The translations under genes were made by a program, and so were the position numbers. A DNA stretch of 64,000 nt from a virus, in IMG/VR virus record IMGVR_UViG_3300032893_000735, positions 32,001 to 96,000 of that record. One strand, given 5' to 3'. This document shows, one piece after another, positions 1 to 64,000 of this stretch; positions within the stretch are counted from its first letter, which is position 1, and each line of letters starts with the position of its first letter. The notes below the pieces were generated by a model. That model saw nothing but the letters and a program-made list of their open reading frames with translations, did no database searches and had not been told where the DNA came from.

Positions 1-269
1 ATGTAAGGGAGTAGATTTCGAACAATGTCTCGACTGGACGTATACCAAGCATATTTTTGCTTTCGATTACCTTCTGTGGGTAATTTTCTCCACATGCCCC
101 CAAACACCTGTACTAACCACTTCATAAGTGGCCTGTGGGAGTTGTAGACGTAAAGGGTGAATTGGTGCCCAGTTCCCTCTACTGATCGTATGCAAAAACT
201 GCCGTCTCCGTCAATGAGACCCGCCAAATATGCCCATCTCTTTGGGCTGATTTTATCTTTATCCCTCAA
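1..269 (-). CDS. LAGLIDADG homing endonuclease inside group I intron 3 (runs off the left edge)
   Basis: TTG start at 269 after a GGAGG RBS; translation RDKDKISPKRWAYLAGLIDGDGSFCI... stays open to the window edge. Confidence 0.9.
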   Translation of the reverse strand, partial: MRDKDKISPKRWAYLAGLIDGDGSFCIRSVEGTGHQFTLYVYNSHRPLMKWLVQVFGGMWRKLPTEGNRKQKYAWYTSSRDIVRNLLPY

Positions 270-366
270 GGAATTTTCCTCCGTCTTGTCTAGTCCTGCC
301 GCCAGATATTAACGGATTTGACCGAGTTTAAGGACCGCAAGTGGTTTGTTTCCAATAACATGCGGC
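1..366 (-). mobile_element. Group I intron 3 of the major capsid gene (5' part only)
   Basis: Exon 3 ends GGGACCGU, which pairs with intron GCGGUCCU (P1, U.G at the splice site); the exon frame soon hits TAA; the intron contains a LAGLIDADG ORF. Confidence 0.75.
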
Positions 367-1003
367 ACGGTCCCTTCCGCGGCCTGATTCAAATTGGCCG
401 CCAGAAGTGCGTAGGTATAGACAGTTTGTTTTTGGTTGACCGCATCTCTGCGGACTCGCTCTCATGGTTTCCCAAGAGTTCAGGCTGTGTCTTCAGTCCA
501 TTCTGGACTGCCCGGCATGTCAGTCGTTCGGGAGCCTATTTCTAGGTTTCCTCGGCGTTGCCCTGTTCATTTATCATACTATCACGCCTGATAGTACGCG
601 TCAACAGGGTTTTCGTCGATATAGTCGGGTTTGAATTCAGCGCTTTACCACTGAATCTGGTTGCCCTGCCGAAGCGGGAGCGGACGTTGCTTTGTCATGC
701 TCAAGAACGGCGTCTGGGCTTTGAGGTTAGGGACTGCTTCGCGTTCATCAATGTGTTTTGGGTACTAGCATCTCTGCTAGTTCGCTCTGCATATTCCTAT
801 GCAGTTCAGGCCGTGTCTTCAGTCCATTTTTCGGACTGTCTGGCGTCTCGGTCGTTACGGAGCCTATTTCTAGGTTTCCTCGAAGTTGCCCGGTCTGGGC
901 CTCCTTCGATATAGCCAGATTTGAATTCACCAAGATTTTAGTGAATAGCTACCAAGTTCGGAAGCGCCCCGGATGTAACAATTGATGCAGGAGAGTAACT
1001 CAT
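367..1003 (-). CDS. Major capsid protein, N4-gp56-like (exons 1003-940, 748-650, 421-367; continues beyond the window)
   Basis: Spliced frame reads MSYSPASIVTSGALPNLVAIHYEREAVPNLKAQTPFLSMTKQRPLPLRQGNQIQFYTYALLAANLNQAAEGTV, resembling N4-gp56-family capsid N-termini; lies directly after the scaffold-like gene. Confidence 0.8.
422..649 (-). mobile_element. ORF-less group I intron 2 (228 nt)
   Basis: P1 AUUCAGU/GCUGAAU with U.G wobble; terminal G at 422; R/S-like elements AACGACUGA and GAAGACACAGCCUG; removal restores the frame (T|TC = Phe). Confidence 0.85.
576..604 (-). promoter_or_regulatory. sigma70-like promoter inside intron 2
   Basis: TTGACG-17 bp-TAGTAT with TG extended -10. Confidence 0.55.
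749..939 (-). mobile_element. ORF-less group I intron 1 (191 nt)
   Basis: P1 AUUCACU/GGUGAAU with U.G wobble; P3 UCUGGC/GCCAGA; terminal G at 749; clearly homologous to intron 2; removal restores the frame (T|AT = Tyr). Confidence 0.85.
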
Positions 1004-1021
1004 AGGTTACCTTTGTGTTGG

Positions 1022-2221
1022 TTAGTTAGAGCGCCGACTCTGGGCGCGATGGCGGAGCATTTCAGCCCACAACTTCTGGTGCTGCTCGTCCGACATGTTG
1101 TCCAGGTCCTCGACTGAGGGCGCGTTGGGAGTGTCGGGAGTCCTGACGGGTGTTACGTCATTCCTTCCGATTCCTGTAGCCGCTCTCGGGCGCACCACCT
1201 GACTCACAATCCGTGGATCGGGGCGCGGCGCAGGTGCCGGTTCGACATCTTGAACCTTTACCGGCGGAGGTGTTTTGGGTTGCCGTTTCACAGGAGCTTG
1301 CAGCATAAGTCCATCACTGTTAAGATCCTCGAAGGCTTCCTCAAGATTTTCGACGGTATAAACTCCCGCCGATACAAGCTGGTCGTAGATGCTGTACGCA
1401 TTCTCTAAACTTACTGTCTGACCTAGCTTAAACTTTGCAATCCACCGGATTAGCTGTCGGTGGTTTTGGGCACCTTGATTATCAGGGTAATAATCAGGGG
1501 TGTTAGCCAAAAATGTTTTGTTGACCATTTCCGCCGTCAGTTGGTTGCTGGCGTATTCTGCCTTCTGCGAACCCTGTTGGGCGAGTGATACTAGTTGCTC
1601 AATGGTCAATCCAGTCTTCTTCTGGAATAGCGTATCAAGAGCGAGAGCCGGGTCCGACTCCAACTGCGTCTTGATCTCAAAAACTTCGTCTGCCGTAAGC
1701 TGGCGGTTCTGTGGCGTCGGCACGTCCATTTTCTGGACAGCAGGTGCAGGAGTCTTCGCGAATTTCAACTTCGCGTTCTGCTCGCGGATCTTCTTAGTCG
1801 CGTTAGCCTGAGCCTTGAGCAAATTAGCGATCAATCCGTCCTTCGTCTTACCCCAAAATACCTGCGGACTTCCGCCAGTTGGACTGATGATCGTGCCCTT
1901 CCACTGGCCCTTTTCCTTTTCGGTAATCAACTGTGTGCCGTCTTCGAGTTCGGTTACAGTAGGCTCGTCAGGCTCAGGAGCGGGGGCAGGTTCCGGTTCC
2001 GGCTCGGGCTTATCTTCGAGGTTCGGATGATCTTCAACGACTTCTGGCTTCATGCCGGGATGCGCGTCTAGAGCCGGATCTACGAACTGCTCTTGGTTAT
2101 CCGGTTCGACCAAATCGGGGTCTCGGAGGTCTGCGTAATTCGCGCCCCAGTCTACGTTGTTTGCGAAAGGATCAACCGATCCATCAGGGTTAAGCAACCA
2201 CGGGTCTGTTACGTTTGACAT
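1022..2221 (-). CDS. Putative capsid scaffolding protein
   Basis: Acidic, Pro-rich 399 aa protein immediately upstream of the capsid gene; call is positional. Confidence 0.5.
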   Translation of the reverse strand: MSNVTDPWLLNPDGSVDPFANNVDWGANYADLRDPDLVEPDNQEQFVDPALDAHPGMKPEVVEDHPNLEDKPEPEPEPAPAPEPDEPTVTELEDGTQLITEKEKGQWKGTIISPTGGSPQVFWGKTKDGLIANLLKAQANATKKIREQNAKLKFAKTPAPAVQKMDVPTPQNRQLTADEVFEIKTQLESDPALALDTLFQKKTGLTIEQLVSLAQQGSQKAEYASNQLTAEMVNKTFLANTPDYYPDNQGAQNHRQLIRWIAKFKLGQTVSLENAYSIYDQLVSAGVYTVENLEEAFEDLNSDGLMLQAPVKRQPKTPPPVKVQDVEPAPAPRPDPRIVSQVVRPRAATGIGRNDVTPVRTPDTPNAPSVEDLDNMSDEQHQKLWAEMLRHRAQSRRSN

Positions 2222-2274
2222 TAATCATTCTCCAAATCCTAATCCAGGATTTCGGGGTTTGTCCATTTTATGGA

Positions 2275-2613
2275 TTATTTATCGTATTTAGGGGTAGGTA
2301 TTCTGTTCACCGACCAACGCCACATGATCTCGTGCTGTCGGGCGTGAGCAAACATTTCGTGAACTAAGGGGATCGGAACTCCCGTATCTCCGTAGGGCCA
2401 TTCCGATTCGTCCGCAGAAGATGTTCGAAATATATCGTCTATCTCTCCGCCTGCCGAAGAACAACCCAGACAAACATAGTGATACGTGTCTCTGTCCCAA
2501 TCTTTATTCAAGCCGAATGTTAGGGGGACTTCTGAATCCTCCGAGTTACTTTCTACATACGGCGGTTCCCAAGAACTAGGTTTTGAAAGAAGGACTTCGA
2601 AGTGACTCTGCAT
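2275..2613 (-). CDS. Hypothetical protein (C-terminus HARQHEIMW shared with 52015..52362)
   Basis: ORF track; shared CxxC...HARQHEIMW motif. Confidence 0.5.
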   Translation of the reverse strand: MQSHFEVLLSKPSSWEPPYVESNSEDSEVPLTFGLNKDWDRDTYHYVCLGCSSAGGEIDDIFRTSSADESEWPYGDTGVPIPLVHEMFAHARQHEIMWRWSVNRIPTPKYDK

Positions 2614-2614
2614 G

Positions 2615-2956
2615 TTATGCCCCCTGCGCTTTCAAAACGTCTATAGAATCAATATACCCAGCCATGTACTTCCGAAGTTCCTCCGTCGGGTGGACTGCGA
2701 AGTCCATAGCAGAATTGATATCCGACAAGAAGAATTCCTCAAACTGGGTCATAGCGTATAACGCCGCTTGCGAGGCAATTACGCTCGGGTCGCCCGGTTG
2801 GATATGGCGAACCTGCTTGTCCAAATCTTCGACATACGAGTGAATCGTGGCTTTGATAACTTCCCACGCCTCGGTTGGTACATTTCGTAGGATTCGGCCC
2901 TTCTCGTAGACATCTACTTGCCGGTCGATCTCCTCTTGGTACACAGGATTGTCCAC
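2615..2956 (-). CDS. Hypothetical head-module protein
   Basis: ORF in operon order. Confidence 0.55.
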   Translation of the reverse strand: MDNPVYQEEIDRQVDVYEKGRILRNVPTEAWEVIKATIHSYVEDLDKQVRHIQPGDPSVIASQAALYAMTQFEEFFLSDINSAMDFAVHPTEELRKYMAGYIDSIDVLKAQGA

Positions 2957-3550
2957 TACAACCCTCCGAAGATGCTAGTCAGGTCTACGTGCTTCTTTTC
3001 GGGTGGCGGGGTAGTTGAGTGAATCCGACCCTCCCGGCCTGTCCTGAGTTTGTGGGCCTGATTGATTAGCTGCTGGAGTTGCTGCGGGGTAAGATTGTCG
3101 TATTCGGAACCGGGGATGGCTTGTTGGTTGCCTACTGTAAAGTTTGGTTGCTGCTGCATATTCTCCTCTGCTGTAATCCACAGCGACGAAGTTTGTCCAT
3201 TATTTGGATGGTTATTTTGCCTCTACAGGAATCACAATGTTGCTCTCATTCGGTGGCGGGATCAAGCACCACTTCCCGCGAACAAGTCCGTCTTCTGTCA
3301 TTTCCCCAGTCGGAGGAATGTACCCGAACAACCTCCCGTCATCTGTAAGAACAACTAAAGTAGTCGTGTTCTCTCTTATCCAAGTAGAAACTTGTACTAT
3401 TTTCATTATGCACCCTTGTCCATTATCTGGATGGTGAAGTTAAGCTAGGCGGGAGGTCTTCGGGAAGGCGATAGGGCACTCTCCCTCTGACCGTTAGAAT
3501 CGATTCTTAAAACATTGTATCACACGTTTTGTAATTTGTCAAGCATTATT

Positions 3551-6500
3551 TTACAGAAGACTACCAAAACCTACTCCGCTAGTGTTCGGTGATCCAGTTA
3601 GTTCTTCTGGTTCGACTGCTCTCTTAAAGGATTCTCTCAACACGTCACGACTCGCACGGGCTATGTTCTCCTGGTCAGCCAACTCCTGCGCTTGCTGGAA
3701 CTTCTGTTGTTGCAACTGTGCTTGAGCTTGTGCCTGCGCTTGTATCTTCTGGTTCATCTGACCACCCTGCGACTGGGCCTGCTGACGGGCCAAATCTTGC
3801 GGGGTCATGTCAGTAATTATGTCGGACATACTCTTGCATTCCGCTGCTTCGAACCAGAGATGGAGAAGTTCAGTAACATCTATTTTCTTACCTTCAAGAG
3901 CCAGAGAGGATATGATTTCCGGATTGGCCAGCGTTTGCGAGAGCATCGGAAGGGCCTGATTCAGGTTTCTCCGAGTTTGCATTTTCGACCCAGCTAGGAT
4001 GTCAAACTTAACTTTCGCGTTCAGAATATCAACAAGATCCCCGCCGTTCTCAACATACTCATGTTTCAGTTCCTCGCTCATGATGAACTGGAGTTGAGAA
4101 AGTGGGAGCATCATTCGGTTCATTTCAGCCATATCATAAAGAAACGGCACAATAATCTGATTCGCCAGCTTGTCCACGCATTCGGAAATCACGTTGGACG
4201 CGCCCTGAGTCAGCGCCTGCGCCCCAGCGGAACTACGGGCCATATTGGAATGTCCGCTGGCCCCCGCGATACCCTGGGAGGTAATCGAGTTGTTCCCCGA
4301 CACTTCGCCCACCCTAGCTTGCGACTGAGTGAACAAATAACTGGCTTCTTGGACAGGCTCCCCGAACTTGAGCGGTTCCAGATCGCCCTTAGCGTCTACT
4401 TCAATAATCCGATTCGGACCAATTCGGATACTCTGCGTCGGTACCGACTTACCGCGAACCCGAAGCATCGGAGCGTTCAGCTTCAGGTTTGCGATGTTCA
4501 TAACCAGATTCGTGATGCCAGTTTGGACACGCTGTTCGGTTCCGATCGTGTTATGGGTGAGAATGCAGTCGTCAGTTACATACAGATGGTCAGGAGAATC
4601 GACCATGATGCACTGACACTGTTTCTGAGATACTAACTCTACTGACTTGATGAAGCGGGCCGGAAGATACTTTGTTCTAGGTACGTGCTTCTCCACTTTC
4701 CTAGTCAATCGGAAAGGATTAAAGGTAACACCTATAGTCAGAATAAACTGTCTGTCAGCAGGTTTTGCGAGACCTGTGTAATTCTTTTCCCAACCTTCTT
4801 TCCATCTCTTGGTGACGACAGTTACAGAACCTCCCAAAGACTGAACCAGAAATTTCACGTCATCCCGAAGTCTTTCTGAAGTTGTATAGAACTGACAGGC
4901 ACCGTTGCTCAGCGCAGAACCGTCTGTATCCATCAGACCAGCAAGAATTGCTTTTCTTTGAGCGACAGATCCGAACTTGTAGACATCGGGAATAAACTTG
5001 TAACGTGATGTGCAATTTACTCCGAGGTCACGAGTAACCCTACGGATTACATTACACTTTCCATCAAGAGAAGTAAACTTATAGTCATATTGACTTTGCG
5101 GAATTTTAGTGATCTTGGTATTTTCGGGCAGGACTTCGTTAATCCGATCTATGAGTTCTGGATCGGCAGTAGTAAATTTGGGAGTTTCGGTAGTCATACC
5201 CCCGTCGCCAAGAAGGAGCCCCATCAGGTACGGATCAAGAGGCTGTACCTTCTCTTCAAATTCTACTGGAGAAACTATAGGTATCCTGTACCGGCATTGG
5301 TGGTGGCCAGATTTTGCTTTTAAATCTCCCCAAATCTCCTGAAGTTCCAGAGTTCTAGTTTTCCACCCACGCTTCTGTTTGATTTTTGTCTTGGTTTGTA
5401 CTGTCCACAAATGTTCTTTGCAGCACTCAGTAGAAGAGCCGTCCGAAAAATGGACACGATAAACATCTTTCTCGCCTTGCGGATATATCCCAGTAACACA
5501 GTATGGCTTTCCATCAGAACCGATAACCTTGGTTCCAACTTCAACTTCTCCCATTGTAGTCCAACCATCTGGGGTCAAAATCTTAGCGTCAAGAGGCTGG
5601 GAGCGACCGAGCCCCAAACTCCAAAAACTTTGCGGAGAATCCCACCACCCAATCGAGTAAAACGGGATCTTGCCGTAGATATTCTTGTCGTTGTAAATTA
5701 CAAGTTTCTTCTGGAGGACTACGATGTACGTGTTGTTATCCCACCGTTCGAGGACTTCAAGCGGCTGCTGGAAAGGATCGATGGTCGTCTTTTCCCACGG
5801 AGAATCTGCCCGAGCGTCCCAAAGAGGATTACGCCCGCCTTCTTGCTGAGGGTTTGATTCGACAGGTTCTACAGGGGGGAGGAACAATTCAAGGAGTTTT
5901 TCACGTGACGGGATGTTGTAGCCTTCCCGTTCGCGGAGTCTGTCCAGGTCTTCCCAAGTCATGTACCGGCGGCGGATAACATACTTCGCTTTTCGAATAT
6001 CAGGAACGTCCAGACCGGGATCGACCAAGATTTCTCGCAGATTGACGATATGCTCGAATGTGGGCCTGTCTACGACCTCTTCTATTTCTTCGACTTCTAA
6101 TTCGTCATCCGTGATACTTGTAGCAGGCGCTCCGGGGATTGAACTGGGGATTACGATAGGAGGATTCTTGCGCTTGATGATTTTACGGGTACGAGTAAAT
6201 TTTTCCCATCCGGCTTGGAAGATGGCCGTGCCGAACAGCAGCATGTTCATGGTTCCCAGACGGATCTCTTCGCGGAAATTTATATCTTCTAATTGGTATC
6301 CGAGAAGTGCGGAAACGGCTCGGGCAGCTTGCGCCGAAGTTCCGCTTCGTTCTTGCGTCATAAAAGGAGGGTTCTCATAAAACAAACCGGCAAGAACTTG
6401 AGGGGTAAGACCGTTTACCGCAGTTGCAACCGTGTAGAAGTTTACAGAGGCCGCTTCCATCTGGGTTCCGGGCCAAAAATTCGGAGTCATGACCGCGTTG

Positions 6501-6697
6501 TAGAGGTCGCGGGCATTGTTCCAACCCATTAAATACTCGCGACGACGTTCTCCGCTGTCGGCCTTTTCCGCGTCCTGTAGTACAAGTTTTAGCGGAGCTG
6601 AATCAGACGAAGCCCAGGATTGATCGTTAAGAAACGAGAGCGCCTCTTCTTTTGTGAGGTCTTGGTAAGCGTTAACCTCTGGCTGATTTAGTATCAT
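3551..6697 (-). CDS. Portal protein containing an intein
   Basis: Portal-like features (LLFGTAIF, ILVDPG...KAKYVIRR, Gln-rich C-terminus); located between terminase and scaffold. Confidence 0.8.
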   Translation of the reverse strand: MILNQPEVNAYQDLTKEEALSFLNDQSWASSDSAPLKLVLQDAEKADSGERRREYLMGWNNARDLYNAVMTPNFWPGTQMEAASVNFYTVATAVNGLTPQVLAGLFYENPPFMTQERSGTSAQAARAVSALLGYQLEDINFREEIRLGTMNMLLFGTAIFQAGWEKFTRTRKIIKRKNPPIVIPSSIPGAPATSITDDELEVEEIEEVVDRPTFEHIVNLREILVDPGLDVPDIRKAKYVIRRRYMTWEDLDRLREREGYNIPSREKLLELFLPPVEPVESNPQQEGGRNPLWDARADSPWEKTTIDPFQQPLEVLERWDNNTYIVVLQKKLVIYNDKNIYGKIPFYSIGWWDSPQSFWSLGLGRSQPLDAKILTPDGWTTMGEVEVGTKVIGSDGKPYCVTGIYPQGEKDVYRVHFSDGSSTECCKEHLWTVQTKTKIKQKRGWKTRTLELQEIWGDLKAKSGHHQCRYRIPIVSPVEFEEKVQPLDPYLMGLLLGDGGMTTETPKFTTADPELIDRINEVLPENTKITKIPQSQYDYKFTSLDGKCNVIRRVTRDLGVNCTSRYKFIPDVYKFGSVAQRKAILAGLMDTDGSALSNGACQFYTTSERLRDDVKFLVQSLGGSVTVVTKRWKEGWEKNYTGLAKPADRQFILTIGVTFNPFRLTRKVEKHVPRTKYLPARFIKSVELVSQKQCQCIMVDSPDHLYVTDDCILTHNTIGTEQRVQTGITNLVMNIANLKLNAPMLRVRGKSVPTQSIRIGPNRIIEVDAKGDLEPLKFGEPVQEASYLFTQSQARVGEVSGNNSITSQGIAGASGHSNMARSSAGAQALTQGASNVISECVDKLANQIIVPFLYDMAEMNRMMLPLSQLQFIMSEELKHEYVENGGDLVDILNAKVKFDILAGSKMQTRRNLNQALPMLSQTLANPEIISSLALEGKKIDVTELLHLWFEAAECKSMSDIITDMTPQDLARQQAQSQGGQMNQKIQAQAQAQAQLQQQKFQQAQELADQENIARASRDVLRESFKRAVEPEELTGSPNTSGVGFGSLL
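4550..5602 (-). mobile_element. Intein (351 aa) with LAGLIDADG endonuclease, in the portal
   Basis: N-terminus SQPLDAKILTPDGW; endonuclease blocks LMGLLLGDG and LAGLMDTDG; C-terminus ILTHN followed by Thr. Confidence 0.92.
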
Positions 6698-7516
6698 TTA
6701 TACCCTCGTAATCCCTAGCTTTTTCATTTTAGATGAGATTGTGTTATGCGCTACACCCAATCTTCGTCCAATTTCCCGGAGAGATATATCCATTTTCAAT
6801 AGTTCTCTAAGAAGTGTTTCGTCTATTTTTCTGCGTTCCACTTTTTTAGCTTGTTCCGATTTGACTTCCCAAAACGGTCGGAAAGGAAGACCAGATTTCT
6901 TTATTCGTCTTCGAACTGTATCTGTGCTGATCCCGAAACGCTTAGATATATCTGTTGTAGTAACTCCGTTATTCCACAGAAACACAAGTTCCTCTGAACA
7001 AATATTTTTCAAGAAGTTATGAGAGCCTCGGCCTGTCATACGTTTTGACATTTTTTCGCAGGTTTCAGGGGATAACTTTTTACCTCGAACCCCCGTGTGT
7101 CTCCCCTCGGCCCACGCTATTCTGAGGCTTTCAGATGTTTTTCTTTTCGCTTCTTCAGTTCTCTTCGTCCCCAGTTTCTTTTGTCTGGCTTTTTCAATAG
7201 CTTCGGGAGTTGGTTCTCTCCGGTCCCCTCCGGAAGTCATGTTGTACCCGACTTTTGGATTCATAGAATCTAGAAGAATAATCCATATTGACTCTAAATA
7301 GTTAGCCTGCTCGGAAGTTTCGCACGTCATTACCTCTTTGATTACAAACGAGTCTATACCATACTTCCGCATAGCGTTGTACAGGTGCGCCGTGTATCCT
7401 TCGTTTCGCCTTGCTCTGCACTTGTGAAGAGTCCACCGACGTTCCAGAAATTGATTCGTCTGCCCAACGTATATCTTATCGTTTACGAGATTTGTAATCA
7501 GGTATATAGTGAACAT
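6698..7516 (-). CDS. Free-standing GIY-YIG homing endonuclease with NUMOD/HTH C-terminus
   Basis: IYLITNLVNDKIYVGQT...R motif, GYN motif, HTH-like tail. Confidence 0.88.
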   Translation of the reverse strand: MFTIYLITNLVNDKIYVGQTNQFLERRWTLHKCRARRNEGYTAHLYNAMRKYGIDSFVIKEVMTCETSEQANYLESIWIILLDSMNPKVGYNMTSGGDRREPTPEAIEKARQKKLGTKRTEEAKRKTSESLRIAWAEGRHTGVRGKKLSPETCEKMSKRMTGRGSHNFLKNICSEELVFLWNNGVTTTDISKRFGISTDTVRRRIKKSGLPFRPFWEVKSEQAKKVERRKIDETLLRELLKMDISLREIGRRLGVAHNTISSKMKKLGITRV

Positions 7517-7784
7517 TACTTCGCCCCCGAAAGTTCCACGCAGGTGTTTCGGGATTTTTCAAAGTAGTCCGCAGACATCTTTTTAGCGGCGCGATTCTGA
7601 AGTTTGTTGGGTACGGAGGCGTCAATTACCATCTGGATTTCTTTTTCCAGATTGTCGAGGATGGAAACAAAAAGAGGCTGGATAGGTCCTTGATTTACGT
7701 TCATTATATTATTCCTTGAATGAATTTTTTGTCGGTTGATTAAAGTGTTACCGACACCACTTGTTGTCCGAAAAATGGACGGGA

Positions 7785-8114
7785 TTAGTACCCGCAATCC
7801 GGCTCGATGGCATTAGGAATCATCGCCCCGGTAATCAAATCAACCTGATCCCTCTTCGCCTTAACACTAGTACCCGCCTCCGAAGAACTCTTGCCGACCT
7901 TCCAAACATCCTTACTCCAGTTGGAAGGCATCTGGTCCCCATCGTCTTGTACCCTGCGCGGAGATTCCTGTTCATCAGACAACTCTACTAGCTTACCCGC
8001 ACCGCTTGCCATACCAGCAGGGCCGGAGCCGCCAGTCATGGGGAAGTCAGAAGGCTTACACTGCCGAGGGGATTCGAGATTCCCGCCGAGCTTAATCAAA
8101 TCGCCGATTGCCAT
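7785..8114 (-). CDS. Hypothetical protein
   Basis: ORF with RBS, in operon order. Confidence 0.5.
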   Translation of the reverse strand: MAIGDLIKLGGNLESPRQCKPSDFPMTGGSGPAGMASGAGKLVELSDEQESPRRVQDDGDQMPSNWSKDVWKVGKSSSEAGTSVKAKRDQVDLITGAMIPNAIEPDCGY

Positions 8115-8691
8115 ATTATCCTCTTAATCCGGGCACTCGGCCCGATGTTGGTTTGTTGAAGTTCAGAGCAGACTTGCCCATAGGTTTCATGAAACTAGGT
8201 TGTCCATTTTCTGGACGAGGGGCAGGTTCTTGCCAGCCATTAGGCCGATCTACACGAAGATGTGGCTGGAAAGTGATACCGAAAAGTTCGTATGTTCCGT
8301 TGTTTGGGTTGTCAGAAATTTGTGGCATTTTTCCTTGCAACTTCTGACCCGGAGGAGGCATCCATCTGCTTGGTTGACAGGCGTCTGTGGTATGCTCCGC
8401 GATTACCTTGCCGTCGTCATCTATGATTTTGACTTGGAGTTTCACTAGTATACTACCGTCATCTTTTCTATATTGTGCCCGATGATATTCCAGCACGTTT
8501 TCGGGAGCCCTTTTTCGTCGTGGTCTTCATATCTTTGTTTCCCGTAGTTGGATAGTATTCTTGTAGTTGTTTCGTAAAGAATATCTTCTGCCCTACGTTT
8601 TGCGGACATCGCTTTGATCAATTCCGAGAACTCCTCGTCCGTAATCCTCTGGACTCCGAGTCTAGGAACGTCTTCATAAGGTGTGTACATT

Positions 8692-10779
8692 TTATCCCCA
8701 CATGCCAGCCCCGAGCACGTTTTGCATACCGTTCGGGGTGTAGCTTGATGCTTCGGGTTCAGGTTGGAACATATCCATCGGACTTGGTTCTGGTTCTGGG
8801 TACAGCGGAACCATCAACCCGTTTTCGTCTAGGGTATAGGCTGGTCCTAGCTTAGAATCGTAGTCCTCTTCGAATACTTCATGCCAGCCGAGACGGTCGA
8901 TACAAGAGAACATGTCACGGTTGTTTTCGATTAGGGCGATTGTGGCGGGCGGGGAGAATTTTCCGGCTTGGTATCCAAGATTGTCAGGTATGTCATCATG
9001 ATTATGATCGAACATACATTTTTCAAATTCGTTGTAGACAATCTCTATCTTGTTGAGCGGCGGAGGATTGTTCTCCATACAGAAATTAGCAAACTTGAAT
9101 CTTCCCTCTGAAATCCATGGATGCAGACTGCCCATTCGAAGTTTCTTGGCGTCTTTCTGCTGGTCTGGGGTGAACCAGTCGATTCCTCGAATAAGTTCTA
9201 TCAGCCAAGGATCTCCAGTTCTAACCGCAGCTTGCTCCAGAGAATCTCTTAGGTATGTAGCACCTTGGGCATTCTCAATAGCAACCACGAACGGATGTTC
9301 TTCCTGAGCTAACTTGATTATGTTCTGGACGATCTGGTGGGGCAGCATCCGATCTCTTACGATGCGGCGGACATAAGCGACGGTCTGCTTTTTATCTGTC
9401 CGTTTTCCGGACTCGTCTATAATTGGTTCTTCGCCCCAGATTACGGATGTTCCTACCGTGTAATCTCTGCCCTTCTTTTGGCTAGAAGCTAGATCCCAAA
9501 CCTGCGAGCACGGACCTTCCCGTGGAAGTTGAGAGTAAGGGACAGTGGCACGGAGAAGCATAGCCCTGTCGAACCCAACTTGACTTGCGTTTCGTGGGTT
9601 CTGGTTGCGTTGGCCTTCGAAAGACTTTTCGTCCTTAGTGAGGTCGCCCATGCACCAAGAGAAAGACATTAGGTGCGGCAGGAGTAAGGTGCATCCTTCC
9701 TCGCCAGCTTCCTGGTAGGTGACGGGACGGCCTTCTCGCTCCAACTTCTCTCGGACTTCCGGCTTGATCTGGATCGCCCGACCGATCAGGATGTTGGTGT
9801 TGGTGGTTTTGTTCTCGTAGAACTCCCAGCCTTGACCGGTTGTTGTGGTGATGTCGCCTACGTTTTTGTCGAGTAGGACACCGTAGTGGTCTTCGTCGGC
9901 ATACCTAGTCCCGATCAGGTCGATATATGAGCCCCCGAGCGCCAGTAGCTTTTCTGACAAGAAGAGGTGGTTAGATACCTTCTCGCAAAGCAGGGTAGTC
10001 TCCGAGTTGGTATCGGACACCGCGTCATCAGCTTTGATTAATTCGTAACGCCATCCTGCCTTACTCTTGCCGACAGATGAAGCGTAAACAGTAGGTTCTT
10101 TTCGACCAGTTTTCTTTGCCGCGTAAACTGGACAAGTAAACTCGTTCGCTGCGCCTGCCTTACCTTCCTCCACACAAAAGCTGGGCCAGAAGACGTTCAT
10201 CCATGTGGGGTCTTCCTTGATGTAGAAGTGGCCGCGAATCTCGTTTAAAAAACCCTCTGCGAGACTCTTTTCTGCGGTGAGGTACAGAATTCTAATATTC
10301 GGAAAGCAAAGAATCCAATTTACAGTATCTATATGGTCGAAACTTGATTTTGCCGCGCCGCGAGGGTACAGAAGAAGTCTAGTCTTGACATCGCTTTGTT
10401 TATTTATCGGCTTCGTAGGATCTTTCTTAATAAACAACTTAGTGAAAGGCCCGTAATACTCGTCACAGAAAATGTTCTCTTCGATTGGACGCGTTCCGTT
10501 GTCGGAGGCTGGGTTCGTCATCCAGCAGAAGAATTGAGCCAGCCACATCAAATCAGTTTGGCAACGGTGCCGAACTTCTTTGCCAAGTCGAGTGTTTGGT
10601 ATATGATCGGTGCCAAGTTGCATCATGTTTAGCAAATCTTGGCGGATACTAACTAGAAAGTCATACAAGGCCCTGTTGGGAATTTTCTCGGCATCTTTGT
10701 AGAACTCGTCGGGGGAATCCTCCAAAAGAGAAGGATTCCCTCCATACTCAATTATCAATTCATCAAAATTCGACGCCAA
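8692..10779 (-). CDS. terL: Terminase large subunit
   Basis: Walker A variant LLLYPRGAAKSS, Walker B LIKADD, IGTRY, nuclease motifs WDLASS...DYTV and HDDIPD. Confidence 0.85.
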   Translation of the reverse strand: MASNFDELIIEYGGNPSLLEDSPDEFYKDAEKIPNRALYDFLVSIRQDLLNMMQLGTDHIPNTRLGKEVRHRCQTDLMWLAQFFCWMTNPASDNGTRPIEENIFCDEYYGPFTKLFIKKDPTKPINKQSDVKTRLLLYPRGAAKSSFDHIDTVNWILCFPNIRILYLTAEKSLAEGFLNEIRGHFYIKEDPTWMNVFWPSFCVEEGKAGAANEFTCPVYAAKKTGRKEPTVYASSVGKSKAGWRYELIKADDAVSDTNSETTLLCEKVSNHLFLSEKLLALGGSYIDLIGTRYADEDHYGVLLDKNVGDITTTTGQGWEFYENKTTNTNILIGRAIQIKPEVREKLEREGRPVTYQEAGEEGCTLLLPHLMSFSWCMGDLTKDEKSFEGQRNQNPRNASQVGFDRAMLLRATVPYSQLPREGPCSQVWDLASSQKKGRDYTVGTSVIWGEEPIIDESGKRTDKKQTVAYVRRIVRDRMLPHQIVQNIIKLAQEEHPFVVAIENAQGATYLRDSLEQAAVRTGDPWLIELIRGIDWFTPDQQKDAKKLRMGSLHPWISEGRFKFANFCMENNPPPLNKIEIVYNEFEKCMFDHNHDDIPDNLGYQAGKFSPPATIALIENNRDMFSCIDRLGWHEVFEEDYDSKLGPAYTLDENGLMVPLYPEPEPSPMDMFQPEPEASSYTPNGMQNVLGAGMWG

Positions 10780-10976
10780 GATATATCCTCTAATCTATAA
10801 CTCTATTATACCACACTCTGTCAAGTTACTTCTTCTTTGTGGCCTTCTTTGCCTGTTTAGCGGTCATGACTTTTTCGCCCTTTTCAACCTTAGCCATTCC
10901 GCCCTTCTTGACTTTGCCGCCCTTCTTATATGTAGAGGGAGACGCCATACTGCCCGTCTGTTTCATTCCAGTCATA

Positions 10977-11162
10977 TTACCTTCCTTTTGATTTCTTTTT
11001 CTTGCTCACCCCGGCTTCACTGAGGGCGATTGCGATCCCTTGTTTAGGGTTGGTTACTTTCTGGCCAGAGCTAGACTTCAGCTTTCCCGACTTAAACTCG
11101 TGCATCACATCCGATACCGCTTTACGCTTACCGGCTTTGGTGGTTGGTTTTCTTGCTGGCAT
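10977..11162 (-). CDS. Small basic protein, DUF6496-like
   Basis: VMHEFKSGKLKSSSGQKVTNPKQGIAIALSEAG; start moved to ATG at 11162. Confidence 0.7.
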   Translation of the reverse strand: MPARKPTTKAGKRKAVSDVMHEFKSGKLKSSSGQKVTNPKQGIAIALSEAGVSKKKKSKGR

Positions 11163-11247
11163 ATTTCGTCCATTTTCTGGATTGCTTCGTCCTGTTCTCT
11201 CAGTTGATCTGGCTAGGCCGGGTATCGTCGTGCTCACAGCGTCAGCG

Positions 11248-13755
11248 CTACTGGAAGCAGCGCACATTGTACGTTTTTGCTGTAGGCGTGGCGCTTGTTC
11301 CGCCGTAATTCCAAACGAGCACTGCCACTGTGTTTGTGCCGTTTCCATAAGCCTGAACGACGAATGGATAGCCAGGGCCGGCGGATCCATCTGTGGCGGT
11401 CGCAACACAATTCATGCCGGACGTTGCTCCAGTCACTGTGACAGCCGCGCTGGTATTGCTACCCGATGGAACGCTCGATCCGCCGATGCTTGAGCTGGTC
11501 CCCGTAAGAGGGGCGATGTAGTTATTCACGGCCACCCACGAGGATCCGTTGTAAATCCATCCGTAGGTTGTTCCCGCGCTCAAAGCGTCGCGAACAAAGT
11601 CGCCCTGTTGGTATCCGGTTCCCGAACTCGGAATAGATTGCCTAGTCTCAGTGCTGGAGAAAAAGACGCCTGTTCCTCCGCTCACGGTTTGCGCATAGGT
11701 ACGACCGGATATTGGATCAAAAATCGAGGACCCATGCGGAGGATAATTTGGCGATGACATGCTGAGCGTAATCGGGTTGGAGTAGCTGAAATTCGGAACC
11801 TTAACGCTAAAGAACGGCGAGGATGTGGAGAAAACAACATACGGGGTCAAAGATGAAGGGCTTCCCGTATAGCTAATATCATCACCATTGAATCGAAGGC
11901 CGCTCCCTGCGTTGTCTCCACTTGCTCCAAGAAAATATGTTCCATAAACCATCGTCGGCGTCGTTTGTGTGTCCGAAATTACGTTGTTCTCTGCTACCGA
12001 ACCAGACCATGCTGTCACGGTGCTGATCGTAATTCCAGACTGCCAAAGGGAAAAACAAAAGCTGGACGCGCTTCCGTTTCGCTGGCCGGGATTATGAATA
12101 TGGTTCCCCGAGATATCCAAATCAGTGACCGTCGAGAGTGGCTGAATCGTGATGCCTGAACACAGTGGGCTTTCGATGGTGTTTCCGATAATAGACACGT
12201 TCGCCAGCGGGGTCGCATTCGATCCCGACAGAGCGATGCCCGCAGAAAAGCTATTGGTCGCCAGCGTGTCTGCGACGAATCGAATGTTGTTGTTCTCGAT
12301 GTGGACATTCGTCAAACCGTAGGTGCTTGCCGGAAAGAGAGCAACTCCCGATTCGTCATTGGAAACCGACCAGGGATTGGCACCTCGGTTCACGCTGATG
12401 ATGTTTCCGGTTATGTTCAACCCGTCATAACTCCCGTCCGTAGCCCAGATCGAAACTCCTCGATTCACATTCGAGCAGGTGTTTCCGATCACATTGAGGT
12501 CATGAACGACGGATTCATTTGCACTCGTGGCAACGCATGCCCTGTAGTTTTGGATAACATTGCCGCTGACGATCTTCGAATCCTGGTGCACCTCGATTGC
12601 GGTTCGCACCCCAATTCCCGCGGCTTGAAACGTGTTTCCCTCCACGATCCCGCCTGTCCCCGTCAGATAAATCTCCGAGGAGTCATGGTCGTAGGTTCCA
12701 CCGATCCCCATGTTGGACCAATGATTGTTGATGATCGAACAGTTATTGCACAAGTTGAGCGAAACCGTCTGAACGTCGTTCCCATTGATGAACTTTACGT
12801 TTTGAACCGTGACATTATGCGCCGTCCCGCCATTTATCTGAAAGGCGATGTGCTCATTTGCGCCGATTGGGTTGCTGTTCACTGCGTTGTTCGCGGCGTT
12901 CCCATCGATGGTCAGGTTTTCGATGGTCACGTTTGCGGGCGAACCGCTGAAATCGAACAACGCCCGATAGTTGCCGAGTGAATTTCCAATCTTGATTGTT
13001 CCGCTTCCGGTGAAGCCGATATTGTTGTAAGGGATCGTGTAAATATAGCCGCCCGGTGAGGGATTTGAGCCGATGACACACACAGTGGAATCGGGTATGT
13101 AAATTCGCACCGGGACAGTATAGGCTCCCCCCGCCGTGATCGCTGCCCCAATCGCCGCGCGGTCGTCCGTTGAGCCGTCGCACTTCGCTCCATAAGCCGC
13201 GTTGCGAATGTCGATTACCGGCGTCACGGCAGAGATCGCATTCGCAGCCGCGACGGTACTAAAGTTGGCAGGTCCAGGAGTTCCCGTCTGCCCGATGCTG
13301 GAGGGGTTAATCGCGTTTCCATCTACGACGGCGGTAGCCGCGCCTTGAGCATTATTCTGCCCAGTCCCGCCTAAAGGAATCGAAATAGGGTAAGACGGGG
13401 CGGTTGAAGAATTGGCGCAAACATTCGGAATGACCTGGGACCCTTGCCCAGGCGCGGATATAGTCTCAGTTACACAATAGTTCAGAGGGATATAGTACCC
13501 GTAGTTCCCGTTCGAGTCAGTTGTCACTGAGCTAGAGGCGATAGGAACAGACAAAGCTGGGTCAGAATAAATAGTCGCCCCAGACCCCGTACCCGTAACC
13601 GTAACCCTAACCGTAGCATAAGGAGCCACCTGAGCGGTGATAGTATTCGTCCCGCGCATCAGGACTTGGTTAGTCCGATGGTAACCTCCTGTCGCTTGCT
13701 GGGCCAGTCCGAAAAATGGACAAAGTAAAATAAGTAGTAGTAAAAGTTTCTTCAC
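11248..13755 (-). CDS. Tailspike-like right-handed beta-helix (pectin-lyase fold) protein with a signal-peptide-like N-terminus
   Basis: YGAKCDGSTDDRAAI motif and I-x-x-N repeats; probable GTG start at 13755 after an AGAGGG RBS (frame is open to 13953). Confidence 0.75.
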   Translation of the reverse strand: MKKLLLLLILLCPFFGLAQQATGGYHRTNQVLMRGTNTITAQVAPYATVRVTVTGTGSGATIYSDPALSVPIASSSVTTDSNGNYGYYIPLNYCVTETISAPGQGSQVIPNVCANSSTAPSYPISIPLGGTGQNNAQGAATAVVDGNAINPSSIGQTGTPGPANFSTVAAANAISAVTPVIDIRNAAYGAKCDGSTDDRAAIGAAITAGGAYTVPVRIYIPDSTVCVIGSNPSPGGYIYTIPYNNIGFTGSGTIKIGNSLGNYRALFDFSGSPANVTIENLTIDGNAANNAVNSNPIGANEHIAFQINGGTAHNVTVQNVKFINGNDVQTVSLNLCNNCSIINNHWSNMGIGGTYDHDSSEIYLTGTGGIVEGNTFQAAGIGVRTAIEVHQDSKIVSGNVIQNYRACVATSANESVVHDLNVIGNTCSNVNRGVSIWATDGSYDGLNITGNIISVNRGANPWSVSNDESGVALFPASTYGLTNVHIENNNIRFVADTLATNSFSAGIALSGSNATPLANVSIIGNTIESPLCSGITIQPLSTVTDLDISGNHIHNPGQRNGSASSFCFSLWQSGITISTVTAWSGSVAENNVISDTQTTPTMVYGTYFLGASGDNAGSGLRFNGDDISYTGSPSSLTPYVVFSTSSPFFSVKVPNFSYSNPITLSMSSPNYPPHGSSIFDPISGRTYAQTVSGGTGVFFSSTETRQSIPSSGTGYQQGDFVRDALSAGTTYGWIYNGSSWVAVNNYIAPLTGTSSSIGGSSVPSGSNTSAAVTVTGATSGMNCVATATDGSAGPGYPFVVQAYGNGTNTVAVLVWNYGGTSATPTAKTYNVRCFQ

Positions 13756-13965
13756 AATCCCTCTGTCTAGTTCCGGAGTTACTTGTTCTGTGGACAAATC
13801 TCGGAGGATAATCTCCGCCAGTCTCGCTTCGTTCTCATGTTCAGCAGCTATTGCTTTGTACCCATTGTGTCGAGCCATCCCAGCTTCCCGTATTGATTTC
13901 TGGCGATGGCCCGAAACGAACAACCTGACTCGCTCCAAAACTTCGAACGTCATGCGGCCTCTAAT

Positions 13966-14685
13966 CTAGTGAGTATTATGGTAGAGTTCAGATCCCCATA
14001 CGGCAGGTTCTATAAGCCGAGTTCCCATGCTAACTCCGTTCCAGGTTTTCTTCAGGGCACAGATAGTTCCTGAACAAGGGGCTGGGAACAGATAAGAATG
14101 GAACTTGGTTTGGAAATCCCCAGTGGTCTTCCCGAGATTATATGTAACGGTATTAGTGTTGTGTAGGGTTTGGGTTATGTCAGGCGAGGAGACTAATTTA
14201 TCGAAATCGTATATGGACTTGTGTAGCATGTCCAGGTTGTCGTCTAATCTATTTTCAGTTTGAGGCAGGTTAACCAGAGCCCGGTGGGCATCCCCGCCGA
14301 TAGTATTCATCTGGGTTTGGGTATCTTGGATCAGGCCAGTTGCGGTTTGAATGGTGCTTCGAAGGTCAACTACTCCGCCGTTCAGGTTGTCGAACAAAAC
14401 TTGGCCGTGACCGTCCCAAGTAGACATCTGCTGCTGTTCGTGTCGTGCGACCAAATCGGTATGGACGACCAAAGACCGAGACTCATTAATCAGTTTGTCC
14501 GCGAGAACAATCGTCTCGTCGGCCTTGCTGATCGTCGTGTCCATTTTCTGGACGACAGGCGCGGCTTCGGATACGATAGCCTTGGACCGCTGTCCGACTC
14601 CACCCCACTCCCAAGTGGCCCAGGTAGCCATCGCTACCAAGGCCAGCAAGAAGATTCCAATCGAATTTAAGATATATTTGTTCAT
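13966..14685 (-). CDS. Membrane-anchored coiled-coil protein (possibly spanin-like)
   Basis: N-terminal hydrophobic helix followed by a long helical region. Confidence 0.35.
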   Translation of the reverse strand: MNKYILNSIGIFLLALVAMATWATWEWGGVGQRSKAIVSEAAPVVQKMDTTISKADETIVLADKLINESRSLVVHTDLVARHEQQQMSTWDGHGQVLFDNLNGGVVDLRSTIQTATGLIQDTQTQMNTIGGDAHRALVNLPQTENRLDDNLDMLHKSIYDFDKLVSSPDITQTLHNTNTVTYNLGKTTGDFQTKFHSYLFPAPCSGTICALKKTWNGVSMGTRLIEPAVWGSELYHNTH

Positions 14686-15023
14686 TACTTCTTAATGAGA
14701 GCCGTATACTGCGGGATGTCCTTAATCAAGGCTTCGACGGCCTGAATAACATTGATATCGAATCCAGTATTTTGCAGTTTGGCGGACGCAGCCGAGTCCC
14801 CAGCGTGCATAATAGCAGCTACATCGCCGAGAATAGCATACGCCAGTTTCTCAATAGGAAGTGCAATCGCACCATACGTAGGCACGGCTGCGGTCACTGC
14901 TTCAACCGTAGACTCAGTGGCCTGAACTTTCTGGATACCAGCCTCGACCTTGGGTTCGTCAGCCTTAACCTTCTCGAAAACTGTTGCGAAAAAATGTCCT
15001 ACTGTTTTAAACGGATTAGTCAC
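14685..15023 (-). CDS. Hypothetical protein
   Basis: ORF with GGAG RBS. Confidence 0.55.
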   Translation of the reverse strand: MTNPFKTVGHFFATVFEKVKADEPKVEAGIQKVQATESTVEAVTAAVPTYGAIALPIEKLAYAILGDVAAIMHAGDSAASAKLQNTGFDINVIQAVEALIKDIPQYTALIKK

Positions 15024-15037
15024 TTGTATCTCCTCTG

Positions 15038-15262
15038 TTACTTTTGTGTAGGGTCCGCTGTAGTCTGGACCTCGTTAGATTTGTTCCCGATAGCTTTGCC
15101 TGTCAATAGCCCGATGCCCGCTCCGATTACTCCAGAGGCGGTTTCCTGCCCGAGACCAAACTGCTTGGACATAAGAGAGAAGGCAATCCCGATAATCAGA
15201 ACGGTAATCGCCACCCAGGCGGTGTCCATCGTATTTAGAGCGTTAATTATTTTCTGTAGCAT
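15038..15262 (-). CDS. Holin-like small membrane protein
   Basis: 74 aa, two hydrophobic segments, charged tail. Confidence 0.45.
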   Translation of the reverse strand: MLQKIINALNTMDTAWVAITVLIIGIAFSLMSKQFGLGQETASGVIGAGIGLLTGKAIGNKSNEVQTTADPTQK

Positions 15263-15271
15263 TTGTTTTCC

Positions 15272-15592
15272 TTACATTCCAGGAGCAGCCGTCGGAGTCG
15301 CGGGGGCAGATTGAGGCACGGCGGCTGCGGCGGGAGGACCGGCTGGAGCGGCTTGTGCGGATTGGTCGGGAACATTCTGGTCTATATGAGCCAAAAGAGC
15401 TGCCTTATCTGGTAGAACATGTTCCTCATCTTCAGGAGTAGTACCGTCGTCAGCAGGGGCGAACTTGTGGCGGACAATGTGCCCGCCTGACTTGCCATGC
15501 CTAATGTGGATCTCGTGTGGGTGCTTACCCTTGCTGGACGACTTCTTACCCCCGCCCATTCCCGCCTTGCTGCGGCTTGATTCGTTCTTCAT
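15272..15592 (-). CDS. Small His/Lys-rich hypothetical protein
   Basis: ORF track. Confidence 0.55.
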   Translation of the reverse strand: MKNESSRSKAGMGGGKKSSSKGKHPHEIHIRHGKSGGHIVRHKFAPADDGTTPEDEEHVLPDKAALLAHIDQNVPDQSAQAAPAGPPAAAAVPQSAPATPTAAPGM

Positions 15593-15622
15593 TGGTTATC
15601 CTTTGTCCAGAAAATGGACGGG

Positions 15623-15814
15623 TTACTTGATGGCCTTCTTCAGCATGTTTTTCGCAGATTCCGGAGTCGATCCCTTAACTTTGATCTTGATCTTCGTCTC
15701 CCCGAGTTTCTTGGCCTGCTTCTTATCCGACTTAGCATCGGCCTTCATGATCTTCTTTTCCAACTTCTTGTCAGACTTCGCGTCTTTCTTTGCTGCCTTC
15801 ATATCTTTTGCCAT
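15623..15814 (-). CDS. Lys-rich basic protein (possible DNA-binding/core protein)
   Basis: Composition; RBS AAAGGA. Confidence 0.5.
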   Translation of the reverse strand: MAKDMKAAKKDAKSDKKLEKKIMKADAKSDKKQAKKLGETKIKIKVKGSTPESAKNMLKKAIK

Positions 15815-15832
15815 GATAAAATCCTTTGATAG

Positions 15833-16927
15833 TTAGTTACATGTTGAGCAATTCGGCCAAGTTCCGGAAGTACAATCCCCGAGTTGACCCGATGTTTTCC
15901 AACATACTCCGTGTCCAGCCGTGGGTGTTCCAGAGATCCCTGGGACTCCTAAATTCGTCCTCGCACCTGCCGCCGTAGTTGCTCCTGTGCCGCCGTTGTA
16001 AACTGCCGCAGATGTATTGACATTGGAACCTGACACATTAGGGGTGATCGAATCGGGCGAGATGTACGTGTAAGCGGCCCCCGCCGAGAGACCGTAGTTC
16101 ATATCCACGCCATTCAGAAGGTTTGGCGTGCCCGCTGTGTTCGTGTTCGTGAAGGCCACGTTTGCTGTGCCTCCGCCATTCGTCAACAAAGCTCCGGATA
16201 TAATCATCTGGCCGCTTTGATTCGTAAGGTTAGCCGTTGCCGATGCCGTGCTCAGTTCGGTGTTGATAAATACAGCCACGGAGCTAGCACCGTTCTGCGT
16301 GACAAGCGCCGTACCGGTTAGCCCGTTGAAATACGGCTGTCCTCCGGTGATCGTAATCGTGCCCGCTGCTTGAACGCTGATGAACTGCGGCGATCCTCCC
16401 TGGATCGTAAGATTCGTGTTCAGAGCCCCGCCAATCCTCGCCGATTGAACCGCACCGGTGTAGGCGTAAGTAACATTCGTGGCCGTGGTGGTGAAGTTGA
16501 ATAGCGTTGTCGGGCCATTTAGCGTGATGTTCCCTGTTACCGTTACCGCGCACCCATTCCCGTTGATCGTGGCCGCATAAGCAGGAAATGAAATGTTTCC
16601 CGTATACGTGTACGGAGTAGACGTGGGAGTGCAATTTATCACGAATGGTTCTGTCAGTGCCGATACGGCAGGAAGGAGAGTTGTCAGTGACTTGAACGGA
16701 TAGGAGATCGATCCATTTTCAGTGTAACTATCTGCCCTCGTGCCGTCAAGATAAAATGTCGCTACCGGAGTCGTACCAGTCCCTATTCCAGCTCCGTATA
16801 TAACACCACCCACATAAACATTCCCGACAACTCCGAGATTTGTGTATGGATAGTTCGTTGTCTGTCCGAATAATGGACTAGCCGCGAGAATCAGCAAGAA
16901 AAGAATAGATGCGAGAGTCTTTTTCAT
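15833..16927 (-). CDS. Fibre/adhesin-like beta-rich protein with a signal-peptide-like N-terminus
   Basis: MKKTLASILFLLILAASPLFG|Q; GGTGATTAAGARTNLG tail-fibre motif. Confidence 0.6.
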   Translation of the reverse strand: MKKTLASILFLLILAASPLFGQTTNYPYTNLGVVGNVYVGGVIYGAGIGTGTTPVATFYLDGTRADSYTENGSISYPFKSLTTLLPAVSALTEPFVINCTPTSTPYTYTGNISFPAYAATINGNGCAVTVTGNITLNGPTTLFNFTTTATNVTYAYTGAVQSARIGGALNTNLTIQGGSPQFISVQAAGTITITGGQPYFNGLTGTALVTQNGASSVAVFINTELSTASATANLTNQSGQMIISGALLTNGGGTANVAFTNTNTAGTPNLLNGVDMNYGLSAGAAYTYISPDSITPNVSGSNVNTSAAVYNGGTGATTAAGARTNLGVPGISGTPTAGHGVCWKTSGQLGDCTSGTWPNCSTCN

Positions 16928-16931
16928 TCCT

Positions 16932-17558
16932 CTACAGCCTCGTAATAGCGAATTCTGTTACGGTGACTGTGTTGCTTCCGCCACCTGAAAAAGTAAATGA
17001 TGGGATGAAGTTAAGGTCAGAGATAGACAAACCGGAAACACTAGCCGTGTTGCTGACGGCCACGACTGACCCGTTCATATACTGAGCAGCGGCTCCGAAA
17101 CTCAGGATCTTGGTTGTCGAGTCCCATAGGAATTGAGCCTTGAGCCAGAAGTTGATACTGGCTGACGACGTAATCCCAGAAGTTGCCGTACCTGTTACAA
17201 TATTTGTGCATCCAGTTCCCAAAGTTCCGATGGTATAGTTCTTAGAGTACGGACCTTCGGACCAAGTTGACTTCTTTGCGTTGTAAAGATTAACCAGACA
17301 GTTTGTAGTAGTGGCCCCCGAGATTGTACCCGCCATCTGGACCTCAAACGGGTGACCGTCGAAAACATCAGGAGAAACATCAGGCGGTACGCTGATAAAA
17401 AGTCCAACAGGGTAGGTAGTTGTAGACAGAGGGAACAATGGAGAAGGAAATCTAGAGTATACCCCGGATGCCGAAGGAGCGAGCAAAGGAGTCTCTGAAG
17501 TTCCCGAGACTACTTGCGTGTAGTTACGAATTCCGTAGGAGGTATCCGAGCGGCTCAT
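16932..17558 (-). CDS. Putative structural protein, paralog 1
   Basis: Aligns by eye with 18727..19359 (FPLSTTTYPVG, FDGHPFEV, DLNFIPSFTF). Confidence 0.55.
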   Translation of the reverse strand: MSRSDTSYGIRNYTQVVSGTSETPLLAPSASGVYSRFPSPLFPLSTTTYPVGLFISVPPDVSPDVFDGHPFEVQMAGTISGATTTNCLVNLYNAKKSTWSEGPYSKNYTIGTLGTGCTNIVTGTATSGITSSASINFWLKAQFLWDSTTKILSFGAAAQYMNGSVVAVSNTASVSGLSISDLNFIPSFTFSGGGSNTVTVTEFAITRL

Positions 17559-17586
17559 TTATCCTTCAATCTGTCCACAAAATGGA

Positions 17587-17943
17587 CTAAACAGAATACC
17601 AAATAAACAATCTTGTTCCGGTTGCTGTAAGTCCCGTAACCGCAAAATCACGCCAGTTTACCCTGCCCATAACAGCAGGTTCCGAGTCTACAATAAGTTC
17701 CGTGTTGGCGGGGGAAGCAGAAGGAACGACCAACGGAGGATACAAAGTTGAACTGTCAGAGGGGGCGGTGATAGTTACGGTACCTGCGGTAGACGCTCCG
17801 CCGGGACCGACGGCCAGAACGAGCTTGGATACTCGGATTCCACAACCCTGAGTACAGTTGGTCGAAGTCACCGCAGCGGCATTCCGAAATGTCGTTATAT
17901 CTGTATCTATCACAATCGGTGAAGTATTCAGAGAGTTCGCCAA
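17587..17943 (-). CDS. Putative structural protein
   Basis: Beta-rich ORF in the structural operon. Confidence 0.45.
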   Translation of the reverse strand: MANSLNTSPIVIDTDITTFRNAAAVTSTNCTQGCGIRVSKLVLAVGPGGASTAGTVTITAPSDSSTLYPPLVVPSASPANTELIVDSEPAVMGRVNWRDFAVTGLTATGTRLFIWYSV

Positions 17944-18216
17944 GGTGACTCCTTAGTCGTTTAATTTAAAGTGTTTACGAAGCAGAGTTTTGAGGCTGAA
18001 GACCTGGGCATCGAAGTGAACCTTGAGGTATGAGTCCGACACATCACGTGCGTCCATAACATCGCACAGGTATTTCTTTAGGTCAACTTCAATTTCTTTT
18101 ACCAGCAGGTGCCGATCAGCTCCCCAGATTACTACGAGAACGAATACTATAGCGCAGATAATTGCGATCATTTCGTCTCCTCTGGGGGCCTTTCGGCCCC
18201 CGTGGGTTTAGTGATA

Positions 18217-18702
18217 TTACACGAGTTCTAGTTTAAACTCAGTAATGGTTAGAGTAGAAGTCGGGTCCCCTCCGCTTCCTTTCGCTCCGCCAACACAAAA
18301 AACCAAATCGGACTGCGAGGGGATGGAGTATAGAGTAGTGTTGTTCCCTGACTGGATAACTTGTTGAGAAACAGAGTCCCATACCAGATTCACTTCAGAA
18401 ACAAAATTACTTACCAGCGAACCGCTCCCCGAAGTTGTCCCTAGAGCTACGCCGGGTAAGTTAACCAAGATAGGGGATGAAGTCGAGGTTCCCAAGTATA
18501 TAGTAGCGTTCGGGTTCGCTCCTCCAGAAGAAATTTCAACCCGACCAGTTACGATCAGTCTTAAAAGTTTTCCAGAAAGAAGAGGCGCAGAAGGGGCGGA
18601 CAATACAGCGGTTCCTCCCGAAGCCAGTTGTACCAAAGAAGTAGTTGTGGATGTCTCGGACAAAACTGACAGTTGAGAGGGCTCTATTTTTGCTAAGAAC
18701 AA
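18217..18702 (-). CDS. Putative structural protein, diverged paralog
   Basis: Shares the WDS..DL.F..T.TITEF pattern with its neighbours. Confidence 0.45.
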   Translation of the reverse strand: MFLAKIEPSQLSVLSETSTTTSLVQLASGGTAVLSAPSAPLLSGKLLRLIVTGRVEISSGGANPNATIYLGTSTSSPILVNLPGVALGTTSGSGSLVSNFVSEVNLVWDSVSQQVIQSGNNTTLYSIPSQSDLVFCVGGAKGSGGDPTSTLTITEFKLELV

Positions 18703-18726
18703 TTTTATCTCCTGTTTTGTGGTGAT

Positions 18727-19359
18727 TTACAGCCGATTGATGCAGAATTCCTTGATGTTCACGGTTGTCGTTGCTGCCGATGCGAAGGTGAACGAAGGAA
18801 TAAAGTTCAAGTCGGTAATAGCGACCGACGTTGCGTTGGCATTGGCGGCATTGGCTACGACCGCGCCGTTGATGTACTGGGTGGTTCCGCACCACGATAG
18901 GATCTTGGTGAGGCTGTCCCACATGAACGTGGTCTTCAGCAAACAGTTGATGGTCACGCTCGAAGTCAAACCAGCGGTTGCGGTTCCAGTAAGAACCTTG
19001 GTACAACCTGTGCCGAGAGTAGCCAATGTGTAGCTAGATGAAGCCGAACCACCAGAGAATGTTGAAGCCTTGGCATTGTACAGATTGACCAAAGTGTTCG
19101 TGGTTGCGGTGCTCGAAGCGGTGAAGGACAGGCTGACTTCGAAAGGATGCCCGTCAAACTGACTACCAGCAATATCTGCCGGAACGCCAATAAACACGCC
19201 AACAGGATAGGTGGTGGTTGAAAGCGGGAACTCCGGCGAAGGGAAATATGGAGAAACGCCAGAGGCGGTGGGAGCGAGCAGGGCGGTTTCAGAGGTTACG
19301 GATACGACCTGCGAATAGTTGAAATTGGGGTAGCCAAAGCTAGAGTCTTGACGCGCCAT
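18727..19359 (-). CDS. Putative structural protein, paralog 2
   Basis: Aligns by eye with 16932..17558. Confidence 0.55.
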   Translation of the reverse strand: MARQDSSFGYPNFNYSQVVSVTSETALLAPTASGVSPYFPSPEFPLSTTTYPVGVFIGVPADIAGSQFDGHPFEVSLSFTASSTATTNTLVNLYNAKASTFSGGSASSSYTLATLGTGCTKVLTGTATAGLTSSVTINCLLKTTFMWDSLTKILSWCGTTQYINGAVVANAANANATSVAITDLNFIPSFTFASAATTTVNIKEFCINRL

Positions 19360-19467
19360 TTATTGATTCCTTTATAGTTGTGGGGTGATTTGTCTGGGGC
19401 CTAGAATCAGCCCCACGTTGCGCAGGCCCGAACCGGGTCTCGATTAGTGTCCAGAAAACGGACAAGA

Positions 19468-19549
19468 TGGAGCGGAAGACGAGATTCGAACTCGCATGTC
19501 TAAGACGGTTGCTTGGAAGGCAACGGCTCTACCACTGAGCGACTTCCGC
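19468..19549 (-). tRNA. tRNA-Gly(TCC), extended variable arm
   Basis: Cloverleaf, encoded CCA, loop CTTCCAA. Confidence 0.85.
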
Positions 19550-19554
19550 GAACT

Positions 19555-19632
19555 TGGTCCCCGAAGACGGACTTGAACCGCCCACCTAGCGGTTATCGAC
19601 CGCTTGCTCTTGTCAAGATGAGCTATTCGGGG
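19555..19632 (-). tRNA. tRNA-Ile(GAT)
   Basis: Loop TCGATAA, CCA. Confidence 0.8.
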
Positions 19633-19633
19633 A

Positions 19634-19707
19634 TGGTGCCGAATAAGAGATTCGAACTCCTGTCTTCTGGGTGTAGACCAGAGGCCCTGCCTTTAGGCGA
19701 ACTCGGC
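19634..19707 (-). tRNA. tRNA-Val(TAC)
   Basis: Loop TCTACAC, CCA. Confidence 0.75.
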
Positions 19708-19712
19708 AAAAC

Positions 19713-19787
19713 TGGTGATCGCAGACAGAATCAAACTGTCATATCAGGCTTCGGAGACCTGCGCTCTGTTCTTTGAGCTATGCGACC
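19713..19787 (-). tRNA. tRNA-Arg(CCG)
   Basis: Loop CTCCGAA, CCA. Confidence 0.8.
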
Positions 19788-19791
19788 AAAC

Positions 19792-19867
19792 TGGAGATCC
19801 CGCCGAGACTCAAACTCGGGTCTGAAGTTTAGGAAACTACTGCTCTATTCTCCTGAGCTACGGGACC
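19792..19867 (-). tRNA. tRNA-Arg(CCT)
   Basis: Loop TTCCTAA, CCA. Confidence 0.8.
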
Positions 19868-19873
19868 GAAACT

Positions 19874-19949
19874 TGGAACTCCTGGAGGGAGTCGAACCCC
19901 CGACCTAGACTTTAGAAAAATCCCGCTCTTCCGTCTGAGCTACAGGAGC
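19874..19949 (-). tRNA. tRNA-Arg(TCT)
   Basis: Loop TTTCTAA, CCA. Confidence 0.85.
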
Positions 19950-19953
19950 AAAC

Positions 19954-20028
19954 TGGTAGACCGCCAGAGACTCGAACTCTGTCCAAGACGCGGTAAAAGC
20001 ACGTTATGCACCCTCACACTCACGGTCC
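19954..20028 (-). tRNA. tRNA-Lys(TTT)
   Basis: Loop CTTTTAC, CCA. Confidence 0.7.
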
Positions 20029-20034
20029 AAAACT

Positions 20035-20110
20035 TGGTGCGTCCAGAGGGAAACGATCCCCCGACCTTCTCATTAAGAGTGAGTTGCTCTACCAACTGAG
20101 CTATGGACGC
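20035..20110 (-). tRNA. tRNA-Lys(CTT)
   Basis: Loop CTCTTAA, CCA. Confidence 0.85.
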
Positions 20111-20111
20111 A

Positions 20112-20204
20112 TGGTAGGCGATGAGTGAGTTGAACACTCCCGTTGCGCTAATCTGGCGCTTTCCCGAGTCTATAAGTCTCAGCCGCACACCGATGCTATC
20201 GCCC
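20112..20204 (-). tRNA. Atypical tRNA with TAT anticodon (Ile?) and a long variable arm
   Basis: Loop CTTATAG, GCGC..GCGC variable stem, CCA. Confidence 0.65.
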
Positions 20205-20211
20205 GTAAACT

Positions 20212-20282
20212 TGGTGCCAAAGCGGGGAATCAAACCCCTCATTCCGCTTTATGAGGGCAGATGCCGAATCATCGGCCTTGGC
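20212..20282 (-). tRNA. tRNA with CAT anticodon (Met/Ile2)
   Basis: Loop CTCATAA, short D arm, CCA. Confidence 0.65.
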
Positions 20283-20287
20283 AAAAC

Positions 20288-20362
20288 TGGCGGGAGATGT
20301 AGGATTTTAACCCACAAGTTCCGGGTTGGAGCCGGACAGTTTGACATTGAGCTTAATCTCCC
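20288..20362 (-). tRNA. tRNA-Trp(CCA)
   Basis: Loop CTCCAAC, CCA. Confidence 0.75.
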
Positions 20363-20363
20363 G

Positions 20364-20438
20364 TGGAACCCGGTAGCGGAGTTCAACCGCTGTTTCGAAG
20401 TTCGTAGCTTCGCGCCTTATGCGTTAGACGAACCGGGC
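20364..20438 (-). tRNA. tRNA-Arg(ACG)
   Basis: Loop CTACGAA, CCA. Confidence 0.8.
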
Positions 20439-20447
20439 ATTTTAAAA

Positions 20448-20521
20448 TGGTCGGGGTAGAGGTAATCGAAACCTCGTCTTATGATCCCAAATCATAGGCT
20501 TGACCTTCCAGCTATACCCCG
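20448..20521 (-). tRNA. tRNA-Pro(TGG)
   Basis: Loop TTTGGGA, CCA. Confidence 0.85.
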
Positions 20522-20522
20522 A

Positions 20523-20598
20523 TGGTGGGCAGTCGCAGAATCGAACTGCGCCGTGAGGCTTTTCAGACCTCCGTTCCAACCATGCAAACTCACTACCC
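20523..20598 (-). tRNA. tRNA-Phe(GAA)
   Basis: Loop CTGAAAA, CCA. Confidence 0.8.
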
Positions 20599-20710
20599 AA
20601 AACTTATTCGGTTTTATCTGCATCATCATTCTCGGGCATATAAGAGGTTAGTCAAGCTAACGTAGGATGCTTGCAATGGCAGAGCGGGAAACCGAAAAAC
20701 ACCTTTGTAT

Positions 20711-20786
20711 TGGTGGAGCATGTCGGATCTGCCCCGACTGCCTCCGCGTTGCAGGCGCGGCGCTCTCCTAATTGAGCTAATGCCCC
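20711..20786 (-). tRNA. tRNA-Ala(TGC)
   Basis: GGGGC acceptor with G3.U70, loop CCTGCAA, CCA. Confidence 0.85.
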
Positions 20787-21325
20787 TACTCGGGGTGCCT
20801 CCATTTGTAAGGCCCGTCCCGATTATTATAGTGGTCCAAATCATGACAATTAGGGCATAAGAGTTCCAAATTGTCTATCGTATTATTTGTTCGATCTCTA
20901 TCCTTATGGTGAACTTGCAAAATTTCCGGATGAAGATCATACCCACATCTGTTACAAATCTTATCGTAAGTTCGAAGTGCTATCGCTCTGTAGCTGTATC
21001 TTCCATCGCCATAATGACTTGGTCTGAGAATTTCATTATGCTTTCCCATTCTTTGGGCGTCATCTTTGCAGATTCTAGAACAAAATCGGAGTCCGCTCTT
21101 CGATTTCTTGAGATTAGATTGACTTCTGTAAAAGATCAACCCACAGTTGTCACACTTTAGTTCATGTATTTTAGACGGATTGGATGCTCGGAAACATTCA
21201 GGGCTACAGTATCTCCTACCTGCATGTTTTGGGGCATAGAAACTTTTTCCGCAAAAAGTACAGAACTGCAAAAACAACTTACGCTGCTTTCCATCATAGA
21301 TAGTTGAAACAATTACCTCTTCCAC
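20786..21325 (-). CDS. HNH endonuclease with N-terminal Zn-binding repeats, inserted in the tRNA array
   Basis: LQVHHKDRDRTNN...NLELLCPNCH; GTG start after AGAGGA. Confidence 0.85.
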   Translation of the reverse strand: MEEVIVSTIYDGKQRKLFLQFCTFCGKSFYAPKHAGRRYCSPECFRASNPSKIHELKCDNCGLIFYRSQSNLKKSKSGLRFCSRICKDDAQRMGKHNEILRPSHYGDGRYSYRAIALRTYDKICNRCGYDLHPEILQVHHKDRDRTNNTIDNLELLCPNCHDLDHYNNRDGPYKWRHPE

Positions 21326-21440
21326 GTTTAGTCCTCTTCTGGGGGCGGGACCTACGCGAATCATCAATCCACCACCTGTAGAATTTCTATGCTACAGGAC
21401 ATTTACCACGCTTGAGTTTAGCATCCTCAAACACTTATTT

Positions 21441-21520
21441 TGGGGTGGCCGGAGGAAGTTGAATCCTCAAGAAGCAAATTCCACAGACTTGTCCGACATA
21501 CCCGTAGTCGGCACGGCCAC
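21441..21520 (-). tRNA. tRNA-His(GTG)
   Basis: Loop CTGTGGA, C73 discriminator, CCA. Confidence 0.8.
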
Positions 21521-21547
21521 ACTTGTTGTCCATTATCTGGACGAAAC

Positions 21548-21629
21548 TGGAGCCTAGTGAGGGACTCGAACCCTCGCGTTGGAATGGCAGTTTACAAAAC
21601 TGCTGCTGTCGCCGCTGAGCCAACTAGGC
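21548..21629 (-). tRNA. tRNA-Thr(TGT)
   Basis: Loop TTTGTAA, CCA. Confidence 0.8.
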
Positions 21630-21675
21630 ATTTCACGTCCGCACTTAGGGAGGCGGAACTCCAACTTACAAAGAA

Positions 21676-21704
21676 ATACTACCACAACATTTCTTAATTG
21701 TCAA
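21676..21704 (-). promoter_or_regulatory. Internal sigma70 promoter of the tRNA array
   Basis: TTGACA-17-TAGTAT with TG extension. Confidence 0.75.
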
Positions 21705-21712
21705 GCGAAATC

Positions 21713-21787
21713 TGGAGCCGAATAGCGGCCTCAAACCGCTGTCTCATGCGTACCAAGCATGTGCTCTTTCTGTTGAGCTAATTCGGC
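21713..21787 (-). tRNA. tRNA-Thr(GGT)
   Basis: Loop TTGGTAC, CCA. Confidence 0.8.
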
Positions 21788-21788
21788 T

Positions 21789-21862
21789 TGGAGCCCAATT
21801 GGGGAATTCAACCCCAGTCTTCTCTGTACGAAGGAGATGTACTGGCACTGTACTAATCGGGC
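21789..21862 (-). tRNA. tRNA-Thr(CGT)
   Basis: Loop TTCGTAC, CCA. Confidence 0.75.
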
Positions 21863-21868
21863 ATTAGT

Positions 21869-21943
21869 TGGCTCCGCCGCGAGGTTACGATCCCCGTTTC
21901 CCGAGTTCAAAGCCCGGTGCCTTACCGATTAGACGACGGCGGA
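21869..21943 (-). tRNA. tRNA-Gln(TTG)
   Basis: Loop CTTTGAA, CCA. Confidence 0.8.
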
Positions 21944-21949
21944 ATAACT

Positions 21950-22028
21950 TGGGGAGGTAGACGGGAATTGAACCCGCGTAACACGGTGTGAAAGACCGTG
22001 GACAAAAACCAGCGTTGTCGGCTACCTC
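21950..22028 (-). tRNA. tRNA-Glu(TTC)
   Basis: Loop CTTTCAC, CCA. Confidence 0.75.
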
Positions 22029-22045
22029 AAACTTTTTATCTAAAA

Positions 22046-22132
22046 TGGCGGAAGTCGGAGGTAACGATCCCCCATCCCTTTCGGGAGCCACGGTTTTCAA
22101 AACCGTTTGTCTCACCATCGACGGCGACTTCC
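22046..22132 (-). tRNA. tRNA-Ser(TGA)
   Basis: Loop TTTGAAA, long variable arm, GCCA end. Confidence 0.85.
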
Positions 22133-22136
22133 AAAC

Positions 22137-22224
22137 TGGCGGTTGGTTGAGAAATCGAATCCCCGTGCCTTACGACACTCCGACTGCTTTCGAAACAGTT
22201 TGCGAACCTTTCGCGGAACCAACC
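22137..22224 (-). tRNA. tRNA-Ser(CGA)
   Basis: Loop TTCGAAA, long variable arm, GCCA end. Confidence 0.8.
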
Positions 22225-22374
22225 TTAAACTAATTCGCGGAGAGAATTTCGGCGTCAGTACAATGTTTCTTTCGCTGGGCAGTTTCTCTCTGCCTCGGAT
22301 CGGGTTCTAGACCCCGTTAGCTAGTACCTGAAAAGCATCCCTCGTCTGCACACGACCTATTTCTAGCGCGAAAC

Positions 22375-22460
22375 TGGCGGAAAGCACAGGAGTTTAACCT
22401 GATACCTTTCAGTACGCATCCGCTTCCAACGGAGCCTCGGAACGTCCGAGTTTACTTTCC
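22375..22460 (-). tRNA. tRNA-Ser(GGA)
   Basis: Loop TTGGAAG, long variable arm, GCCA end. Confidence 0.75.
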
Positions 22461-22461
22461 A

Positions 22462-22550
22462 TGGCGGAGAAGGTGGGTGCTGACCCCACGCGGCTCTTTC
22501 AAGTCCACTGGTTTAGCAAACCAGCCCGTTTACCGTTCCGGCACTTCTCC
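22462..22550 (-). tRNA. tRNA-Ser(GCT)
   Basis: Loop TTGCTAA, long variable arm, GCCA end. Confidence 0.8.
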
Positions 22551-22558
22551 GTAAAACT

Positions 22559-22625
22559 TGGTTGAGAACGTGTGCTCTGGTCGGGTTGATTAAGCACGTT
22601 TACCGCAGCCGACCAGCGTTCTCAA
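22559..22625 (-). ncRNA. CCA-ended hairpin RNA of unknown class
   Basis: UUGAGAACG/CGUUCUCAA stem plus CCA; inner stem CUGGUCGG/CCGACCAG; occupies a tRNA slot. Confidence 0.55.
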
Positions 22626-22628
22626 ACT

Positions 22629-22706
22629 TGGTGCGGATGGTCGGATTTGAGCCGACAGACCGAAAGGTTTGAGCTTTCGAGGTATTCCAATTCCCATCAC
22701 ATCCGC
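22629..22706 (-). tRNA. tRNA-Leu(CAA), short variable loop
   Basis: Loop CTCAAAC, CCA. Confidence 0.75.
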
Positions 22707-22711
22707 AAACT

Positions 22712-22793
22712 TGGTACCCGCAGAGGGACTTGAACCCCCACCCCTAGAGAATGCATCCTAAGTGCATCGTGTCTGCCATTCCACCATGCGGGC
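22712..22793 (-). tRNA. tRNA-Leu(TAG)
   Basis: Loop CTTAGGA, CCA. Confidence 0.85.
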
Positions 22794-22803
22794 AAAATTA
22801 AAC

Positions 22804-22890
22804 TGGTACTCGGGAAGGGACTCGAACCCTCATCCCCTTTCGAGGATTAGCACCTCAAGCTAACGCGGCTTCCAATTTCGCCACCCGAGT
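22804..22890 (-). tRNA. tRNA-Leu(GAG)
   Basis: Loop TTGAGGT, long variable arm, CCA. Confidence 0.85.
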
Positions 22891-22965
22891 AAAACTTTGT
22901 CGGATTTGTCCAGGCGGGGTCCGACTGGCCTCGATACGTTTAAAGTGGTGTTTGTCATCCACTAA

Positions 22966-23040
22966 TGGAGTACCGTGCTGGACTTCAACCAGCTAAAGAG
23001 GTTTTGCAGACCTCTGATTCGAGCCTTTATCTTACGGTAC
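22966..23040 (-). tRNA. tRNA-Cys(GCA)
   Basis: Loop CTGCAAA, U73, CCA. Confidence 0.75.
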
Positions 23041-23041
23041 A

Positions 23042-23117
23042 TGGTAGGCGGCCCGAGATTCGAACTCGGATATCAACGATCTTAAATCGTTTGCCTTTGC
23101 CGTTAGGCTAGCCGCCC
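23042..23117 (-). tRNA. tRNA-Leu(TAA), short variable loop
   Basis: Loop TTTAAGA, CCA. Confidence 0.8.
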
Positions 23118-23126
23118 ACTAAAAAC

Positions 23127-23155
23127 ATCCTACCACGGACAATTGGGTTTGTCAA
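23127..23155 (-). promoter_or_regulatory. sigma70 promoter at the start of the tRNA array
   Basis: TTGACA-17-TAGGAT with TG extension. Confidence 0.75.
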
Positions 23156-23700
23156 GCGAAAAGATAGGGCCTCCACCGTTCATCTTCTTCCAACCCAACA
23201 AGTCTCAGCAAAGCACGAGACGTATGAACAGTCAATCGACCAGGAGGATTTAGCAACTTCATGTCCGCCTCTTCGGGCGTCCTATCAGCCTTCTTGAGGT
23301 TGCAAAATTTGCAAGCGGAAGTCAGGTTCTCCCAAATAAATCCGCCGCCTCGACTCTCAGGCAGGATATGATCCAGCGTCAGTACAACCTTCTGTGGCTT
23401 CCCGTTAACGAGGATCGTCGAGCCTTCCTTAGCCCCGCAATACTGGCATCTATAACGATCCCTAGCGTAAATGTTCGACCGAGTAAGGATCGATATCCGA
23501 ACAGGAATCCGCTTGTAGTTCCTCAGCCGGATAACGCAGGGGAGCATGATGCCGGGATAGACCTCAACACCGTAGTCTTCTTCCGCAACCGCTGAACCCT
23601 TGACTAGCAACTTCAGGGCGTTCTTAGCCCGCGTGATGCTGACGGGCTCATACGAGGCGTTAAGAACAAGAACTGCTTTATTTACGAGTGATCCGCTCAT
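23152..23700 (-). CDS. HNH endonuclease (McrA-like)
   Basis: VLVLNASYEP, RDRYRCQYCG, LTLDHILPESRGG..WENL..AC..CN..K. Confidence 0.9.
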   Translation of the reverse strand: MSGSLVNKAVLVLNASYEPVSITRAKNALKLLVKGSAVAEEDYGVEVYPGIMLPCVIRLRNYKRIPVRISILTRSNIYARDRYRCQYCGAKEGSTILVNGKPQKVVLTLDHILPESRGGGFIWENLTSACKFCNLKKADRTPEEADMKLLNPPGRLTVHTSRALLRLVGLEEDERWRPYLFA

Positions 23701-23733
23701 GAGTCTATTATAGCATACCCAGTCAAACCGTAC

Positions 23734-24078
23734 TCACCATAGCCCGTTGAACGCACCTTTGTTAGCAAGTTGCTTCATCCGTTTATTGAACAAACGACCG
23801 TGGCAGGACTTCTGTGTGACTCTATCCCATGTTTCCACATGTACGCATTCATGAAGGACCGTAAGGATCGTGATCGCCTTGAATTTCTTTATCTCTTCCG
23901 AAATCCAGATTTCGAACTTCCGCTCGTCTTTAGGAACCTTTCCATGTTTGGACAAGGTGTTCCCGATGGAGTGCGGTGGCATCTTTGACTTCTTCTGCCA
24001 CTTGATTTTCACATTCTTTAGTTTGTTCCGGAAGTACCGTGAGTTGGCCAGATGGAATATCTCTTCAAGTCTAGTCAT
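23734..24078 (-). CDS. SprT-like metalloprotease domain protein
   Basis: TVLHECVH...HGRLF. Confidence 0.7.
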   Translation of the reverse strand: MTRLEEIFHLANSRYFRNKLKNVKIKWQKKSKMPPHSIGNTLSKHGKVPKDERKFEIWISEEIKKFKAITILTVLHECVHVETWDRVTQKSCHGRLFNKRMKQLANKGAFNGLW

Positions 24079-24101
24079 TTAATATATTATATCACGCAGA
24101 G

Positions 24102-24419
24102 TCAACCATTAAGATAAGCCAACAGATCTGGATTGTCCCTGAGAACCTGGAGCAGAACCGGAGCCACACAGTTCACGAAATCTTCCGCGTCCAGTTTTGG
24201 ATCAGTTTCATACGCTCCGGTAAACGACGGGTAAGTGCAACAATGCAGGGCCTCGTGCAATAAAACTTCTTTGGCTTTAGTCGCCCTGAGATTTTTCCGG
24301 ATACGTATCTCCGTCAGATCGAAGTCCGTTGAACCGAGTTCGTCAGGAAGTTCTTCAAGTGTCTTCCGGACAATCTTGTACGTATGAGGTCCGATCTTGA
24401 TTGTCCGTGGCATCTTCAT
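24102..24419 (-). CDS. HExxH metallopeptidase-like phage protein
   Basis: EVLLHEALH. Confidence 0.6.
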   Translation of the reverse strand: MKMPRTIKIGPHTYKIVRKTLEELPDELGSTDFDLTEIRIRKNLRATKAKEVLLHEALHCCTYPSFTGAYETDPKLDAEDFVNCVAPVLLQVLRDNPDLLAYLNG

Positions 24420-24877
24420 GTTCGCGCCTTGAATAATTCCGATTCCCACTGCCTACGTCTGGTCAGTCCATCAACCGGGGCCAGAACTCCCTTAACCCGA
24501 GACTTGTTATATTTCAGGATCTCAGAGGGAACAGCATCGTACTTCCCGTCATTAAGTCCAGTTTCGGACACTAGGGTTTTAAGGGTTCCGCAACCTAGAT
24601 TGTAACAGAAGCTGGACAGCGCGTCGAACTGGTTCTGGTTCAGAGGGGTTTTAATGAAAGCTACAATATATTTTTCTGAGCGATTCTTCAAGTCCTCCGC
24701 AAAGTCGGACATGGCTTTGTCCATAGTCTCGGGAACCTTCTCATTGTCCAGCAGCGGACCCTTGTGCATCAAGTGCCCGACGCCTTCCGTGGCATTCCCT
24801 GACAGGTCATTATATGGAACAAGTTTGACGCCTTCAAATCCGGCGATCTTCTTGACAGCTTCTGGGGAGGTGTTCAT
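24416..24877 (-). CDS. Endolysin, GH24 lysozyme
   Basis: FEG...Y.D..G..T.G.GH; NQNQFDALSSFCYNLG; GLTRRR..E. Confidence 0.92.
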   Translation of the reverse strand: MNTSPEAVKKIAGFEGVKLVPYNDLSGNATEGVGHLMHKGPLLDNEKVPETMDKAMSDFAEDLKNRSEKYIVAFIKTPLNQNQFDALSSFCYNLGCGTLKTLVSETGLNDGKYDAVPSEILKYNKSRVKGVLAPVDGLTRRRQWESELFKART

Positions 24878-25422
24878 AGGGGCCAGTGATAAACCTGGGG
24901 GTCAGTTTGTCTAGCAAATTTTCGCAAAAGATGGATAGGTACTTTATCTGCATCGGGGCGGAAGTCAATTATCTTGTAAGCACCCTTCCACAGATTGCAC
25001 CTGACGCACAGAGGCTGAATGTTATAGATCTGATTACTTCCTCCTAAAAAAAGAGAAAGGATGTGGTCTGGGACAAGACGATACTCGGATGATCCGCACC
25101 TCAGACATTCGTGATTATATTTTTCTTTAAGGGATTCCCATTCTTCGGGGAGAAATTTACCGTCAGCCTCTGCTTCTCTTTGAAGCCTGTGACGTTTCTT
25201 CCTCGCAGCGTAACTCTCTGTTCCGTCTTCGCTGTGTACTCTTCGAACTCTTTCTTTTCTGAAAGTCGAACGAGTCTCTCTAGGCTCTATTCTATCTGGG
25301 TCTTCGTCCCAGCGACTACTCCTACACCCAGCACATCTGACTGGAATCGAATAGGCAGACCATGCGTACCCACATAGGTTGCACTCACATTCATACATTG
25401 TTACTATGATTTTTTCAATCAT
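24874..25422 (-). CDS. HNH endonuclease
   Basis: CLRCG..DHILSLFLGGSN..NIQPLCVRCN. Confidence 0.85.
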   Translation of the reverse strand: MIEKIIVTMYECECNLCGYAWSAYSIPVRCAGCRSSRWDEDPDRIEPRETRSTFRKERVRRVHSEDGTESYAARKKRHRLQREAEADGKFLPEEWESLKEKYNHECLRCGSSEYRLVPDHILSLFLGGSNQIYNIQPLCVRCNLWKGAYKIIDFRPDADKVPIHLLRKFARQTDPQVYHWPL

Positions 25423-26764
25423 TCGTTTCCTCTTCCGAACAGTAACTACTGCTTCGGCGGTTTACAGATATAGCAAGTGCAGGTAGCAGAATGTTTAGGT
25501 CTTCCAAGTTTTAAGGCCATCTGCGCCAAAATAGATTCAGCTACAGAAGATCCAGGTGGCTTTGGTTTCTCTGTTTGAGTCTCGTTCTTCAAAACTTCTA
25601 CACAGGAGAATTGGTCTAACTCCGAAGAGGAAAGTATTCGACTAACTTCTTGTTCTATCGGTACTGTTTTAGAATCCCTAGAATTCCAGTCTCGATGCTT
25701 CCCTTTTCCAGCACAACGCTTAGGAATGCTTTCGGATAGCCAAGTATGCCCGCACCAGCAAATACATTCGTTTACTTCTTTTCGTCTTATCATCTGGTTC
25801 CATAGTACCAAGTTATTTGTCGTCCCATAGAACCCGATCTTTATCTTTTGGTTCCATAGTACCAAAACTTTTAAGGGAGGGTCGGGGTCGCTAGGTGAAG
25901 TCTCAGTCCTACGGCACAACGCGGGGGTCAGGCCCCCGGTGGGTGGGCCGCGTTTCGTAGGGTCCCCCGCAAGTCGCACATATCAAACGACTTAGCGCCA
26001 CCGTAGACAAGTCTCTTGGAGAATCTCCGCCGGACCGATACTGCATCTATTGCCACACTGTAGTCACAGCTTACCTGTAACCTATTGATTCTAAAGGGGC
26101 GATGCAAAACTAATGTTATCGGTCGATGGGTTTGGCCGATTCGGTGGCCGATGCCCGGTGAAAACTGTATGTTGATTCTAAACGACTTAGGCCATGTAAC
26201 CCCGCCGCTGTGTCCTGTTCTATGGCCGATAGCCTAAGGTAAACGTCTCAGTACTGAGTCATTTAGATCCTAATACAGACGTGCTACTTGCCTTGGACAC
26301 GTCTTTGCCTCTACCCTTGCGCTTTGCTCTAGTCTTTGGCTTAAGTCTTTTAAAGCCTTGCAGTTGCCTAGTCGCATCCAAGACTTGTTTAATGCTGGCC
26401 TTGGGGTCCTGGATAATACGGATTAGGGCTAGCTCTGCTATTTGAGATTGAGTCTTGGGCATTAGGTAAGCGATACTACGTAAGCGTATGGGTTGGTACG
26501 GGCCCGTGTGATCCATTGCGAATCTAGCAATAATTGACCGCGACTGAGGATAGCGCTTGCTGTGTGCGGGCCCGTCTATAGTGTATAGAGTGATTCGGGG
26601 CGCGAAAACGTGCATTCCGTCCGTAAAATGGATTTTCGCAATGTTTTTCGGCCTTCATTATCAATCGTTTAGGGTAGTTTTCCACATTTTCCACAGACAG
26701 GGGAGATTGACACAAATTCGGGATAGTGGGAATCTAGGAATGTCAACGCAACAAAGGAGACGAG

Positions 26765-27256
26765 ATGGCACAGCAACCAAATTGGAAGAGCATCGGCACG
26801 GTCGGAGATGTTAACCCGTTGGACTATGACGGCGGATACGTATATGAGGATACGACTGGCGTCTATCCTGCCGAATTGGAATATGTCCGGAATGTATCGG
26901 GCACAGAAGACGAAAACGGACCGTGGGAAGTCTATCGCTGGCCATTGGACCGCTACGAAATGGTCGACGCGGGCGGTGATACGCTGCTAGTGCCGTTTGG
27001 GTTTGGCTCTCGTTCAGATCTTCCTCATCCGCTGGCCAATTACGACGCGTGGTTTAATGACGACATTTCGCAAGTAGCATCCTATGTTGGATCCAACGTT
27101 GCGGAGATGCGTGCTTCGCTGTGCTCCGACAATCCGATGGAGCGGGCCTGGGTATATTTGGACCTTGCGACCTGCCACGGTTTCGAGAATTTCGACTCTT
27201 ACCCTCTTGACTACTCGGACCGCGAAGAACTGGAGAAGCGGTACGCAACGTTATAG
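26765..27256 (+). CDS. Early hypothetical protein
   Basis: AAGGAG RBS, first gene after the promoter at 26707. Confidence 0.65.
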   Translation: MAQQPNWKSIGTVGDVNPLDYDGGYVYEDTTGVYPAELEYVRNVSGTEDENGPWEVYRWPLDRYEMVDAGGDTLLVPFGFGSRSDLPHPLANYDAWFNDDISQVASYVGSNVAEMRASLCSDNPMERAWVYLDLATCHGFENFDSYPLDYSDREELEKRYATL

Positions 27257-27720
27257 AATCCGTCCAGATAATGGACAACTTACAGCGTAACCCATCCGCT
27301 ATATGATGGGCGGGGAGTTGAGACAATGCCTGATTTTTCTATCGGATGTTTGCTGGTTATTCTCGGCGTAGTGTTGTGTTTAGTGGCGCAGTTTCTCGCC
27401 GAATGGATCAATGATTAGCGTCCATTTTTCAGACAACACCCTAGGGTAAAATCGCCAGTACTGCGCTGTTTTGCCCTACTGATCTGTACTCACGGCGCAA
27501 TGGAGGAGCTAGAAAATGAATTCCTATGTGGTAATCTGCGGAAACATTGGAATGGTGTATTCCGGCGGAGTGTATCAATCCGCATTGGACGCGTTCACAG
27601 TCTACAAAAACAAGTCTATTCGGGGCGAGGGGCGCGCAAGCGGCGAAAGTGTTACCATGTTCCGGAATGGCGAAGTAATCAAGGAATTCATCGGAAGCAC
27701 GGACGAAAACGAAGACTAAT

Positions 27721-27780
27721 CGCAGAGTGGCCGTCCGGAAAATGGACGGTTAATGCGGCGGTCCCGTCACAAGCCGGGAC
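27721..27780 (+). ncRNA. Twister ribozyme, circularly permuted (P1 closed by a hairpin)
   Basis: CGCAGAGUG...UUAAUGCGGC...GUCCCGUCACAAGCCGGGAC; P2 UGCG/CGCA; pseudoknot CAC/GUG; predicted cut U27751/A27752. Confidence 0.75.
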
Positions 27781-27822
27781 AATCCAAACCGTATTCCGTG
27801 AAACTCACGGCGAAAGGGAAAC

Positions 27823-28341
27823 ATGTACGTCCCGAAGAATCTCAAGCTATGGACATTGCCGGATTCATACTTCGGCGAGCGCTGGACGGATTATTACGTG
27901 GTAATCGGTGCTCACCGGGACAGCGACACAATTTCTCGGTGCAACTTCGATTGCATCCTTGCCGACTTGGAAAAACTGGAATCTGAAACGTGCAAGGAAT
28001 GGGACAATGGGACGGATGACGAATCCGCCTTGCAGCACGTCACAGAGAATCATTGGGCCGTTGGATGGGTCGAATGGATCGGAATTCACAAGAATGCGCC
28101 CGATGAATTGTTGCGGCGAGCCGATGAAATAATTGGCGAGCTGGAAGATTATCCGGTGTACAACGATGACAAGCTGTCAGAATTCGAAGATGAACAGGCT
28201 TGTGAAGCTTGGAAGTCTTACAGCTTGCGGGACCGAATCGAACTATGTGCGGAGTATGGAGTCTCGATTTTCGCCGCGCGGCGCGACTATCCGCCGTATG
28301 ACGATCAAGGCGGAATTCAGCAAACCTTACTAGGCTACTAA
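27823..28341 (+). CDS. Early hypothetical protein
   Basis: HWAVGWVEWIGIH...LEDYPVYNDD; RBS present. Confidence 0.65.
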   Translation: MYVPKNLKLWTLPDSYFGERWTDYYVVIGAHRDSDTISRCNFDCILADLEKLESETCKEWDNGTDDESALQHVTENHWAVGWVEWIGIHKNAPDELLRRADEIIGELEDYPVYNDDKLSEFEDEQACEAWKSYSLRDRIELCAEYGVSIFAARRDYPPYDDQGGIQQTLLGY

Positions 28342-28801
28342 TCCCATTTTCCGGACAAAACAATGAAACCAAATAATTGGATCAATCCTCGGGACGATTA
28401 CGCGATCTGTAGAGCAAAACAGGTCGTCGGGTACCGGACCGGCTCCGCCCTGCAATCACACATTAACACTTGTCACGGCGGGCAAGTTTCCGATACTTGC
28501 CCCGCGTGCAAAGAGATTCAGCGCAAGATGGAGGCAGCAAAGTGACCATTCAGCAAGCCGCATGGCAAAAAAGAAGCGACGTTGTCGATGTAGACTGGAA
28601 GGAATTGTGGGAGCGGTACGACTACCCGCATGCTACGATTCTCGGAGGCTGCCAGAACGTCTCGCACCGCACGGCGCAACCGTTCTGGAGCACACTCAAA
28701 CGGGCGGCGGTTTTGACCGTGCTGTTTACGGCAGTGTTCGCCATTTTCACCGCAATTGTGTTTTAGTCCATTTTCTGGAAAGTTTTCCACAATTTTCAGG
28801 C

Positions 28802-28830
28802 TTGACACGGAAAACAATAACAACTAATCT
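28802..28830 (+). promoter_or_regulatory. Early sigma70 promoter preceded by TTTTCCACA
   Basis: TTGACA-17-TAATCT. Confidence 0.7.
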
Positions 28831-29360
28831 TGAATCATTGGAGGGCAAGACATGGTCCTCGACCCGCGTTACAAAGCAATGGAGAACCCTACTATCCTAC
28901 TCATGCACGCTATTGGATGGCAGGGCGGAACGGTTCACCAAGTGGCGGAACATACAGGCTTGCCCGTGCCCGATATTCTTTCCTTACACAAGCATGAGCC
29001 GTATTCCGGCTTGAATTCTTCGGCGTGCTCCGGGTGGACCAGTGTAAGAACGTGTTCTCTCGAATGGAACCAGGAACGGATCTTCCCGAAGTACCACGGC
29101 AACATTGACTTTTGGTCCGGGGTTTTACAGGCTCAGTTCAGCATCGAGGTAATGGGCCTATCCTAACGGCACAATCCGAAAAATGGACAACTCACGGGGG
29201 GAAGGTGTACCATGAAAACAATTTTCTGGGATGTGTTTCATAATGGGCGCAAGATTGACAGCGTACCATATTCGGCGGACTGTGATAAGGAATATGTGCG
29301 CCGCTCACTGATTGAACACGACGGGTATAACCCCGACATCCTTGTCCGCAAGGCGCGATA

Positions 29361-29696
29361 ATGCGAATGTGGATGGTCGAACCCCGGCTAATGTGTCGCA
29401 AGCATCTGTTAGGTGAGCACGTAGAGCTGCACATGCTAGTCGGGAGCCTTCAGCGCGGAAAGTCAATAGCAGGTTTCTTGTCTAGGGGCCTGCTAGAACC
29501 TCAACACATACGAGAGCGTCACGCGATTTTAGTTGCGGAAATGGAACGGCGGGGATACTCTCATAACAGTGCACTCGCGGAATACGAAACCGATATAACC
29601 GGCAAGGTGGACAGACAAAAGTCATTGCAGGATCTTTCGGGAAGGTGTATCGAGTGTGCGGAACGGATCAAAGAACAAGGAGGCGCGGAAAAATGA
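29361..29696 (+). CDS. Pyrimidine-dimer DNA glycosylase/endonuclease V-like protein
   Basis: MRMWMV.P..MCRKHLLGEHVELH...RHAILVAEMERRGYSH.S. Confidence 0.8.
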   Translation: MRMWMVEPRLMCRKHLLGEHVELHMLVGSLQRGKSIAGFLSRGLLEPQHIRERHAILVAEMERRGYSHNSALAEYETDITGKVDRQKSLQDLSGRCIECAERIKEQGGAEK

Positions 29697-29887
29697 TTTT
29701 CAGGACAAGGAAAGACGCGAAGTCGTGGGCGAAAGCGAATCTCCGAGGAAAATACTATCGCCTTGTGACATCTTACGTAAACGCAGAGCGCGGCTATGAG
29801 ACGAAAATCGCTCTCCAGTCCCGCCCATTTAGCCGAATGAATGATCCGAAAGTTTACGCCTAACCGCTTAGCCGGAGCGTTATCCGG

Positions 29888-29943
29888 CCCCTCTACCGGG
29901 TTTAACGGTCCCGGCACTGATGAGCGCGAAAGGCGCGAAAGGG
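29888..29943 (+). ncRNA. Type III hammerhead ribozyme
   Basis: CUGAUGA-GCGC GAAAG GCGC-GAAA core; stem I UACCGGG/CCCGGCA; stem III CCCU/AGGG; CUC cleavage after 29893. Confidence 0.8.
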
Positions 29944-29958
29944 AGAATCCAAAAAAAA

Positions 29959-30786
29959 ATGGACAGAACGACGAATCGAGTGGACGTACCGAAACGGGTT
30001 TTAGATCGCGTCTACGCATCGAAACCTGAAGACTGGAAACAGCACGAAAACGGCGGCGGATGGGTGCATAAAACCGCTTATGTTGAAAAATCGGCTTATT
30101 TGCATCCTACGTCGATTGTGTCCGGCGATGCTCGGGTGTACGGCAATGCTCGGGTGTACGGCGATGCTTGGGTGTCCGGCAATGCTTGGGTGTACGGCAA
30201 TGCTCGGGTGTACGGCGATGCTTGGGTGTCCGGCAATGCTCGGGTGTCCGGCAATGCTTGGGTGTCCGGCGATGCTCGGGTGTCCGGCGATGCTCGGGTG
30301 TCCGGCGATGCTTGGGTGTCCGGCAATGCTCGGGTGTCCGGCAATGCTCAGGTGTCCGGCGATGCTTGGGTGTCCGGCAATGCTCGGGTGTACGGCAATG
30401 CTCAGGTGTCCGGCAATGCTCAGGTGTCCGGCGATGCTTGGGTGTCCGGCAATGCTCGGGTGTACGGCAATGCTCAGGTGTCCGGCGATGCTCGGGTGTA
30501 CGGCAATGCTCGGGTGTCCGGCGATGCTCGGGTGTCCGGCGATGCTTGGGTATTTTCGCCCCTCTACATCCAAGGCACAATGCACTCGCTCACCTTGTGC
30601 AGTTTTACGCAAATTGCTGTAGGGTGCCACGTCCATGATATAACCTATTGGATGAAGCATTACAAGGCAATAGGGCGGACCGAGGGGTACACGAAAGAAC
30701 AGGTAAGCGAGTACAAACGACATTTGGATTATTTGGCCGCAGAGTCTGAGCGGCTACTGGCTGCAAAAATCGAAACGAAGGAATAA
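29959..30786 (+). CDS. Hexapeptide-repeat (left-handed beta-helix-like) protein
   Basis: About 24 repeats of V(S/Y)G(D/N)A(R/W/Q); start moved to the ATG after GGGAG. Confidence 0.75.
   Translation: MDRTTNRVDVPKRVLDRVYASKPEDWKQHENGGGWVHKTAYVEKSAYLHPTSIVSGDARVYGNARVYGDAWVSGNAWVYGNARVYGDAWVSGNARVSGNAWVSGDARVSGDARVSGDAWVSGNARVSGNAQVSGDAWVSGNARVYGNAQVSGNAQVSGDAWVSGNARVYGNAQVSGDARVYGNARVSGDARVSGDAWVFSPLYIQGTMHSLTLCSFTQIAVGCHVHDITYWMKHYKAIGRTEGYTKEQVSEYKRHLDYLAAESERLLAAKIETKE
30118..30552 (+). repeat. 18-bp coding tandem repeat, about 24 units
   Basis: GTGT(C/A)CGGC(G/A)ATGCT(CGG/TGG/CAG). Confidence 0.95.
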
Positions 30787-30877
30787 CCAACCGCCCGCCG
30801 GAGCGTATCCGGTAGGCTCTACAGGCAAGCCGTCACGGGGCAGAGCTGAGCATCTACTAATTGCCTAAAGGAGAACC

Positions 30878-31405
30878 ATGAGTAAGTACACGGAACAGGC
30901 GGAAAAGTTTCTCAAGGACCACGGCCTGACATTCACGGCGCAGCTTATCGGGTCTGATTGCCCGAAGTTTTGCGAAGATGCAGCCAAAATGCGGGAAATG
31001 GACAACCACGAATTCCTATCAGAAGTAAACGAAGCGGGCGAAAGTTTTGCAGAATCCGCCCAAGAAATGTTAGACGCACTCCGCGCGGCGCAAGAATCCG
31101 AGGACAATGAGGCTGAGGATGAAGCGCGGCGGACAATTGACGCGCACCCGCTTTCGGTCCAGGTTCGTGGCGGATGGCATACTCCGGGTTGCGGCGGCAG
31201 AGTGGCGGAGGAATTCGAGATTCTGCTAGGCACCGGTGGCCCCGCATCCAGGATCATCGGGGAACTGAACGAATACGCCGAACCCGATTCGGCGCGGTTT
31301 GAATATCAGGATTGGTTTAAGCCGTGGACTCCAGCGCTCAACTTGTCTGAAGATCAGAATGAAGCGATCCTAGAATTTGCCCGCCAGTTCTATTACGGCG
31401 AATAA
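30878..31405 (+). CDS. Early hypothetical protein
   Basis: AAGGAG RBS; ILLGTGGPA..I.G..QDW. Confidence 0.6.
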   Translation: MSKYTEQAEKFLKDHGLTFTAQLIGSDCPKFCEDAAKMREMDNHEFLSEVNEAGESFAESAQEMLDALRAAQESEDNEAEDEARRTIDAHPLSVQVRGGWHTPGCGGRVAEEFEILLGTGGPASRIIGELNEYAEPDSARFEYQDWFKPWTPALNLSEDQNEAILEFARQFYYGE

Positions 31406-31622
31406 CTCACGGCGCAACCGGCCCGCCCATCGGCCTAAAGGTGGGGCAGAGAATCAGGAAAGGGGAGTAAAAAAAAAGATGGCATACCCAACTCTTGAGC
31501 AATTTGAGCAAGCCCGCCGCGAACTAAGGCGTGCGGATAACACCGAACTGGAACAGAAAAAGCCAAAGAGCAACGAGTAACAGTCCAGAAAATGGACGAC
31601 AGAGTTTTCCACAGCTTTCGGC

Positions 31623-31651
31623 TTGACAAAAACAACCAAACGAAGTAGTTT
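31623..31651 (+). promoter_or_regulatory. Early sigma70 promoter preceded by TTTTCCACA
   Basis: TTGACA-17-TAGTTT. Confidence 0.65.
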
Positions 31652-32675
31652 TGATTGAAAAGGAGAAACTATGTCACCAGCAACGAAAGGCCAGATCACC
31701 AAGGCGCGGAAGATCGAGGACAGCCGCGCACGTTTTAACGCCGTCCGGGCGGTGTTTGCCAAGTCGATGCCCGCCGAACAAGCAAAGCACGCGGCGCGAA
31801 AGGCACTCGTAACGTCCAAGTAATGGACACGGCAGACTTGCTCTGCCCAGATAGCTAACCCCGATTATCTGGAGAGGGCAAGAACCGAAATAGGGAGAAT
31901 TTGTGATTGAAACCACAATCAAGTGTGACGTGTGCGGGGCTGTCAAGGGCCAAACCAACCATTGGTTCGACTTGTGGCGGAGCGACGAAGGTTGTATCAT
32001 CGTGGCCCCATCAAAACCTGACGTAACCGCCAGTCAAGTATGCGGGAAGAAATGCCTGCATGTTCTGATCGACAAATTACTGGAGGGGAAATGAACATCC
32101 TAGTCGAACCCCAAGGTGAGGGCGACGTAGTGGCAGGAATGGTTAACGGTGTTATCCTGTCTGTCCCGTTTTGGGCAATTGTACTAGTCGTGATGTGGCT
32201 GAAGGGGTGCTTGTGAGGAAACCAATTGCAACTTTGGAGATCACTGCGGGGTCCCTCCTTCGCGGAGAAATTCGCAGAGAACTTGACAAAATTGTCTATC
32301 GACACCCTGAGATTTCTTACCGTGAGTTTAAGGGATTTCTTTCTAGTGATTTCATCATACGTGGCCCTTTGGCGCATGTAGGCAGGATCAAGAGGTGGCT
32401 GGAGGAGGTAGGCAATTGACCGACCTCACGGCGAGATCAACCCGGCTACGATTCACAACCAGCTCCGAGGTTCGGGAGGCGGGCAAGCATCGGAGAGTAG
32501 TCTGCGAAGCGCGACCACAATACCTGATTGTCAAGGCATCCGGCCTGCATTCGTGTTATAGTATCCCTTGGGATGCTATCTGGAGCCTAGCAGTTAAACA
32601 AGATGTCGCGGCTAAGAAGGCCGCGAAGAAGGCGAAGAAGGAACCGTCCAAATAATGGACGAGAAAGCAGGATCA

Positions 32676-33818
32676 ATGAAAGGCTTCAAGGGTTTTGACA
32701 AGGATCTGAAGTGCCGAGGTTTCCAATACGAACTTGGCAAAACATTCGCCCACGAAGGAACCGTAGACCTTTGTTCGCCCGGCTTCCATTTCTGCGAAAA
32801 CCCGCTTGACGTGCTCTCTTATTACGGGGTGGCAAACGGAAATCGTTTCGCGGAAGTAGAGGTCGATGGAGTAACTGACCAGAAGGAAAACGATTCAAAA
32901 CGGGTCTGTTCTTCTCTTGCCATCGGTGCAGAAATTTCCCTCAAGAATCTAGTCGATCATTCGATTAAATTCATCTTCAACAAAACCACAAACCCCACCA
33001 GTGGCGACTACGCGCACTCGGCCACCAGCGGCGACTACGCGCACTCGGCCACCAGCGGCAACAACGCGCACTCGGCCACCAGTGGCGACTGCGCGCCCTC
33101 GGCCACCAGTGGCGACTGCGCGCGCTCGGCCACCAGCGGCAACAACGCGCATTCGGCCACCAGCGGCGACTACGCGCACTCGGCCACCAGCGGCGTCTAC
33201 GCGCACTCGGCCACCAGCGGCAACTACGCGCACTCGGCCACCAGCGGCAACTACGCGCACTCGGCCACCAGCGGCGACTACGCGCACTCGGCCACCAGCG
33301 GCAACAACGCGCACTCGGCCACCAGCGGCGTCTACGCGCACTCGGCCACCAGCGGCATCTACGCGCGCTCGGCCACCAGCGGCAACTACGCGCACTCGGC
33401 CACCAGCGGCGACTACGCGCACTCGGCCACCAGCGGCAACAACGCGCATTCGGCCACCAGCGGCGACTACGCGCACTCGGCCACCAGCGGCAACAACGCG
33501 CACTCGGCCACCAGCGGCATCTACGCGCGCTCGGCCACCAGCGGCAACTACGCGCACTCGGCCACCAGCGGCGACTACGCGCATTCGGCCACCAGCGGCG
33601 ACTACGCGCGCTCGTCTGCTATGGGGGGAAATTCAATAGCCGCCGCTATTGGTAGAAACGGCGCAGCAAAGGCATCCGTAGGAAACTGGATCGTTCTGGC
33701 GGAATACAAGGACAACGGAGAGATTGTATCCGTGAAAATGGCAAAAGTGGACGGCGAGAAGATCAAGGCCGACACTTTTTACCAACTCAAAAACGGGGAG
33801 TTTACGGAAGCTGAATGA
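32676..33818 (+). CDS. Phage protein (DUF7666-like) with nonapeptide repeats
   Basis: KGFDKDLKCRGFQYE.G..GFHFCENPLDV..YY; SATSGDYAH x23; C-terminal VDGEKIKADTFY. Confidence 0.75.
   Translation: MKGFKGFDKDLKCRGFQYELGKTFAHEGTVDLCSPGFHFCENPLDVLSYYGVANGNRFAEVEVDGVTDQKENDSKRVCSSLAIGAEISLKNLVDHSIKFIFNKTTNPTSGDYAHSATSGDYAHSATSGNNAHSATSGDCAPSATSGDCARSATSGNNAHSATSGDYAHSATSGVYAHSATSGNYAHSATSGNYAHSATSGDYAHSATSGNNAHSATSGVYAHSATSGIYARSATSGNYAHSATSGDYAHSATSGNNAHSATSGDYAHSATSGNNAHSATSGIYARSATSGNYAHSATSGDYAHSATSGDYARSSAMGGNSIAAAIGRNGAAKASVGNWIVLAEYKDNGEIVSVKMAKVDGEKIKADTFYQLKNGEFTEAE
32995..33612 (+). repeat. 27-bp coding tandem repeat, about 23 units
   Basis: TCGGCCACCAGCGGC-(G/A)(A/T)C-(T/A)(A/G)C-GCGCAC. 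Confidence 0.95.
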
Positions 33819-34906
33819 CCAATCTAACCAAACGCGGAAACGTGTACCATTATCAATCCACAGTCGGCGGGAATCGCCTTCGCTGTTCGTTGGGCGTCTC
33901 TGACCCGAAGTCCGCGTCTCGGCTGGAGAACCGCGTCACCTTTGCTCTGGCGGACGGGCCAAAGTCCGCTATCTGGCCCGAACTGAAAGCGGCGCTCCCG
34001 AAGACCGGTTTTGATATTTTAACCAAAAACTTGAACCTTCCGGCGGATTCTCCTGACCTGCTAGAGTTTGAGCAATCGTTTTTAAAGGATCTGTCCCGCC
34101 GAGCGGACCTAAGCGACATCGCCGCTTCCACGGCAGAAATGTATGGGCGGATTTGCGGTACTTTTTTTGATCGGATGGTCGAGATTGGCGTCCAGAAAAT
34201 TGACGAACTCACGGCGCAAACGATGGCCGATTACTTTGTCTGGCGGAAGAAATCTATACTGGCCAAAAACCCGGACAAAGGTGCTAGGGGTCTCGAAACC
34301 GAAAGCCGCATCTTGAAAGAGATGTTCAACTTCGCGGAGAAATCCGGCCTACCAGCACCCCAGTTTGACCCGTACAAGTCGCCGGTCGCGGCGGACGAAC
34401 CTGATCCGTTTTCGGCGGACGATCTGGAAAAAATGAATAGTGTAGCCGAAGAAACCGAACGACTTGTCTACTTGATTTTCCGATGGACAGGTCTTCGCCG
34501 GTCGGACGTAGCGGATCTAACCTGGGGCGCAATCGAATGGGGGAAGTCGGTTCTGTCCTGTGTTACCAAGAAGCGGAAAGTGATGGTTCATGTTCCGATG
34601 GCTCCAGTTTTGGTCGATGCGCTAAAGGATGTGTACTCGGGTCAACCCGCGTCCGAAAATATTTTGGTCGGACTCACCAAAAACATGCTATACTCAATCA
34701 TCAAGGGTTTGGGGGAGAAGGCTGGAGTTGAGAACTGCCACCCCCATAGGTTCCGCCACACGTTCGCTATTAACATTTTGGAGCGCGGCGGATCGATCTA
34801 TGACGTGGCTAAGATCCTGGGCAACCAAACCAGCACCGTAGAGAAATACTACGGGAAATTCACTGATCAGGCGCAGGAACGAGTACGGACAATGTTGTCC
34901 AAATAA
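33815..34906 (+). CDS. Tyrosine recombinase/integrase
   Basis: TGLRRSDV, HPHRFRHTFA, LGN..T..YY. Confidence 0.9.
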   Translation: MTNLTKRGNVYHYQSTVGGNRLRCSLGVSDPKSASRLENRVTFALADGPKSAIWPELKAALPKTGFDILTKNLNLPADSPDLLEFEQSFLKDLSRRADLSDIAASTAEMYGRICGTFFDRMVEIGVQKIDELTAQTMADYFVWRKKSILAKNPDKGARGLETESRILKEMFNFAEKSGLPAPQFDPYKSPVAADEPDPFSADDLEKMNSVAEETERLVYLIFRWTGLRRSDVADLTWGAIEWGKSVLSCVTKKRKVMVHVPMAPVLVDALKDVYSGQPASENILVGLTKNMLYSIIKGLGEKAGVENCHPHRFRHTFAINILERGGSIYDVAKILGNQTSTVEKYYGKFTDQAQERVRTMLSK

Positions 34907-36697
34907 TGGACGAGGAGGAACAATGGCTGATTTATCTGGTTTGAAGGTCGGGGACCCTGTAGTAATCTGCACGGCTGGGTATGGAGATGCGCCCGACAAG
35001 ATGGAACGTTCCGAGGTAGTCGAGGTCACAAAAGGCGGAAACTACAAACTCAAGGGAAGCACGGCAGTTTGGAATACTAAAGGAAACTATCGAGGTCAAG
35101 ATCCTTACAGTAGGATGTATTTCGACAGGTTCAACCAAGAGATCTGGGACGGAAACGTTAAACAATGGCGGGAAGTAAGAGACCGTTTTCGTCTCAAGAA
35201 TCTCGATTTTGGAAAGCTACCCATTGAGACCGTTCGCAAAATGTTGAAGGTTCTCGGAGAGGAGAGTTTATGAGTGATTTGAACTGGAAGCAACGGCTCG
35301 GCTTAATCGCGGGCCTGATTATTTTCTTCCTGTTTTTCGCAACGGTATTCATCGACCTAACCTGCGGCGGGTTGTTTTAACAGAACGGGGGTAAAATGCA
35401 CATCGAATTATCCAAAGCGTATTTGTGTCTGGACTGCGACTGTATTGGGGATAACTCACGGCAGTGCGCGGCCTGTGGGAGTCATTCGATTATCAGCATG
35501 AAGGTTGTGGCTAAGGCAGAGAAAGCATCCAAATGAAACACTACAGTCTGATTGACGAGATCGTCATTGTATTTGGAGTAGTCGGGCTGGTTCTGTACCT
35601 GACGAAGTAACGACAACGCTGGCACAACGGTATCAGCCCAAGGAGGGCAAAAATGTACGACCCGATGAGTGAACCTAACTGTCAGGACTACCAACGCGCC
35701 TACGGAGACGAGACGGTTCGCGTTGAGTGCTCCCAGTGTTGCTACGCGGTTTCCGGCACGGACATCATGTCCCTCGAAGCCAAGGTTGATAGACATGAGC
35801 GAGAGCAACACCCGCCGCACGTTGAGCGGTAACGTCGCGATGTCCACAACGAACATGAGCGTAAAAGATAAAAGGAGTCCAAAAAATGGACAACGAATCC
35901 GTGTTTGTAAGCATGGTCTGCGATCAAGTAGCCAAGATCGAGAAGAATATGAGGGAGATGCGGGCCTTCTATATCTTCTCAGACACCCGACCCGGAACCG
36001 ACACCGAACGTCTGACTAAAGACGCCGATGATTGGGTAGCGTATCAGAAACTATTCCAGTTTTAGGAGGAGAGATGACTGTAAACAACAAGAAATTCCCG
36101 ACAAGATGGGAACCGACCGGCTACGTCTTTGAAGACCCGCCAAAGAAGGATCTCAGTGGGCAGAGGTTCATCCTCGCCACTTTCATCGGGTTCTTCGTGG
36201 GGTTGTTTTTGGCGATTGTTGCCGACCCTGCGGCTTTTCTGCTTGGGTGGGTGATTTCTACGGGAGTAGTTTACGCGGCGCTCAGTTCGTAGGAGGATGA
36301 AGGATGATCTACGAGGAGACATTCTTCGACTTACTCAAAAGTCCGGGGCATTGGCTGTTTGAATTGTTTTTGATGGCCGTGTTTGATGGTATAATCGGAG
36401 CGTTGCTCTGGCCGTTTGTTCGGAAACACTGGGCGCATCATTTGGACAGAGACAGAAAAGAAGGGTTGTCCAAATAATGGACGAGGAGGTGTCATGAGTA
36501 TTACTCACATTTTAGCTAGGATCGCGCTCTACAGTGCGGGATGGTTCCTGACCGCCACGACTTTCATTAACCTCTTCCGTTGGGCCGAAAAACAACGAAC
36601 GAATCAGAAAGTGGACTGCCGGTTTGAAGGGGTTGTAGTGGCTACTTTCATCTGGGCGGTTTTGCTCGGGATTATTTACTGGTAGATAAGGCGGGGT

Positions 36698-38896
36698 ATG
36701 GACGACGTATTATGGCTTGACTATGAAATCGTAAGCGAATGTGACCTCTCAGTTCGGGGGCTCGACAACTACGCAAAACATCCGTCTACCCGTGTAGCGA
36801 TTGCGGCTTATGCGCACGGAGACCGGGCCACCAGAGCTTGGGAATCCCATAAATCCCCAATGCCGTCCGACCTGCGAGACGCGCTCGAAAATCCTTTCGT
36901 AACTGTCTACGCTTGGAACGCACAATTCGAGCAAGCGATTACTTGGGAGGTCTTGGGGATTCATAAGCCAATCGAAGAGTACCGTGACCCAATGGCGGCG
37001 GCGCGGTACTTGTCCCTTCCTGGTTCTCTGGAAGATGCGGGCGAAATCCTTGGACTCGGGGCAGATCAGGCCAAAATGGCGGCAGAAGGAAGGCGACTTG
37101 TCCGGTTATTCTGCGAACCGGAAGAATCGGGCGGCGCAGATACTTTATTCGGAAAGAGCAGTGCGTCCTTCCGCGACGGGCAGACCGACCCGGAGGACTG
37201 GAAAAAATTTGTAGGGTATTGCAAACGAGACGTTGACGCGATGCGCACGATCTACAAGAAGCTAATGAAATTCCCCATGCCGGATTTTGAATGGGAGACT
37301 TGGCTTCTAGACCAGAAGATCAACGCTCGCGGCTTGCCTGTTTCGATGGATCTGGTTTCCGGCGCACAGAGGATCGTGGATAAGGAGATCGACCGGCTTA
37401 CTATCCGGTTGAGGGAAATAACCAGCCTCGAAAACCCAAACTCGACTGTCCAGTTTCTGGACTGGGTTAAGTCACAAGGGTATGGATTCTCCAGCATCGG
37501 TAAAAATTTCGTTGCTCGTGCTCTGGCAGGCGAGTGCCCACTCACCGAAGAGGCTAAAGAAGCCCTTATCATCCGAGGGCAAACGGCCAAGTCGTCAATC
37601 AAGAAATACACCAACATTGCCGACACGGTAAGCAGCGACGGGCGGTTGCGGTATCAATACACGTATTACGGAGCGTCACGCACCGGCAGATGGGCGGCGC
37701 ATGGGGTCAACGTCGGAAACCTTTCAAAGCCGACCAAGCAGGTTGAAAAGAAAATGGACAGGGCTATTGAGCTTGTCCGTAAAGGCGACTATGAAACTGT
37801 TCTGTCCGAATTTGGCAAGCCGCTGGACGTTGTCACTTCCACGGTTCGGTCCAGCTTTGAGGCCCCCGAGGGCCAACAATTTGTTGTGTGCGACCTTGGC
37901 TCGATTGAAAACAGAGTCCTCGGGTGGGTTTCTCGATGCGACAAAATCCTGAACGTGTTCAGGTCCAAGTTTAAGTACGAAGGTCCGGACCATCCAGAAA
38001 AAGGCATCTTCAACGGTATGGAATTTCCGATGGACCCCTACTTGGATTTTGCAACCAAGATGTACGGTCAGAGCTACCATGACCTCTGGGTGGAATGGAA
38101 AATCGGTGGCAACTCAACCAAACGAAACAACAGTAAGGCTCCGGTTTTGGGCGCGGGTTTTCTTCTTGGCCCCGGTAAAGAAGAGTTAGACGAAAACGGG
38201 AATCTAATCCGCACAGGGTTACTCGGGTATGCCAAGGCGCTCGGGGTAGATATGACTCTAGAAGACGCAACTCAATCTATCAAGGTGTTCCGGGATACTT
38301 TTGTAGAGGTAACTTGGTACTGGAAGGACATCCACAATGCCGCGATTAGGGCTATACGAAACCCTGGACAGATCGTCGGGGTGGGTGTTCCGCATACAGA
38401 CCGAGATCGGGAATACTACCTGAAGATTGGGCATCCTCTAGATTGGGAACCTTTAATCTTTTTCCGCTGCCACGGGACCAAAGTTCTGGAAATGAAACTG
38501 CCCAGCGGGCGAAGTCTTCATTACATGTTCCCTGAGATTAGGGAAGAAGACGCTGAATATCAGGGACGGACCTACAAAAAGAGTTTCGTCTACTACAAAG
38601 GGAAAGAACAGGGTAGTCAGTCCTGGGGTGAGTGCATCGCTTCCCCAGGACGATTTACTGAGAACTCGGTGCAGGCGATTGCCAGGGATATTCTGGCAAG
38701 CGGGATGAAGGAAGCGGATCAAGCGGGTATGGACATAGTTTTGCATTGCTACGACGAAATCGGGGTGTTAGCCCCTATCGGGTCTCATCTGGACGAAAAG
38801 CTACTTGCCTCTTGCATGACCAAAAAACTTTCATGGGCACCTGACCTTCCACTAGTAGCTGAGGGTTTTTCGAGTCCGGCATATAAGAAGGGATAA
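36698..38896 (+). CDS. Family A DNA polymerase with 3'-5' exonuclease domain
   Basis: LDYE, AWNAQFE, YCKRDV, RTGRWA, DLGSIENR, ENSVQAIARD, HCYDEI. Confidence 0.92.
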   Translation: MDDVLWLDYEIVSECDLSVRGLDNYAKHPSTRVAIAAYAHGDRATRAWESHKSPMPSDLRDALENPFVTVYAWNAQFEQAITWEVLGIHKPIEEYRDPMAAARYLSLPGSLEDAGEILGLGADQAKMAAEGRRLVRLFCEPEESGGADTLFGKSSASFRDGQTDPEDWKKFVGYCKRDVDAMRTIYKKLMKFPMPDFEWETWLLDQKINARGLPVSMDLVSGAQRIVDKEIDRLTIRLREITSLENPNSTVQFLDWVKSQGYGFSSIGKNFVARALAGECPLTEEAKEALIIRGQTAKSSIKKYTNIADTVSSDGRLRYQYTYYGASRTGRWAAHGVNVGNLSKPTKQVEKKMDRAIELVRKGDYETVLSEFGKPLDVVTSTVRSSFEAPEGQQFVVCDLGSIENRVLGWVSRCDKILNVFRSKFKYEGPDHPEKGIFNGMEFPMDPYLDFATKMYGQSYHDLWVEWKIGGNSTKRNNSKAPVLGAGFLLGPGKEELDENGNLIRTGLLGYAKALGVDMTLEDATQSIKVFRDTFVEVTWYWKDIHNAAIRAIRNPGQIVGVGVPHTDRDREYYLKIGHPLDWEPLIFFRCHGTKVLEMKLPSGRSLHYMFPEIREEDAEYQGRTYKKSFVYYKGKEQGSQSWGECIASPGRFTENSVQAIARDILASGMKEADQAGMDIVLHCYDEIGVLAPIGSHLDEKLLASCMTKKLSWAPDLPLVAEGFSSPAYKKG

Positions 38897-39640
38897 ATTT
38901 TCCGTTGACCACCCCTAGTTTGTGGTATACTTCTCGTGATGGAGGGAACATGACCCAGGAACAGCTAGTAGACAAAATCATTGAGGTATTTCTTCGACCG
39001 AAGATCTCAGACGACGAATTCGTAAACAAGGTAGCCGTTCGGACGGATATTTGGGATCTGGTCGAAAGATACGAAAAGGAAATCATAGGCGAGGTGGAAG
39101 ACGAAAACAACGAACTTCGGGAAAGAATACGGGAAATGGAGGGGATGAATGGCAGCGTTTGAAGCTAGGGTTTTGGCGTACATCTGCGTAGCTCTGGGAG
39201 TAGTCTCCTCGGTAGTAAACTCTCTGGGTCTGTCTTTATTGTTTTTCCTTGTAGGGTTGACCTTCTTCGGGGTTGTTTTCTACCTACAATACAAAAATAA
39301 CGGAGGTGGGCCGCTGAGTCCAGCATGACAGAAATTGCGGAAAGATCGGAAATTGAAATTATGAGGGAGCAACAGCAGGTTATCCAGAAACTTCAGCGTA
39401 AAATCTGGAGGCTGGAGAAGCGGTTGCAGGAAAAGATCAAGTACGAATATGGTCTCCTGCAAGGGGTAGGGATCGACCCGAATTTGTTAGCAAAGATTCA
39501 AGCCAAGGATCAGAAGGTTCTGAATAGTTAGTCCAGAAAATGGCCGGAATTTGTCGGAACCGAAGACTGGATAGACAAAAACGGGGTTGTGTTTTGCTCG
39601 GAAGAGTGCTATTCTGAGCTTCACCAGAGGGAGGAAGACA

Positions 39641-39835
39641 ATGGCTAATATTCAGCAGGCGGCGAAGTGGCTTCGAGAAGGGAAGAGGGTCCGAAGGCCC
39701 GATTGGTTTGACGGATTTTATCTTATTGTAGGTGCCGATGGGTGCGTGCAAACCGCGTATGAAAACCCTTTTGAGGATTTGGAAGTAGAAGATCTTCTCG
39801 CCGAGGATTGGGAGGAACACACGTGGGTCAACTAG
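39641..39835 (+). CDS. DUF2829/Tad2-like small protein
   Basis: LREGKRVRRPDW...DLLAEDW; GGAGG RBS. Confidence 0.6.
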   Translation: MANIQQAAKWLREGKRVRRPDWFDGFYLIVGADGCVQTAYENPFEDLEVEDLLAEDWEEHTWVN

Positions 39836-40764
39836 CTTTGGATCTCAGGCCCGACCGTTTAGAGGACGTTCTGGGGAACGAGTCTACGAAAAAGGCTCTA
39901 CAGTCCTTCATAGACAAGGATTCATTCCCTAATGTCTTCTTGTTCATCGGACCCCCCGGCTGTGGCAAGACTACCTTAGCTCAGATCGTAGCTGAAACCG
40001 TTGCTGGGGAAGGCGGAAGCATCCACGAGGTCAATGGGTCCGCTCAAAATAAAGTTGAGGACGCCAGAGAACTTTCCGAAATCGCCGCTAGCTGTCCGTT
40101 TAACGGACGGCGCAGGGTGTTCATTCTAAACGAGTTCCACCAATTTACCGGCCCAGCCCAGGAATGTCTGAAAGACCCGATGGAGAAAACGCCTTCGGTT
40201 TGGGTCATCACGACGGACATGCCTGAAAAAATCAGCCCAGCCATCAAGTCCAGGGCGTCGGCAGCTACCTTCGAGCTAAAGCCTCTCGCCCGAAAAGAAA
40301 TCCGAACCCTAATCAACCGGGCAGCAGGAGAAGTTCTACCAGCCCTCCAGATCGACGAGATCATCAAGGTTCTGGAACAAAGAAACATCGGGGCACCTCG
40401 GGAAATCTTGGGGGTCGTGGATCAGATTTTGGCGGGGGTTCCGCTCGAACAAGCCATCCACGGTTCCGAACACGAGCCGCTTTACCGAGACGTGGCTTCT
40501 GCCGTTTTGTCCGGAAACTGGACTAAGACTGCGAACCTGCTAAAGCAGATTCCGACTCCTGATTTTCAGGCGATGGTAAGTGTGGTTTCTGCTAAGCTAA
40601 GCTGGGCACTTTTGGACGAAGGATTCGGCACGAGGGCAGATGCTTTGTCGGCATGTCTGGTCGGAATGGCTGGGGCTACGTACCAAGCTGGAGTGGCTTA
40701 CGGTAGCTTGAGAGCATTGCTATACAAGGCTTGCCGAGCGATTCAGAAAGGAGAAAACCGATGA
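39823..40764 (+). CDS. Clamp loader AAA+ subunit (DnaX/RFC-like)
   Basis: RPDRLEDVLGN, GPPGCGKTT, VFILNEFH, IKSR. Confidence 0.85.
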   Translation: MGQLALDLRPDRLEDVLGNESTKKALQSFIDKDSFPNVFLFIGPPGCGKTTLAQIVAETVAGEGGSIHEVNGSAQNKVEDARELSEIAASCPFNGRRRVFILNEFHQFTGPAQECLKDPMEKTPSVWVITTDMPEKISPAIKSRASAATFELKPLARKEIRTLINRAAGEVLPALQIDEIIKVLEQRNIGAPREILGVVDQILAGVPLEQAIHGSEHEPLYRDVASAVLSGNWTKTANLLKQIPTPDFQAMVSVVSAKLSWALLDEGFGTRADALSACLVGMAGATYQAGVAYGSLRALLYKACRAIQKGENR

Positions 40765-40980
40765 TCAAACTGAAAAATAGCAGCGGGGTTTTGGTCTGGG
40801 CTAACCCCGACCAAGTAGCTATGTTGTTCCAGCGGCCAGTAGATATCTCGGAGAGCACTTTGGTTTTCGCAAACGGAATGGTAGAGAAGTTCAACTACTC
40901 CGGGCAGTATCTGGCGGACCTGTTGGATGGGAAAGAAGTTCTAACCGATTAACCGTCCAGAAAATGGACAAGGAGACGTT

Positions 40981-41784
40981 ATGTTTGAAGTATCGGGAGT
41001 GGTAGCCGGAAATATTCCGTATTCCCTTCTAAAGTTTTCGGGAGGAGAGTTGCATCCTAAACTTCTGAAGAACATAAATGGCAGGGAAACCGCAATTCAC
41101 ATCCACGGAAATATCACATCATCCGATGACCTAATGGAACTTGCTCTTTTGGTGGATGCCCTCCGCCGGAGCGCTGTTCCTTGTCCGCCAATCACGGCGT
41201 CGATTCCTTACTTTCCTTACGCTCGCCAAGATCGAGCTTGCGCACAAGGGGAATCTCTAGCCGTCAAGGTGGCTTGTGATTTCATCAATAGCCTTAATTT
41301 TGTTTCCGTGGAAGTATGGGACGCCCACAGTGATGTGACTACGGCTCTTTTGAACAGATCTATCAATCGGCATCAGAAAGAATTTGTCTCCCGAATTAAG
41401 TGGCAGAATACCGTTCTGGTGGCCCCAGACGCCGGGGCTATTAAGAAAATTCTGGAGATTGCCAAACTCACGAGTATGTCAGTGGTACGCGCCGATAAAA
41501 TTCGTAGCGTAGAAGACGGAAGCATTACCGGAACCGTGGTATACTCGGAACACATCGGAAACAAGGATTTCCTGATTGCTGATGATATTTGTGATGGAGG
41601 ACGAACTTTCATTGAACTGGCTAAGGTTCTTAGACCGCTGACAACTGGAAAAATCTATCTGTATGTCACGCATGGAATTTTCAGCAAGGGATTGGATGTG
41701 TTTAACGGACTTATTGACGGAGTTTACACGGCCAATCCGTTCCCAGACGTGGACATCTCCCACAAACTTCTGACAATCATTTAG
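40981..41784 (+). CDS. Prs-like pyrophosphokinase (NARP1 Adps-like)
   Basis: FSGGE, PYFPYARQDR, DAHS, APDAGA, DDICDGGRTF, VTHGIFS. Confidence 0.85.
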   Translation: MFEVSGVVAGNIPYSLLKFSGGELHPKLLKNINGRETAIHIHGNITSSDDLMELALLVDALRRSAVPCPPITASIPYFPYARQDRACAQGESLAVKVACDFINSLNFVSVEVWDAHSDVTTALLNRSINRHQKEFVSRIKWQNTVLVAPDAGAIKKILEIAKLTSMSVVRADKIRSVEDGSITGTVVYSEHIGNKDFLIADDICDGGRTFIELAKVLRPLTTGKIYLYVTHGIFSKGLDVFNGLIDGVYTANPFPDVDISHKLLTII

Positions 41785-41792
41785 GAGGCAAT

Positions 41793-43262
41793 GTGAACAT
41801 CTTCCCGCCGCACGCGACGGACTTTTACAAAACCGGACATATTCGCCAGTACCCCGAAGGTACCGAATACGTCTACTCTAATTGGACTTGCCGAAGCGAC
41901 AAATGGGCGCAAGTTCTCCCAGATTTTGACCATAAGATAGTATTCTTTGGCCTGCAAGGAGTATGCAAGTGGCTGCTGATTGACTTGTGGAACGACAACT
42001 TTTTCCATCAGCCGAAAGAAGTTGTTCTTGACAAGTACAAACGGAGGATGGACGCGGCGTTGGGTTCCGGGGCGGTCGGTACGGAGCACATCTCGGCACT
42101 TCATGATCTCGGATACCTTCCTGTGCGCATTAAGGCGCTTCCAGAGGGGAGTAGGGTCGATGTTCGAGTTCCCATGTGGACCATCGTAAACACGAAGCCG
42201 GAGTTCTTCTGGGTGACTAATTACCTAGAGACACAGCTTAGTGCGGAATTGTGGCAAGCCATGACCAGTGCAACGACGGCGTATGAATACCGTCGTTTGT
42301 TTGAAAAGTACGCAGAGACGACAGGAGCTAACAAGGATTTCATTCCTTGGCAGGGGCATGATTTCAGCTTCAGAGGAATGAGCAGCATCGGTAGCGCCGT
42401 TCAAAGCGGGGCAGGCCACTTGCTCAGCTTTAAGGGAACAGACACCATCTCGGCTATTGACTATCTGGATGAATACTACGAATCAAAGTGGTCTTTGATA
42501 GGCGGGAGTGTCCCTGCTACGGAACATTCTGTAATGTGCATGGGTGGGTTTTTGGGAGAGGAAGATACCTACCGTCGTTTGATCGAGGAGGTGTATCCTT
42601 ATGGCGTCGTCAGTATCGTAAGCGACACGTGGGATTTCTGGCATATAATGACCGATACAGTCCCTCGTCTGAAGCCGTCGATTATGGCACGAAACGGAAA
42701 AGTAGTTTTCCGCCCAGACAGCGGTGATCCAGTTAAGATAATCTGCGGAGACCCTAGTGCCGACCTTGGAACACCGGAGCGCCGAGGAGCAGTAAGTATT
42801 TTGTGGGACGAATTCGGGGGAACCACCACCGACAAGGGGTACAAAACCCTAGACAGCCACGTCGGTTTGATTTACGGAGACAGTATCAGTCTGGATCGGG
42901 CGGGGCAAATATTCGAACAGCTAAAAGCGAAGGGATTCTCTAGTGACAATATCGTGTTCGGTATAGGAAGCTTCACCTACCAGCACGTCACGCGGGATAC
43001 TTTTGGAACGGCCATTAAGGCTACTTGGGGAGTAGTGAACGGGCAAGAACGTGATCTATTCAAAGATCCGAAGACTGACAATGGCGTGAAGAAATCGGCT
43101 TGCGGATTGATTCGGGTGGAGTTTGAGAACGGTCATTACGTCCTCTACGACCATCAAACAAAAGAACAAGAAGAAGGTGGTCTACTTGAAACTGTATTCT
43201 TGGACGGAAAGATAGTCAAGAATCAGACTTTACAGGAGATCAGAACTAGGATGGCAGAATAA
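41793..43262 (+). CDS. Nicotinamide phosphoribosyltransferase-like protein (NARP1 Namat-like)
   Basis: TDFYKTGH, HDFSFRG, ATEHSVM, SIVSDTWD, RPDSGDP, YGDSI, KKSA.G. Confidence 0.9.
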   Translation: MNIFPPHATDFYKTGHIRQYPEGTEYVYSNWTCRSDKWAQVLPDFDHKIVFFGLQGVCKWLLIDLWNDNFFHQPKEVVLDKYKRRMDAALGSGAVGTEHISALHDLGYLPVRIKALPEGSRVDVRVPMWTIVNTKPEFFWVTNYLETQLSAELWQAMTSATTAYEYRRLFEKYAETTGANKDFIPWQGHDFSFRGMSSIGSAVQSGAGHLLSFKGTDTISAIDYLDEYYESKWSLIGGSVPATEHSVMCMGGFLGEEDTYRRLIEEVYPYGVVSIVSDTWDFWHIMTDTVPRLKPSIMARNGKVVFRPDSGDPVKIICGDPSADLGTPERRGAVSILWDEFGGTTTDKGYKTLDSHVGLIYGDSISLDRAGQIFEQLKAKGFSSDNIVFGIGSFTYQHVTRDTFGTAIKATWGVVNGQERDLFKDPKTDNGVKKSACGLIRVEFENGHYVLYDHQTKEQEEGGLLETVFLDGKIVKNQTLQEIRTRMAE

Positions 43263-43913
43263 CCGTCCAGAAAATGGACAAAGGAGAAGGTATGAAGCTG
43301 GTAATCTCACTCGACTACAGTACGTTTCTGGCAATTCCTGCGGAGCAAGCCGGTATTGTTGTCCCCGCATTGAGCCAAGCGACGTATGTTTCCAAGAACT
43401 ATAACGAAAAAACCTACAAACCCGACGAGGCGCGTACTCTTGACTTTAAGTTCGAGCCGGACAGCATGTTCGAGGAGGCCCCCGACGCGATCACGGCAAT
43501 TCAGAAGTCCAGGGACGAGAGCGAACAGAAGTACCTGAAGGAATGGACCAAGGGACAGGAACTCCAGAAGGAAATCGTAGAGTTGAAGAAGAAGTTGGAG
43601 GCTCTGAAAACCGCCGTAACTGAGGAGGCTTTGTGACAGAATATGAACCTTACGATCCAGAAGAAGGTGAAGACCTATACATGAAAGATCCCGAATCCCA
43701 ATCGATTAAGGGGTTCAAAGAGGCTCTAGACATCTTCGCTAAGTATGCCAAAAAAGGCGACTTAGAAAGATTCTTCTGTGGCGCGGAGCATGATATTATC
43801 TACATGTACACGGACACCGATACCCTACACCCGAATTCTCCAGACGGAAAGAGACTTCGGGAACTAGGCTTCCACGTATCGGATGATGCCTGGGCGTACT
43901 TCACTTAACCCAA

Positions 43914-43943
43914 AGGCCCCAAAATATCGGGGCCTAATTTTTT
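43914..43943 (+). terminator. Rho-independent terminator
   Basis: AGGCCCC-AAAATATC-GGGGCCT followed by AATTTTTT. Confidence 0.65.
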
Positions 43944-43951
43944 GAAATATG

Positions 43952-43979
43952 TTGACAAATCTCGGAAGCGTGATAGTAT
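43952..43979 (+). promoter_or_regulatory. sigma70 promoter
   Basis: TTGACA-16-TAGTAT with TG extension. Confidence 0.7.
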
Positions 43980-43985
43980 TGTTCT

Positions 43986-44138
43986 AGGTGGTTCTGATTT
44001 GTTTCGTTGGGACTGGCCAGTCCCCTGCTCTGCGGGTCTCGAATCCCGCCCGGTATGCATGTAGTCGGTCCTAGGAAACCGCTATACACCGCAGAGACGC
44101 GAAAGCGTTAGGTAGGCCGAAACAAACCGGAACCATCT
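43986..44138 (+). ncRNA. Structured ~150-nt RNA of unknown class
   Basis: 5' AGGUGGUUCUGAUUUGUUUCG pairs with 3' CGAAACAAACCGGAACCAUCU; internal hairpins; begins at the predicted TSS. Confidence 0.65.
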
Positions 44139-44169
44139 GTTTCATCCATTTTATGGAAAAGGAGGCATC

Positions 44170-44436
44170 ATGAAACAAATCGTAACAGTCACCGAAGTCG
44201 AAGGAGAGGGTCTTGAGGCTCTCTTGGGGCAGAATGTTTTGCTGTTCTGCATGAACTACATATACGCCGGAAAGCTGGTAGGCGTGAATACAACCTTTGT
44301 CAAGATTGAAGGGGCTAAGATCGTGTTTGAAACTGGTCCTTTCTCGGATAAATCGTACAAGGACGCACAGAATCTTCCGGCGTCGGAGTGGTATGTCCAA
44401 ACCTCCGCTATCGAGTCTTTCGGACTCGGAAAGTAG
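44170..44436 (+). CDS. Small Sm/LSm-like-fold protein (putative)
   Basis: LLGQNVLLF..YIYAGKLVGVN...VKIEGA resembles the Sm1 pattern; AAGGAGG RBS. Confidence 0.55.
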   Translation: MKQIVTVTEVEGEGLEALLGQNVLLFCMNYIYAGKLVGVNTTFVKIEGAKIVFETGPFSDKSYKDAQNLPASEWYVQTSAIESFGLGK

Positions 44437-44441
44437 GTTTT

Positions 44442-44669
44442 ATGCGGGCAGTTAAACAAAAGTATCGGTCAGGGTCAGGGTCACGGTCACGGTCAGGGGC
44501 ACGGTCAGGGTCAGGGTCAGGGTCAGGGTCAGGGGCACGGTCAGGGTCAGGGTCAGGGGCACGGTCACGGTCAGGGTCACGGTCAGGGGCAGGGTCAGGG
44601 TCAGGGTCAGGGTCATGGTCATGGTCACGGTCATGGCCATGGTCACGGTCAGGGTCATGGTCGTATTGA
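44442..44669 (+). CDS. RS/SG/SW dipeptide-repeat protein
   Basis: MRAVKQKYRSGSGSRSRSGARSG...WSWSRSWPWSRSGSWSY, encoded by a GGTCA(G/C/T) hexamer array. Confidence 0.6.
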   Translation: MRAVKQKYRSGSGSRSRSGARSGSGSGSGSGARSGSGSGARSRSGSRSGAGSGSGSGSWSWSRSWPWSRSGSWSY

Positions 44670-45293
44670 CGAATGAAGGGTCTATTAAAGTAGGCCCTTT
44701 GTCCATTCTGGACGGAGGCGACATGAAAGTTTGGGTAGCTACTGCACATGAACATTACGAAGCAGGTTGGACGTTCGCCGTCTACCGCAACGAACCCACC
44801 GACGAAGAAATGAAACTGGACGCAGAAGATACCGATCCAGATGAACCGCTGTTTGATTGGTACTCAGCAAAAGAATTTGAGGTTAAGGAGAACTGATGAA
44901 AGTGGAATACAAAGTAACACCGAGAGAAGTTGAAGAGTTGATGGACAAGATTGATGATCTTGGCCCGAGCAAATATCCTGGAATGACCTATGAGCAGGGT
45001 ATCTACGAGGCCCTGAGTTGGGTACTTTACGGGGAAGACAAACCGGAAGTTTAAGGAGAACTGATGAGCGTTTCACAGCAACAAATCGACGAAAATGTAG
45101 AGTTAGCCAAGGCGTGTATACCGTCCCTGTTGGAAGACCCTTCTTACCTGAGGATGGTCCGCAACCAATTTGCAGCAGCGGCTTTGACTGGACTGCTTTC
45201 AAAAGAGGGTTCCGGTACTTGCAGGCGGTTCGCAGAGACTGCTTTTAGGTTCGCAGACGCTATGCTCGAAGAAATGAAGAAGGAGTCCATTTA

Positions 45294-46535
45294 ATGGAAT
45301 TCACAGAACAAGAACTAAAAGCAATACGATCCGAATTTTGCCGTGGGTTTACGGACGACCAATTCAACGTTTTTATGACTTTCTGCCGAGTACGTAACCT
45401 GATGCCCGGAAAGCATGTTGTCGGGCAGATCCGCAAGTCTAGCGAGTGGGACGAAGTAGCCAACGCTAAGGTGAAGACGGAGAAGGTCATCTTTATCACC
45501 ACAATTGACGCCGCTCGATTGATTGCCCAGCGGTCAGGGGAATACACGGGGCAAGCCCCAGAACAGTATATCTATTTGGACGATAGCGGACTTCCGAATT
45601 TGATCTCGGAAATTCCCCTGCCTGACCCGAAAAACAAGCAACTACCTCGGGAACCTTGGGCCGTGCGCACATCCATCTATCGCAAGGGATTTGACCATCC
45701 GATTACCAGTGTAGCTCGGTTTGATGCCTACGCGGTTACTCGTCGCGTACAAGGGGGAGGTCTAGTTTTAACGGACATGTGGCAACGTAGGGCTCCGGAG
45801 ATGCTCGCAAAATGCTGCGAAATGCTAGGACTGAGGAAGGCATTTCCTGAAGAGTTGGCAGGCATCTTTGTTGAGTCAGAATTTAAGCCTGATCCTGAGG
45901 ATGTAACGTCGCCTGTAACTCCCGCTGCGGTGCTCTCTGCACAAAACATTCCCCTTCCCCCGACCGTACCTGTCGTGAACCAAGCACCAGCCGAACCGAC
46001 GAACAACCCGAGGCTGACAGATCCTGAAGTGAAGCAAACTCCACCTGAACCAAAGGCTTCCGCTTCGGAAAAGGCGGAAAAAGCAGCCTTCAAGCCAGTG
46101 AAGAAGTCGACAAAGAAGGGAGCCGAACCGGCTAGTCCAGTTTCTGGAAAAAATGAGTGGGAGATCACCGACGAGGATATCGAAAACGCCTGCAAGCCCC
46201 GACCCGAGTTCGACGAAGCCGCCAACAAAAGGGAGGCGCAAGAATTCGTAGAGGCGGTAACCAGCTTTACCCCAGAAGAGGCAGTTGCCCAAGGTCTGCC
46301 GGTCCCTCCTGATCCGCTCCCGACTAAGGAGGAGATGAAGAAGAACACAGATCATGTCCGCGAACTTACAGCAGCCGGGGCGATGAACGGAGACTTGAAA
46401 AACTACTTCCTGAAGATCAGCGGAAAGACCGATCCAAAGTTTTTGACAGTCGGGGATTGGAAGAGGGCTTTTGACGAGTTGGACAAGGCTAAGGCTGACG
46501 GTCGGCTCAAAGAATTCTTGAAGGAGAATAAGTAA
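45294..46535 (+). CDS. ssDNA annealing protein (Bet/RecT-like)
   Basis: TIDAARLIAQRSGEYTG...MW...PEMLAKC.E..GLRKAFPEELAG. Confidence 0.8.
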   Translation: MEFTEQELKAIRSEFCRGFTDDQFNVFMTFCRVRNLMPGKHVVGQIRKSSEWDEVANAKVKTEKVIFITTIDAARLIAQRSGEYTGQAPEQYIYLDDSGLPNLISEIPLPDPKNKQLPREPWAVRTSIYRKGFDHPITSVARFDAYAVTRRVQGGGLVLTDMWQRRAPEMLAKCCEMLGLRKAFPEELAGIFVESEFKPDPEDVTSPVTPAAVLSAQNIPLPPTVPVVNQAPAEPTNNPRLTDPEVKQTPPEPKASASEKAEKAAFKPVKKSTKKGAEPASPVSGKNEWEITDEDIENACKPRPEFDEAANKREAQEFVEAVTSFTPEEAVAQGLPVPPDPLPTKEEMKKNTDHVRELTAAGAMNGDLKNYFLKISGKTDPKFLTVGDWKRAFDELDKAKADGRLKEFLKENK

Positions 46536-47356
46536 TGCGCAACCACCTGCCTGCTAAACTTCAGATGTGGAGCCGCCCTCCTGACCACGAGGGGAGGATA
46601 TATCTTAGCGCGATGTGCGGTTCTTGCGGATTAAAAGGACCGCCTGCTTTGTATATCAAGGATGCGGACAGATTGTTTTGGGAAATGGTTAAGGAGGAAC
46701 CAAAAATGAAATGTGACCACAGATTCGCCAGAGCCATGGAACTTTATCCTGGAAACGTAAAGGTTATCTGCGGACCCTGCGGGAAAACAGGACCATCGGG
46801 AGGGGCAAGTGTGGCTTTCGCCTACAAACTGTTCTGGGAATCTGTTAAACTGAAAGAGGAAGGAAAGACAATGAATGAAGACTATGAGCGGGGAGTTATG
46901 GACGCGACTAAGCCTTTTAGTTCGGACCCCGAAGAATGGGGTAACATACGTTTGGCCGAACGCCGCAAGTCACTTCTCGCCAAGAAGGTAACGAAGTGGG
47001 TAATTGTTATGAGGCGCGGGTTTGGCTTAGAGGAATCAATATTCCAAGGTCGTCTTTTTGATTCAAAAGAACGTGCAGATGAACATGCTAGGTCTACCAT
47101 CGGAGATCAAACGCTAGGTGTATTCCCCCTCGAAATCGAGGTCCCAGCTTGACTCACTACGAGACCCAGCTAAAACCGAGCCTAGAAACTGTCAAAATAG
47201 ACGCCGATAAATTCCTGTGCGACGAGCCGGGATTTGTGGTATTCTATAAGCGAAATCCAGAGACTTTGAAAGCCGAGGAAGTCGCACGATTCAAATCTTC
47301 GAACGTGAAGAACGTTTCGGAGACCTAACCCGTCCATTTTGCGGACAAGGAGATTT

Positions 47357-48169
47357 ATGGCTACTTATTATGTTCGAGACACATTCGGATTTGTGACCGT
47401 GGTAGAGGCTGATTCTTTCTACACGAACGCGGGGGCGTATGTTTTCTACAATACTACAACAGAAGGACCCGTCAACAGTACGGCGGTAGGCAACTTCCGC
47501 ACCGAACACGTTGTGTCCGTCATCGAGGACGAGGCTTTCGAGACACACTTCCCCGCTCATGAAGACGAAGAAGATCCAGAAGAAACGGGCGAGGAAGAGG
47601 AATGTGGCGAGTGCGACGGCGTTTGCCTTGACTGCCGGTTCAAGGAACTCTTGGATTCCGATGAGTTCTTCGAAGCTGTTTACGACGTAATCGAGGCGCG
47701 GGAGCAAGCGACTTCTGAGATGGAGGCAGAAGACGCCGAAGCGGAGGCGACTGCCCCCGAAGTTGGACCTGTTGAAATCCGATGGAACTCCGATCGCGAA
47801 TATTTTGAATACGGATTCACTACCCCGAAGGGGTGGGTTGGGTTCAACAGAGCAGACAAGGACGACAAGGAAACCGCAGAAGAATCTCGTGCAGAGTATT
47901 TGGGCGGGGGTGAAGAATCGTGGTTCTTTGAAGATATTGGGGTAACAGTCCCTCTTCTCAAGGTAGTCAAGTGTACTCCAAAGGACGGAGATTCGGTTCA
48001 ACTCGGATTCTTGACTACTGACGGGTTTGTTAACTTCTACGAGGGAGTGGGCGAAGAGGGTGCATTTAGTTCAGCCAGCTACGGGCTAAAGCAATACAAT
48101 GAAGGATTTCGTAAATGGAGGTATACGGACCCCTCCAAGTATACCTTCTCGGAGGTGGAGAATGGCTAA
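47357..48169 (+). CDS. Highly acidic hypothetical protein with CxxC pairs
   Basis: AAGGAG RBS; Glu/Asp-rich. Confidence 0.55.
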   Translation: MATYYVRDTFGFVTVVEADSFYTNAGAYVFYNTTTEGPVNSTAVGNFRTEHVVSVIEDEAFETHFPAHEDEEDPEETGEEEECGECDGVCLDCRFKELLDSDEFFEAVYDVIEAREQATSEMEAEDAEAEATAPEVGPVEIRWNSDREYFEYGFTTPKGWVGFNRADKDDKETAEESRAEYLGGGEESWFFEDIGVTVPLLKVVKCTPKDGDSVQLGFLTTDGFVNFYEGVGEEGAFSSASYGLKQYNEGFRKWRYTDPSKYTFSEVENG

Positions 48170-48602
48170 GGGTTATTCGTTTGCAATTGTAGAGGGGAAC
48201 ATTGGTCGCGATCCGGAAGTGAAAGCTCTCCCCTCGGGGGCTAAGGTAGTCAACTTCAGCCTTGGATACGAACGAGGTTTCGGAGATAAGACTCACACCT
48301 GCTGGGTCGATGTTGTTTGCTTCAAGGATCAGGCCGACTTTGCTGAGCGGTATTTGAAAAAGAGCAAGGCTGTCCGAGTAGTCGGTGAGATTGATGTCAG
48401 GTCTTGGGAAGACAAAAACACAGGCCAAAAGCGGTACAAGACGGAGATTATCGCCGACAAAATCCAGTTTGTGGACAGTGGTTCTCGTTCAGAAGCTCCT
48501 GCTCGACAGCAATCAGCTCCACAGACCCGCCAGCAAGCGGCACCTGCGGCTAGGGAAGAGTCTAACCCGTTCGATGACGACAGTTTGGATATACCGTTCT
48601 GA
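48162..48602 (+). CDS. ssb: Single-stranded DNA-binding protein
   Basis: GNIGRDPE...V.NFSL...YKTEIIAD; acidic DDSLDIPF tail. Confidence 0.92.
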   Translation: MAKGYSFAIVEGNIGRDPEVKALPSGAKVVNFSLGYERGFGDKTHTCWVDVVCFKDQADFAERYLKKSKAVRVVGEIDVRSWEDKNTGQKRYKTEIIADKIQFVDSGSRSEAPARQQSAPQTRQQAAPAAREESNPFDDDSLDIPF

Positions 48603-48886
48603 GGTGAAATGAAAATCCAAGTAACTCAACAGCACATCAACCAGGGCCACCGAGGATCTTGCACCAAAGATCCGGTGGCCTTAGCTTTGTCTGACGCTGG
48701 GTATATTATGCCTTGGGCGTCCCCCTCTTATATCAAGTGGATGGATATACACGGGTATTGGAGAGAAACAGAAACTCCGTCGGATGTTTACTACTTCATG
48801 AGTTCATTTGACAATAATGGGCCTGTGGAGCCTTTTGAGTTTGAAATTGGCGAGGGAAACGTAGTATAGTTACGACAGGAGTAAAA

Positions 48887-49906
48887 ATGCCGCGTAAGAA
48901 ACCAGAACCGAAGAAGATTGAACTCAACGAAGAGCAGAAAGAAGTAGTTGAATTCAGGGAGGGATTTGCTTGCTGCCTAGCAGGCCCCGGCGCGGGAAAA
49001 ACCAGTGTTTTAGTTGAGAGGCTTGTCTCTCTGATTGAGGAGGGAGTACCCGCCTCTGATCTGATATCCCTCAGCTTCACATCTACCGCCGCGAAGAATC
49101 TTCGAGACAGAGTCGAAGCTAGAGTCGGAAAACTGTCCACTAATCGGACAGCGGGTTGTGTCACCTTCCACTCAATGGCCCTGAGTTTTGCGCAAGAAGA
49201 ACGAAACGAATTCAGCTATAATTTGTCCGAGTTTCCCTTAGCCACAGAGCCGGTAGCTAATAAACTGTCCGCCGAAGCCGCTAAAAAATACGAAATTGAC
49301 CCGAGGTCTCTACGGTCGTCGGTCAGCCTGTTCAAGAGGCGCAGGATTTCCCCGCGTAAGGCGGTTCGGGATTCCGAGAATTCACTAAAAGCCTCTGAGC
49401 TAAAGATGGCGCTGGCGTACCAGGACTATGAAAAGCGTTGCGCGGAACAAGGTATTCTGGATTTTGATTCTCTGATTTTTCAGATGGTGGAGATTCTGGA
49501 CAAGAAACCGAAAGTCAGGGGACGCTGGGTTCGGGATTGGCTGCAACTCGATGAATCCCAGGACATGTCCAAAATTGAATGGGACCTGGCCAAACTTATC
49601 TCCGGCAAGAGCGTTCTCGCCGTAGGGGATATCTCGCAGGGAATCTATGGATTCCGGGGAAGCGACCCCCGACTGTTTCGTGACATGTCCGAGATTTTCC
49701 CAGGCACAAAAACTCTATATCTGAGTTGCAATTTTCGTAGTTCGCCCCAGATTATCGACTTCATACGACCAGTTGCGGCCAGTCAGGATCTGGCGGCTAA
49801 GTTTCACACTCAAAATCCATCCGGTCCTCCTCCTCTAGTGAAGGGCTTTTCTTCCGCCGTGGAAGAAGCGAACTGGGTGGTTAGTAGGATCAAGGAGAAT
49901 CTATGA
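48887..49906 (+). CDS. UvrD/Rep helicase, N-terminal half
   Basis: LAGPGAGKT, SFT, TFHS, LDESQD, VGDISQGIYGFRG, NFRS. Confidence 0.88.
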   Translation: MPRKKPEPKKIELNEEQKEVVEFREGFACCLAGPGAGKTSVLVERLVSLIEEGVPASDLISLSFTSTAAKNLRDRVEARVGKLSTNRTAGCVTFHSMALSFAQEERNEFSYNLSEFPLATEPVANKLSAEAAKKYEIDPRSLRSSVSLFKRRRISPRKAVRDSENSLKASELKMALAYQDYEKRCAEQGILDFDSLIFQMVEILDKKPKVRGRWVRDWLQLDESQDMSKIEWDLAKLISGKSVLAVGDISQGIYGFRGSDPRLFRDMSEIFPGTKTLYLSCNFRSSPQIIDFIRPVAASQDLAAKFHTQNPSGPPPLVKGFSSAVEEANWVVSRIKENL

Positions 49907-50081
49907 GAATCATCAGGTGGTTTAGGCAGTTTCGAGCTTGGATTGAGTCGGTAGAGGCGGAACGAGAGGAACAGCTTATAAAGGACGTTATGTACGAGAT
50001 GACTGGGGTGTACGAGGACAACAGACGAACTCGGGCGGAGGCTATCATACGGATAGTAAGGTACCGCGACCCAAAAAGGTC

Positions 50082-50291
50082 TTGGTGAGGAGAATCCAGA
50101 TAATGGACAAGTGGATTAGCGTAGAGGAAGAACTGCCGAAATTCGTAGGCAAAAGTGCAGGAGACGGTCGAGACTTCGCCTACATCGGTTGGGACGGCGT
50201 AGACATCGCACCCCTTAACGAATATTCAGGGTATTGGCCGCATCTTGTGACCCACTGGATGCCTCTTCCGGAACCGCCGAAGGAGAAGTGA
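50082..50291 (+). CDS. DUF551-like protein
   Basis: WISVEEELP...VTHWMPLPEPP. Confidence 0.7.
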   Translation: MVRRIQIMDKWISVEEELPKFVGKSAGDGRDFAYIGWDGVDIAPLNEYSGYWPHLVTHWMPLPEPPKEK

Positions 50292-51136
50292 TGGACAAAA
50301 CTACTGCGATCATTTGCAGGACAAATCTCGGACTTAGGCCGTTTGAGCAGGCTCTGGCCGATGCTAGCATACCTTACAGGCTCGTGGGCCGTAGCGGGTT
50401 TTGGCAACAGCCCGAGGTTCGCCTCCTTCTAGCCCACCTCCAATGCTGTATCTACCCTTCGGACTACGCCGTTCTATCCGCGCTTCGGGGGCCATTCTAC
50501 GTCACAAAGTACCTCCCCAAATCCAAAATAGCGGCGCGAGTCAAGGAGTTGCAGACAGACGGGGAACCTTCTGCTTGGCACCTACTTACCAAGGAAAGCT
50601 ACTCGCTGGTCGAGAACAAGAACCTAAAGGCACTTCAAGATTTTGTCCAGTTTATCCACCAACTCAGCCGGTACAAGGATCTCCGACCGGCGGACGTGGT
50701 TAAGCAGGTCATCGTGGCACTCCACGCAGTTGACTACTACGACTGTGAAACAACGGAAGACAATGACCCAATCCAGAACTTAAACGAGCTTGTGAAAATC
50801 GCAGGTAAGCATTCTACTCTGAAGGAGTTTTTGGATTACGCCCGCCGAGTAACTGCGGCGTCTAAGAAGCGATCTGGGGTAGCGCTGAGCACAATCCACA
50901 GCGCCAAGGGGCTCGAATGGCAACGTGTCTTTATGGTCCAGTGCTCGGAAGGAATAATCCCGCACGCAAAATCCACGGACCTAGACGGAGAACGCAACGC
51001 TTTTTTTGTCGGCGCATCCAGAAGCGAGCGGGAGCTGATCCTGACGTATTCAGGACGACCGTCGCAATTCCTTGAGCCTTACCTAAAGACCGTGGTAGAA
51101 TCTGAGACAAAGGAGGAGACAGATGTCCGCAATTGA
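50291..51136 (+). CDS. UvrD/Rep helicase, C-terminal half
   Basis: AIICRTN, STIHSAKGLEW, ERNAFFVGASR. Confidence 0.85.
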   Translation: MDKTTAIICRTNLGLRPFEQALADASIPYRLVGRSGFWQQPEVRLLLAHLQCCIYPSDYAVLSALRGPFYVTKYLPKSKIAARVKELQTDGEPSAWHLLTKESYSLVENKNLKALQDFVQFIHQLSRYKDLRPADVVKQVIVALHAVDYYDCETTEDNDPIQNLNELVKIAGKHSTLKEFLDYARRVTAASKKRSGVALSTIHSAKGLEWQRVFMVQCSEGIIPHAKSTDLDGERNAFFVGASRSERELILTYSGRPSQFLEPYLKTVVESETKEETDVRN

Positions 51137-52358
51137 GTTGTACAAAAAACTAGAAGATGGAACGATGAAGGCGTGCGGGATCTTTTACTGTTCTGAATGC
51201 AGAATTGTGGCTAATACAAAAGAGGATGCTGAATGGTGCCACGGACCACACCTTTGCGCTTGCGGGGAGAAAGTAACCCAAAGCTACCGTAGAATCTGCG
51301 ACAGGTGCCAATCAAAAGAGTGGCGTGAAAAAGAGGAGGCGAGGGAAGCCGAACGATTCGAGAAAGCAGAAAAGATCACCGAGGACGAATACACAGGAGA
51401 ACACGTCTACGCGGGCGATTCCTTCTACGAGTCGGTAGAATACGCACTTAATTCCTACGACGAAGGATGCGGACCTGAATATGTATGGGCCTGCAAACCA
51501 CGTGGATTGCCGAAAGTTGGCATAGAGGACGTAGTGTGCAACCTTCTGGATAACATGTGGGAGGACGCGGATGAATCAGATTTAGAAGGTCTGCCCGAAC
51601 TAGAAGCAGCGTTGGAAAAGTTTAATGAGGCCAACGAGCACATACAAGTTTGGGAACCGGACTACAGCACGGCTATTTTAGTCCACAAAATGGACAAGGA
51701 GGAAGCATGACTAAGTGGCGTAAATTCTTGGATTTTCTGATTTCACTGACCCCGAAATATTGGTTGATGAGTTACGGATACGATGAAATCTGGGACAAGA
51801 AGCTCAACTGTTTACTGGATAAATACAATTTCACAAGGCATACCCAATACACGGCCTTTCTCGGCAAGTGTGAAGTTTGGGTGGCAAACCATCCGTATGC
51901 TTCTTTCACCCCTCCATACCTAGACTCAGTTAGACCGTCTCGATTAACTATCATCCGTGCTCAGAGGAAACTGGTAGAGGATGTAATCAAGATGCAGGCG
52001 GACGAGGGGGTCGAATGATATTACCATTCTACAAAGTAGCCTTATCGTTTCCCCTACCTGCGGGAATTTTTGAAACAGATACGAGCAGGATAGTAGACAC
52101 GCCTTGTTTGATCTTCAAGTCAGAGGTTCCGAGATACGTAGACTTTGACTTACCTGACGACTGGATACCGATTCGTTGGATTTGTTTATCCTGCTTCGAG
52201 GCGTGCGGAGATGAAACTGATGTTTTCAAAACAGGAAGCGCACCACGGAGGGAACTGAAGAGAGTAACGGGACCTACTCAGAAGCAGCAAAATCAAATGC
52301 TCGACCACGCTCGGCAACACGAGATCATGTGGGCTTGGGCGAGAGGATTGGAGAAGAA

Positions 52359-53522
52359 ATGAGCTTGTACACATCCGCGAATGGTCGAGTTGTGAGCCAC
52401 GCCTCAAGTTCCGCAATTGATCTTTTTAAGGGATGCAGGCGAAGGTTCTATCTGGAAAAGATACAAGGCTGGAGAGAGAAGGACAAGAAAGGGTCCTTGG
52501 AATTTGGCAAGGCAATCGAAGCCGCCGTCCAGTTCTTCTATGAGAACGGATGCAAACCAGGAGGCGCAGTAGACCACTTCAAAATGATCTGGCTGAAGTT
52601 CGCCGAGATCCCGATGAAATACACCGACCAAGAAGGTGACTTCTGGAACCTGATGAAGATGGGGTCCGAACTCATGCGGTTGTTCGAGGCTACCTACCAG
52701 ACAATCCCGATCAAGCACCCGAAATTCCAACTCGAATACCGTAAGAAGATCTACCCTGGCTCTCAGTACGATGACCTGGAGTTCCTGGGGTACGTGGACA
52801 TCCTGAGTACGGAGGACGACGGAGAACGCCGGGTAGTTGATATGAAGACGGCGAAAAACCAGCTTGACCTAACCCCGAACATGCTGTCTATGGATGGACA
52901 GTTGAGAAAATACGCATGGCTCACCGGAATACCCCGAGTAGCCTTCTTGAACTTCGTCAAAACTTCCAACCCTGATTCTTTTAAGAAGGGGGTTTCGGTT
53001 ACTCTTCTGGAGGACGAATACGGATTTAAGGCCGGGGAATCGTTTGTTGTCTACAAGGCAGTGGTTCAGGAGGAAGAAGACGGAAGCGACTATACTATTC
53101 TGACTCTGGCCTCCCCTGAAACAATCCAGAAAATGGACGAGGAACTCGAAGCTATCTCAGGTAAGGGTTCCACGGCCAGGAAGGAAGAGGTCGTAGCTCG
53201 GTATTTCACAGAGAAACTTCTTTTCAACGTAGATCGGCAGTCGGTAACGAAGACGCGAATCCAATACGTCGAAGCCTACATCTCCCCCGAAGACATCCAA
53301 GAAACTGGACAAGGTGTCGGGATAGATGTATTATCGATTAAACAGGCAGGGGATATGAACTTCTTCGCGGCAGATGGTGGCGTGCGATTCCCAAATAATA
53401 GGTGCGTGTACTGCCAATTTAGCCCGATCTGCCTGAAGAACAAGGAACTGACCGAGCAGACTTTGGTTCAGATCAAAGCTGATTCGGACGACTGGTTGAA
53501 GGATTTGGAGGAAGCAGAATGA
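52359..53522 (+). CDS. PD-(D/E)XK nuclease (RecB/Cas4-like)
   Basis: C.RRFY, GYVD, VVDMKT, QLRKY, C..C.F...C. Confidence 0.8.
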   Translation: MSLYTSANGRVVSHASSSAIDLFKGCRRRFYLEKIQGWREKDKKGSLEFGKAIEAAVQFFYENGCKPGGAVDHFKMIWLKFAEIPMKYTDQEGDFWNLMKMGSELMRLFEATYQTIPIKHPKFQLEYRKKIYPGSQYDDLEFLGYVDILSTEDDGERRVVDMKTAKNQLDLTPNMLSMDGQLRKYAWLTGIPRVAFLNFVKTSNPDSFKKGVSVTLLEDEYGFKAGESFVVYKAVVQEEEDGSDYTILTLASPETIQKMDEELEAISGKGSTARKEEVVARYFTEKLLFNVDRQSVTKTRIQYVEAYISPEDIQETGQGVGIDVLSIKQAGDMNFFAADGGVRFPNNRCVYCQFSPICLKNKELTEQTLVQIKADSDDWLKDLEEAE

Positions 53523-54117
53523 TCATCACCACAAAGTCAGGAAGCAAGTACCGTATTGACCTGGATGCAAAAACCTGGTCGAGTGTCCATTTTTCGGACG
53601 AATCTGGCTACCTGCGAACCGCAGGCGGGGACTATGACTATATCCGATTTGAGATCGGAGCACCCCTGGAGATGCTATGCCCGCCGATCACCGAAGGGTC
53701 AGCGGCACGGTACATTGAAACCAGCGATATTGTTTCTGTGGAGGACGAATGACCCAGTATAGTACGCCCGATAATACCCCCGTTGAACGCATTTTGCGTA
53801 ATAAAATACGCTGTTTGCGTTGTAACACTGAGATCGAAAGCAAGCACAGACATGACTTCAAATACTGCCCGTGCGGAGCCGCAGCGGTGGACGGAGGACT
53901 GGACTACCTGAAGAGGTGCGGGAACATGGAGGACATTGTGGAACTGTCCGAGTTCACAACTGAACCGGAGCCGCCACGCCGGAAAAGGACAGAGGCGGAG
54001 ACTGAACAGCTACTTTTAGCCCTGTTTGGGAAGTCCAAATAATGGATTTCGGCCTGCACCACTGGAAAATGATGTTTTTCGACCGTGGATAATGTTTTTC
54101 GACGGAAAGGAGGATAT

Positions 54118-55344
54118 GTGCCAAAAAGAGTAGTAGATGGGGAGGGGATATGGGGGTCCGACAAGATCCTCCGGCTAAGTACGGAATTCCAGCCTGAATA
54201 CGCCAACCTTCTTCCGCTCGCGGAAGCTAACGGAGTTTTCGAAGTTAACCCGCATAAAGTGTGGTCAAGGGTCTATGCCTACAACAGACGGAACGTAACT
54301 GTCGAGTGGGTCCAAGAACTTCTCAACGAACTCGTGGAGGTCGGTCTTCTCTTGATATGGGAGGACAACGGCAAAGTGTGGGGATTCTGGGACGGGAACG
54401 AAAAGGCCGGACGGTTGCCGAAAGAGTCAGAGCAAAAGAAGTATAAAAACCTCCCACCGAACCCTCCCAAAAATCTCAGCGAAGTCTCAGCGGAGACTCA
54501 GCGGAGACTCAGCGGATTCTCAGCGGAGCTTCCGCTGAATCTCCCCCCTAGGTTTGGTATGGTTAGTAATGTAATGGTTAGTATAGGAACGGACCCTGCG
54601 GGGCTCGGTTCTAATTTTTCAAATCCAGAAAACGGACAAGACTGCGAGGAAGATGTGAACCTGAAGAGATTCAAAGACGAGATGGCAACCATCGGAGTAA
54701 ACCACGGATTTAAGGTGAAGGCATATGACGACGCTTGGGCGGAGTTGAAGACTCTAACCACTGCCCACGGATCTCAGGCGGTCCTGAACGACTTCGACGA
54801 GTTCCTGTCCGAGAGTGAAGGTGAAGAATTCCCGAAGGGAGTTTTGCAGAAGTACCAGTACATCGCCGCCGACCGGCTTTTGGGGAACTCGCCCACGTCG
54901 GCAAAGGCGGAAATCAAGTCTCCCGCCGTGACTGACCTCTGCCGAGAACTCACCTACATGTCCGATGGGGTAATTTCCTTCATCGACAAGCAGAAGATCA
55001 AGCTGGCTGAGTTGCTGAAGGACTGGACGGTAGACGAAATCAAGGCCGTGTTCCGCGAGTGGCTGGACGCCCAAGACGTGAATGACGCCAAGAATGTCCA
55101 GTACCTCCCTGGCAAGTTCGTACAGATTGCCGACTCCAAGTGCTATTCTTTGCGTAGGAGCCGTCAGGAGAAGGCTGCCGAGGCCGAGGCTAGGGCAGCT
55201 AAGGTCAAAGAGCTACAAGAGGCCGCAGAACGCGATCTAGAGGCATCCAGGAAGAAGAGGGAAGAGGAAGAACAGGTTCTGGACCCACTTGGGCTGTTCT
55301 CAGACGAAAATAATTCTACCAGTGTCGCGGAAGGTGTGGTATAA
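54118..55344 (+). CDS. Putative replication initiator carrying internal iterons
   Basis: N-terminal wHTH-like region; internal 11-bp tandem repeats; GTG start after AGGAGG. Confidence 0.55.
   Translation: MPKRVVDGEGIWGSDKILRLSTEFQPEYANLLPLAEANGVFEVNPHKVWSRVYAYNRRNVTVEWVQELLNELVEVGLLLIWEDNGKVWGFWDGNEKAGRLPKESEQKKYKNLPPNPPKNLSEVSAETQRRLSGFSAELPLNLPPRFGMVSNVMVSIGTDPAGLGSNFSNPENGQDCEEDVNLKRFKDEMATIGVNHGFKVKAYDDAWAELKTLTTAHGSQAVLNDFDEFLSESEGEEFPKGVLQKYQYIAADRLLGNSPTSAKAEIKSPAVTDLCRELTYMSDGVISFIDKQKIKLAELLKDWTVDEIKAVFREWLDAQDVNDAKNVQYLPGKFVQIADSKCYSLRRSRQEKAAEAEARAAKVKELQEAAERDLEASRKKREEEEQVLDPLGLFSDENNSTSVAEGVV
54475..54529 (+). repeat. Five 11-bp iteron-like repeats (CTCAGCGGAGA)
   Basis: ctcagcgaagt ctcagcggaga ctcagcggaga ctcagcggatt ctcagcggagc. 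Confidence 0.85.
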
Positions 55345-55352
55345 TCCAGAAA

Positions 55353-57197
55353 ATGGACAAAGCACTTACAGTTGGGTCGCTATTCGCGGGTATAGGCGGC
55401 TTCGACCTTGGATTTGAGAGAGCGGGATTTGAGGTAAATTGGTGCGTCGAGATCGATCCGTTCTGCCGAAAGGTCTTAGCCAAGCATTTTCCGAACGCCA
55501 AACGGTATGAAGACGTTAGGGAAGTTGGAAAACACAATTTGGAACCAGTGGACGTGATTTGTGCTGGGTTCCCTTGCTTTCCGTCAGGGAGCCTAGTTCT
55601 TTCTTCTAAGGGGTATCAACCTATTGAAAACATACGGGTAGGCGATCTTGTGCTTACCCATAAAGGTAGGTGGAGAAAGGTCACAGGAACCGGTGGTAGA
55701 AATAATGCGCCACTTGTTACTCTTAAAGGACAAGGACATTGCGGATTAGAGGCTACTCCCGACCATCCATTTTGGAGCAGAAAAACTAAAGGATATTATC
55801 CTTCTGTCAACGGTAAAAGGAAGAATTTACGTGTATTTGACGGAGAAGCCTCGTGGACTGATGCGAAGGATATGTCGGGTTTGAGATGGGCTTGTCCTAC
55901 GTCGGTGGAACCTCTTCCCGTTCCTGTTATAGAGCCTCTGAACAACCGTTGCAAGACTCCCCCGGTTCAGGATGAAAAATTTTGGTGGATTGTCGGGCGG
56001 TGGTTAGGAGATGGTTGGTGTCAGCAGACTCAGAGGCCGGATCGCCCTGAAGGGGAATTGTGGGGTAAATTTGTAATATGCTGCGACCATGTTGAAGCTG
56101 ATGAGTTGGAGTTGAAAATATCAGAAGTATTTGGTATTTCTCCTAGAAAAGAAGTATGCCGAACTGCTACCAAATTTTACATAGGAGATAAGTCAACTTG
56201 TACGTGGTTTGAATCTAACTTCGGAAAAGGAGCCTCCGAAAAAACATTACCGGCTTGGGTGTACGGGATGCCTGAAAGATTTCGAACTGCCCTTCTTGAA
56301 GGTTACAAGAGTGCCGATGGGTCTACAAATAAGCCTGGAAATCATCGTTTTACGACGGTAAGCAAGTCTCTTGCAACCTCGATTCGTTTATTATCTGAAA
56401 CTTTGGGTTTTAGTAGTTCTTTGCACCACTATGAAATTCCCCCGACGACGGTTATTGAGGGGCGAGTTGTAAACCAAAAACCTCAGTATCAAGTAGTTAT
56501 GAATCAAAATCCTCGTAGCAACGGGATGCGAGATGAAAAACATAACTGGTATAAGGTACGAAGTTCTAAATCCTGTGGAAAATTTACTGATGTATTTAAT
56601 ATTGAGGTAGAAGAAGACAATACCTACGTGGTAGAAAACATAGTAGTACACAACTGTCAAGATATTTCCGTAGCTGGAAAAGGTGTTGGAATTTCAGGAG
56701 AACGAAGTGGACTCTTCTTTGAAGCGGCAAGGATCATTAGCGAGATACGACCGCGATACGCAGTCTTGGAAAATGTACACGCCCTCCTTGTTCGGGGAAT
56801 GGACCGAGTTCTCGGGACGCTTTCCGAAATCGGGTATGATGCGGAGTGGCATACTATTCGAGCTTCGGAATTCGGGTTGCCGCAAGAGAGAGAGAGAATC
56901 TGGATTGTTGCCTACCCTTCCGAAGAGCGAAACGAGAGATTCTTCGAAAGCCTCTATTCTAGCGAAGTTGGACAGAGGTGGTCGGGTGGCGAGACGGATT
57001 TGCAGTCGATCATCGATCTTGCGCTCGTCGGATCAAATAGTTTCCCTAAACCCTTGCTTTGCGGAGTGGATGACCGGCCTACCGGTTGGGTGGACAGAGT
57101 TGGATCTTGTGGAAACGCAGTAGTACCGCAGATTCCAGAGTGGATAGCAAAACGGATACTTGAAGTTGAAGGCGTCCAGAAAATGGACAGGAGCTAA
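55353..57197 (+). CDS. C5 DNA cytosine methyltransferase containing an intein
   Basis: LFAGIGG, GFP|CQD after splicing, ENV, QERER, GNAVVP. Confidence 0.9.
   Translation: MDKALTVGSLFAGIGGFDLGFERAGFEVNWCVEIDPFCRKVLAKHFPNAKRYEDVREVGKHNLEPVDVICAGFPCFPSGSLVLSSKGYQPIENIRVGDLVLTHKGRWRKVTGTGGRNNAPLVTLKGQGHCGLEATPDHPFWSRKTKGYYPSVNGKRKNLRVFDGEASWTDAKDMSGLRWACPTSVEPLPVPVIEPLNNRCKTPPVQDEKFWWIVGRWLGDGWCQQTQRPDRPEGELWGKFVICCDHVEADELELKISEVFGISPRKEVCRTATKFYIGDKSTCTWFESNFGKGASEKTLPAWVYGMPERFRTALLEGYKSADGSTNKPGNHRFTTVSKSLATSIRLLSETLGFSSSLHHYEIPPTTVIEGRVVNQKPQYQVVMNQNPRSNGMRDEKHNWYKVRSSKSCGKFTDVFNIEVEEDNTYVVENIVVHNCQDISVAGKGVGISGERSGLFFEAARIISEIRPRYAVLENVHALLVRGMDRVLGTLSEIGYDAEWHTIRASEFGLPQERERIWIVAYPSEERNERFFESLYSSEVGQRWSGGETDLQSIIDLALVGSNSFPKPLLCGVDDRPTGWVDRVGSCGNAVVPQIPEWIAKRILEVEGVQKMDRS
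55575..56654 (+). mobile_element. Intein (360 aa) with LAGLIDADG endonuclease, inserted before the catalytic Cys
   Basis: CFPSGSLV...TPDHPF...VGRWLGDG...VVHN|C. Confidence 0.92.
56683..57123 (+). CDS. Nested alternative-frame ORF, putative methyltransferase beta subunit (motif IX)
   Basis: Ends LNPCFAEWMTGLPVGWT. Confidence 0.6.
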   Translation: MLEFQENEVDSSLKRQGSLARYDRDTQSWKMYTPSLFGEWTEFSGRFPKSGMMRSGILFELRNSGCRKRERESGLLPTLPKSETRDSSKASILAKLDRGGRVARRICSRSSILRSSDQIVSLNPCFAEWMTGLPVGWTELDLVETQ

Positions 57198-57198
57198 A

Positions 57199-57639
57199 AT
57201 GGAAACTTCCACAAAATGGGATCTACGATTTTTGAATCTAGCCAAAGAGGTTGCCTCATGGAGTAAAGATCCTCCGACTCAGGTGGGTGCGATTATCACC
57301 AGAGGAAAGAAGGTAGTCTCTTTGGGTTTCAACGGGTTTCCTTCTGGGATTGTGGATGATTCTAGGTTGGATGACCGGCCGACGCGACTCGGAATGACGA
57401 TCCACGCTGAGCCCAACGCAATTCTCCAAGCCAAACAAGACCTGTCTGGATGTACGATTTACGTTTGGCCGTTTATGCCGTGTTCCGACTGCGCTCTTTT
57501 GGTGGTACAATCTGGAATCAAGCGAGTTGTTGCCCCTAGATCCGACAATCCGAGGTGGGCAGACAGCTTCACGCTGTCCGAAGAAATTTTCAACGAAGCA
57601 GGTGTATTTGTCCAGAAAATGGACAAGGAGATTTTATGA
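57199..57639 (+). CDS. dCMP deaminase
   Basis: GFNGFP, HAEPNA, PCSDCA. Confidence 0.88.
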   Translation: METSTKWDLRFLNLAKEVASWSKDPPTQVGAIITRGKKVVSLGFNGFPSGIVDDSRLDDRPTRLGMTIHAEPNAILQAKQDLSGCTIYVWPFMPCSDCALLVVQSGIKRVVAPRSDNPRWADSFTLSEEIFNEAGVFVQKMDKEIL

Positions 57640-58622
57640 AACACATTCCGTTTCCAGATATTCAGCAATTCCGAAACACCGTCAAGACCGTCCGAGAACG
57701 GGCGGAGTACAGTGGGGTTCCGCTCCCTACTCTGACATTTGTTGGGTCTGTTGAACTGCACGGAACAAACGCTTCTGTTGTCTTTCCAGAAAATGGACAG
57801 ATTGTCGTGCAGAGTCGGACACGAATCATTACCCCAGAGCACGATAACGCTGGGTTCGCTAAATGGGTTACAGAGAACGAGGAATGGTTCGTTACTCTTC
57901 GTCGTGTTTTGCGGGAAGAATTCAAACTAGCAAACGGATTCGTTGTCTACGGAGAATGGTGCGGCCAAGGAATCCAGAAGGGTGTGGCTATTTCTCAGGT
58001 CTCCAAGAGATTTGTAGTATTTTCAATCGCAGTTCTCAAAGGGGAAGATCGTGAATGGGTCCATCCTCTCTGCGTCAGGTCTTTGGTGTCCCCCATGTTT
58101 TACTGCATTTACGACTACCCGACTTGGACTTTGGATATTGATTTTAACAAGCCCGAAGAATCTCAAAACCGTCTGGTAGAATTGACTCAGGCGGTTGAGA
58201 ATGAATGCCCAGTAGGGAAATCGTTTGGAGTTTCTGGAGTCGGTGAGGAGATTGTTTGGTGGCCGCTTCCCGCCCTTGACTTCAATACCAGAGATTTGGC
58301 TTTCAAGGTAAAAGGAGAAAAGCACTCCGAGTCGAAAGTTAAGACTCTGGCGGCGGTTGATGTAGAAAAACTCAACTCCTTGAACGAACTTGTTGATACT
58401 ATCTTGACAGAGCACCGTCTAGAAAAGAAAATCGAATCTCTTCTTGAGCAAGGAGGAAGTCTAGACATCAAGCAAACTGGCGCTTTTCTGAAGTTAGTCG
58501 GCCAGGATGTCTACAAGGAAGAAGCGGATACCATTTCCGAGGCAGGCTTCAAGGATAGCGAAGTCATGGGCGCGGTACAAAAGAAAGCAAAGAAATTCTG
58601 GATGGAAAAATTGTCCAGATAG
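57636..58622 (+). CDS. RNA ligase-like protein (Rnl2 family) with altered catalytic motifs
   Basis: ELHGTNA (motif I), QSR, YGEWCG.GIQK, GEEIVW, FKVKGEKHS. Confidence 0.75.
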   Translation: MKHIPFPDIQQFRNTVKTVRERAEYSGVPLPTLTFVGSVELHGTNASVVFPENGQIVVQSRTRIITPEHDNAGFAKWVTENEEWFVTLRRVLREEFKLANGFVVYGEWCGQGIQKGVAISQVSKRFVVFSIAVLKGEDREWVHPLCVRSLVSPMFYCIYDYPTWTLDIDFNKPEESQNRLVELTQAVENECPVGKSFGVSGVGEEIVWWPLPALDFNTRDLAFKVKGEKHSESKVKTLAAVDVEKLNSLNELVDTILTEHRLEKKIESLLEQGGSLDIKQTGAFLKLVGQDVYKEEADTISEAGFKDSEVMGAVQKKAKKFWMEKLSR

Positions 58623-59243
58623 TGGACAAGGAGGAACAATGAAATACCAGAACGTGAAGAATGCTATGGAAGAAGCCGAGCGGTTTATCCGGAAATCGGA
58701 CGCCCTGCTCAAACTGACGGACGAAGCTGTGGGGAACGATCACCTTGACGGCGACTACGTTGTTCAAGGGCACGCATCGGCCTCTGTCCGCCGGTCGTCC
58801 TTGGAGCTTTCCCATCTTTTGTCTCAGATGCGCAAGTCAGATTGGGAGGAGTAATGAGGACTACCACGCGGCAAGACACAGAACTTACGGATCAGATTCT
58901 AGATTGGGTGGTTTCGTCGGTAGATATGGAAGACCTTTACGGTAGAGAATCCATTCTGGAATATGCTTCCGAAAATTTCGAATTGGAGGACTTATTTACC
59001 GAGAAGGAACTTTCCAGTTGGGCTTATGACAACGGATTTAAGAAGTTTGAATAGGAGGTACGGTGGAAACTCCTGAGCAATATGCAATGCAGATCCTAGA
59101 CCGCCTTGGATTTTTGTTCGGGCACGACTACGTTCCTGGAAACGCAATCGACAAGGCGGTTAAATTCACTATCGAAGTCTTTGAAGATAAAGATTTCGAG
59201 GATCTTAACGGGTATAACCAAAGTGATTCGGGGTGGACATAAC

Positions 59244-61115
59244 GTGGAAGATTTGGATGCGTTGAAGAGTAATCCAGGGGTAATCAGGGTATACTCACGA
59301 TACGTAAAGTTGAAGAAGGCGGGGAACAAATACGTAGGATGCTGCCCGCTTCCTGAGCACAATGACGGCAGTCCGAGTTTCACAGTGTTCCCAGACATGC
59401 GGGCTAGTTGCTTCGGGTGCGGGGCTAATCTGAACGTATTCCAACTTGTCCAGAAAATGGACGGATGCGATTTTAAGACTGCGGTAGAAAAGGTGAAGGA
59501 AGAAGTGGGCGAGACGAGCTGGGAATCCGCGAAGCAGAAGGTAGAAAGCACGTTTAAGGCCGTCGCGGAGCCGAAGACCTACAAGACCATCTCCTTAGAG
59601 CAGTGGAAGAAGATGGAGGATAATCTCGCGCAATCAAAATCCGCCCAAGACTTTCTCCTGAACGAGCGCGGGATTACATTTGAAACCGCCCAGAGGTTGC
59701 GACTTGGGTTTGTCCAGAATCTAGGAGCTTTGGCGGGGGCAGATGGGGCAGACATTGCTAACCAAGGCTGGATTGCTCTTCCTTCGATTGAGGACGGCAA
59801 AGTCGTGTCCGTGAAATACAGGTCCATTATTCGGAAAAAGCCGGGAGGGTTTAGCCGCCAACCCGGTATGGCTACGGCTTTGTTCAACGCGGAAACCATT
59901 GATCCGTTTGAACCAGTAATGGTGGTGGAGGGGGAGTTCGATTCGTGCGCGCTAGAACAAGCAGGATTCAAAGCTGTTTCTGTCCCAAATGCAGGGGCGA
60001 AATTAACCCCGGAGCAGAAGGACAAGCTGATGCAAGCATCGATGGTGATCCTGGCTGGGGATACCGACGCTGCTGGCGTGACTTCGATGGACCGGCTCTG
60101 GAAGGAACTCGGAGAACGGGTTTACAAACTGACGTGGCCGGAGGGGATGAAGGACGCGAACCAGACGCTTCTTGAGAACTGCGGTCGGGACGTTTCAAAA
60201 TTCAAGAATCTTGTAGATGAGTTGACTAGAAAGGCGAAAAGCCAGCCTATGCCCTCCGTTTATTCACTGCAAGAAGCCATGATGAATGGGGAAGAGGGAA
60301 CGCTGTCCGAGAGGACGGATCGTCTTCGGATGCCGTGGTCTTGCCTTGATGACTCTTTGATTATTCTACCGGGGCATGTCTTCGGGTTCGGCAGCTCCAA
60401 TACTGGCATGGGCAAGACACTTTGGACAGTTCAGGTTAGCTTGTATAACGCTCGTAAGTTCGGGAGAACCGTGCTGAATTTTCAAGCTGAGATGGACCCG
60501 TCTGAGATCGGTGATTTGGTCGCCGCACAGATGCTCAGGGTTGACCGGAACACGTTGACTAAGTCGGACAGGGTTAAGGCGGCGCAAATCCTAGGGTCCG
60601 AAGGTGTTAATTACTATATTGGCCGGGATTCTAACCTTACGGAACTGAACGAGGTTCTTGACCTTTTGGAAGCAGCCATCAAGAGGCTGTCCCCCGAAAT
60701 CGTGATCCTGGACCACTTCCATCATTTTTCGGCTGGAACTTCGAACGAAGTGAACGCACAATCCGCTGCGATGACCAGAATCAAGGCGCTAGCAGACGCC
60801 TACAAGGTAATTTTTATCAACGTAGGACAACCCCGCAAAAGTAACCAGCAATCTCGTGGACGCAAAATTACAGTGGATGATTTTAAAGGCTCAGGCGCGT
60901 GGAAAGACGCCGCTAACTCTGTAATGATTATCCACCGTGACCTAAACAAAGATGACGCTCCGACATCTAAGGGGCCTTACGAGGACCGTACTCTGGTCCA
61001 GGTTCTTAAGGGAAGATCGTTGGGTAGAGGATCATCCTCTGCCGTTCTTACTTGTTTCGGAGAGTTCGGCTGCTTCGAAGAAATTGATTCCGTCCACGAA
61101 GATCCTGAAGAATAA
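59244..61115 (+). CDS. Primase-helicase (CHC2 zinc finger, TOPRIM, DnaB-like)
   Basis: CPLPEH..PSF..CFGCG, VEGEFD, D.D.AG, KDAN, GMGKT, ILDHFH. Confidence 0.88.
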   Translation: MEDLDALKSNPGVIRVYSRYVKLKKAGNKYVGCCPLPEHNDGSPSFTVFPDMRASCFGCGANLNVFQLVQKMDGCDFKTAVEKVKEEVGETSWESAKQKVESTFKAVAEPKTYKTISLEQWKKMEDNLAQSKSAQDFLLNERGITFETAQRLRLGFVQNLGALAGADGADIANQGWIALPSIEDGKVVSVKYRSIIRKKPGGFSRQPGMATALFNAETIDPFEPVMVVEGEFDSCALEQAGFKAVSVPNAGAKLTPEQKDKLMQASMVILAGDTDAAGVTSMDRLWKELGERVYKLTWPEGMKDANQTLLENCGRDVSKFKNLVDELTRKAKSQPMPSVYSLQEAMMNGEEGTLSERTDRLRMPWSCLDDSLIILPGHVFGFGSSNTGMGKTLWTVQVSLYNARKFGRTVLNFQAEMDPSEIGDLVAAQMLRVDRNTLTKSDRVKAAQILGSEGVNYYIGRDSNLTELNEVLDLLEAAIKRLSPEIVILDHFHHFSAGTSNEVNAQSAAMTRIKALADAYKVIFINVGQPRKSNQQSRGRKITVDDFKGSGAWKDAANSVMIIHRDLNKDDAPTSKGPYEDRTLVQVLKGRSLGRGSSSAVLTCFGEFGCFEEIDSVHEDPEE

Positions 61116-61163
61116 TGTTGCAGTTTAACCTTTGGTATGCTACACTCAAAAGAAAGAGGAGAA

Positions 61164-61934
61164 ATGAGAGAACTTAACCCGCATGACCTTCTTTGGGCGG
61201 TTCGATTGCTGCCTCAAAGGGTTCGAAATCAAATGATTACCTACGGCTCCCGTCTGGTTCTTGGCGGTGGATTCGTTAGGTCAACCGTATCTGGCGAGAA
61301 GCCGAATGACATTGACCTTTTTACCCAGACGCCCGAAGACGCGAATTTGTTTGCTTCAGAACTGGCGAAGGAGGCGAAGAAGGGAGATCCTTACAAAACA
61401 GGGAATGCATTATCCGTTAAGCTGTCGCCCCGGCACTTTGTTCAATATGTCCACCGTTGGTCTTTCCCGACACCAGCGCATCTGATCGAGTCTTTTGATT
61501 TCACGATTGCGTGTTCTGCGTTGTGGTTTGACACCGAGTCCAGAAAATGGACAAGTTTGATCGACGATGAGTTCTATTCGGATTTGGCCGCGAAAAGGCT
61601 AGTGTATCGTTCTCCGCTTCGTAATGAGGACGCTGGCGGTTCGATGCTCCGTGTTCTCAAGTTCTACCAGCGTGGGTTCCGAATCCCGATTGATTCGCTC
61701 GGGGCCGTTATTGCCCGTCTAGTAGATGGAGTAGACTTGAACGGAGTAGCAACGGAGAGCTATAAAGATGGTCGTGTACTTGGTGGTACAAACATAGGAG
61801 ATACCACTGAGAAACGGTGGGCAAGTATCATCACCGGCCTGCTTCACGAAGTAGATCCACAGATCGACCCCGACCACCTATCTCATTTGCCGAGGTCGGT
61901 ACAAGAAGTAAAAGACGAGGAGGAAGTTCAGTGA
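61164..61934 (+). CDS. Nucleotidyltransferase-like protein
   Basis: GGGFVR..PNDIDLF...FDFT...RVLKFYQRGF. Confidence 0.7.
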   Translation: MRELNPHDLLWAVRLLPQRVRNQMITYGSRLVLGGGFVRSTVSGEKPNDIDLFTQTPEDANLFASELAKEAKKGDPYKTGNALSVKLSPRHFVQYVHRWSFPTPAHLIESFDFTIACSALWFDTESRKWTSLIDDEFYSDLAAKRLVYRSPLRNEDAGGSMLRVLKFYQRGFRIPIDSLGAVIARLVDGVDLNGVATESYKDGRVLGGTNIGDTTEKRWASIITGLLHEVDPQIDPDHLSHLPRSVQEVKDEEEVQ

Positions 61935-62078
61935 AGCCAGTAAGATGTCCCAACTGCGGTAAAGGCTGGGACCGATTCGGAGACGGTGATTGCGACTACT
62001 GCACCCGTAAAGAATTCCGTCCAGAAAATGGGCAGGATGACGACTTGACTATGTGGCCAGCTTGGCAACGGAGGACCG

Positions 62079-63149
62079 ATGAAAATCCTAGCAAGTGAAC
62101 TCAAGAAGACTCTTAAGGTACTCTCTCCGATCAAAACGGAGACCTACCAGATCGGAGAGAACGGTATCTCCGCTCAGGACCAGTCAGAGGCTCTAGTTAT
62201 CCTGGAATCTCCGTTGTCGCAACTTGGCGGTCCTTTCAACTTCTCCGGCAAGAAGTTCTCGCAGGTCGTCGCCCGAATGTCCGGGGAGATTGACTTGACG
62301 GTAGAAGGTAACAAGATGACCATCAGGTCCTCCAAGGCAAAGATCGAACTTGAGATCCAACAGATCAAGAAGCAGAACATCCCGGAGACTCCAGACAAGT
62401 TCATCAAGTTCTCAGAAGAGGAGTTTAAGACAGCGCTGGCTTTGTCCGCTTCGTTCGCCTCGACCAAGAAGAGCGAAGACTTCGGTGGGAAGGTTTTGAT
62501 CCAGAGTCTTCCAATTGGAATTGAGGATGAACACCCGTCTGGGTATCGAATCGTAGGTACGGACAGCTTCGTCCTGACAGTAGCCAGTCGTGACCAGTCG
62601 GTTCCGTTTGAGTTCAAGTATTCGTTGAACCTTCTCGCTGCCTCGATTGTCCAGTTTCTGGACGGAGACATTGAGATCGGAGAAACGATTAGCCATCTGG
62701 TCCTGAAGGCGAAGGGTGCGACAGTTTACGCAGCCAAGTCAACCAAGGTCTATCCTCCGTTCGACCGGACTTTGGCAGCTACTAGCCCCGTAACTATCTC
62801 ATTCCAGACTCATAAGTGGATGTCTTGCTTGAAGACGGTAGAACCCCTGATAGACGAATCGGTTGACGACGGAAATATCTGTTTACATTTCTTGGATGGT
62901 GTGGTACAATTCAAGACAATAGGAGTTGGATCAACGGCTTCGGACGAGACAGAGTATGAGCAGACTCTGCCCGATCCAGTTTTTGATCCGAAGGAATTTG
63001 AGATGCGGATTAAGGCTGAGCGACTGGCTAGTTTTCTTTCCAAGGCTGGGGAGTTCTCCACGTTGGGGGTAGCCTCTAGCAAGCAGCCATACCGATTTGA
63101 ATCAGACGGGATTATTTCCATTATCCTGCCGCCAGCGGAGAAGCGATGA
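62079..63149 (+). CDS. DNA sliding clamp (beta-like)
   Basis: 356 aa; IVGTDSFVL and YPPFDR motifs; a clamp loader is also encoded. Confidence 0.7.
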   Translation: MKILASELKKTLKVLSPIKTETYQIGENGISAQDQSEALVILESPLSQLGGPFNFSGKKFSQVVARMSGEIDLTVEGNKMTIRSSKAKIELEIQQIKKQNIPETPDKFIKFSEEEFKTALALSASFASTKKSEDFGGKVLIQSLPIGIEDEHPSGYRIVGTDSFVLTVASRDQSVPFEFKYSLNLLAASIVQFLDGDIEIGETISHLVLKAKGATVYAAKSTKVYPPFDRTLAATSPVTISFQTHKWMSCLKTVEPLIDESVDDGNICLHFLDGVVQFKTIGVGSTASDETEYEQTLPDPVFDPKEFEMRIKAERLASFLSKAGEFSTLGVASSKQPYRFESDGIISIILPPAEKR

Positions 63150-63481
63150 AAAAGACAATCATGACCTTGACTCTAATTTTGATGGTCGGAGTAGCCTTAA
63201 CCGCGCAAACAAACACTCCCTGCGACAAGTCGGAAGTGAAAAAACCGAAGAATATTGATCCTACCTGGACTGAGTTTCTTGTTGCGCACCAAGTTCCCAG
63301 TTGCCCAGACGGGTACACCCTGCAAAAACGAACTTGGAGTGGTGGATATTATTTCCCCAATGTAGACCACGGTACGGTTGGTTCTTCAGAAATAGGTCAT
63401 TATATTTGGGGAGATGTAAAGGACAACCCATACAGTGATCCAGAATATCGGTGCCATCTTGATTCGTCAAAAGGTAAGTAA
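63146..63481 (+). CDS. Hypothetical protein with a signal-peptide-like N-terminus
   Basis: MKKTIMTLTLILMVGVALTA|Q. Confidence 0.5.
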   Translation: MKKTIMTLTLILMVGVALTAQTNTPCDKSEVKKPKNIDPTWTEFLVAHQVPSCPDGYTLQKRTWSGGYYFPNVDHGTVGSSEIGHYIWGDVKDNPYSDPEYRCHLDSSKGK

Positions 63482-63483
63482 AA

Positions 63484-63906
63484 ATGAAAAATCCATCTTA
63501 TGTTTACTTATGTGGGGGGATCAACGGTTTAAATGATTCCCAATGTAAAGATTGGCGACAAGTAGCCAAGTCTCTGCTGGTTATCCCAACTCTTGACCCT
63601 ATGCGTAGGGACTACAGAGGTATTGAGGGTGGTAACGTCAACGAAATAGTACACGGGGATATTCGGGATCTAGAATCTTCTGAATTTGTTCTGGTGAATG
63701 CTACGAGACCAAGCTGGGGTACTGCTATGGAAGTTAGGGCGGCTTGGTCCGAGTACGGCCTCACAGTTGTTTCTTTCGTTGAGGACTCGAAGGTGTCTCC
63801 TTGGTTGGCTTATCATTCCAGCCGAATAGTAAAAACAGTTGAAGAGGGGGCTGAGGTGATAAATAATCTCTATTCGGAGAGGGCGAAGTATGATAGTTTT
63901 TGTTGA
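63484..63906 (+). CDS. Nucleoside 2-deoxyribosyltransferase-like protein
   Basis: VYLCGGI...WR...DPMR...D...SWGTAME. Confidence 0.75.
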   Translation: MKNPSYVYLCGGINGLNDSQCKDWRQVAKSLLVIPTLDPMRRDYRGIEGGNVNEIVHGDIRDLESSEFVLVNATRPSWGTAMEVRAAWSEYGLTVVSFVEDSKVSPWLAYHSSRIVKTVEEGAEVINNLYSERAKYDSFC

Positions 63907-64000
63907 GGACAGTTTTGTTTCGGCTCATTGGCTCCCAAATGTCCCTGATGATCATAAGTGCAAGAAGTTGCACGGTCATACTTATCGAATCCGAATAGAG
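63890..64000 (+). CDS. queD: 6-carboxytetrahydropterin synthase (partial)
   Basis: MIVFVEDSFVSAHWLPNVPDDHKCKKLHGHTYRIRIE; not in the ORF track. Confidence 0.85.
   Translation, partial: MIVFVEDSFVSAHWLPNVPDDHKCKKLHGHTYRIRIE

What the first reader, a model, noticed from the sequence alone, without database searches (positions are those of the whole stretch)
1..1003. Major capsid gene split by at least three group I introns within its first 73 codons, two of them minimal
Seen: exons of 64, 99 and 55 nt join in frame. All three 5' splice sites have a P1 helix with the U.G wobble, and introns 1 (191 nt) and 2 (228 nt) end in G. These two are ORF-less paralogs with the same core but different guide sequences, each matched to its own exon. 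Intron 3 carries a LAGLIDADG gene. Known: the Azoarcus intron (205 nt) is among the smallest well-studied group I introns, and intron 1 is shorter. Inference: a compact intron family has multiplied and retargeted within an essential, highly expressed gene, which makes capsid output splicing-dependent and hides the gene from gene callers.
Basis: partly seen in the sequence, partly recalled or inferred. Interest (0 to 1): 0.85.

Follow-up and report, generated by a model that had tools for sequence, protein, structure and literature searches.

The report
Phage capsid gene riddled with introns
The first 1 kb of this window is the start of a wetland phage's only coat-protein gene, cut by three small self-splicing-type (group I) introns within 73 codons; the whole gene has nine interruptions, more than in any published phage gene I found.

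Summary
On the minus strand, exons of 64, 99 and 55 nt (window 1003-940, 748-650, 421-367) are separated by intron 1 (191 nt), intron 2 (228 nt) and the start of intron 3 (1057 nt, with an intact LAGLIDADG gene). Each exon ends in U, paired with G in a 7-8 bp guide helix, and each intron ends in G.

Upstream of the window the gene has ten exons and nine interruptions. The joined product (327 aa) is 96% identical, without gaps, to an uninterrupted capsid protein of a relative.

Rfam's group I model matches introns 1 and 2 significantly, though below its curated cut-off. A 25-member alignment of this intron family shows strong compensatory covariation.

In 45 related phage contigs the capsid gene carries 0-10 introns at about 38 sites. 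Orthologues of introns 1 and 2 occur with and without the endonuclease gene.

Intron 2 is a mosaic: a site-specific guide joined to an intron-1-type core.

No RNA data exist, so splicing is inferred. This is a known kind of element at extreme density. The scan has already noted this gene and the same intron swarm in other genomes.

The parts
940..1003 (-). Exon 1 of the major capsid gene (64 nt; ATG at 1003-1001; ends in U at 940)
   Evidence: tblastn of uninterrupted homologue P0001, residues 1-21. The exact map comes from joining and translating the exons and from my own spliced aligner.
749..939 (-). Intron 1, an ORF-less group I intron of 191 nt with no P2. Helices: P3 919-914/844-839, P4 909-904/885-880, P5 900-897/891-888, P6/P6a 879-859, P7 853-849/813-809, P8 836-833/825-822, P9 804-799/792-787, P9.1 780-776/769-765. 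The terminal G is at 749.
   Evidence: Rfam RF00028 gives 44.5 bits, E = 8e-10. The MFE fold recovers P1, P3, P4, P5, P6a, P8, P9 and P9.1, with z = -6.1. Family covariation supports the helices.
925..931 (-). Internal guide sequence of intron 1 (GGUGAAU). It pairs with the last 7 nt of exon 1, with U.G at the splice site.
   Evidence: Read directly from the sequence and confirmed by the guide-versus-own-exon test.
650..748 (-). Exon 2 (99 nt; ends in U at 650)
   Evidence: tblastn residues 23-55; exact map.
422..649 (-). Intron 2, an ORF-less group I intron of 228 nt. It has the same core as intron 1 plus an extended P5/P5a hairpin at 609-561. The terminal G is at 422.
   Evidence: Rfam RF00028 gives 34.7 bits, E = 7e-7. 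It aligns with introns 1 and 4. MFE fold z = -4.2. Its mosaic make-up is shown.
635..641 (-). Internal guide sequence of intron 2 (GCUGAAU). It pairs with the last 7 nt of exon 2, with U.G at the splice site.
367..421 (-). Exon 3 (55 nt; ends in U at 367)
   Evidence: tblastn residues 56-73; exact map.
1..366 (-). The 5' third of intron 3, which is 1057 nt in all and continues 691 nt beyond the window start to genome position 31310. This part holds P1, P3 5', P4 and P5, then the endonuclease ORF inserted in P6.
   Evidence: Alignment of the intron 3 ends with introns 1, 2 and 4. nhmmer family A hits its 3' core. A partial RF00028 match covers its 3' end.
332..338 (-). Internal guide sequence of intron 3 (GCGGUCC). 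It pairs with the last 7 nt of exon 3, with U.G at the splice site.
   Evidence: Orthologues show an exon G-to-A change compensated by a guide C-to-U change.
1..269 (-). N-terminal part of the intron 3 LAGLIDADG homing-endonuclease ORF. It starts with TTG at 269-267 behind a GGAGG motif, is 316 aa in all, and ends 9 nt before the 3' splice site.
   Evidence: Pfam PF00961 at 45.5 bits against a cut-off of 23.1, with two stretches. The open frame has no stops and two domains.

Best explanation
Window 1-1003 (minus strand) is the 5' end of the phage's single major capsid gene (HK97 fold, distantly N4-gp56-like).

Three group I introns of one family, here called family A, interrupt its first 73 codons. 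Family A has no P2 and has helices P1, P3-P9 and P9.1. Introns 1 (191 nt) and 2 (228 nt) have no ORF. Intron 3 (1057 nt) carries a double-motif LAGLIDADG homing-endonuclease gene inserted in P6. That reading frame runs on through the 3' half of the ribozyme and stops at a conserved UAA 9 nt before the splice site.

Each intron recognises its own 5' exon through a 7-8 nt guide sequence, with a U.G wobble at the cut. It presumably excises by the standard two-step guanosine-initiated transesterification, ending at its terminal G. The full transcript must lose nine intervening sequences to encode the 327-aa coat protein.

At the population level the introns behave as mobile elements:
- Each site is empty in some relatives.
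- Other relatives hold a roughly 200-nt ORF-less intron there, and others a roughly 1-kb endonuclease-bearing one. This is the homing gain-and-loss cycle.
- The endonucleases are site-specific lineages, but ribozyme cores are exchanged between sites while the guide stays with the site. Intron 2 is such a mosaic.

Shown here: the anatomy, the homology, the covariation and purifying selection on the joined frame. Inferred: the splicing chemistry, whether the introns are autonomous, and how they reach new sites.
For: 1. Exact exon map. The joined CDS of 981 nt gives 327 aa, 96% identical and gap-free to uninterrupted P0001. All nine 5' exons end in T and all nine intervening sequences end in G. 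My independent spliced aligner recovers the same ten exons.

2. RF00028 matches. Intron 1 scores 44.5 bits (E = 8e-10) and intron 2 scores 34.7 bits (E = 7e-7). Sibling introns in the same gene score 61 (above the cut-off of 50), 43 and 37 bits.

3. Covariation. In 25 distinct family A introns from this and related phages, 87% of cells are paired, against 32-39% when partners are slid. Thirty of 42 pairs show changes on both sides. P3 is 98% paired, P4 96%, P9 97%, P9.1 92% and P7 86%, and the G-C pair at the first position of the 5-bp P7 helix (where the G-binding pair of group I introns is expected) is invariant.

4. Guide matching. Guides pair with their own exon over a mean of 5.9 contiguous bp, against 3.2 bp for other sites' exons. 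Exon and guide change together at sites 64, 106, 218 and 263.

5. Folding. z = -6.1 for intron 1 and -4.2 for intron 2.

6. Selection. Against uninterrupted relatives there are 155 synonymous and 10 non-synonymous codon differences over the whole gene, and 37-41 against 0-1 in codons 1-73. The capsid gene is single-copy in a genome estimated 98% complete.

7. Capsid identity. The best fold match is the phage N4 capsid, E = 6e-9. TIGR04387 gives E = 3e-10.

8. Population picture. The 45 related loci hold about 200 introns at about 38 sites, 0-10 per gene, and some alleles are intron-free. Site 64 holds introns of 178-232 nt or 966-972 nt, and site 163 holds 201-228 nt or 981-999 nt. All the long forms carry one LAGLIDADG family, which forms site-specific clades with at least 99% support.

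9. Mosaic intron 2. Its first 34 aligned positions are 33/34 identical to the site-163 orthologue in L030, but its P6-P9.1 region is 75% identical to intron 1 against 53% to L030. The core tree groups site-64 and site-163 introns together in two separate clades.

10. A second assembly (a Logan contig of 5424 nt at depth 43) covers exon 1 through intron 4 with no differences.
Against: - No RNA evidence: no RNA run holds the sequence, so no spliced junction has been seen.
- Introns 1 and 2 score below Rfam's curated cut-off of 50 bits.
- Both have an A.C mismatch at the second pair of P7, next to that invariant G-C pair. Intron 2 has further A.C mismatches in P3 and P4, so unaided self-splicing is not assured.
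- P10 pairing with the 3' exon is weak or absent for intron 1 (sequence inspection).
- Two sibling introns (6 and 9) are not recognised by RF00028 at all.
- One interruption (46 nt) has no catalytic core, so the gene cannot rely only on autonomous cis-splicing.
- The Logan contig probably derives from the same reads as the record, so it is not independent.
Confidence: 0.88

Rival explanations
1. The introns are group I in architecture but not autonomous. Introns 1 and 2 would need a protein helper to fold and splice. The helper could be the intron 3 LAGLIDADG protein acting as a maturase for all family A cores, or a host RNA chaperone.
For: - Introns 1 and 2 have an A.C mismatch at the second pair of P7, and intron 2 has further A.C mismatches in P3 and P4.
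- Their peripheral elements are very reduced: no P2 and a 4-bp P5 and P8.
- Their RF00028 scores lie below the cut-off.
- Exactly one LAGLIDADG gene is kept intact in the gene.
- LAGLIDADG maturases are established for mitochondrial group I introns, for example the bI3 maturase (PMC2813881).
- The same gene holds a core-less 46-nt interruption that must depend on something else.
Against: - The A.C position alternates with A-U and G.U across the family, as expected for a tolerated wobble-type pair.
- Relatives carry ORF-less family A introns in genes with no LAGLIDADG intron in the locus. For example, L041 has only short introns.
- Introns of similar size (Azoarcus, 205 nt) self-splice unaided (PMC3895272).
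Confidence: 0.25
2. Introns 1 and 2 look alike not because one copy jumped and was retargeted. Instead, two long-resident, site-specific introns exchanged their catalytic cores by DNA recombination or gene conversion, within a genome or between co-infecting phages. Selection kept each guide matched to its exon.
For: - Intron 2 is a mosaic. Its guide module is 33/34 identical to the site-163 orthologue in L030, while its core belongs to the intron 1 lineage.
- Endonuclease genes cluster strictly by site, yet cores mix between sites 64 and 163 in two separate clades.
- No reverse transcriptase, which the reverse-splicing route would need, is found in the phage genome.
Against: - The two target heptamers differ by one base (AUUCACU and AUUCAGU), and the likeness stops at the splice site. 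That is what guide-directed reverse splicing into a near-cognate RNA site predicts.
- A host reverse transcriptase cannot be excluded.
- The two routes are not exclusive.
Confidence: 0.5
3. The interrupted gene is dead: a decaying capsid pseudogene in a defective phage, or a mis-assembly or chimera of a metagenome. The 'introns' would then be inert insertions.
For: The record is a metagenome assembly, no RNA data exist, and one interruption has no ribozyme.
Against: - Against uninterrupted relatives there are 155 synonymous and 10 non-synonymous codon differences, and no frame or stop defects after joining.
- It is the only capsid gene in a genome estimated 98% complete.
- The same insertion sites recur in dozens of independent contigs from different samples.
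- Covariation maintains the helices.
- A second assembler gives the identical sequence.
Confidence: 0.03

Closest known systems
crAss-like phages of the Zeta and Delta groups: capsid gene split by group I introns (Yutin et al. 2021, PMC7886860)
   Same: Group I introns sit in the major capsid gene of uncultured phages. There are several per gene, some carry endonuclease genes, and they defeat gene callers.
   Different: The published example is split into five fragments (four insertions), and up to 14 introns per genome was called unprecedented. Here nine interruptions lie in one 981-nt coding sequence, three of them within 218 nt, and all of the genome's group I introns sit in this single gene.
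Jug (jumbo gut) phages: about 18.5 small group I introns per genome, averaging about 206 nt, partly validated by metatranscriptomes (PMC12880540)
   Same: Very small ORF-less group I introns are scattered through essential phage genes. Homing endonucleases of several families are present.
   Different: The Jug introns are spread over many genes of 360-402 kb genomes. Here they are concentrated in one gene of a 106-kb genome, with exons down to 16 nt. No RNA validation is available here.
Staphylococcus phage Twort: several group I introns in one gene (two in the ribonucleotide reductase gene, cited in PMC3984707; three in orf142, from my own knowledge of Landthaler and Shub 1999, not checked here)
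   Same: Related self-splicing group I introns lie in tandem in one phage ORF, separated by short exons.
   Different: Twort has two or three introns against nine interruptions here. The Twort introns were shown to self-splice, and these have not been tested.
Azoarcus sp. BH72 tRNA-Ile group I intron (205 nt, subgroup IC3; PMC3895272)
   Same: It is a minimal group I ribozyme of about 200 nt without large peripheral domains.
   Different: The Azoarcus intron has P2 and sits in a tRNA anticodon loop. Family A lacks P2, has a P9.1 hairpin and a 16-nt tail, interrupts a protein-coding gene, and ranges from 167 to 232 nt. I could not assign a subgroup.
Cluster J mycobacteriophage capsid and tail gene introns (Pope et al. 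2013, PMC3706429)
   Same: Introns sit in phage capsid genes (title and abstract of PMC3706429; that paper's text, including its splicing data, was not read here, and the intron class and any endonuclease ORF were not checked).
   Different: Per an earlier scan note (e1-6040790), phage LittleE has one such capsid-gene intron with a LAGLIDADG ORF; I did not check this. Nothing in its abstract points to many insertion sites.

Membership tests
Group I catalytic intron (Rfam RF00028) | P1 helix between the 5' exon end and an internal guide sequence, with a U.G wobble at the 5' splice site | tested here: met
   Introns 1, 2 and 3 each have 7-8 contiguous pairs starting with U.G. The own-exon match averages 5.9 bp against 3.2 bp for other exons, and exon and guide change together within sites.
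Group I catalytic intron (Rfam RF00028) | Terminal G (omega-G) at the 3' splice site | tested here: met
   All nine intervening sequences end in G once the junctions are fixed by homology to uninterrupted relatives. The site-163 junction is unambiguous. The site-64 junction is ambiguous by 1 nt, and the U/G rule resolves it.
Group I catalytic intron (Rfam RF00028) | Conserved core helices P3-P8, with the P7 pseudoknot, and P4-P6, maintained by covariation | tested here: met
   In the 25-sequence alignment 87% of cells are paired, against 32-39% when slid, and 30 of 42 pairs show double changes. P7 keeps an invariant G-C and an invariant C-G pair.
Group I catalytic intron (Rfam RF00028) | Covariance-model score at or above the curated gathering cut-off (50 bits) | tested here: inconclusive
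   Intron 1 scores 44.5 bits (E = 8e-10) and intron 2 scores 34.7 bits (E = 7e-7), both below 50. Intron 7 of the same gene scores 61. The model expects P2, which this family lacks, so its 5' end is forced into the exon.
Group I catalytic intron (Rfam RF00028) | Guanosine-dependent self-splicing that ligates the exons | not testable with these tools
   No RNA run holds the sequence. The only indirect support is a gap-free 96% match of the joined product and purifying selection.
LAGLIDADG homing endonuclease (Pfam PF00961) | Two LAGLIDADG motifs or domains in one intact ORF inside the intron | tested here: met
   PF00961 scores 45.5 bits against a cut-off of 23.1, with two stretches. The two domains lie in one 329-codon open frame without stops.
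LAGLIDADG homing endonuclease (Pfam PF00961) | Site-specific cleavage of the intron-less allele | not testable with these tools
   The evidence is indirect only. Intron-less alleles exist, and the endonuclease clades follow the insertion site.
N4-gp56 family major capsid protein (NCBIfam TIGR04387) | Score at or above the equivalog cut-off (60 bits) | tested here: not met
   The 96%-identical homologue P0001 scores 39.9 bits (E = 3e-10) over residues 12-198. This makes it a distant relative, not an equivalog.
HK97-fold major capsid protein | HK97-like fold with a long spine helix, and best structural matches to phage capsid proteins | tested here: met
   The AF2 model of P0001 has pLDDT 59.5 overall and 70-87 over most of residues 130-260, with a helix at 109-141. 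The top Foldseek matches are the phage N4 capsid (E = 6e-9) and the Moo19, DEV and cyanophage capsids.

The most novel reading that the evidence does not exclude
In this phage clade, ORF-less group I ribozyme cores spread among dozens of sites of one gene without their homing endonucleases. The route would be guide-directed reverse splicing into near-cognate sites (AUUCACU and AUUCAGU), or swapping of a core behind a resident guide. That would make this capsid gene the clearest natural record of group I intron retargeting. The accumulated array might also be kept because it benefits the phage, for example by timing capsid production or by protecting the most conserved gene from rival endonucleases.
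Probability: 0.3. Interest if true: 0.85.

Novelty: new variant of a known kind. Interest (0 to 1): 0.72.

Why it matters
Group I introns in phage genes are textbook material, but published extremes are far lower. I found three or four in one gene, and 14 per genome was called an 'unprecedented' load (PMC7886860). Here one 981-nt essential gene carries nine interruptions, three of them in its first 218 nt. Related phages use about 38 insertion sites in the same gene.

This offers three things:
1. A set of naturally minimal ribozymes of 167-230 nt, with many guide variants, for folding and engineering work.
2. A natural data set on how a group I intron acquires a new target. That question has only circumstantial evidence so far (PMC3984707).
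3. A practical warning. Gene callers miss or truncate the capsid gene of this soil and wetland phage clade, whose nearest cultured relative infects an acidobacterium. That affects virus classification based on capsid markers.

Tried and rejected
I used nhmmer profiles and the count of structure pairs instead.
- A core-only MAFFT alignment misplaced the P5 insert of intron 2 and was discarded.
- Pfam and PHROGs on the 144-aa piece of exon 5, and Pfam on P0001: no family.
- Profile search of 30 capsid homologues against PDB sequences: no hit. Only the fold search found the capsid relatives.
- Sequencing runs: no RNA holder listed. The laid DNA contigs of two other wetland samples covered only short parts and gave no clean intron-less joint for sites 64, 163 or 218.
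- Reverse transcriptase (PF00078) in the phage genome: none found.
- Intein reading of the interruptions: rejected. Intron 1 and intron 3 lengths are not multiples of three. Reading on in frame from exon 2 into intron 2 hits a stop in the second codon (UGG UAA), and reading on from exon 3 into intron 3 hits a stop after 18 codons.
- Translational bypass as the explanation for the 46-nt piece: considered and not pursued, because that piece has a perfect 8-bp P1-type helix and ends in G.
- Literature search for 'smallest group I intron' returned only unrelated papers, so I make no claim about a size record.
- Subgroup assignment (IA, IB, IC and so on) was not possible, because no subgroup models are on hand.
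Full report
**Where the window lies.** The window is bases 32001-96000 of a 105,825-base IMG/VR virus record estimated 98% complete. The finding lies on the minus strand. It is cut by the window start, so I fetched the upstream DNA (L003 = genome 20001-34000) and the whole genome.

**Observation.** The minus strand from window 1003 reads ATG and then 64 nt of coding sequence ending in CACU. A 191-nt insert follows, ending in G at 749. Next come 99 nt of coding sequence ending in CAGU, a 228-nt insert ending in G at 422, and 55 nt of coding sequence ending in CCGU. A third insert then runs off the window.

A search with the largest open frame upstream returned more than 120 proteins of about 327 aa. 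Several are named N4-gp56 family major capsid protein by JGI, and the best is P0001.

I fixed every junction by homology and by the rule that the exon ends in U and the intron ends in G. This gives ten exons of 64, 99, 55, 45, 481, 47, 34, 67, 16 and 76 nt (stop included). The nine intervening sequences are 191, 228, 1057, 202, 234, 227, 229, 46 and 229 nt. The joined frame encodes 327 aa, 96% identical to P0001 with no gap. A spliced aligner I wrote recovers the same map independently.

**Are they group I introns?**
- Rfam RF00028 matches intron 1 (44.5 bits, E = 8e-10) and intron 2 (34.7 bits, E = 7e-7). Both are below the curated 50-bit cut-off.
- In the same gene, intron 7 scores 61 bits, intron 4 scores 43 and intron 5 scores 37. 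The 3' end of intron 3 gives a partial match.
- The Rfam alignment starts about 48 nt too early and ends about 38 nt too early. The model expects P2, which this family lacks, and it does not model the extra P9.1 hairpin and tail.
- Read by hand, intron 1 has P1 (7 bp with U.G), P3 (6 bp), P4 (6 bp), P5 (4 bp), P6/P6a with a GAAA loop, P7 (5 bp), P8 (4 bp), P9 (6 bp) and P9.1 (5 bp). A 16-nt A-rich tail ends in the terminal G.
- Unconstrained folding recovers P1, P3, P4, P5, P6a, P8, P9 and P9.1, with z = -6.1. Intron 2 folds likewise with z = -4.2. Its extra 37 nt form an extended P5/P5a hairpin.
- Intron 3 aligns with the same family at both ends. Its ORF sits in P6 and reads on through P7, P3', P8, P9 and P9.1 to a UAA in the conserved tail.

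**Relatives.** A scan of viral contigs gave 45 related loci. The spliced aligner found about 200 intervening sequences at about 38 positions of the 981-nt coding sequence, with 0 to 10 per gene. This genome has nine, L046 also has nine, and L032 and L033 have ten. L006, L017, L034 and L035 have none.

nhmmer profiles sort the introns into three families. Family A holds introns 1-4, family B introns 5 and 7, and family C introns 6 and 9. In this genome every hit lies in the capsid gene, and in the related loci 249 of 251 hits do. An E-value Rfam scan of the whole 64-kb window finds no other group I intron.

**Covariation and guide matching.** I aligned 25 distinct ORF-less family A introns. On that alignment my intron 1 structure is 87% paired, against 32-39% when the partners are slid. 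Thirty of 42 pairs show changes on both sides. P3, P4, P9 and P9.1 are 92-98% paired.

The second pair of P7 alternates between A-U, G.U and A.C. Introns 1 and 2 have A.C there.

Guides pair with their own exon far better than with other sites' exons (5.9 against 3.2 contiguous bp). Orthologous introns show exon changes compensated in the guide at sites 64, 106, 218 and 263.

**Function of the gene.**
- Against uninterrupted relatives about 79% identical in DNA, the joined frame shows 155-162 synonymous and 10-19 non-synonymous codon differences.
- In codons 1-73 the counts are 37-41 synonymous and 0-1 non-synonymous.
- It is the only capsid homologue in the genome.
- The AF2 model of P0001 has a confident core. 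Its best solved matches are capsid proteins of N4, Moo19, DEV and cyanophages.
- TIGR04387 matches below its cut-off.
- The nearest isolate, Tunturiibacter phage Tunturi_3, has an uninterrupted 'major head protein' at 38% identity.

**Mobility.** Sites 64, 163 and 218 each occur empty, with a roughly 200-nt intron, or with a roughly 1-kb intron. All long introns carry ORFs of one LAGLIDADG family. Those ORFs form site-specific clades with at least 99% support and long stems.

The ribozyme cores do not follow the sites. Intron 2 groups with intron 1 and the L038 site-64 intron. A second clade mixes a site-64 intron (L027) with site-163 introns (L004, L007, L020).

Intron 2 is a mosaic. Its guide module is 33/34 identical to the site-163 intron of L030. 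Its P6-P9.1 region is 75% identical to intron 1 and only 53% to L030.

The two target heptamers differ by one base, and the likeness ends at the splice site. No reverse transcriptase is encoded. I therefore rate core swapping by recombination as somewhat more likely than a reverse-splicing jump, and neither is shown.

**Literature.**
- crAss-like Zeta phages have a capsid gene in five fragments. Up to 14 introns per genome was called unprecedented (PMC7886860).
- Jug phages average 18.5 introns of about 206 nt per 360-402 kb genome, partly confirmed by RNA reads (PMC12880540).
- Introns in capsid and tail genes of cluster J mycobacteriophages are reported (PMC3706429; abstract only read).
- The Azoarcus intron is 205 nt (PMC3895272).
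- Reverse splicing as a route to new sites has only circumstantial support (PMC3984707).
- I found no paper describing this clade or a phage gene with nine or ten introns.

**Earlier notes of this scan.** I derived the exon map before looking at earlier notes. The scan had already noted this gene from another window (e1-6055037). It had also followed up the 46-nt core-less piece (e1-6055036) and the same intron swarm in other genomes, for example e1-5345991 and e1-6022274.

**Limits.**
- No RNA run is available, so splicing, autonomy and order of removal are all inferred.
- A Logan contig confirms the DNA arrangement of exon 1 to intron 4 but is probably not independent.
- My aligner rewards U...G junctions, so the near-universal rule among the roughly 200 introns is partly built in.
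- I could not assign a subgroup.

Noticed in passing
L003:9698-9743 (genome 29698-29743, minus strand), outside the window: A 46-nt intervening sequence (interruption 8) has a perfect 8-bp P1-type helix with U.G and ends in G, but has no catalytic core. A 16-nt exon and a complete intron follow it. The same site holds pieces of 40-59 nt in 16 related loci. A second mini-intron site (52 nt, after CDS position 89) exists in L042-L044.
   Followed up: partly
related loci L004-L048: Family B and C introns occupy about 18 sites in the 3' half of the capsid gene. None of them carries an ORF in any of the 45 loci. All endonuclease-bearing introns belong to family A.
   Followed up: partly
L003:8700-9230 (genome 28700-29230, minus strand): A free-standing HNH/endonuclease VII-like gene (PHROG 3322, E = 6e-35) lies about 150 nt downstream of the capsid stop codon. 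It could act in trans on the ORF-less introns (collaborative homing). This was not tested.
   Followed up: no
window 3551-6697 (minus strand): The portal gene (Pfam SU10_portal) encodes 1048 aa. It contains an intein-like insert with Hint and LAGLIDADG_3 domains at about residues 380-640.
   Followed up: partly
window-wide, for example 1724, 8202, 15605, 31583, 62649; also P8 of introns 1 and 2 (window 836-822 and about 509-497): The 15-bp palindrome GTCCA-N5-TGGAC occurs 23 times perfectly in the window, against 0.03 expected. Near-copies form the P8 hairpin of introns 1 and 2 and the 3' tail hairpins of introns 7 and 9.
   Followed up: partly
window 27721-27778 (plus strand): A type-P5 twister ribozyme scores 57.3 bits against a cut-off of 37.6.
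   Followed up: no
window 19471-23117 (minus strand): An array of about 20 tRNA genes.
   Followed up: no
L003:7950-8027 (minus strand): A CyVA-1 RNA motif matches just below the cut-off (39.6 against 41.4 bits).
   Followed up: no
L003:11310-11330 and the tails of family A introns: In all endonuclease-bearing family A introns the ORF reads through the 3' half of the ribozyme and stops at a UAA inside the conserved tail motif, about 10 nt before the 3' splice site. In ORF-less introns 1 and 2 that UAA is mutated.
   Followed up: partly

Follow-up and report, generated by a model that had tools for sequence, protein, structure and literature searches.

Some ninety copies of a 15-bp imperfect dyad, between and inside genes, in an uncultivated wetland phage

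The genome of an uncultivated wetland phage (G000, 105,825 bp) carries about 90 copies of a 15-bp imperfect dyad, and these are a selected signal, found between genes and also inside them. The sites are conserved across a divergent phage family, are not enriched in candidate hosts, and are used in either orientation. They are tentatively interpreted as double-stranded DNA sites, operator- or stoperator-like, for a putative dimeric phage protein.

Copy number, sequence and in-gene copies

Within the 64,000-nt stretch of this genome that was analyzed (the window), the exact 15-mer, GTCCAGAAAATGGAC, occurs 11 times, compared to none in 100 shuffles, and the pattern GTCCR-N5-YGGAC occurs 36 times, where 0.30 would be expected. 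A weight matrix (PWM) trained on the phage's own genome detected 90 sites genome-wide at a cut-off score of at least 14 (0.2 per mononucleotide shuffle), with a bimodal score distribution and a density of 0.85 sites per kb. Fifty-seven of these sites are in the window (Table 1), among them all 49 start coordinates listed in an earlier, sequence-only reading of this DNA, and eight more that it had not listed (26619, 27420, 28342, 44144, 45285, 46135, 48462 and 59822). The same reading had begun the array at 496, where there is indeed a copy, but its real position is 497–509 and its spacer is 3 nt long, a variant form that falls below the PWM threshold.

The right arm of the dyad is far less variable than the left arm and position 5, which counts against a DNA site, and the center is asymmetric and itself conserved. 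The most frequent arm change, to A at position 1, places an A.C mismatch in RNA of the sense strand. Within 45 nt on either side of the G000 sites no flanking position carries more than 0.35 bit of information, in agreement with the previously noted absence of target-site duplications and shared flanks. Gaps of less than 200 bp number 5, compared to 13.9 expected, so spacing is more even than random, and the coefficient of variation (CV) is 0.61–0.85 (0.95–0.98 expected) in three of the four genomes tested, the exception being G004 (CV 0.98).

About 43 of the G000 sites lie wholly within called genes. In the codon-shuffled control that had been proposed, with the 47 junction sites kept unaltered, permutation of synonymous codons reduced the in-gene sites to about 8 (total 90 to 54.6) and permutation of codon order to about 0 (total 37.8); nearly all in-gene copies vanish, as expected of a selected signal. 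The recurrent peptides VQKMD, PENGQ, VHFSD and PFFG were confirmed, and so was the finding that the ATG of the motif can serve as a start codon (distance -6). Alignments of in-gene copies to their orthologues are gapless, and sites turn over between relatives; the copies therefore arose by substitution rather than insertion, and the array is not a mobile element, in agreement with the earlier reading. The position orthologous to the clamp-loader copy (40509) also bears a site in the relative G001, and at that of the primase-helicase copy (59448) the site is retained in G001 and almost retained in G002.

Table 1. Positions and strands of the 15-bp sites in window coordinates
Feature	Position	Strand	Support
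variant copy, 3-nt spacer, GTCCA-TTC-TGGAC	497..509	.	sequence read; below PWM threshold
intergenic, A-rich strand is sense	822..836	-	PWM 24.8
exact, within gene 1022-2221(-), encodes VQKMD	1724..1738	-	
stop/start junction, next start 39 nt on	2261..2275	-	
junction, next start 35 nt on	3195..3209	-	
RBS-abutting, 11 nt to start	3418..3432	-	
within terminase-like gene 3551-6697(-), antisense core (VHFSD)	5441..5455	+	
junction, antisense core	7766..7780	+	
exact, within gene 8116-8496(-)	8202..8216	-	
within gene 8692-10779(-)	9398..9412	-	
intergenic	11168..11182	-	
within gene 11248-13953(-), antisense core (PFFG)	13707..13721	+	
exact, within gene 13966-14685(-)	14539..14553	-	
exact, RBS-abutting, 12 nt to start of - strand gene, antisense core	15605..15619	+	
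within gene 15833-16927(-), antisense core	16864..16878	+	
junction, 14 nt to a start, antisense core	17573..17587	+	
5 nt past last tRNA gene of array	19449..19463	+	
flanked by tRNA-His and tRNA-Thr genes	21528..21542	-	
weaker, divergent region separating two arms	26619..26633	+	PWM 19.2
5 nt past stop codon	27262..27276	+	
weaker, intergenic, antisense core	27420..27434	-	
apex of 8-bp stem, Twister-P5 ribozyme 27721-27778	27733..27747	+	Rfam 57.3 bits + alignment
weak, junction	28342..28356	-	PWM 15.7
junction, antisense core	28766..28780	-	
junction, 23 nt to a start	29174..29188	+	
exact, intergenic	31583..31597	+	
weaker, over gene end	31814..31828	+	
upstream TAA in loop; its ATG is next start (-6)	32646..32660	+	
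within integrase gene 33815-34906(+)	34190..34204	+	
contains integrase stop codon; abuts next RBS (11 nt)	34897..34911	+	
provides start codon, SD just upstream	35877..35891	+	
RBS-abutting (11 nt)	36468..36482	+	
within DNA polymerase gene 36698-38896(+), antisense core	37448..37462	-	
over a stop codon	39531..39545	+	
within clamp-loader gene	40509..40523	+	
exact; order stop, 2 nt, site, SD, ATG (11 nt)	40955..40969	+	
exact; order stop, 2 nt, site, SD, ATG (12 nt)	43265..43279	+	
weaker, RBS-abutting (11 nt), antisense core	44144..44158	-	
weak, over start codon	45285..45299	-	PWM 15.0
within RecT-like gene	46135..46149	-	
RBS-abutting (10 nt), antisense core	47332..47346	-	
weaker, within SSB gene	48462..48476	-	
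provides start codon (-6)	50094..50108	+	
3' end of gene, abuts next RBS (11 nt)	51681..51695	+	
within exonuclease gene (IQKMD)	53124..53138	+	
within small gene, antisense core	53585..53599	-	
70 nt upstream of initiator-like gene	54033..54047	+	
linker of initiator-like gene 54118-55344 (NPENGQ)	54623..54637	+	
over stop; provides start of C5-methyltransferase gene	55344..55358	+	
exact, 3' end of gene, abuts next RBS (10 nt)	57174..57188	+	
exact, 3' end of gene, abuts next RBS (11 nt)	57610..57624	+	
within RNA-ligase gene	57784..57798	+	
contains TAG stop; abuts next RBS (11 nt)	58613..58627	+	
exact, within primase-helicase gene (VQKMD)	59448..59462	+	
weaker, within primase-helicase gene	59822..59836	-	
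exact, within gene 61233-61934	61538..61552	+	
within small gene, 45 nt before clamp gene start	62019..62033	+	
within sliding-clamp gene, antisense core	62649..62663	-	

Placement, orientation and occurrence in other genomes

About a quarter of the copies adjoin a ribosome-binding site (RBS), in both orientations, and the preference for the position directly 5' of the RBS is real: 15 of the 90 G000 sites end 10–13 nt upstream of a start codon (about 0.6% for random positions), and a further 4–5 provide the ATG. G312 also shows the association with starts, as does G313 for a palindrome of another sequence. Sites are found exactly 10–12 nt before starts even where the spacer has room, which a DNA roadblock alone does not explain. 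The set of genes with an upstream site is not conserved among relatives (P 0.17), making gene-specific regulation unlikely.

The ratio of sense to antisense cores is 155:86 and is the same in every position class (33:18 for RBS-abutting sites), while the background ratio of GAAAA to TTTTC on sense strands is about 3:1 (257:96 and similar). Since the orientation bias is weaker than this composition bias of coding strands, it is not informative. The earlier suggestion that the core follows transcription holds only weakly (27:12 on the right arm and 9:8 on the left arm of the window), and the argument built on it fails against the 3:1 background. In G000 there is a weak link between core variant and orientation (AG vs GA, P 0.018), a hint of some strand-specific constraint. 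Non-Watson-Crick arm variants are G.U-compatible on the sense strand in 73 cases and on the antisense strand in 70; it is the sequence of the arms that is conserved, not their pairing.

Conservation in related phages had been named as a check, and the identical 15-mer was found at 20–50 copies each in at least five related phage contigs (protein identity 30–55%, GC 0.39–0.55); the full spread among relatives is 19–51 copies and 22–73% protein identity. In G001, G002 and G004 the site extends symmetrically, with a T before and an A after (AT/AT in G001), and in G312 both outer bases are changed together (TTCCA...TGGAA). Sister lineages bear other dispersed palindromes, TTCAC-N3-GTGAA and GTGCAG-NN-CTGCAC, the latter likewise placed immediately ahead of the SD; one relative (98% complete) has no such dispersed palindrome. 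This switching among sister lineages fits a fast-evolving pair of protein and site. The claim that the motif is not a host repeat was also upheld, although host assignment is weak: in two Acidobacteria MAGs that are candidate hosts, the loose pattern was counted 8 and 17 times (control 12 and 10), and in 301 genomes of the phylum the exact motif was counted 15 times (control 9), so neither set shows enrichment.

Outside the family, the identical core recurs as six tandem copies, about 22–24 bp apart, in an unrelated 41-kb IMG/VR phage (GC 0.63); the copies lie within a Phage_rep_O gene (PF04492, E 2e-9) and adjoin an AT-rich stretch. The arrangement is that of the lambda origin, where O dimers bind 19-bp inverted-repeat iterons (PMC7466680), so that at least in the 41-kb phage the core is a site on DNA for a protein. 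Tyrosine integrases are encoded by G000, G002 and G004 and lie within the replication operon; a temperate lifestyle is only putative.

Possible roles of the sites

The best reading of the array, as double-stranded DNA sites, draws on the enrichment, origin by substitution, conservation, use of both orientations, lack of a G.U preference, symmetric extension, O-gene iterons, palindrome switching, integrases and even spacing. From these we infer that the site is bound as DNA by a protein, that the protein is a dimer, and what binding might do. GTCC(A/G)GAAAATGGAC would be read by a sequence-specific, probably dimeric, DNA-bending protein, most likely phage-encoded, through two 4–5-bp half-sites centered about 10 bp apart on either side of an A-tract. 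Selection would maintain roughly one site per 1–3 kb, fairly evenly along both arms, wherever the cost is least: at stop/start junctions, RNA hairpin apices, protein linkers and tolerant codons. The most likely use would be genome-wide control of gene expression by the bound protein, perhaps, in a temperate phage, by silencing or road-blocking transcription where it enters genes, like stoperators or phiC31-type repeats, or alternatively by a timed shut-off of expression. The sequence-only proposal of a signal for a dimeric protein thus still stands as the best reading, but no binding protein was found: the family proteins include no Phage_rep_O, ParB_N, conserved HTH_3 or HTH_17, and hhalign detected no G000 protein similar to the O N-domain.

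The main rival, unlikely though far from negligible, is that selection acts on an mRNA hairpin (5-bp stem, GAAAA pentaloop), which a protein would read or which would have a structural part in coupling, insulating or processing cistrons at the RBS. The start-codon association in G000, G312 and G313 is as it would predict, the predicted fold of the 15-mer is -5.5 kcal/mol, and copy 27733 caps a stem in a genuine Twister-P5 ribozyme, for which the consensus loop is GAAA. At least nine early-gene junctions of G001 form long hairpins (-16 to -22.5 kcal/mol), each combining the upstream TAA and an anti-SD with an apical motif and a GGAGG that is sequestered, and their stems covary (gat/atc, cat/atg, gaat/attc, cta/tag, aaac/gttt). 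However, 36% of sites are antisense, including RBS-abutting ones and G001 modules, and these would present a UUUUC loop yet are equally conserved; the sense strand shows no preference for G.U over A.C, and arm sequence is conserved with no compensatory change within a genome. Half of the sites are deep within genes or between tRNA genes, and the flanks in G000 do not lengthen the stem (70 of 90 add no pair, as in controls). The boxB of lambda nutR likewise folds as a 15-nt hairpin (5-bp stem, GAAAA pentaloop), the same architecture as the 15-mer RNA, but boxB, which N protein recognizes, occurs about twice per genome in a single orientation beside boxA, whereas G000 has 90 copies in both orientations and no known N-like protein.

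A role in replication or recombination is improbable. In this view the initiator-like protein and primase-helicase would load at dispersed, iteron-like sites, which might represent many weak origins or lagging-strand priming marks; alternatively, the sites would be Chi-like signals for RecT, exonuclease or UvrD. The fairly even spacing of about 1.2 kb, the rough tracking of two divergent arms by the A-rich strand, and the use of the identical sequence as an origin iteron in the 41-kb phage are all consistent with this, but the family has neither a tandem array nor an AT-rich unwinding element, PF04492 was not found in it, Chi-like signals are strand-polar while the 15-bp sites are not, and RBS adjacency is left unexplained. 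The family's initiator-like gene (phrog_1408; relatives named YdaU/DUF1376) bears a copy in its linker, and the PxNGQ peptide is kept in the linker of close homologues. Against this, the position of the copy within the gene ranges from 374 to 1276 nt, as site density alone predicts, and the initiator N-domain is no predictor of the motif, since it is present at about 50% identity in phages lacking it.

Very doubtful is a function as crossover joints for cassette exchange between related phages (PeSL-like or integron/dif-module-like), perhaps via the tyrosine recombinases of the replication module. Such recombinases are present, but the 5-bp arms are too short for their known core sites, exchange between sites of mixed orientation would cause inversion or loss of essential DNA, and about half of the sites are inside essential genes, by substitution. 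There is a PeSL precedent (PMC2839356), and genes with an RBS site are enriched among those lacking homologues in relatives (69/548 vs 19/263, P 0.02), but junction occupancy is alike for conserved and non-conserved flanking genes (14%, 15%, 20% and 20%, no significant contrast). Hardly any weight is given to a mobile miniature element or a REP-like host repeat common to the phage, despite the high copy number and the preservation of frame that a palindromic 15-nt insertion would allow, as there are no insertions relative to orthologues, no shared flanks and no enrichment in the two MAGs or 301 genomes, for which host assignment is weak.

Comparison with described arrays

The earlier reading did not recognize the array as a known system, and this needs qualification: dispersed, lineage-specific dyads have been described in Cluster O mycobacteriophages (PMC4351075). 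Such arrays are thus already known in phages, including Cluster A stoperators and the SAS/ESAS repeats of Cluster K (PMC3203893), and what the repeats of Clusters O and K do is still unsolved (PMC4351075, PMC3203893), the function of those in Cluster K being untested in 2025 (PMC12699233).

The closest published case is the 17-bp Cluster O repeat, TGTTCGG-NNN-CCGAACA, of Corndog and its relatives (PMC4351075). It too is a short dyad with an A/T-rich center (TTT/AAA), present in >30 copies genome-wide in intergenic, near-start and in-gene positions, with no meaningful orientation with respect to transcription and with cluster-wide conservation. It differs in sequence and host group, and the G000 sites are denser, have an asymmetric, conserved center, abut an RBS in a quarter of cases and lie in coding sequence by substitution in half. 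The G000-type site also spans a much deeper divergence, with sister lineages that have switched palindromes.

Cluster A stoperators, bound by the L5 gp71-type immunity repressor (PMC9283540, PMC6550527), similarly comprise tens of 13–15-bp sites per genome at a similar density, mostly in short gene junctions, with a lineage-specific sequence that co-varies with the phage, in integrase-bearing phages. Stoperators are asymmetric, monomer-bound and point in one direction relative to transcription, whereas the G000 site has dyad arms and both orientations, and no repressor was found. The Cluster K repeats are linked to translation starts and are not in the host genome, and ESAS form inverted repeats immediately ahead of the RBS; their consensus is subcluster-specific, and their departures from it go against RNA pairing. 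In contrast to the G000 site, which does not contain the SD, occurs on both arms and within genes and is about 25–30% start-associated, SAS include the SD, point one way and are restricted to the non-structural half. Copies in G000 are dispersed rather than tandem, with no adjacent unwinding element or PF04492 protein, but resemble lambda iterons (PMC7466680) in being inverted repeats (15–19 bp) with an A-rich center, and the identical core forms the six-fold array of the unrelated phage.

Abundance and placement of the 15-bp word

The array of 15-bp words, near-palindromes of the form GTCCA/G-N5-T/CGGAC with an A-rich asymmetric core, was confirmed as real and highly significant. The exact sequence GTCCAGAAAATGGAC has 11 copies in the window compared with none in 100 shuffles, and the looser pattern GTCCR-N5-YGGAC has 36 compared with 0.30 expected. 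A weight matrix trained iteratively on the whole phage genome (a single phage record of 105,825 bp, GC 0.497, of which bases 32,001-96,000 make up the window) gave bimodal scores, with 90 sites at or above the cut-off of 14 against 0.2 per shuffle. Columns 2-4 and 7-15 of the word are nearly invariant, and variation is found at position 1 (G70 A13 T7) and position 5 (A63 G27). The window holds 57 of these sites, among them all 49 positions that had been listed in the sequence-only reading, together with eight further ones. As many as 47 of the 90 are not fully within genes, in a genome with a non-coding share of only 13%. The earlier proposal that the word is written into coding sequence withstood a codon-shuffle control, as permuting either synonymous codons or codon order wipes out nearly all of the approximately 43 in-gene copies. 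In three of four tested genomes the sites are spaced more regularly than by chance, with coefficients of variation of 0.61-0.85 against 0.95-0.98 for random placement (P 0.002-0.06), and the fourth, the related contig G004 (0.98), shows no departure from random. Gaps of less than 200 bp number five in the phage genome, with 13.9 expected. No paper containing the word sequence was found in the literature.

Fifteen of the 90 sites have their end 10-13 nt upstream of a start codon, compared with about 0.6% of random positions, and at these ribosome-binding-site (RBS)-abutting sites the Shine-Dalgarno (SD) sequence starts 0-2 nt past the site; four or five more supply the ATG itself. Across five genomes, 59 of 241 sites are start-associated, with the site 5' of the SD and in both orientations, and in the related contig G312 eight sites lie at -6 and six at 10-16. 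Adjacency to the RBS is kept, in either orientation, even where a spacer of 37-235 nt is available. Several variants carry the upstream TAA or TAG in the site centre, and much of the A-to-T change seen at position 8 is due to this. Genes with a site at the RBS are enriched among those without homologues in relatives (P 0.02), and junction occupancy is 14-20% regardless of the conservation of the flanking genes. Upstream sites on orthologous genes of the relatives are not shared (P 0.17), and a gene-specific regulon was rejected on this ground. A promoter for host sigma-70 or for a phage polymerase was also rejected, since there is no conservation in the flanks of the sites, no excess of sigma-70-like sites (15 against 15.1 expected), and both orientations are used; a -10 element plus leader would not fit into the 10-12 nt that separate site and ATG.

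Orientation was defined by the strand of the A-rich core. Of 241 sites in five genomes, 155 have the core on the sense strand and 86 on the antisense strand, in similar proportions at RBS-abutting sites (33:18) and deep in genes (91:52), and antisense sites score as high in the weight matrix as sense sites. The sense-strand background of the same genomes favors GAAAA over TTTTC by about 3:1, so the bias of the sites is, if anything, weaker than composition predicts and gives no evidence for a directional signal, contrary to the earlier impression that the core follows transcription.

Our leading explanation, held tentatively and at somewhat less than an even chance, is that the genome-wide array provides docking sites on double-stranded DNA for a putative, probably dimeric, phage protein, with an operator- or stoperator-like effect on expression. 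The sites would be placed at the positions of least cost, with a preference for gene entries.

The word in RNA hairpins

As RNA, the word is predicted to form a 5-bp stem with a pentaloop (-5.5 kcal/mol), and a function of this hairpin at the RBS is possible but rather unlikely. The fixed distance of sites to the RBS keeps such a reading alive, as do two settings in which the word occupies a hairpin apex. The 8-bp stem of a Twister-P5 ribozyme has the copy at 27733 as its apex, at a place where the family consensus shows a GAAA loop. In the related contig G001, at least nine early-gene junctions are predicted to form long hairpins (-16 to -22.5 kcal/mol) with the module order upstream TAA, anti-SD TCCTGCC, covarying stem, word at the apex, sequestered GGAGG and ATG, and these look like obligatory translational-coupling hairpins. 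However, the word occurs in both orientations even within these modules, its flanks in the phage genome show no stem extension, and non-Watson-Crick variants of the arms are G.U-compatible equally on the sense (73) and antisense (70) strands. The most frequent variant has A at position 1, which places an A.C mismatch in the sense RNA. We therefore read the word as a DNA signal hosted in RNA hairpin apexes, where a palindrome fits at no cost, and not as a hairpin selected for itself.

Relatives, candidate reader proteins and further explanations

At least 11 IMG/VR contigs were found to contain several copies of the exact 15-mer. Four whole contigs (33-109 kb) were compared, along with a 92-kb relative reached via a search with the initiator N-domain. 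These five relatives share 22-73% protein identity with the phage genome across structural and replication genes, range in GC from 0.395 to 0.552, and carry 19-51 sites each (0.29-0.82 per kb). The favored form in G001 and G002 is GTCCGGAAAATGGAC, and that of G312 is TTCCAGATAATGGAA, in which the two outer bases have changed jointly. Conservation reaches symmetrically beyond the site in G001, G002 and G004, with T before and A after (AT/AT in G001). More distant relatives with the same initiator N-domain carry other dispersed palindromes: TTCAC-N3-GTGAA has 19 exact copies in 94 kb of the sister lineage G309 (L185-L189), mostly far from gene starts, and GTGCAG-NN-CTGCAC has 17-20 copies in 51 kb of the sister lineage G313 (L195-L197), mostly directly 5' of the SD, with 8 of 21 adjacent to the RBS. 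No dispersed palindrome was found in one 98%-complete relative. The other words of the sister lineages and the one relative with none offer a comparative screen for the protein that reads the word.

The same core is found in an unrelated IMG/VR phage, G006 (41 kb, GC 0.63), which has no protein similarity to the phage genome. Here six tandem repeats of it, as AAGTCCAGAAAATGGACTT, lie about 22-24 bp from one another, followed by an AT-rich stretch, and there are no copies elsewhere in that contig. The gene containing these iterons has matches to Phage_rep_O and to several 'replication initiation O-like' PHROGs, so that the locus has the layout of a lambda-type origin, in which four or more tandem sites and an AT-rich region lie inside an O-type initiator gene. 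By analogy, these O-type iterons make it plausible that a dimeric winged-helix-type protein reads the word on DNA. A replication or recombination role for the array itself appears doubtful, since, in contrast to the lambda-type origin, genomes of the present phage type have single copies only and no PF04492 protein was found in the family. Profile comparison revealed no resemblance of the phage proteins to the O N-domain, and the N-domain of the initiator-like protein also occurs, at around 50% identity, in phages without the word; on neither count was it supported as the reader.

A comparative filter narrowed the candidates to a limited set of small proteins that occur only in the motif clade. 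The sole recognizable helix-turn-helix (HTH) protein so confined is an ECF-like sigma factor, conserved only in relatives with the motif and followed by an overlapping, conserved 108-aa ORF, but a 15-bp dyad that is used both ways right at the RBS is not compatible with a bipartite promoter, and the sigma factor was therefore not taken to be the reader. A 79-aa early protein conserved in the clade is predicted to fold into five strands plus one basic helix (pLDDT 76) and is matched by no PDB structure at E <0.001, and a 118-aa conserved protein is all-beta by appearance. No conserved HTH_3, HTH_17 or ParB_N protein was found in the family, where many small proteins match no family. Three GIY-YIG paralogues, each with 2-3 tandem HTH modules, are ordinary homing endonucleases that are not universal in the clade, and were likewise rejected.

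A more speculative explanation, to which we give a low probability, is that the array is a lineage-specific 'self' code, in which a phage protein would recognize a 15-bp word placed at about every kilobase as the mark of the phage's own chromosome. Such a mark could protect the chromosome from a phage nuclease or, alternatively, could restrict the loading of replication, condensation or packaging machinery to phage DNA. The switched words of the sister lineages would then avoid cross-reaction between co-infecting relatives, and the palindromic form would let the word hide in hairpin apexes and coupling hairpins without cost to expression. Less probable again is that the sites are joints for cassette exchange or gene swapping, because boundaries between conserved and variable segments are not enriched in sites.

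Proteins containing a copy were aligned with their orthologues, and almost always the 5-6 codons of the word align gap-free with ordinary residues, as with VRKGD in one polymerase and VQKMD in another, or LKGDWN and LSGNWT in the clamp loader. Few copies are retained at orthologous positions (e.g., VQKMD of the primase in three genomes), and most are not. These gap-free alignments and the few kept positions indicate that selected point substitutions create the word, and that its copies turn over. Acidobacteria are weakly indicated as host by a 1,166-aa conserved structural protein, whose matches include two short contigs assigned to Acidobacteria MAGs by binning. Counts of the loose pattern in these MAGs are 8 and 17, compared with 12 and 10 for the reversed control, and the exact word is found 15 times in 301 genomes of that phylum compared with 9 for the control, a single match coming from the unpublished genome G057. 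A mobile element or host repeat (REP/MITE-like) is highly improbable, as the sequence-only reading had already held for mobile elements, given that in-gene copies are substitutions and not 5-codon insertions, no flanks are shared, and the word has no comparable abundance in these weakly assigned candidate hosts.

Comparison with known systems and other features of the genome

The closest likeness of the array is the 17-bp dyad repeat of Cluster O mycobacteriophages, which is without known function and is also a short, A/T-centred dyad with more than 30 copies, both intergenic and in-gene, and no orientation rule (PMC4351075). Start association is shared only in part with the SAS/ESAS of Cluster K (PMC3203893). 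Virtually all SAS copies lie 3-7 bp before starts, include the SD and have one orientation, compared with 59/241 start-associated sites here. The stoperators of Cluster A resemble the array in density, in their tens of dispersed copies and in mostly junction placement, but are asymmetric 13-bp sequences that point one way relative to transcription, whereas the present word has 15 bp with dyad arms GTCC/GGAC and is found both ways (155 sense, 86 antisense). Cluster A stoperators belong to temperate phages and are bound by an immunity repressor that the phage encodes. The boxB hairpins of N antitermination number one or two per genome, downstream of early promoters and in one orientation, unlike the 90 copies here, 36% of them antisense. 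PeSL cassettes of T4-type phages are about 100 bp and combine a sigma-70 promoter with a stem-loop, whereas the word has neither flank conservation nor a sigma-70 excess.

The phage array is a strong and informative instance of a kind of feature that recurs, and does not open a new category. Short, dispersed, lineage-specific palindromes are met repeatedly among phages, as in Cluster O and the ESAS of Cluster K. To our knowledge, no function has been shown for dispersed repeats of the dyad type, and the word family is an unusually favorable case for finding one. Its density is the highest so far seen, there is clear evidence that selection writes it into essential genes, it is constant across relatives 16 points of GC apart, and in the unrelated phage G006 the same word is a putative initiator binding site. 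Knowing the reader would account for an architectural feature that recurs among phage genomes, and reader and word could yield a compact, orthogonal protein/operator pair.

Gene calling gave 158 genes, which lie on the minus strand in the left arm and on the plus strand in the right arm. PHROG and Pfam searches assigned a terminase, a family-A-type DNA polymerase, a sliding clamp and clamp loader, a primase-helicase, SSB, a RecT-like protein, an exonuclease, an RNA ligase, NAMPT, a tyrosine integrase, the ECF-like sigma factor, and homing endonucleases of the HNH and GIY-YIG types; the majority of structural and early proteins have no match. Phage_integrase is present in the phage genome, G002 and G004, with the gene lying within the replication operon, and a search of genomes for a prophage copy found none. 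Megablast with 20 kb gave no DNA-level match to GenBank phages. Three DNA metagenomes, all from wetland, contain the stretch, and one may be its source; no RNA sequencing runs containing it are listed.

Coordinates of features in the phage genome and in two other contigs
Feature	Reference	Position	Strand	Remarks
GIY-YIG homing endonuclease	genome (L001)	997-2211	+	
GIY-YIG homing endonuclease	genome (L001)	6208-7134	-	
GIY-YIG homing endonuclease	window	6698-7516	-	
22 tRNA genes	window	19468-23117	-	inner end of left arm; 2 word copies at tRNA gene boundaries
Twister-P5 ribozyme	window	27721-27778	+	between two early genes; RF02684, 57.3 bits (gathering 37.6)
DUF7666 protein gene	window	32655-33818	+	just upstream of integrase
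22 tandem 27-bp units	window	33018-33600		within DUF7666 gene
UvrD-type helicase, N-terminal ORF	window	48887-49906	+	
Word copy between UvrD ORFs	window	50094		
UvrD-type helicase, C-terminal ORF	window	50291-51136	+	
C5 cytosine DNA methyltransferase	window	55353-57197	+	intein between methylase halves
ECF-like sigma factor	genome	98279-98797	+	L003:4279-4797, outside window; Sigma70_r4_2 29 bits, weak r2
Stretch common to contig ends	genome (L001, L003)	100-290 and 105515-105705		~190 bp, 82% identity
Hairpin junctions (examples)	G001 (L125-L126)	47346, 48259, 49598, 49916, 51208, 52195, 52388, 59593, 64492		
Tandem iterons	G006 (L044; IMG/VR 3300023207_000265)	3360-3520		

Each 27-bp unit of the DUF7666 gene contains CTGGTGGCCGA on the minus strand and encodes a 9-aa His-rich repeat. 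The stretch common to the contig ends is not an exact terminal repeat, and holds two word copies and a strong, intrinsic-terminator-like hairpin. The intein of the methyltransferase was recognized by Hint, LAGLIDADG and intein-splicing matches. Two tiny ORFs also lie between the halves of the UvrD-type helicase, and the split could represent an intron, a homing insertion or a true division of the gene.
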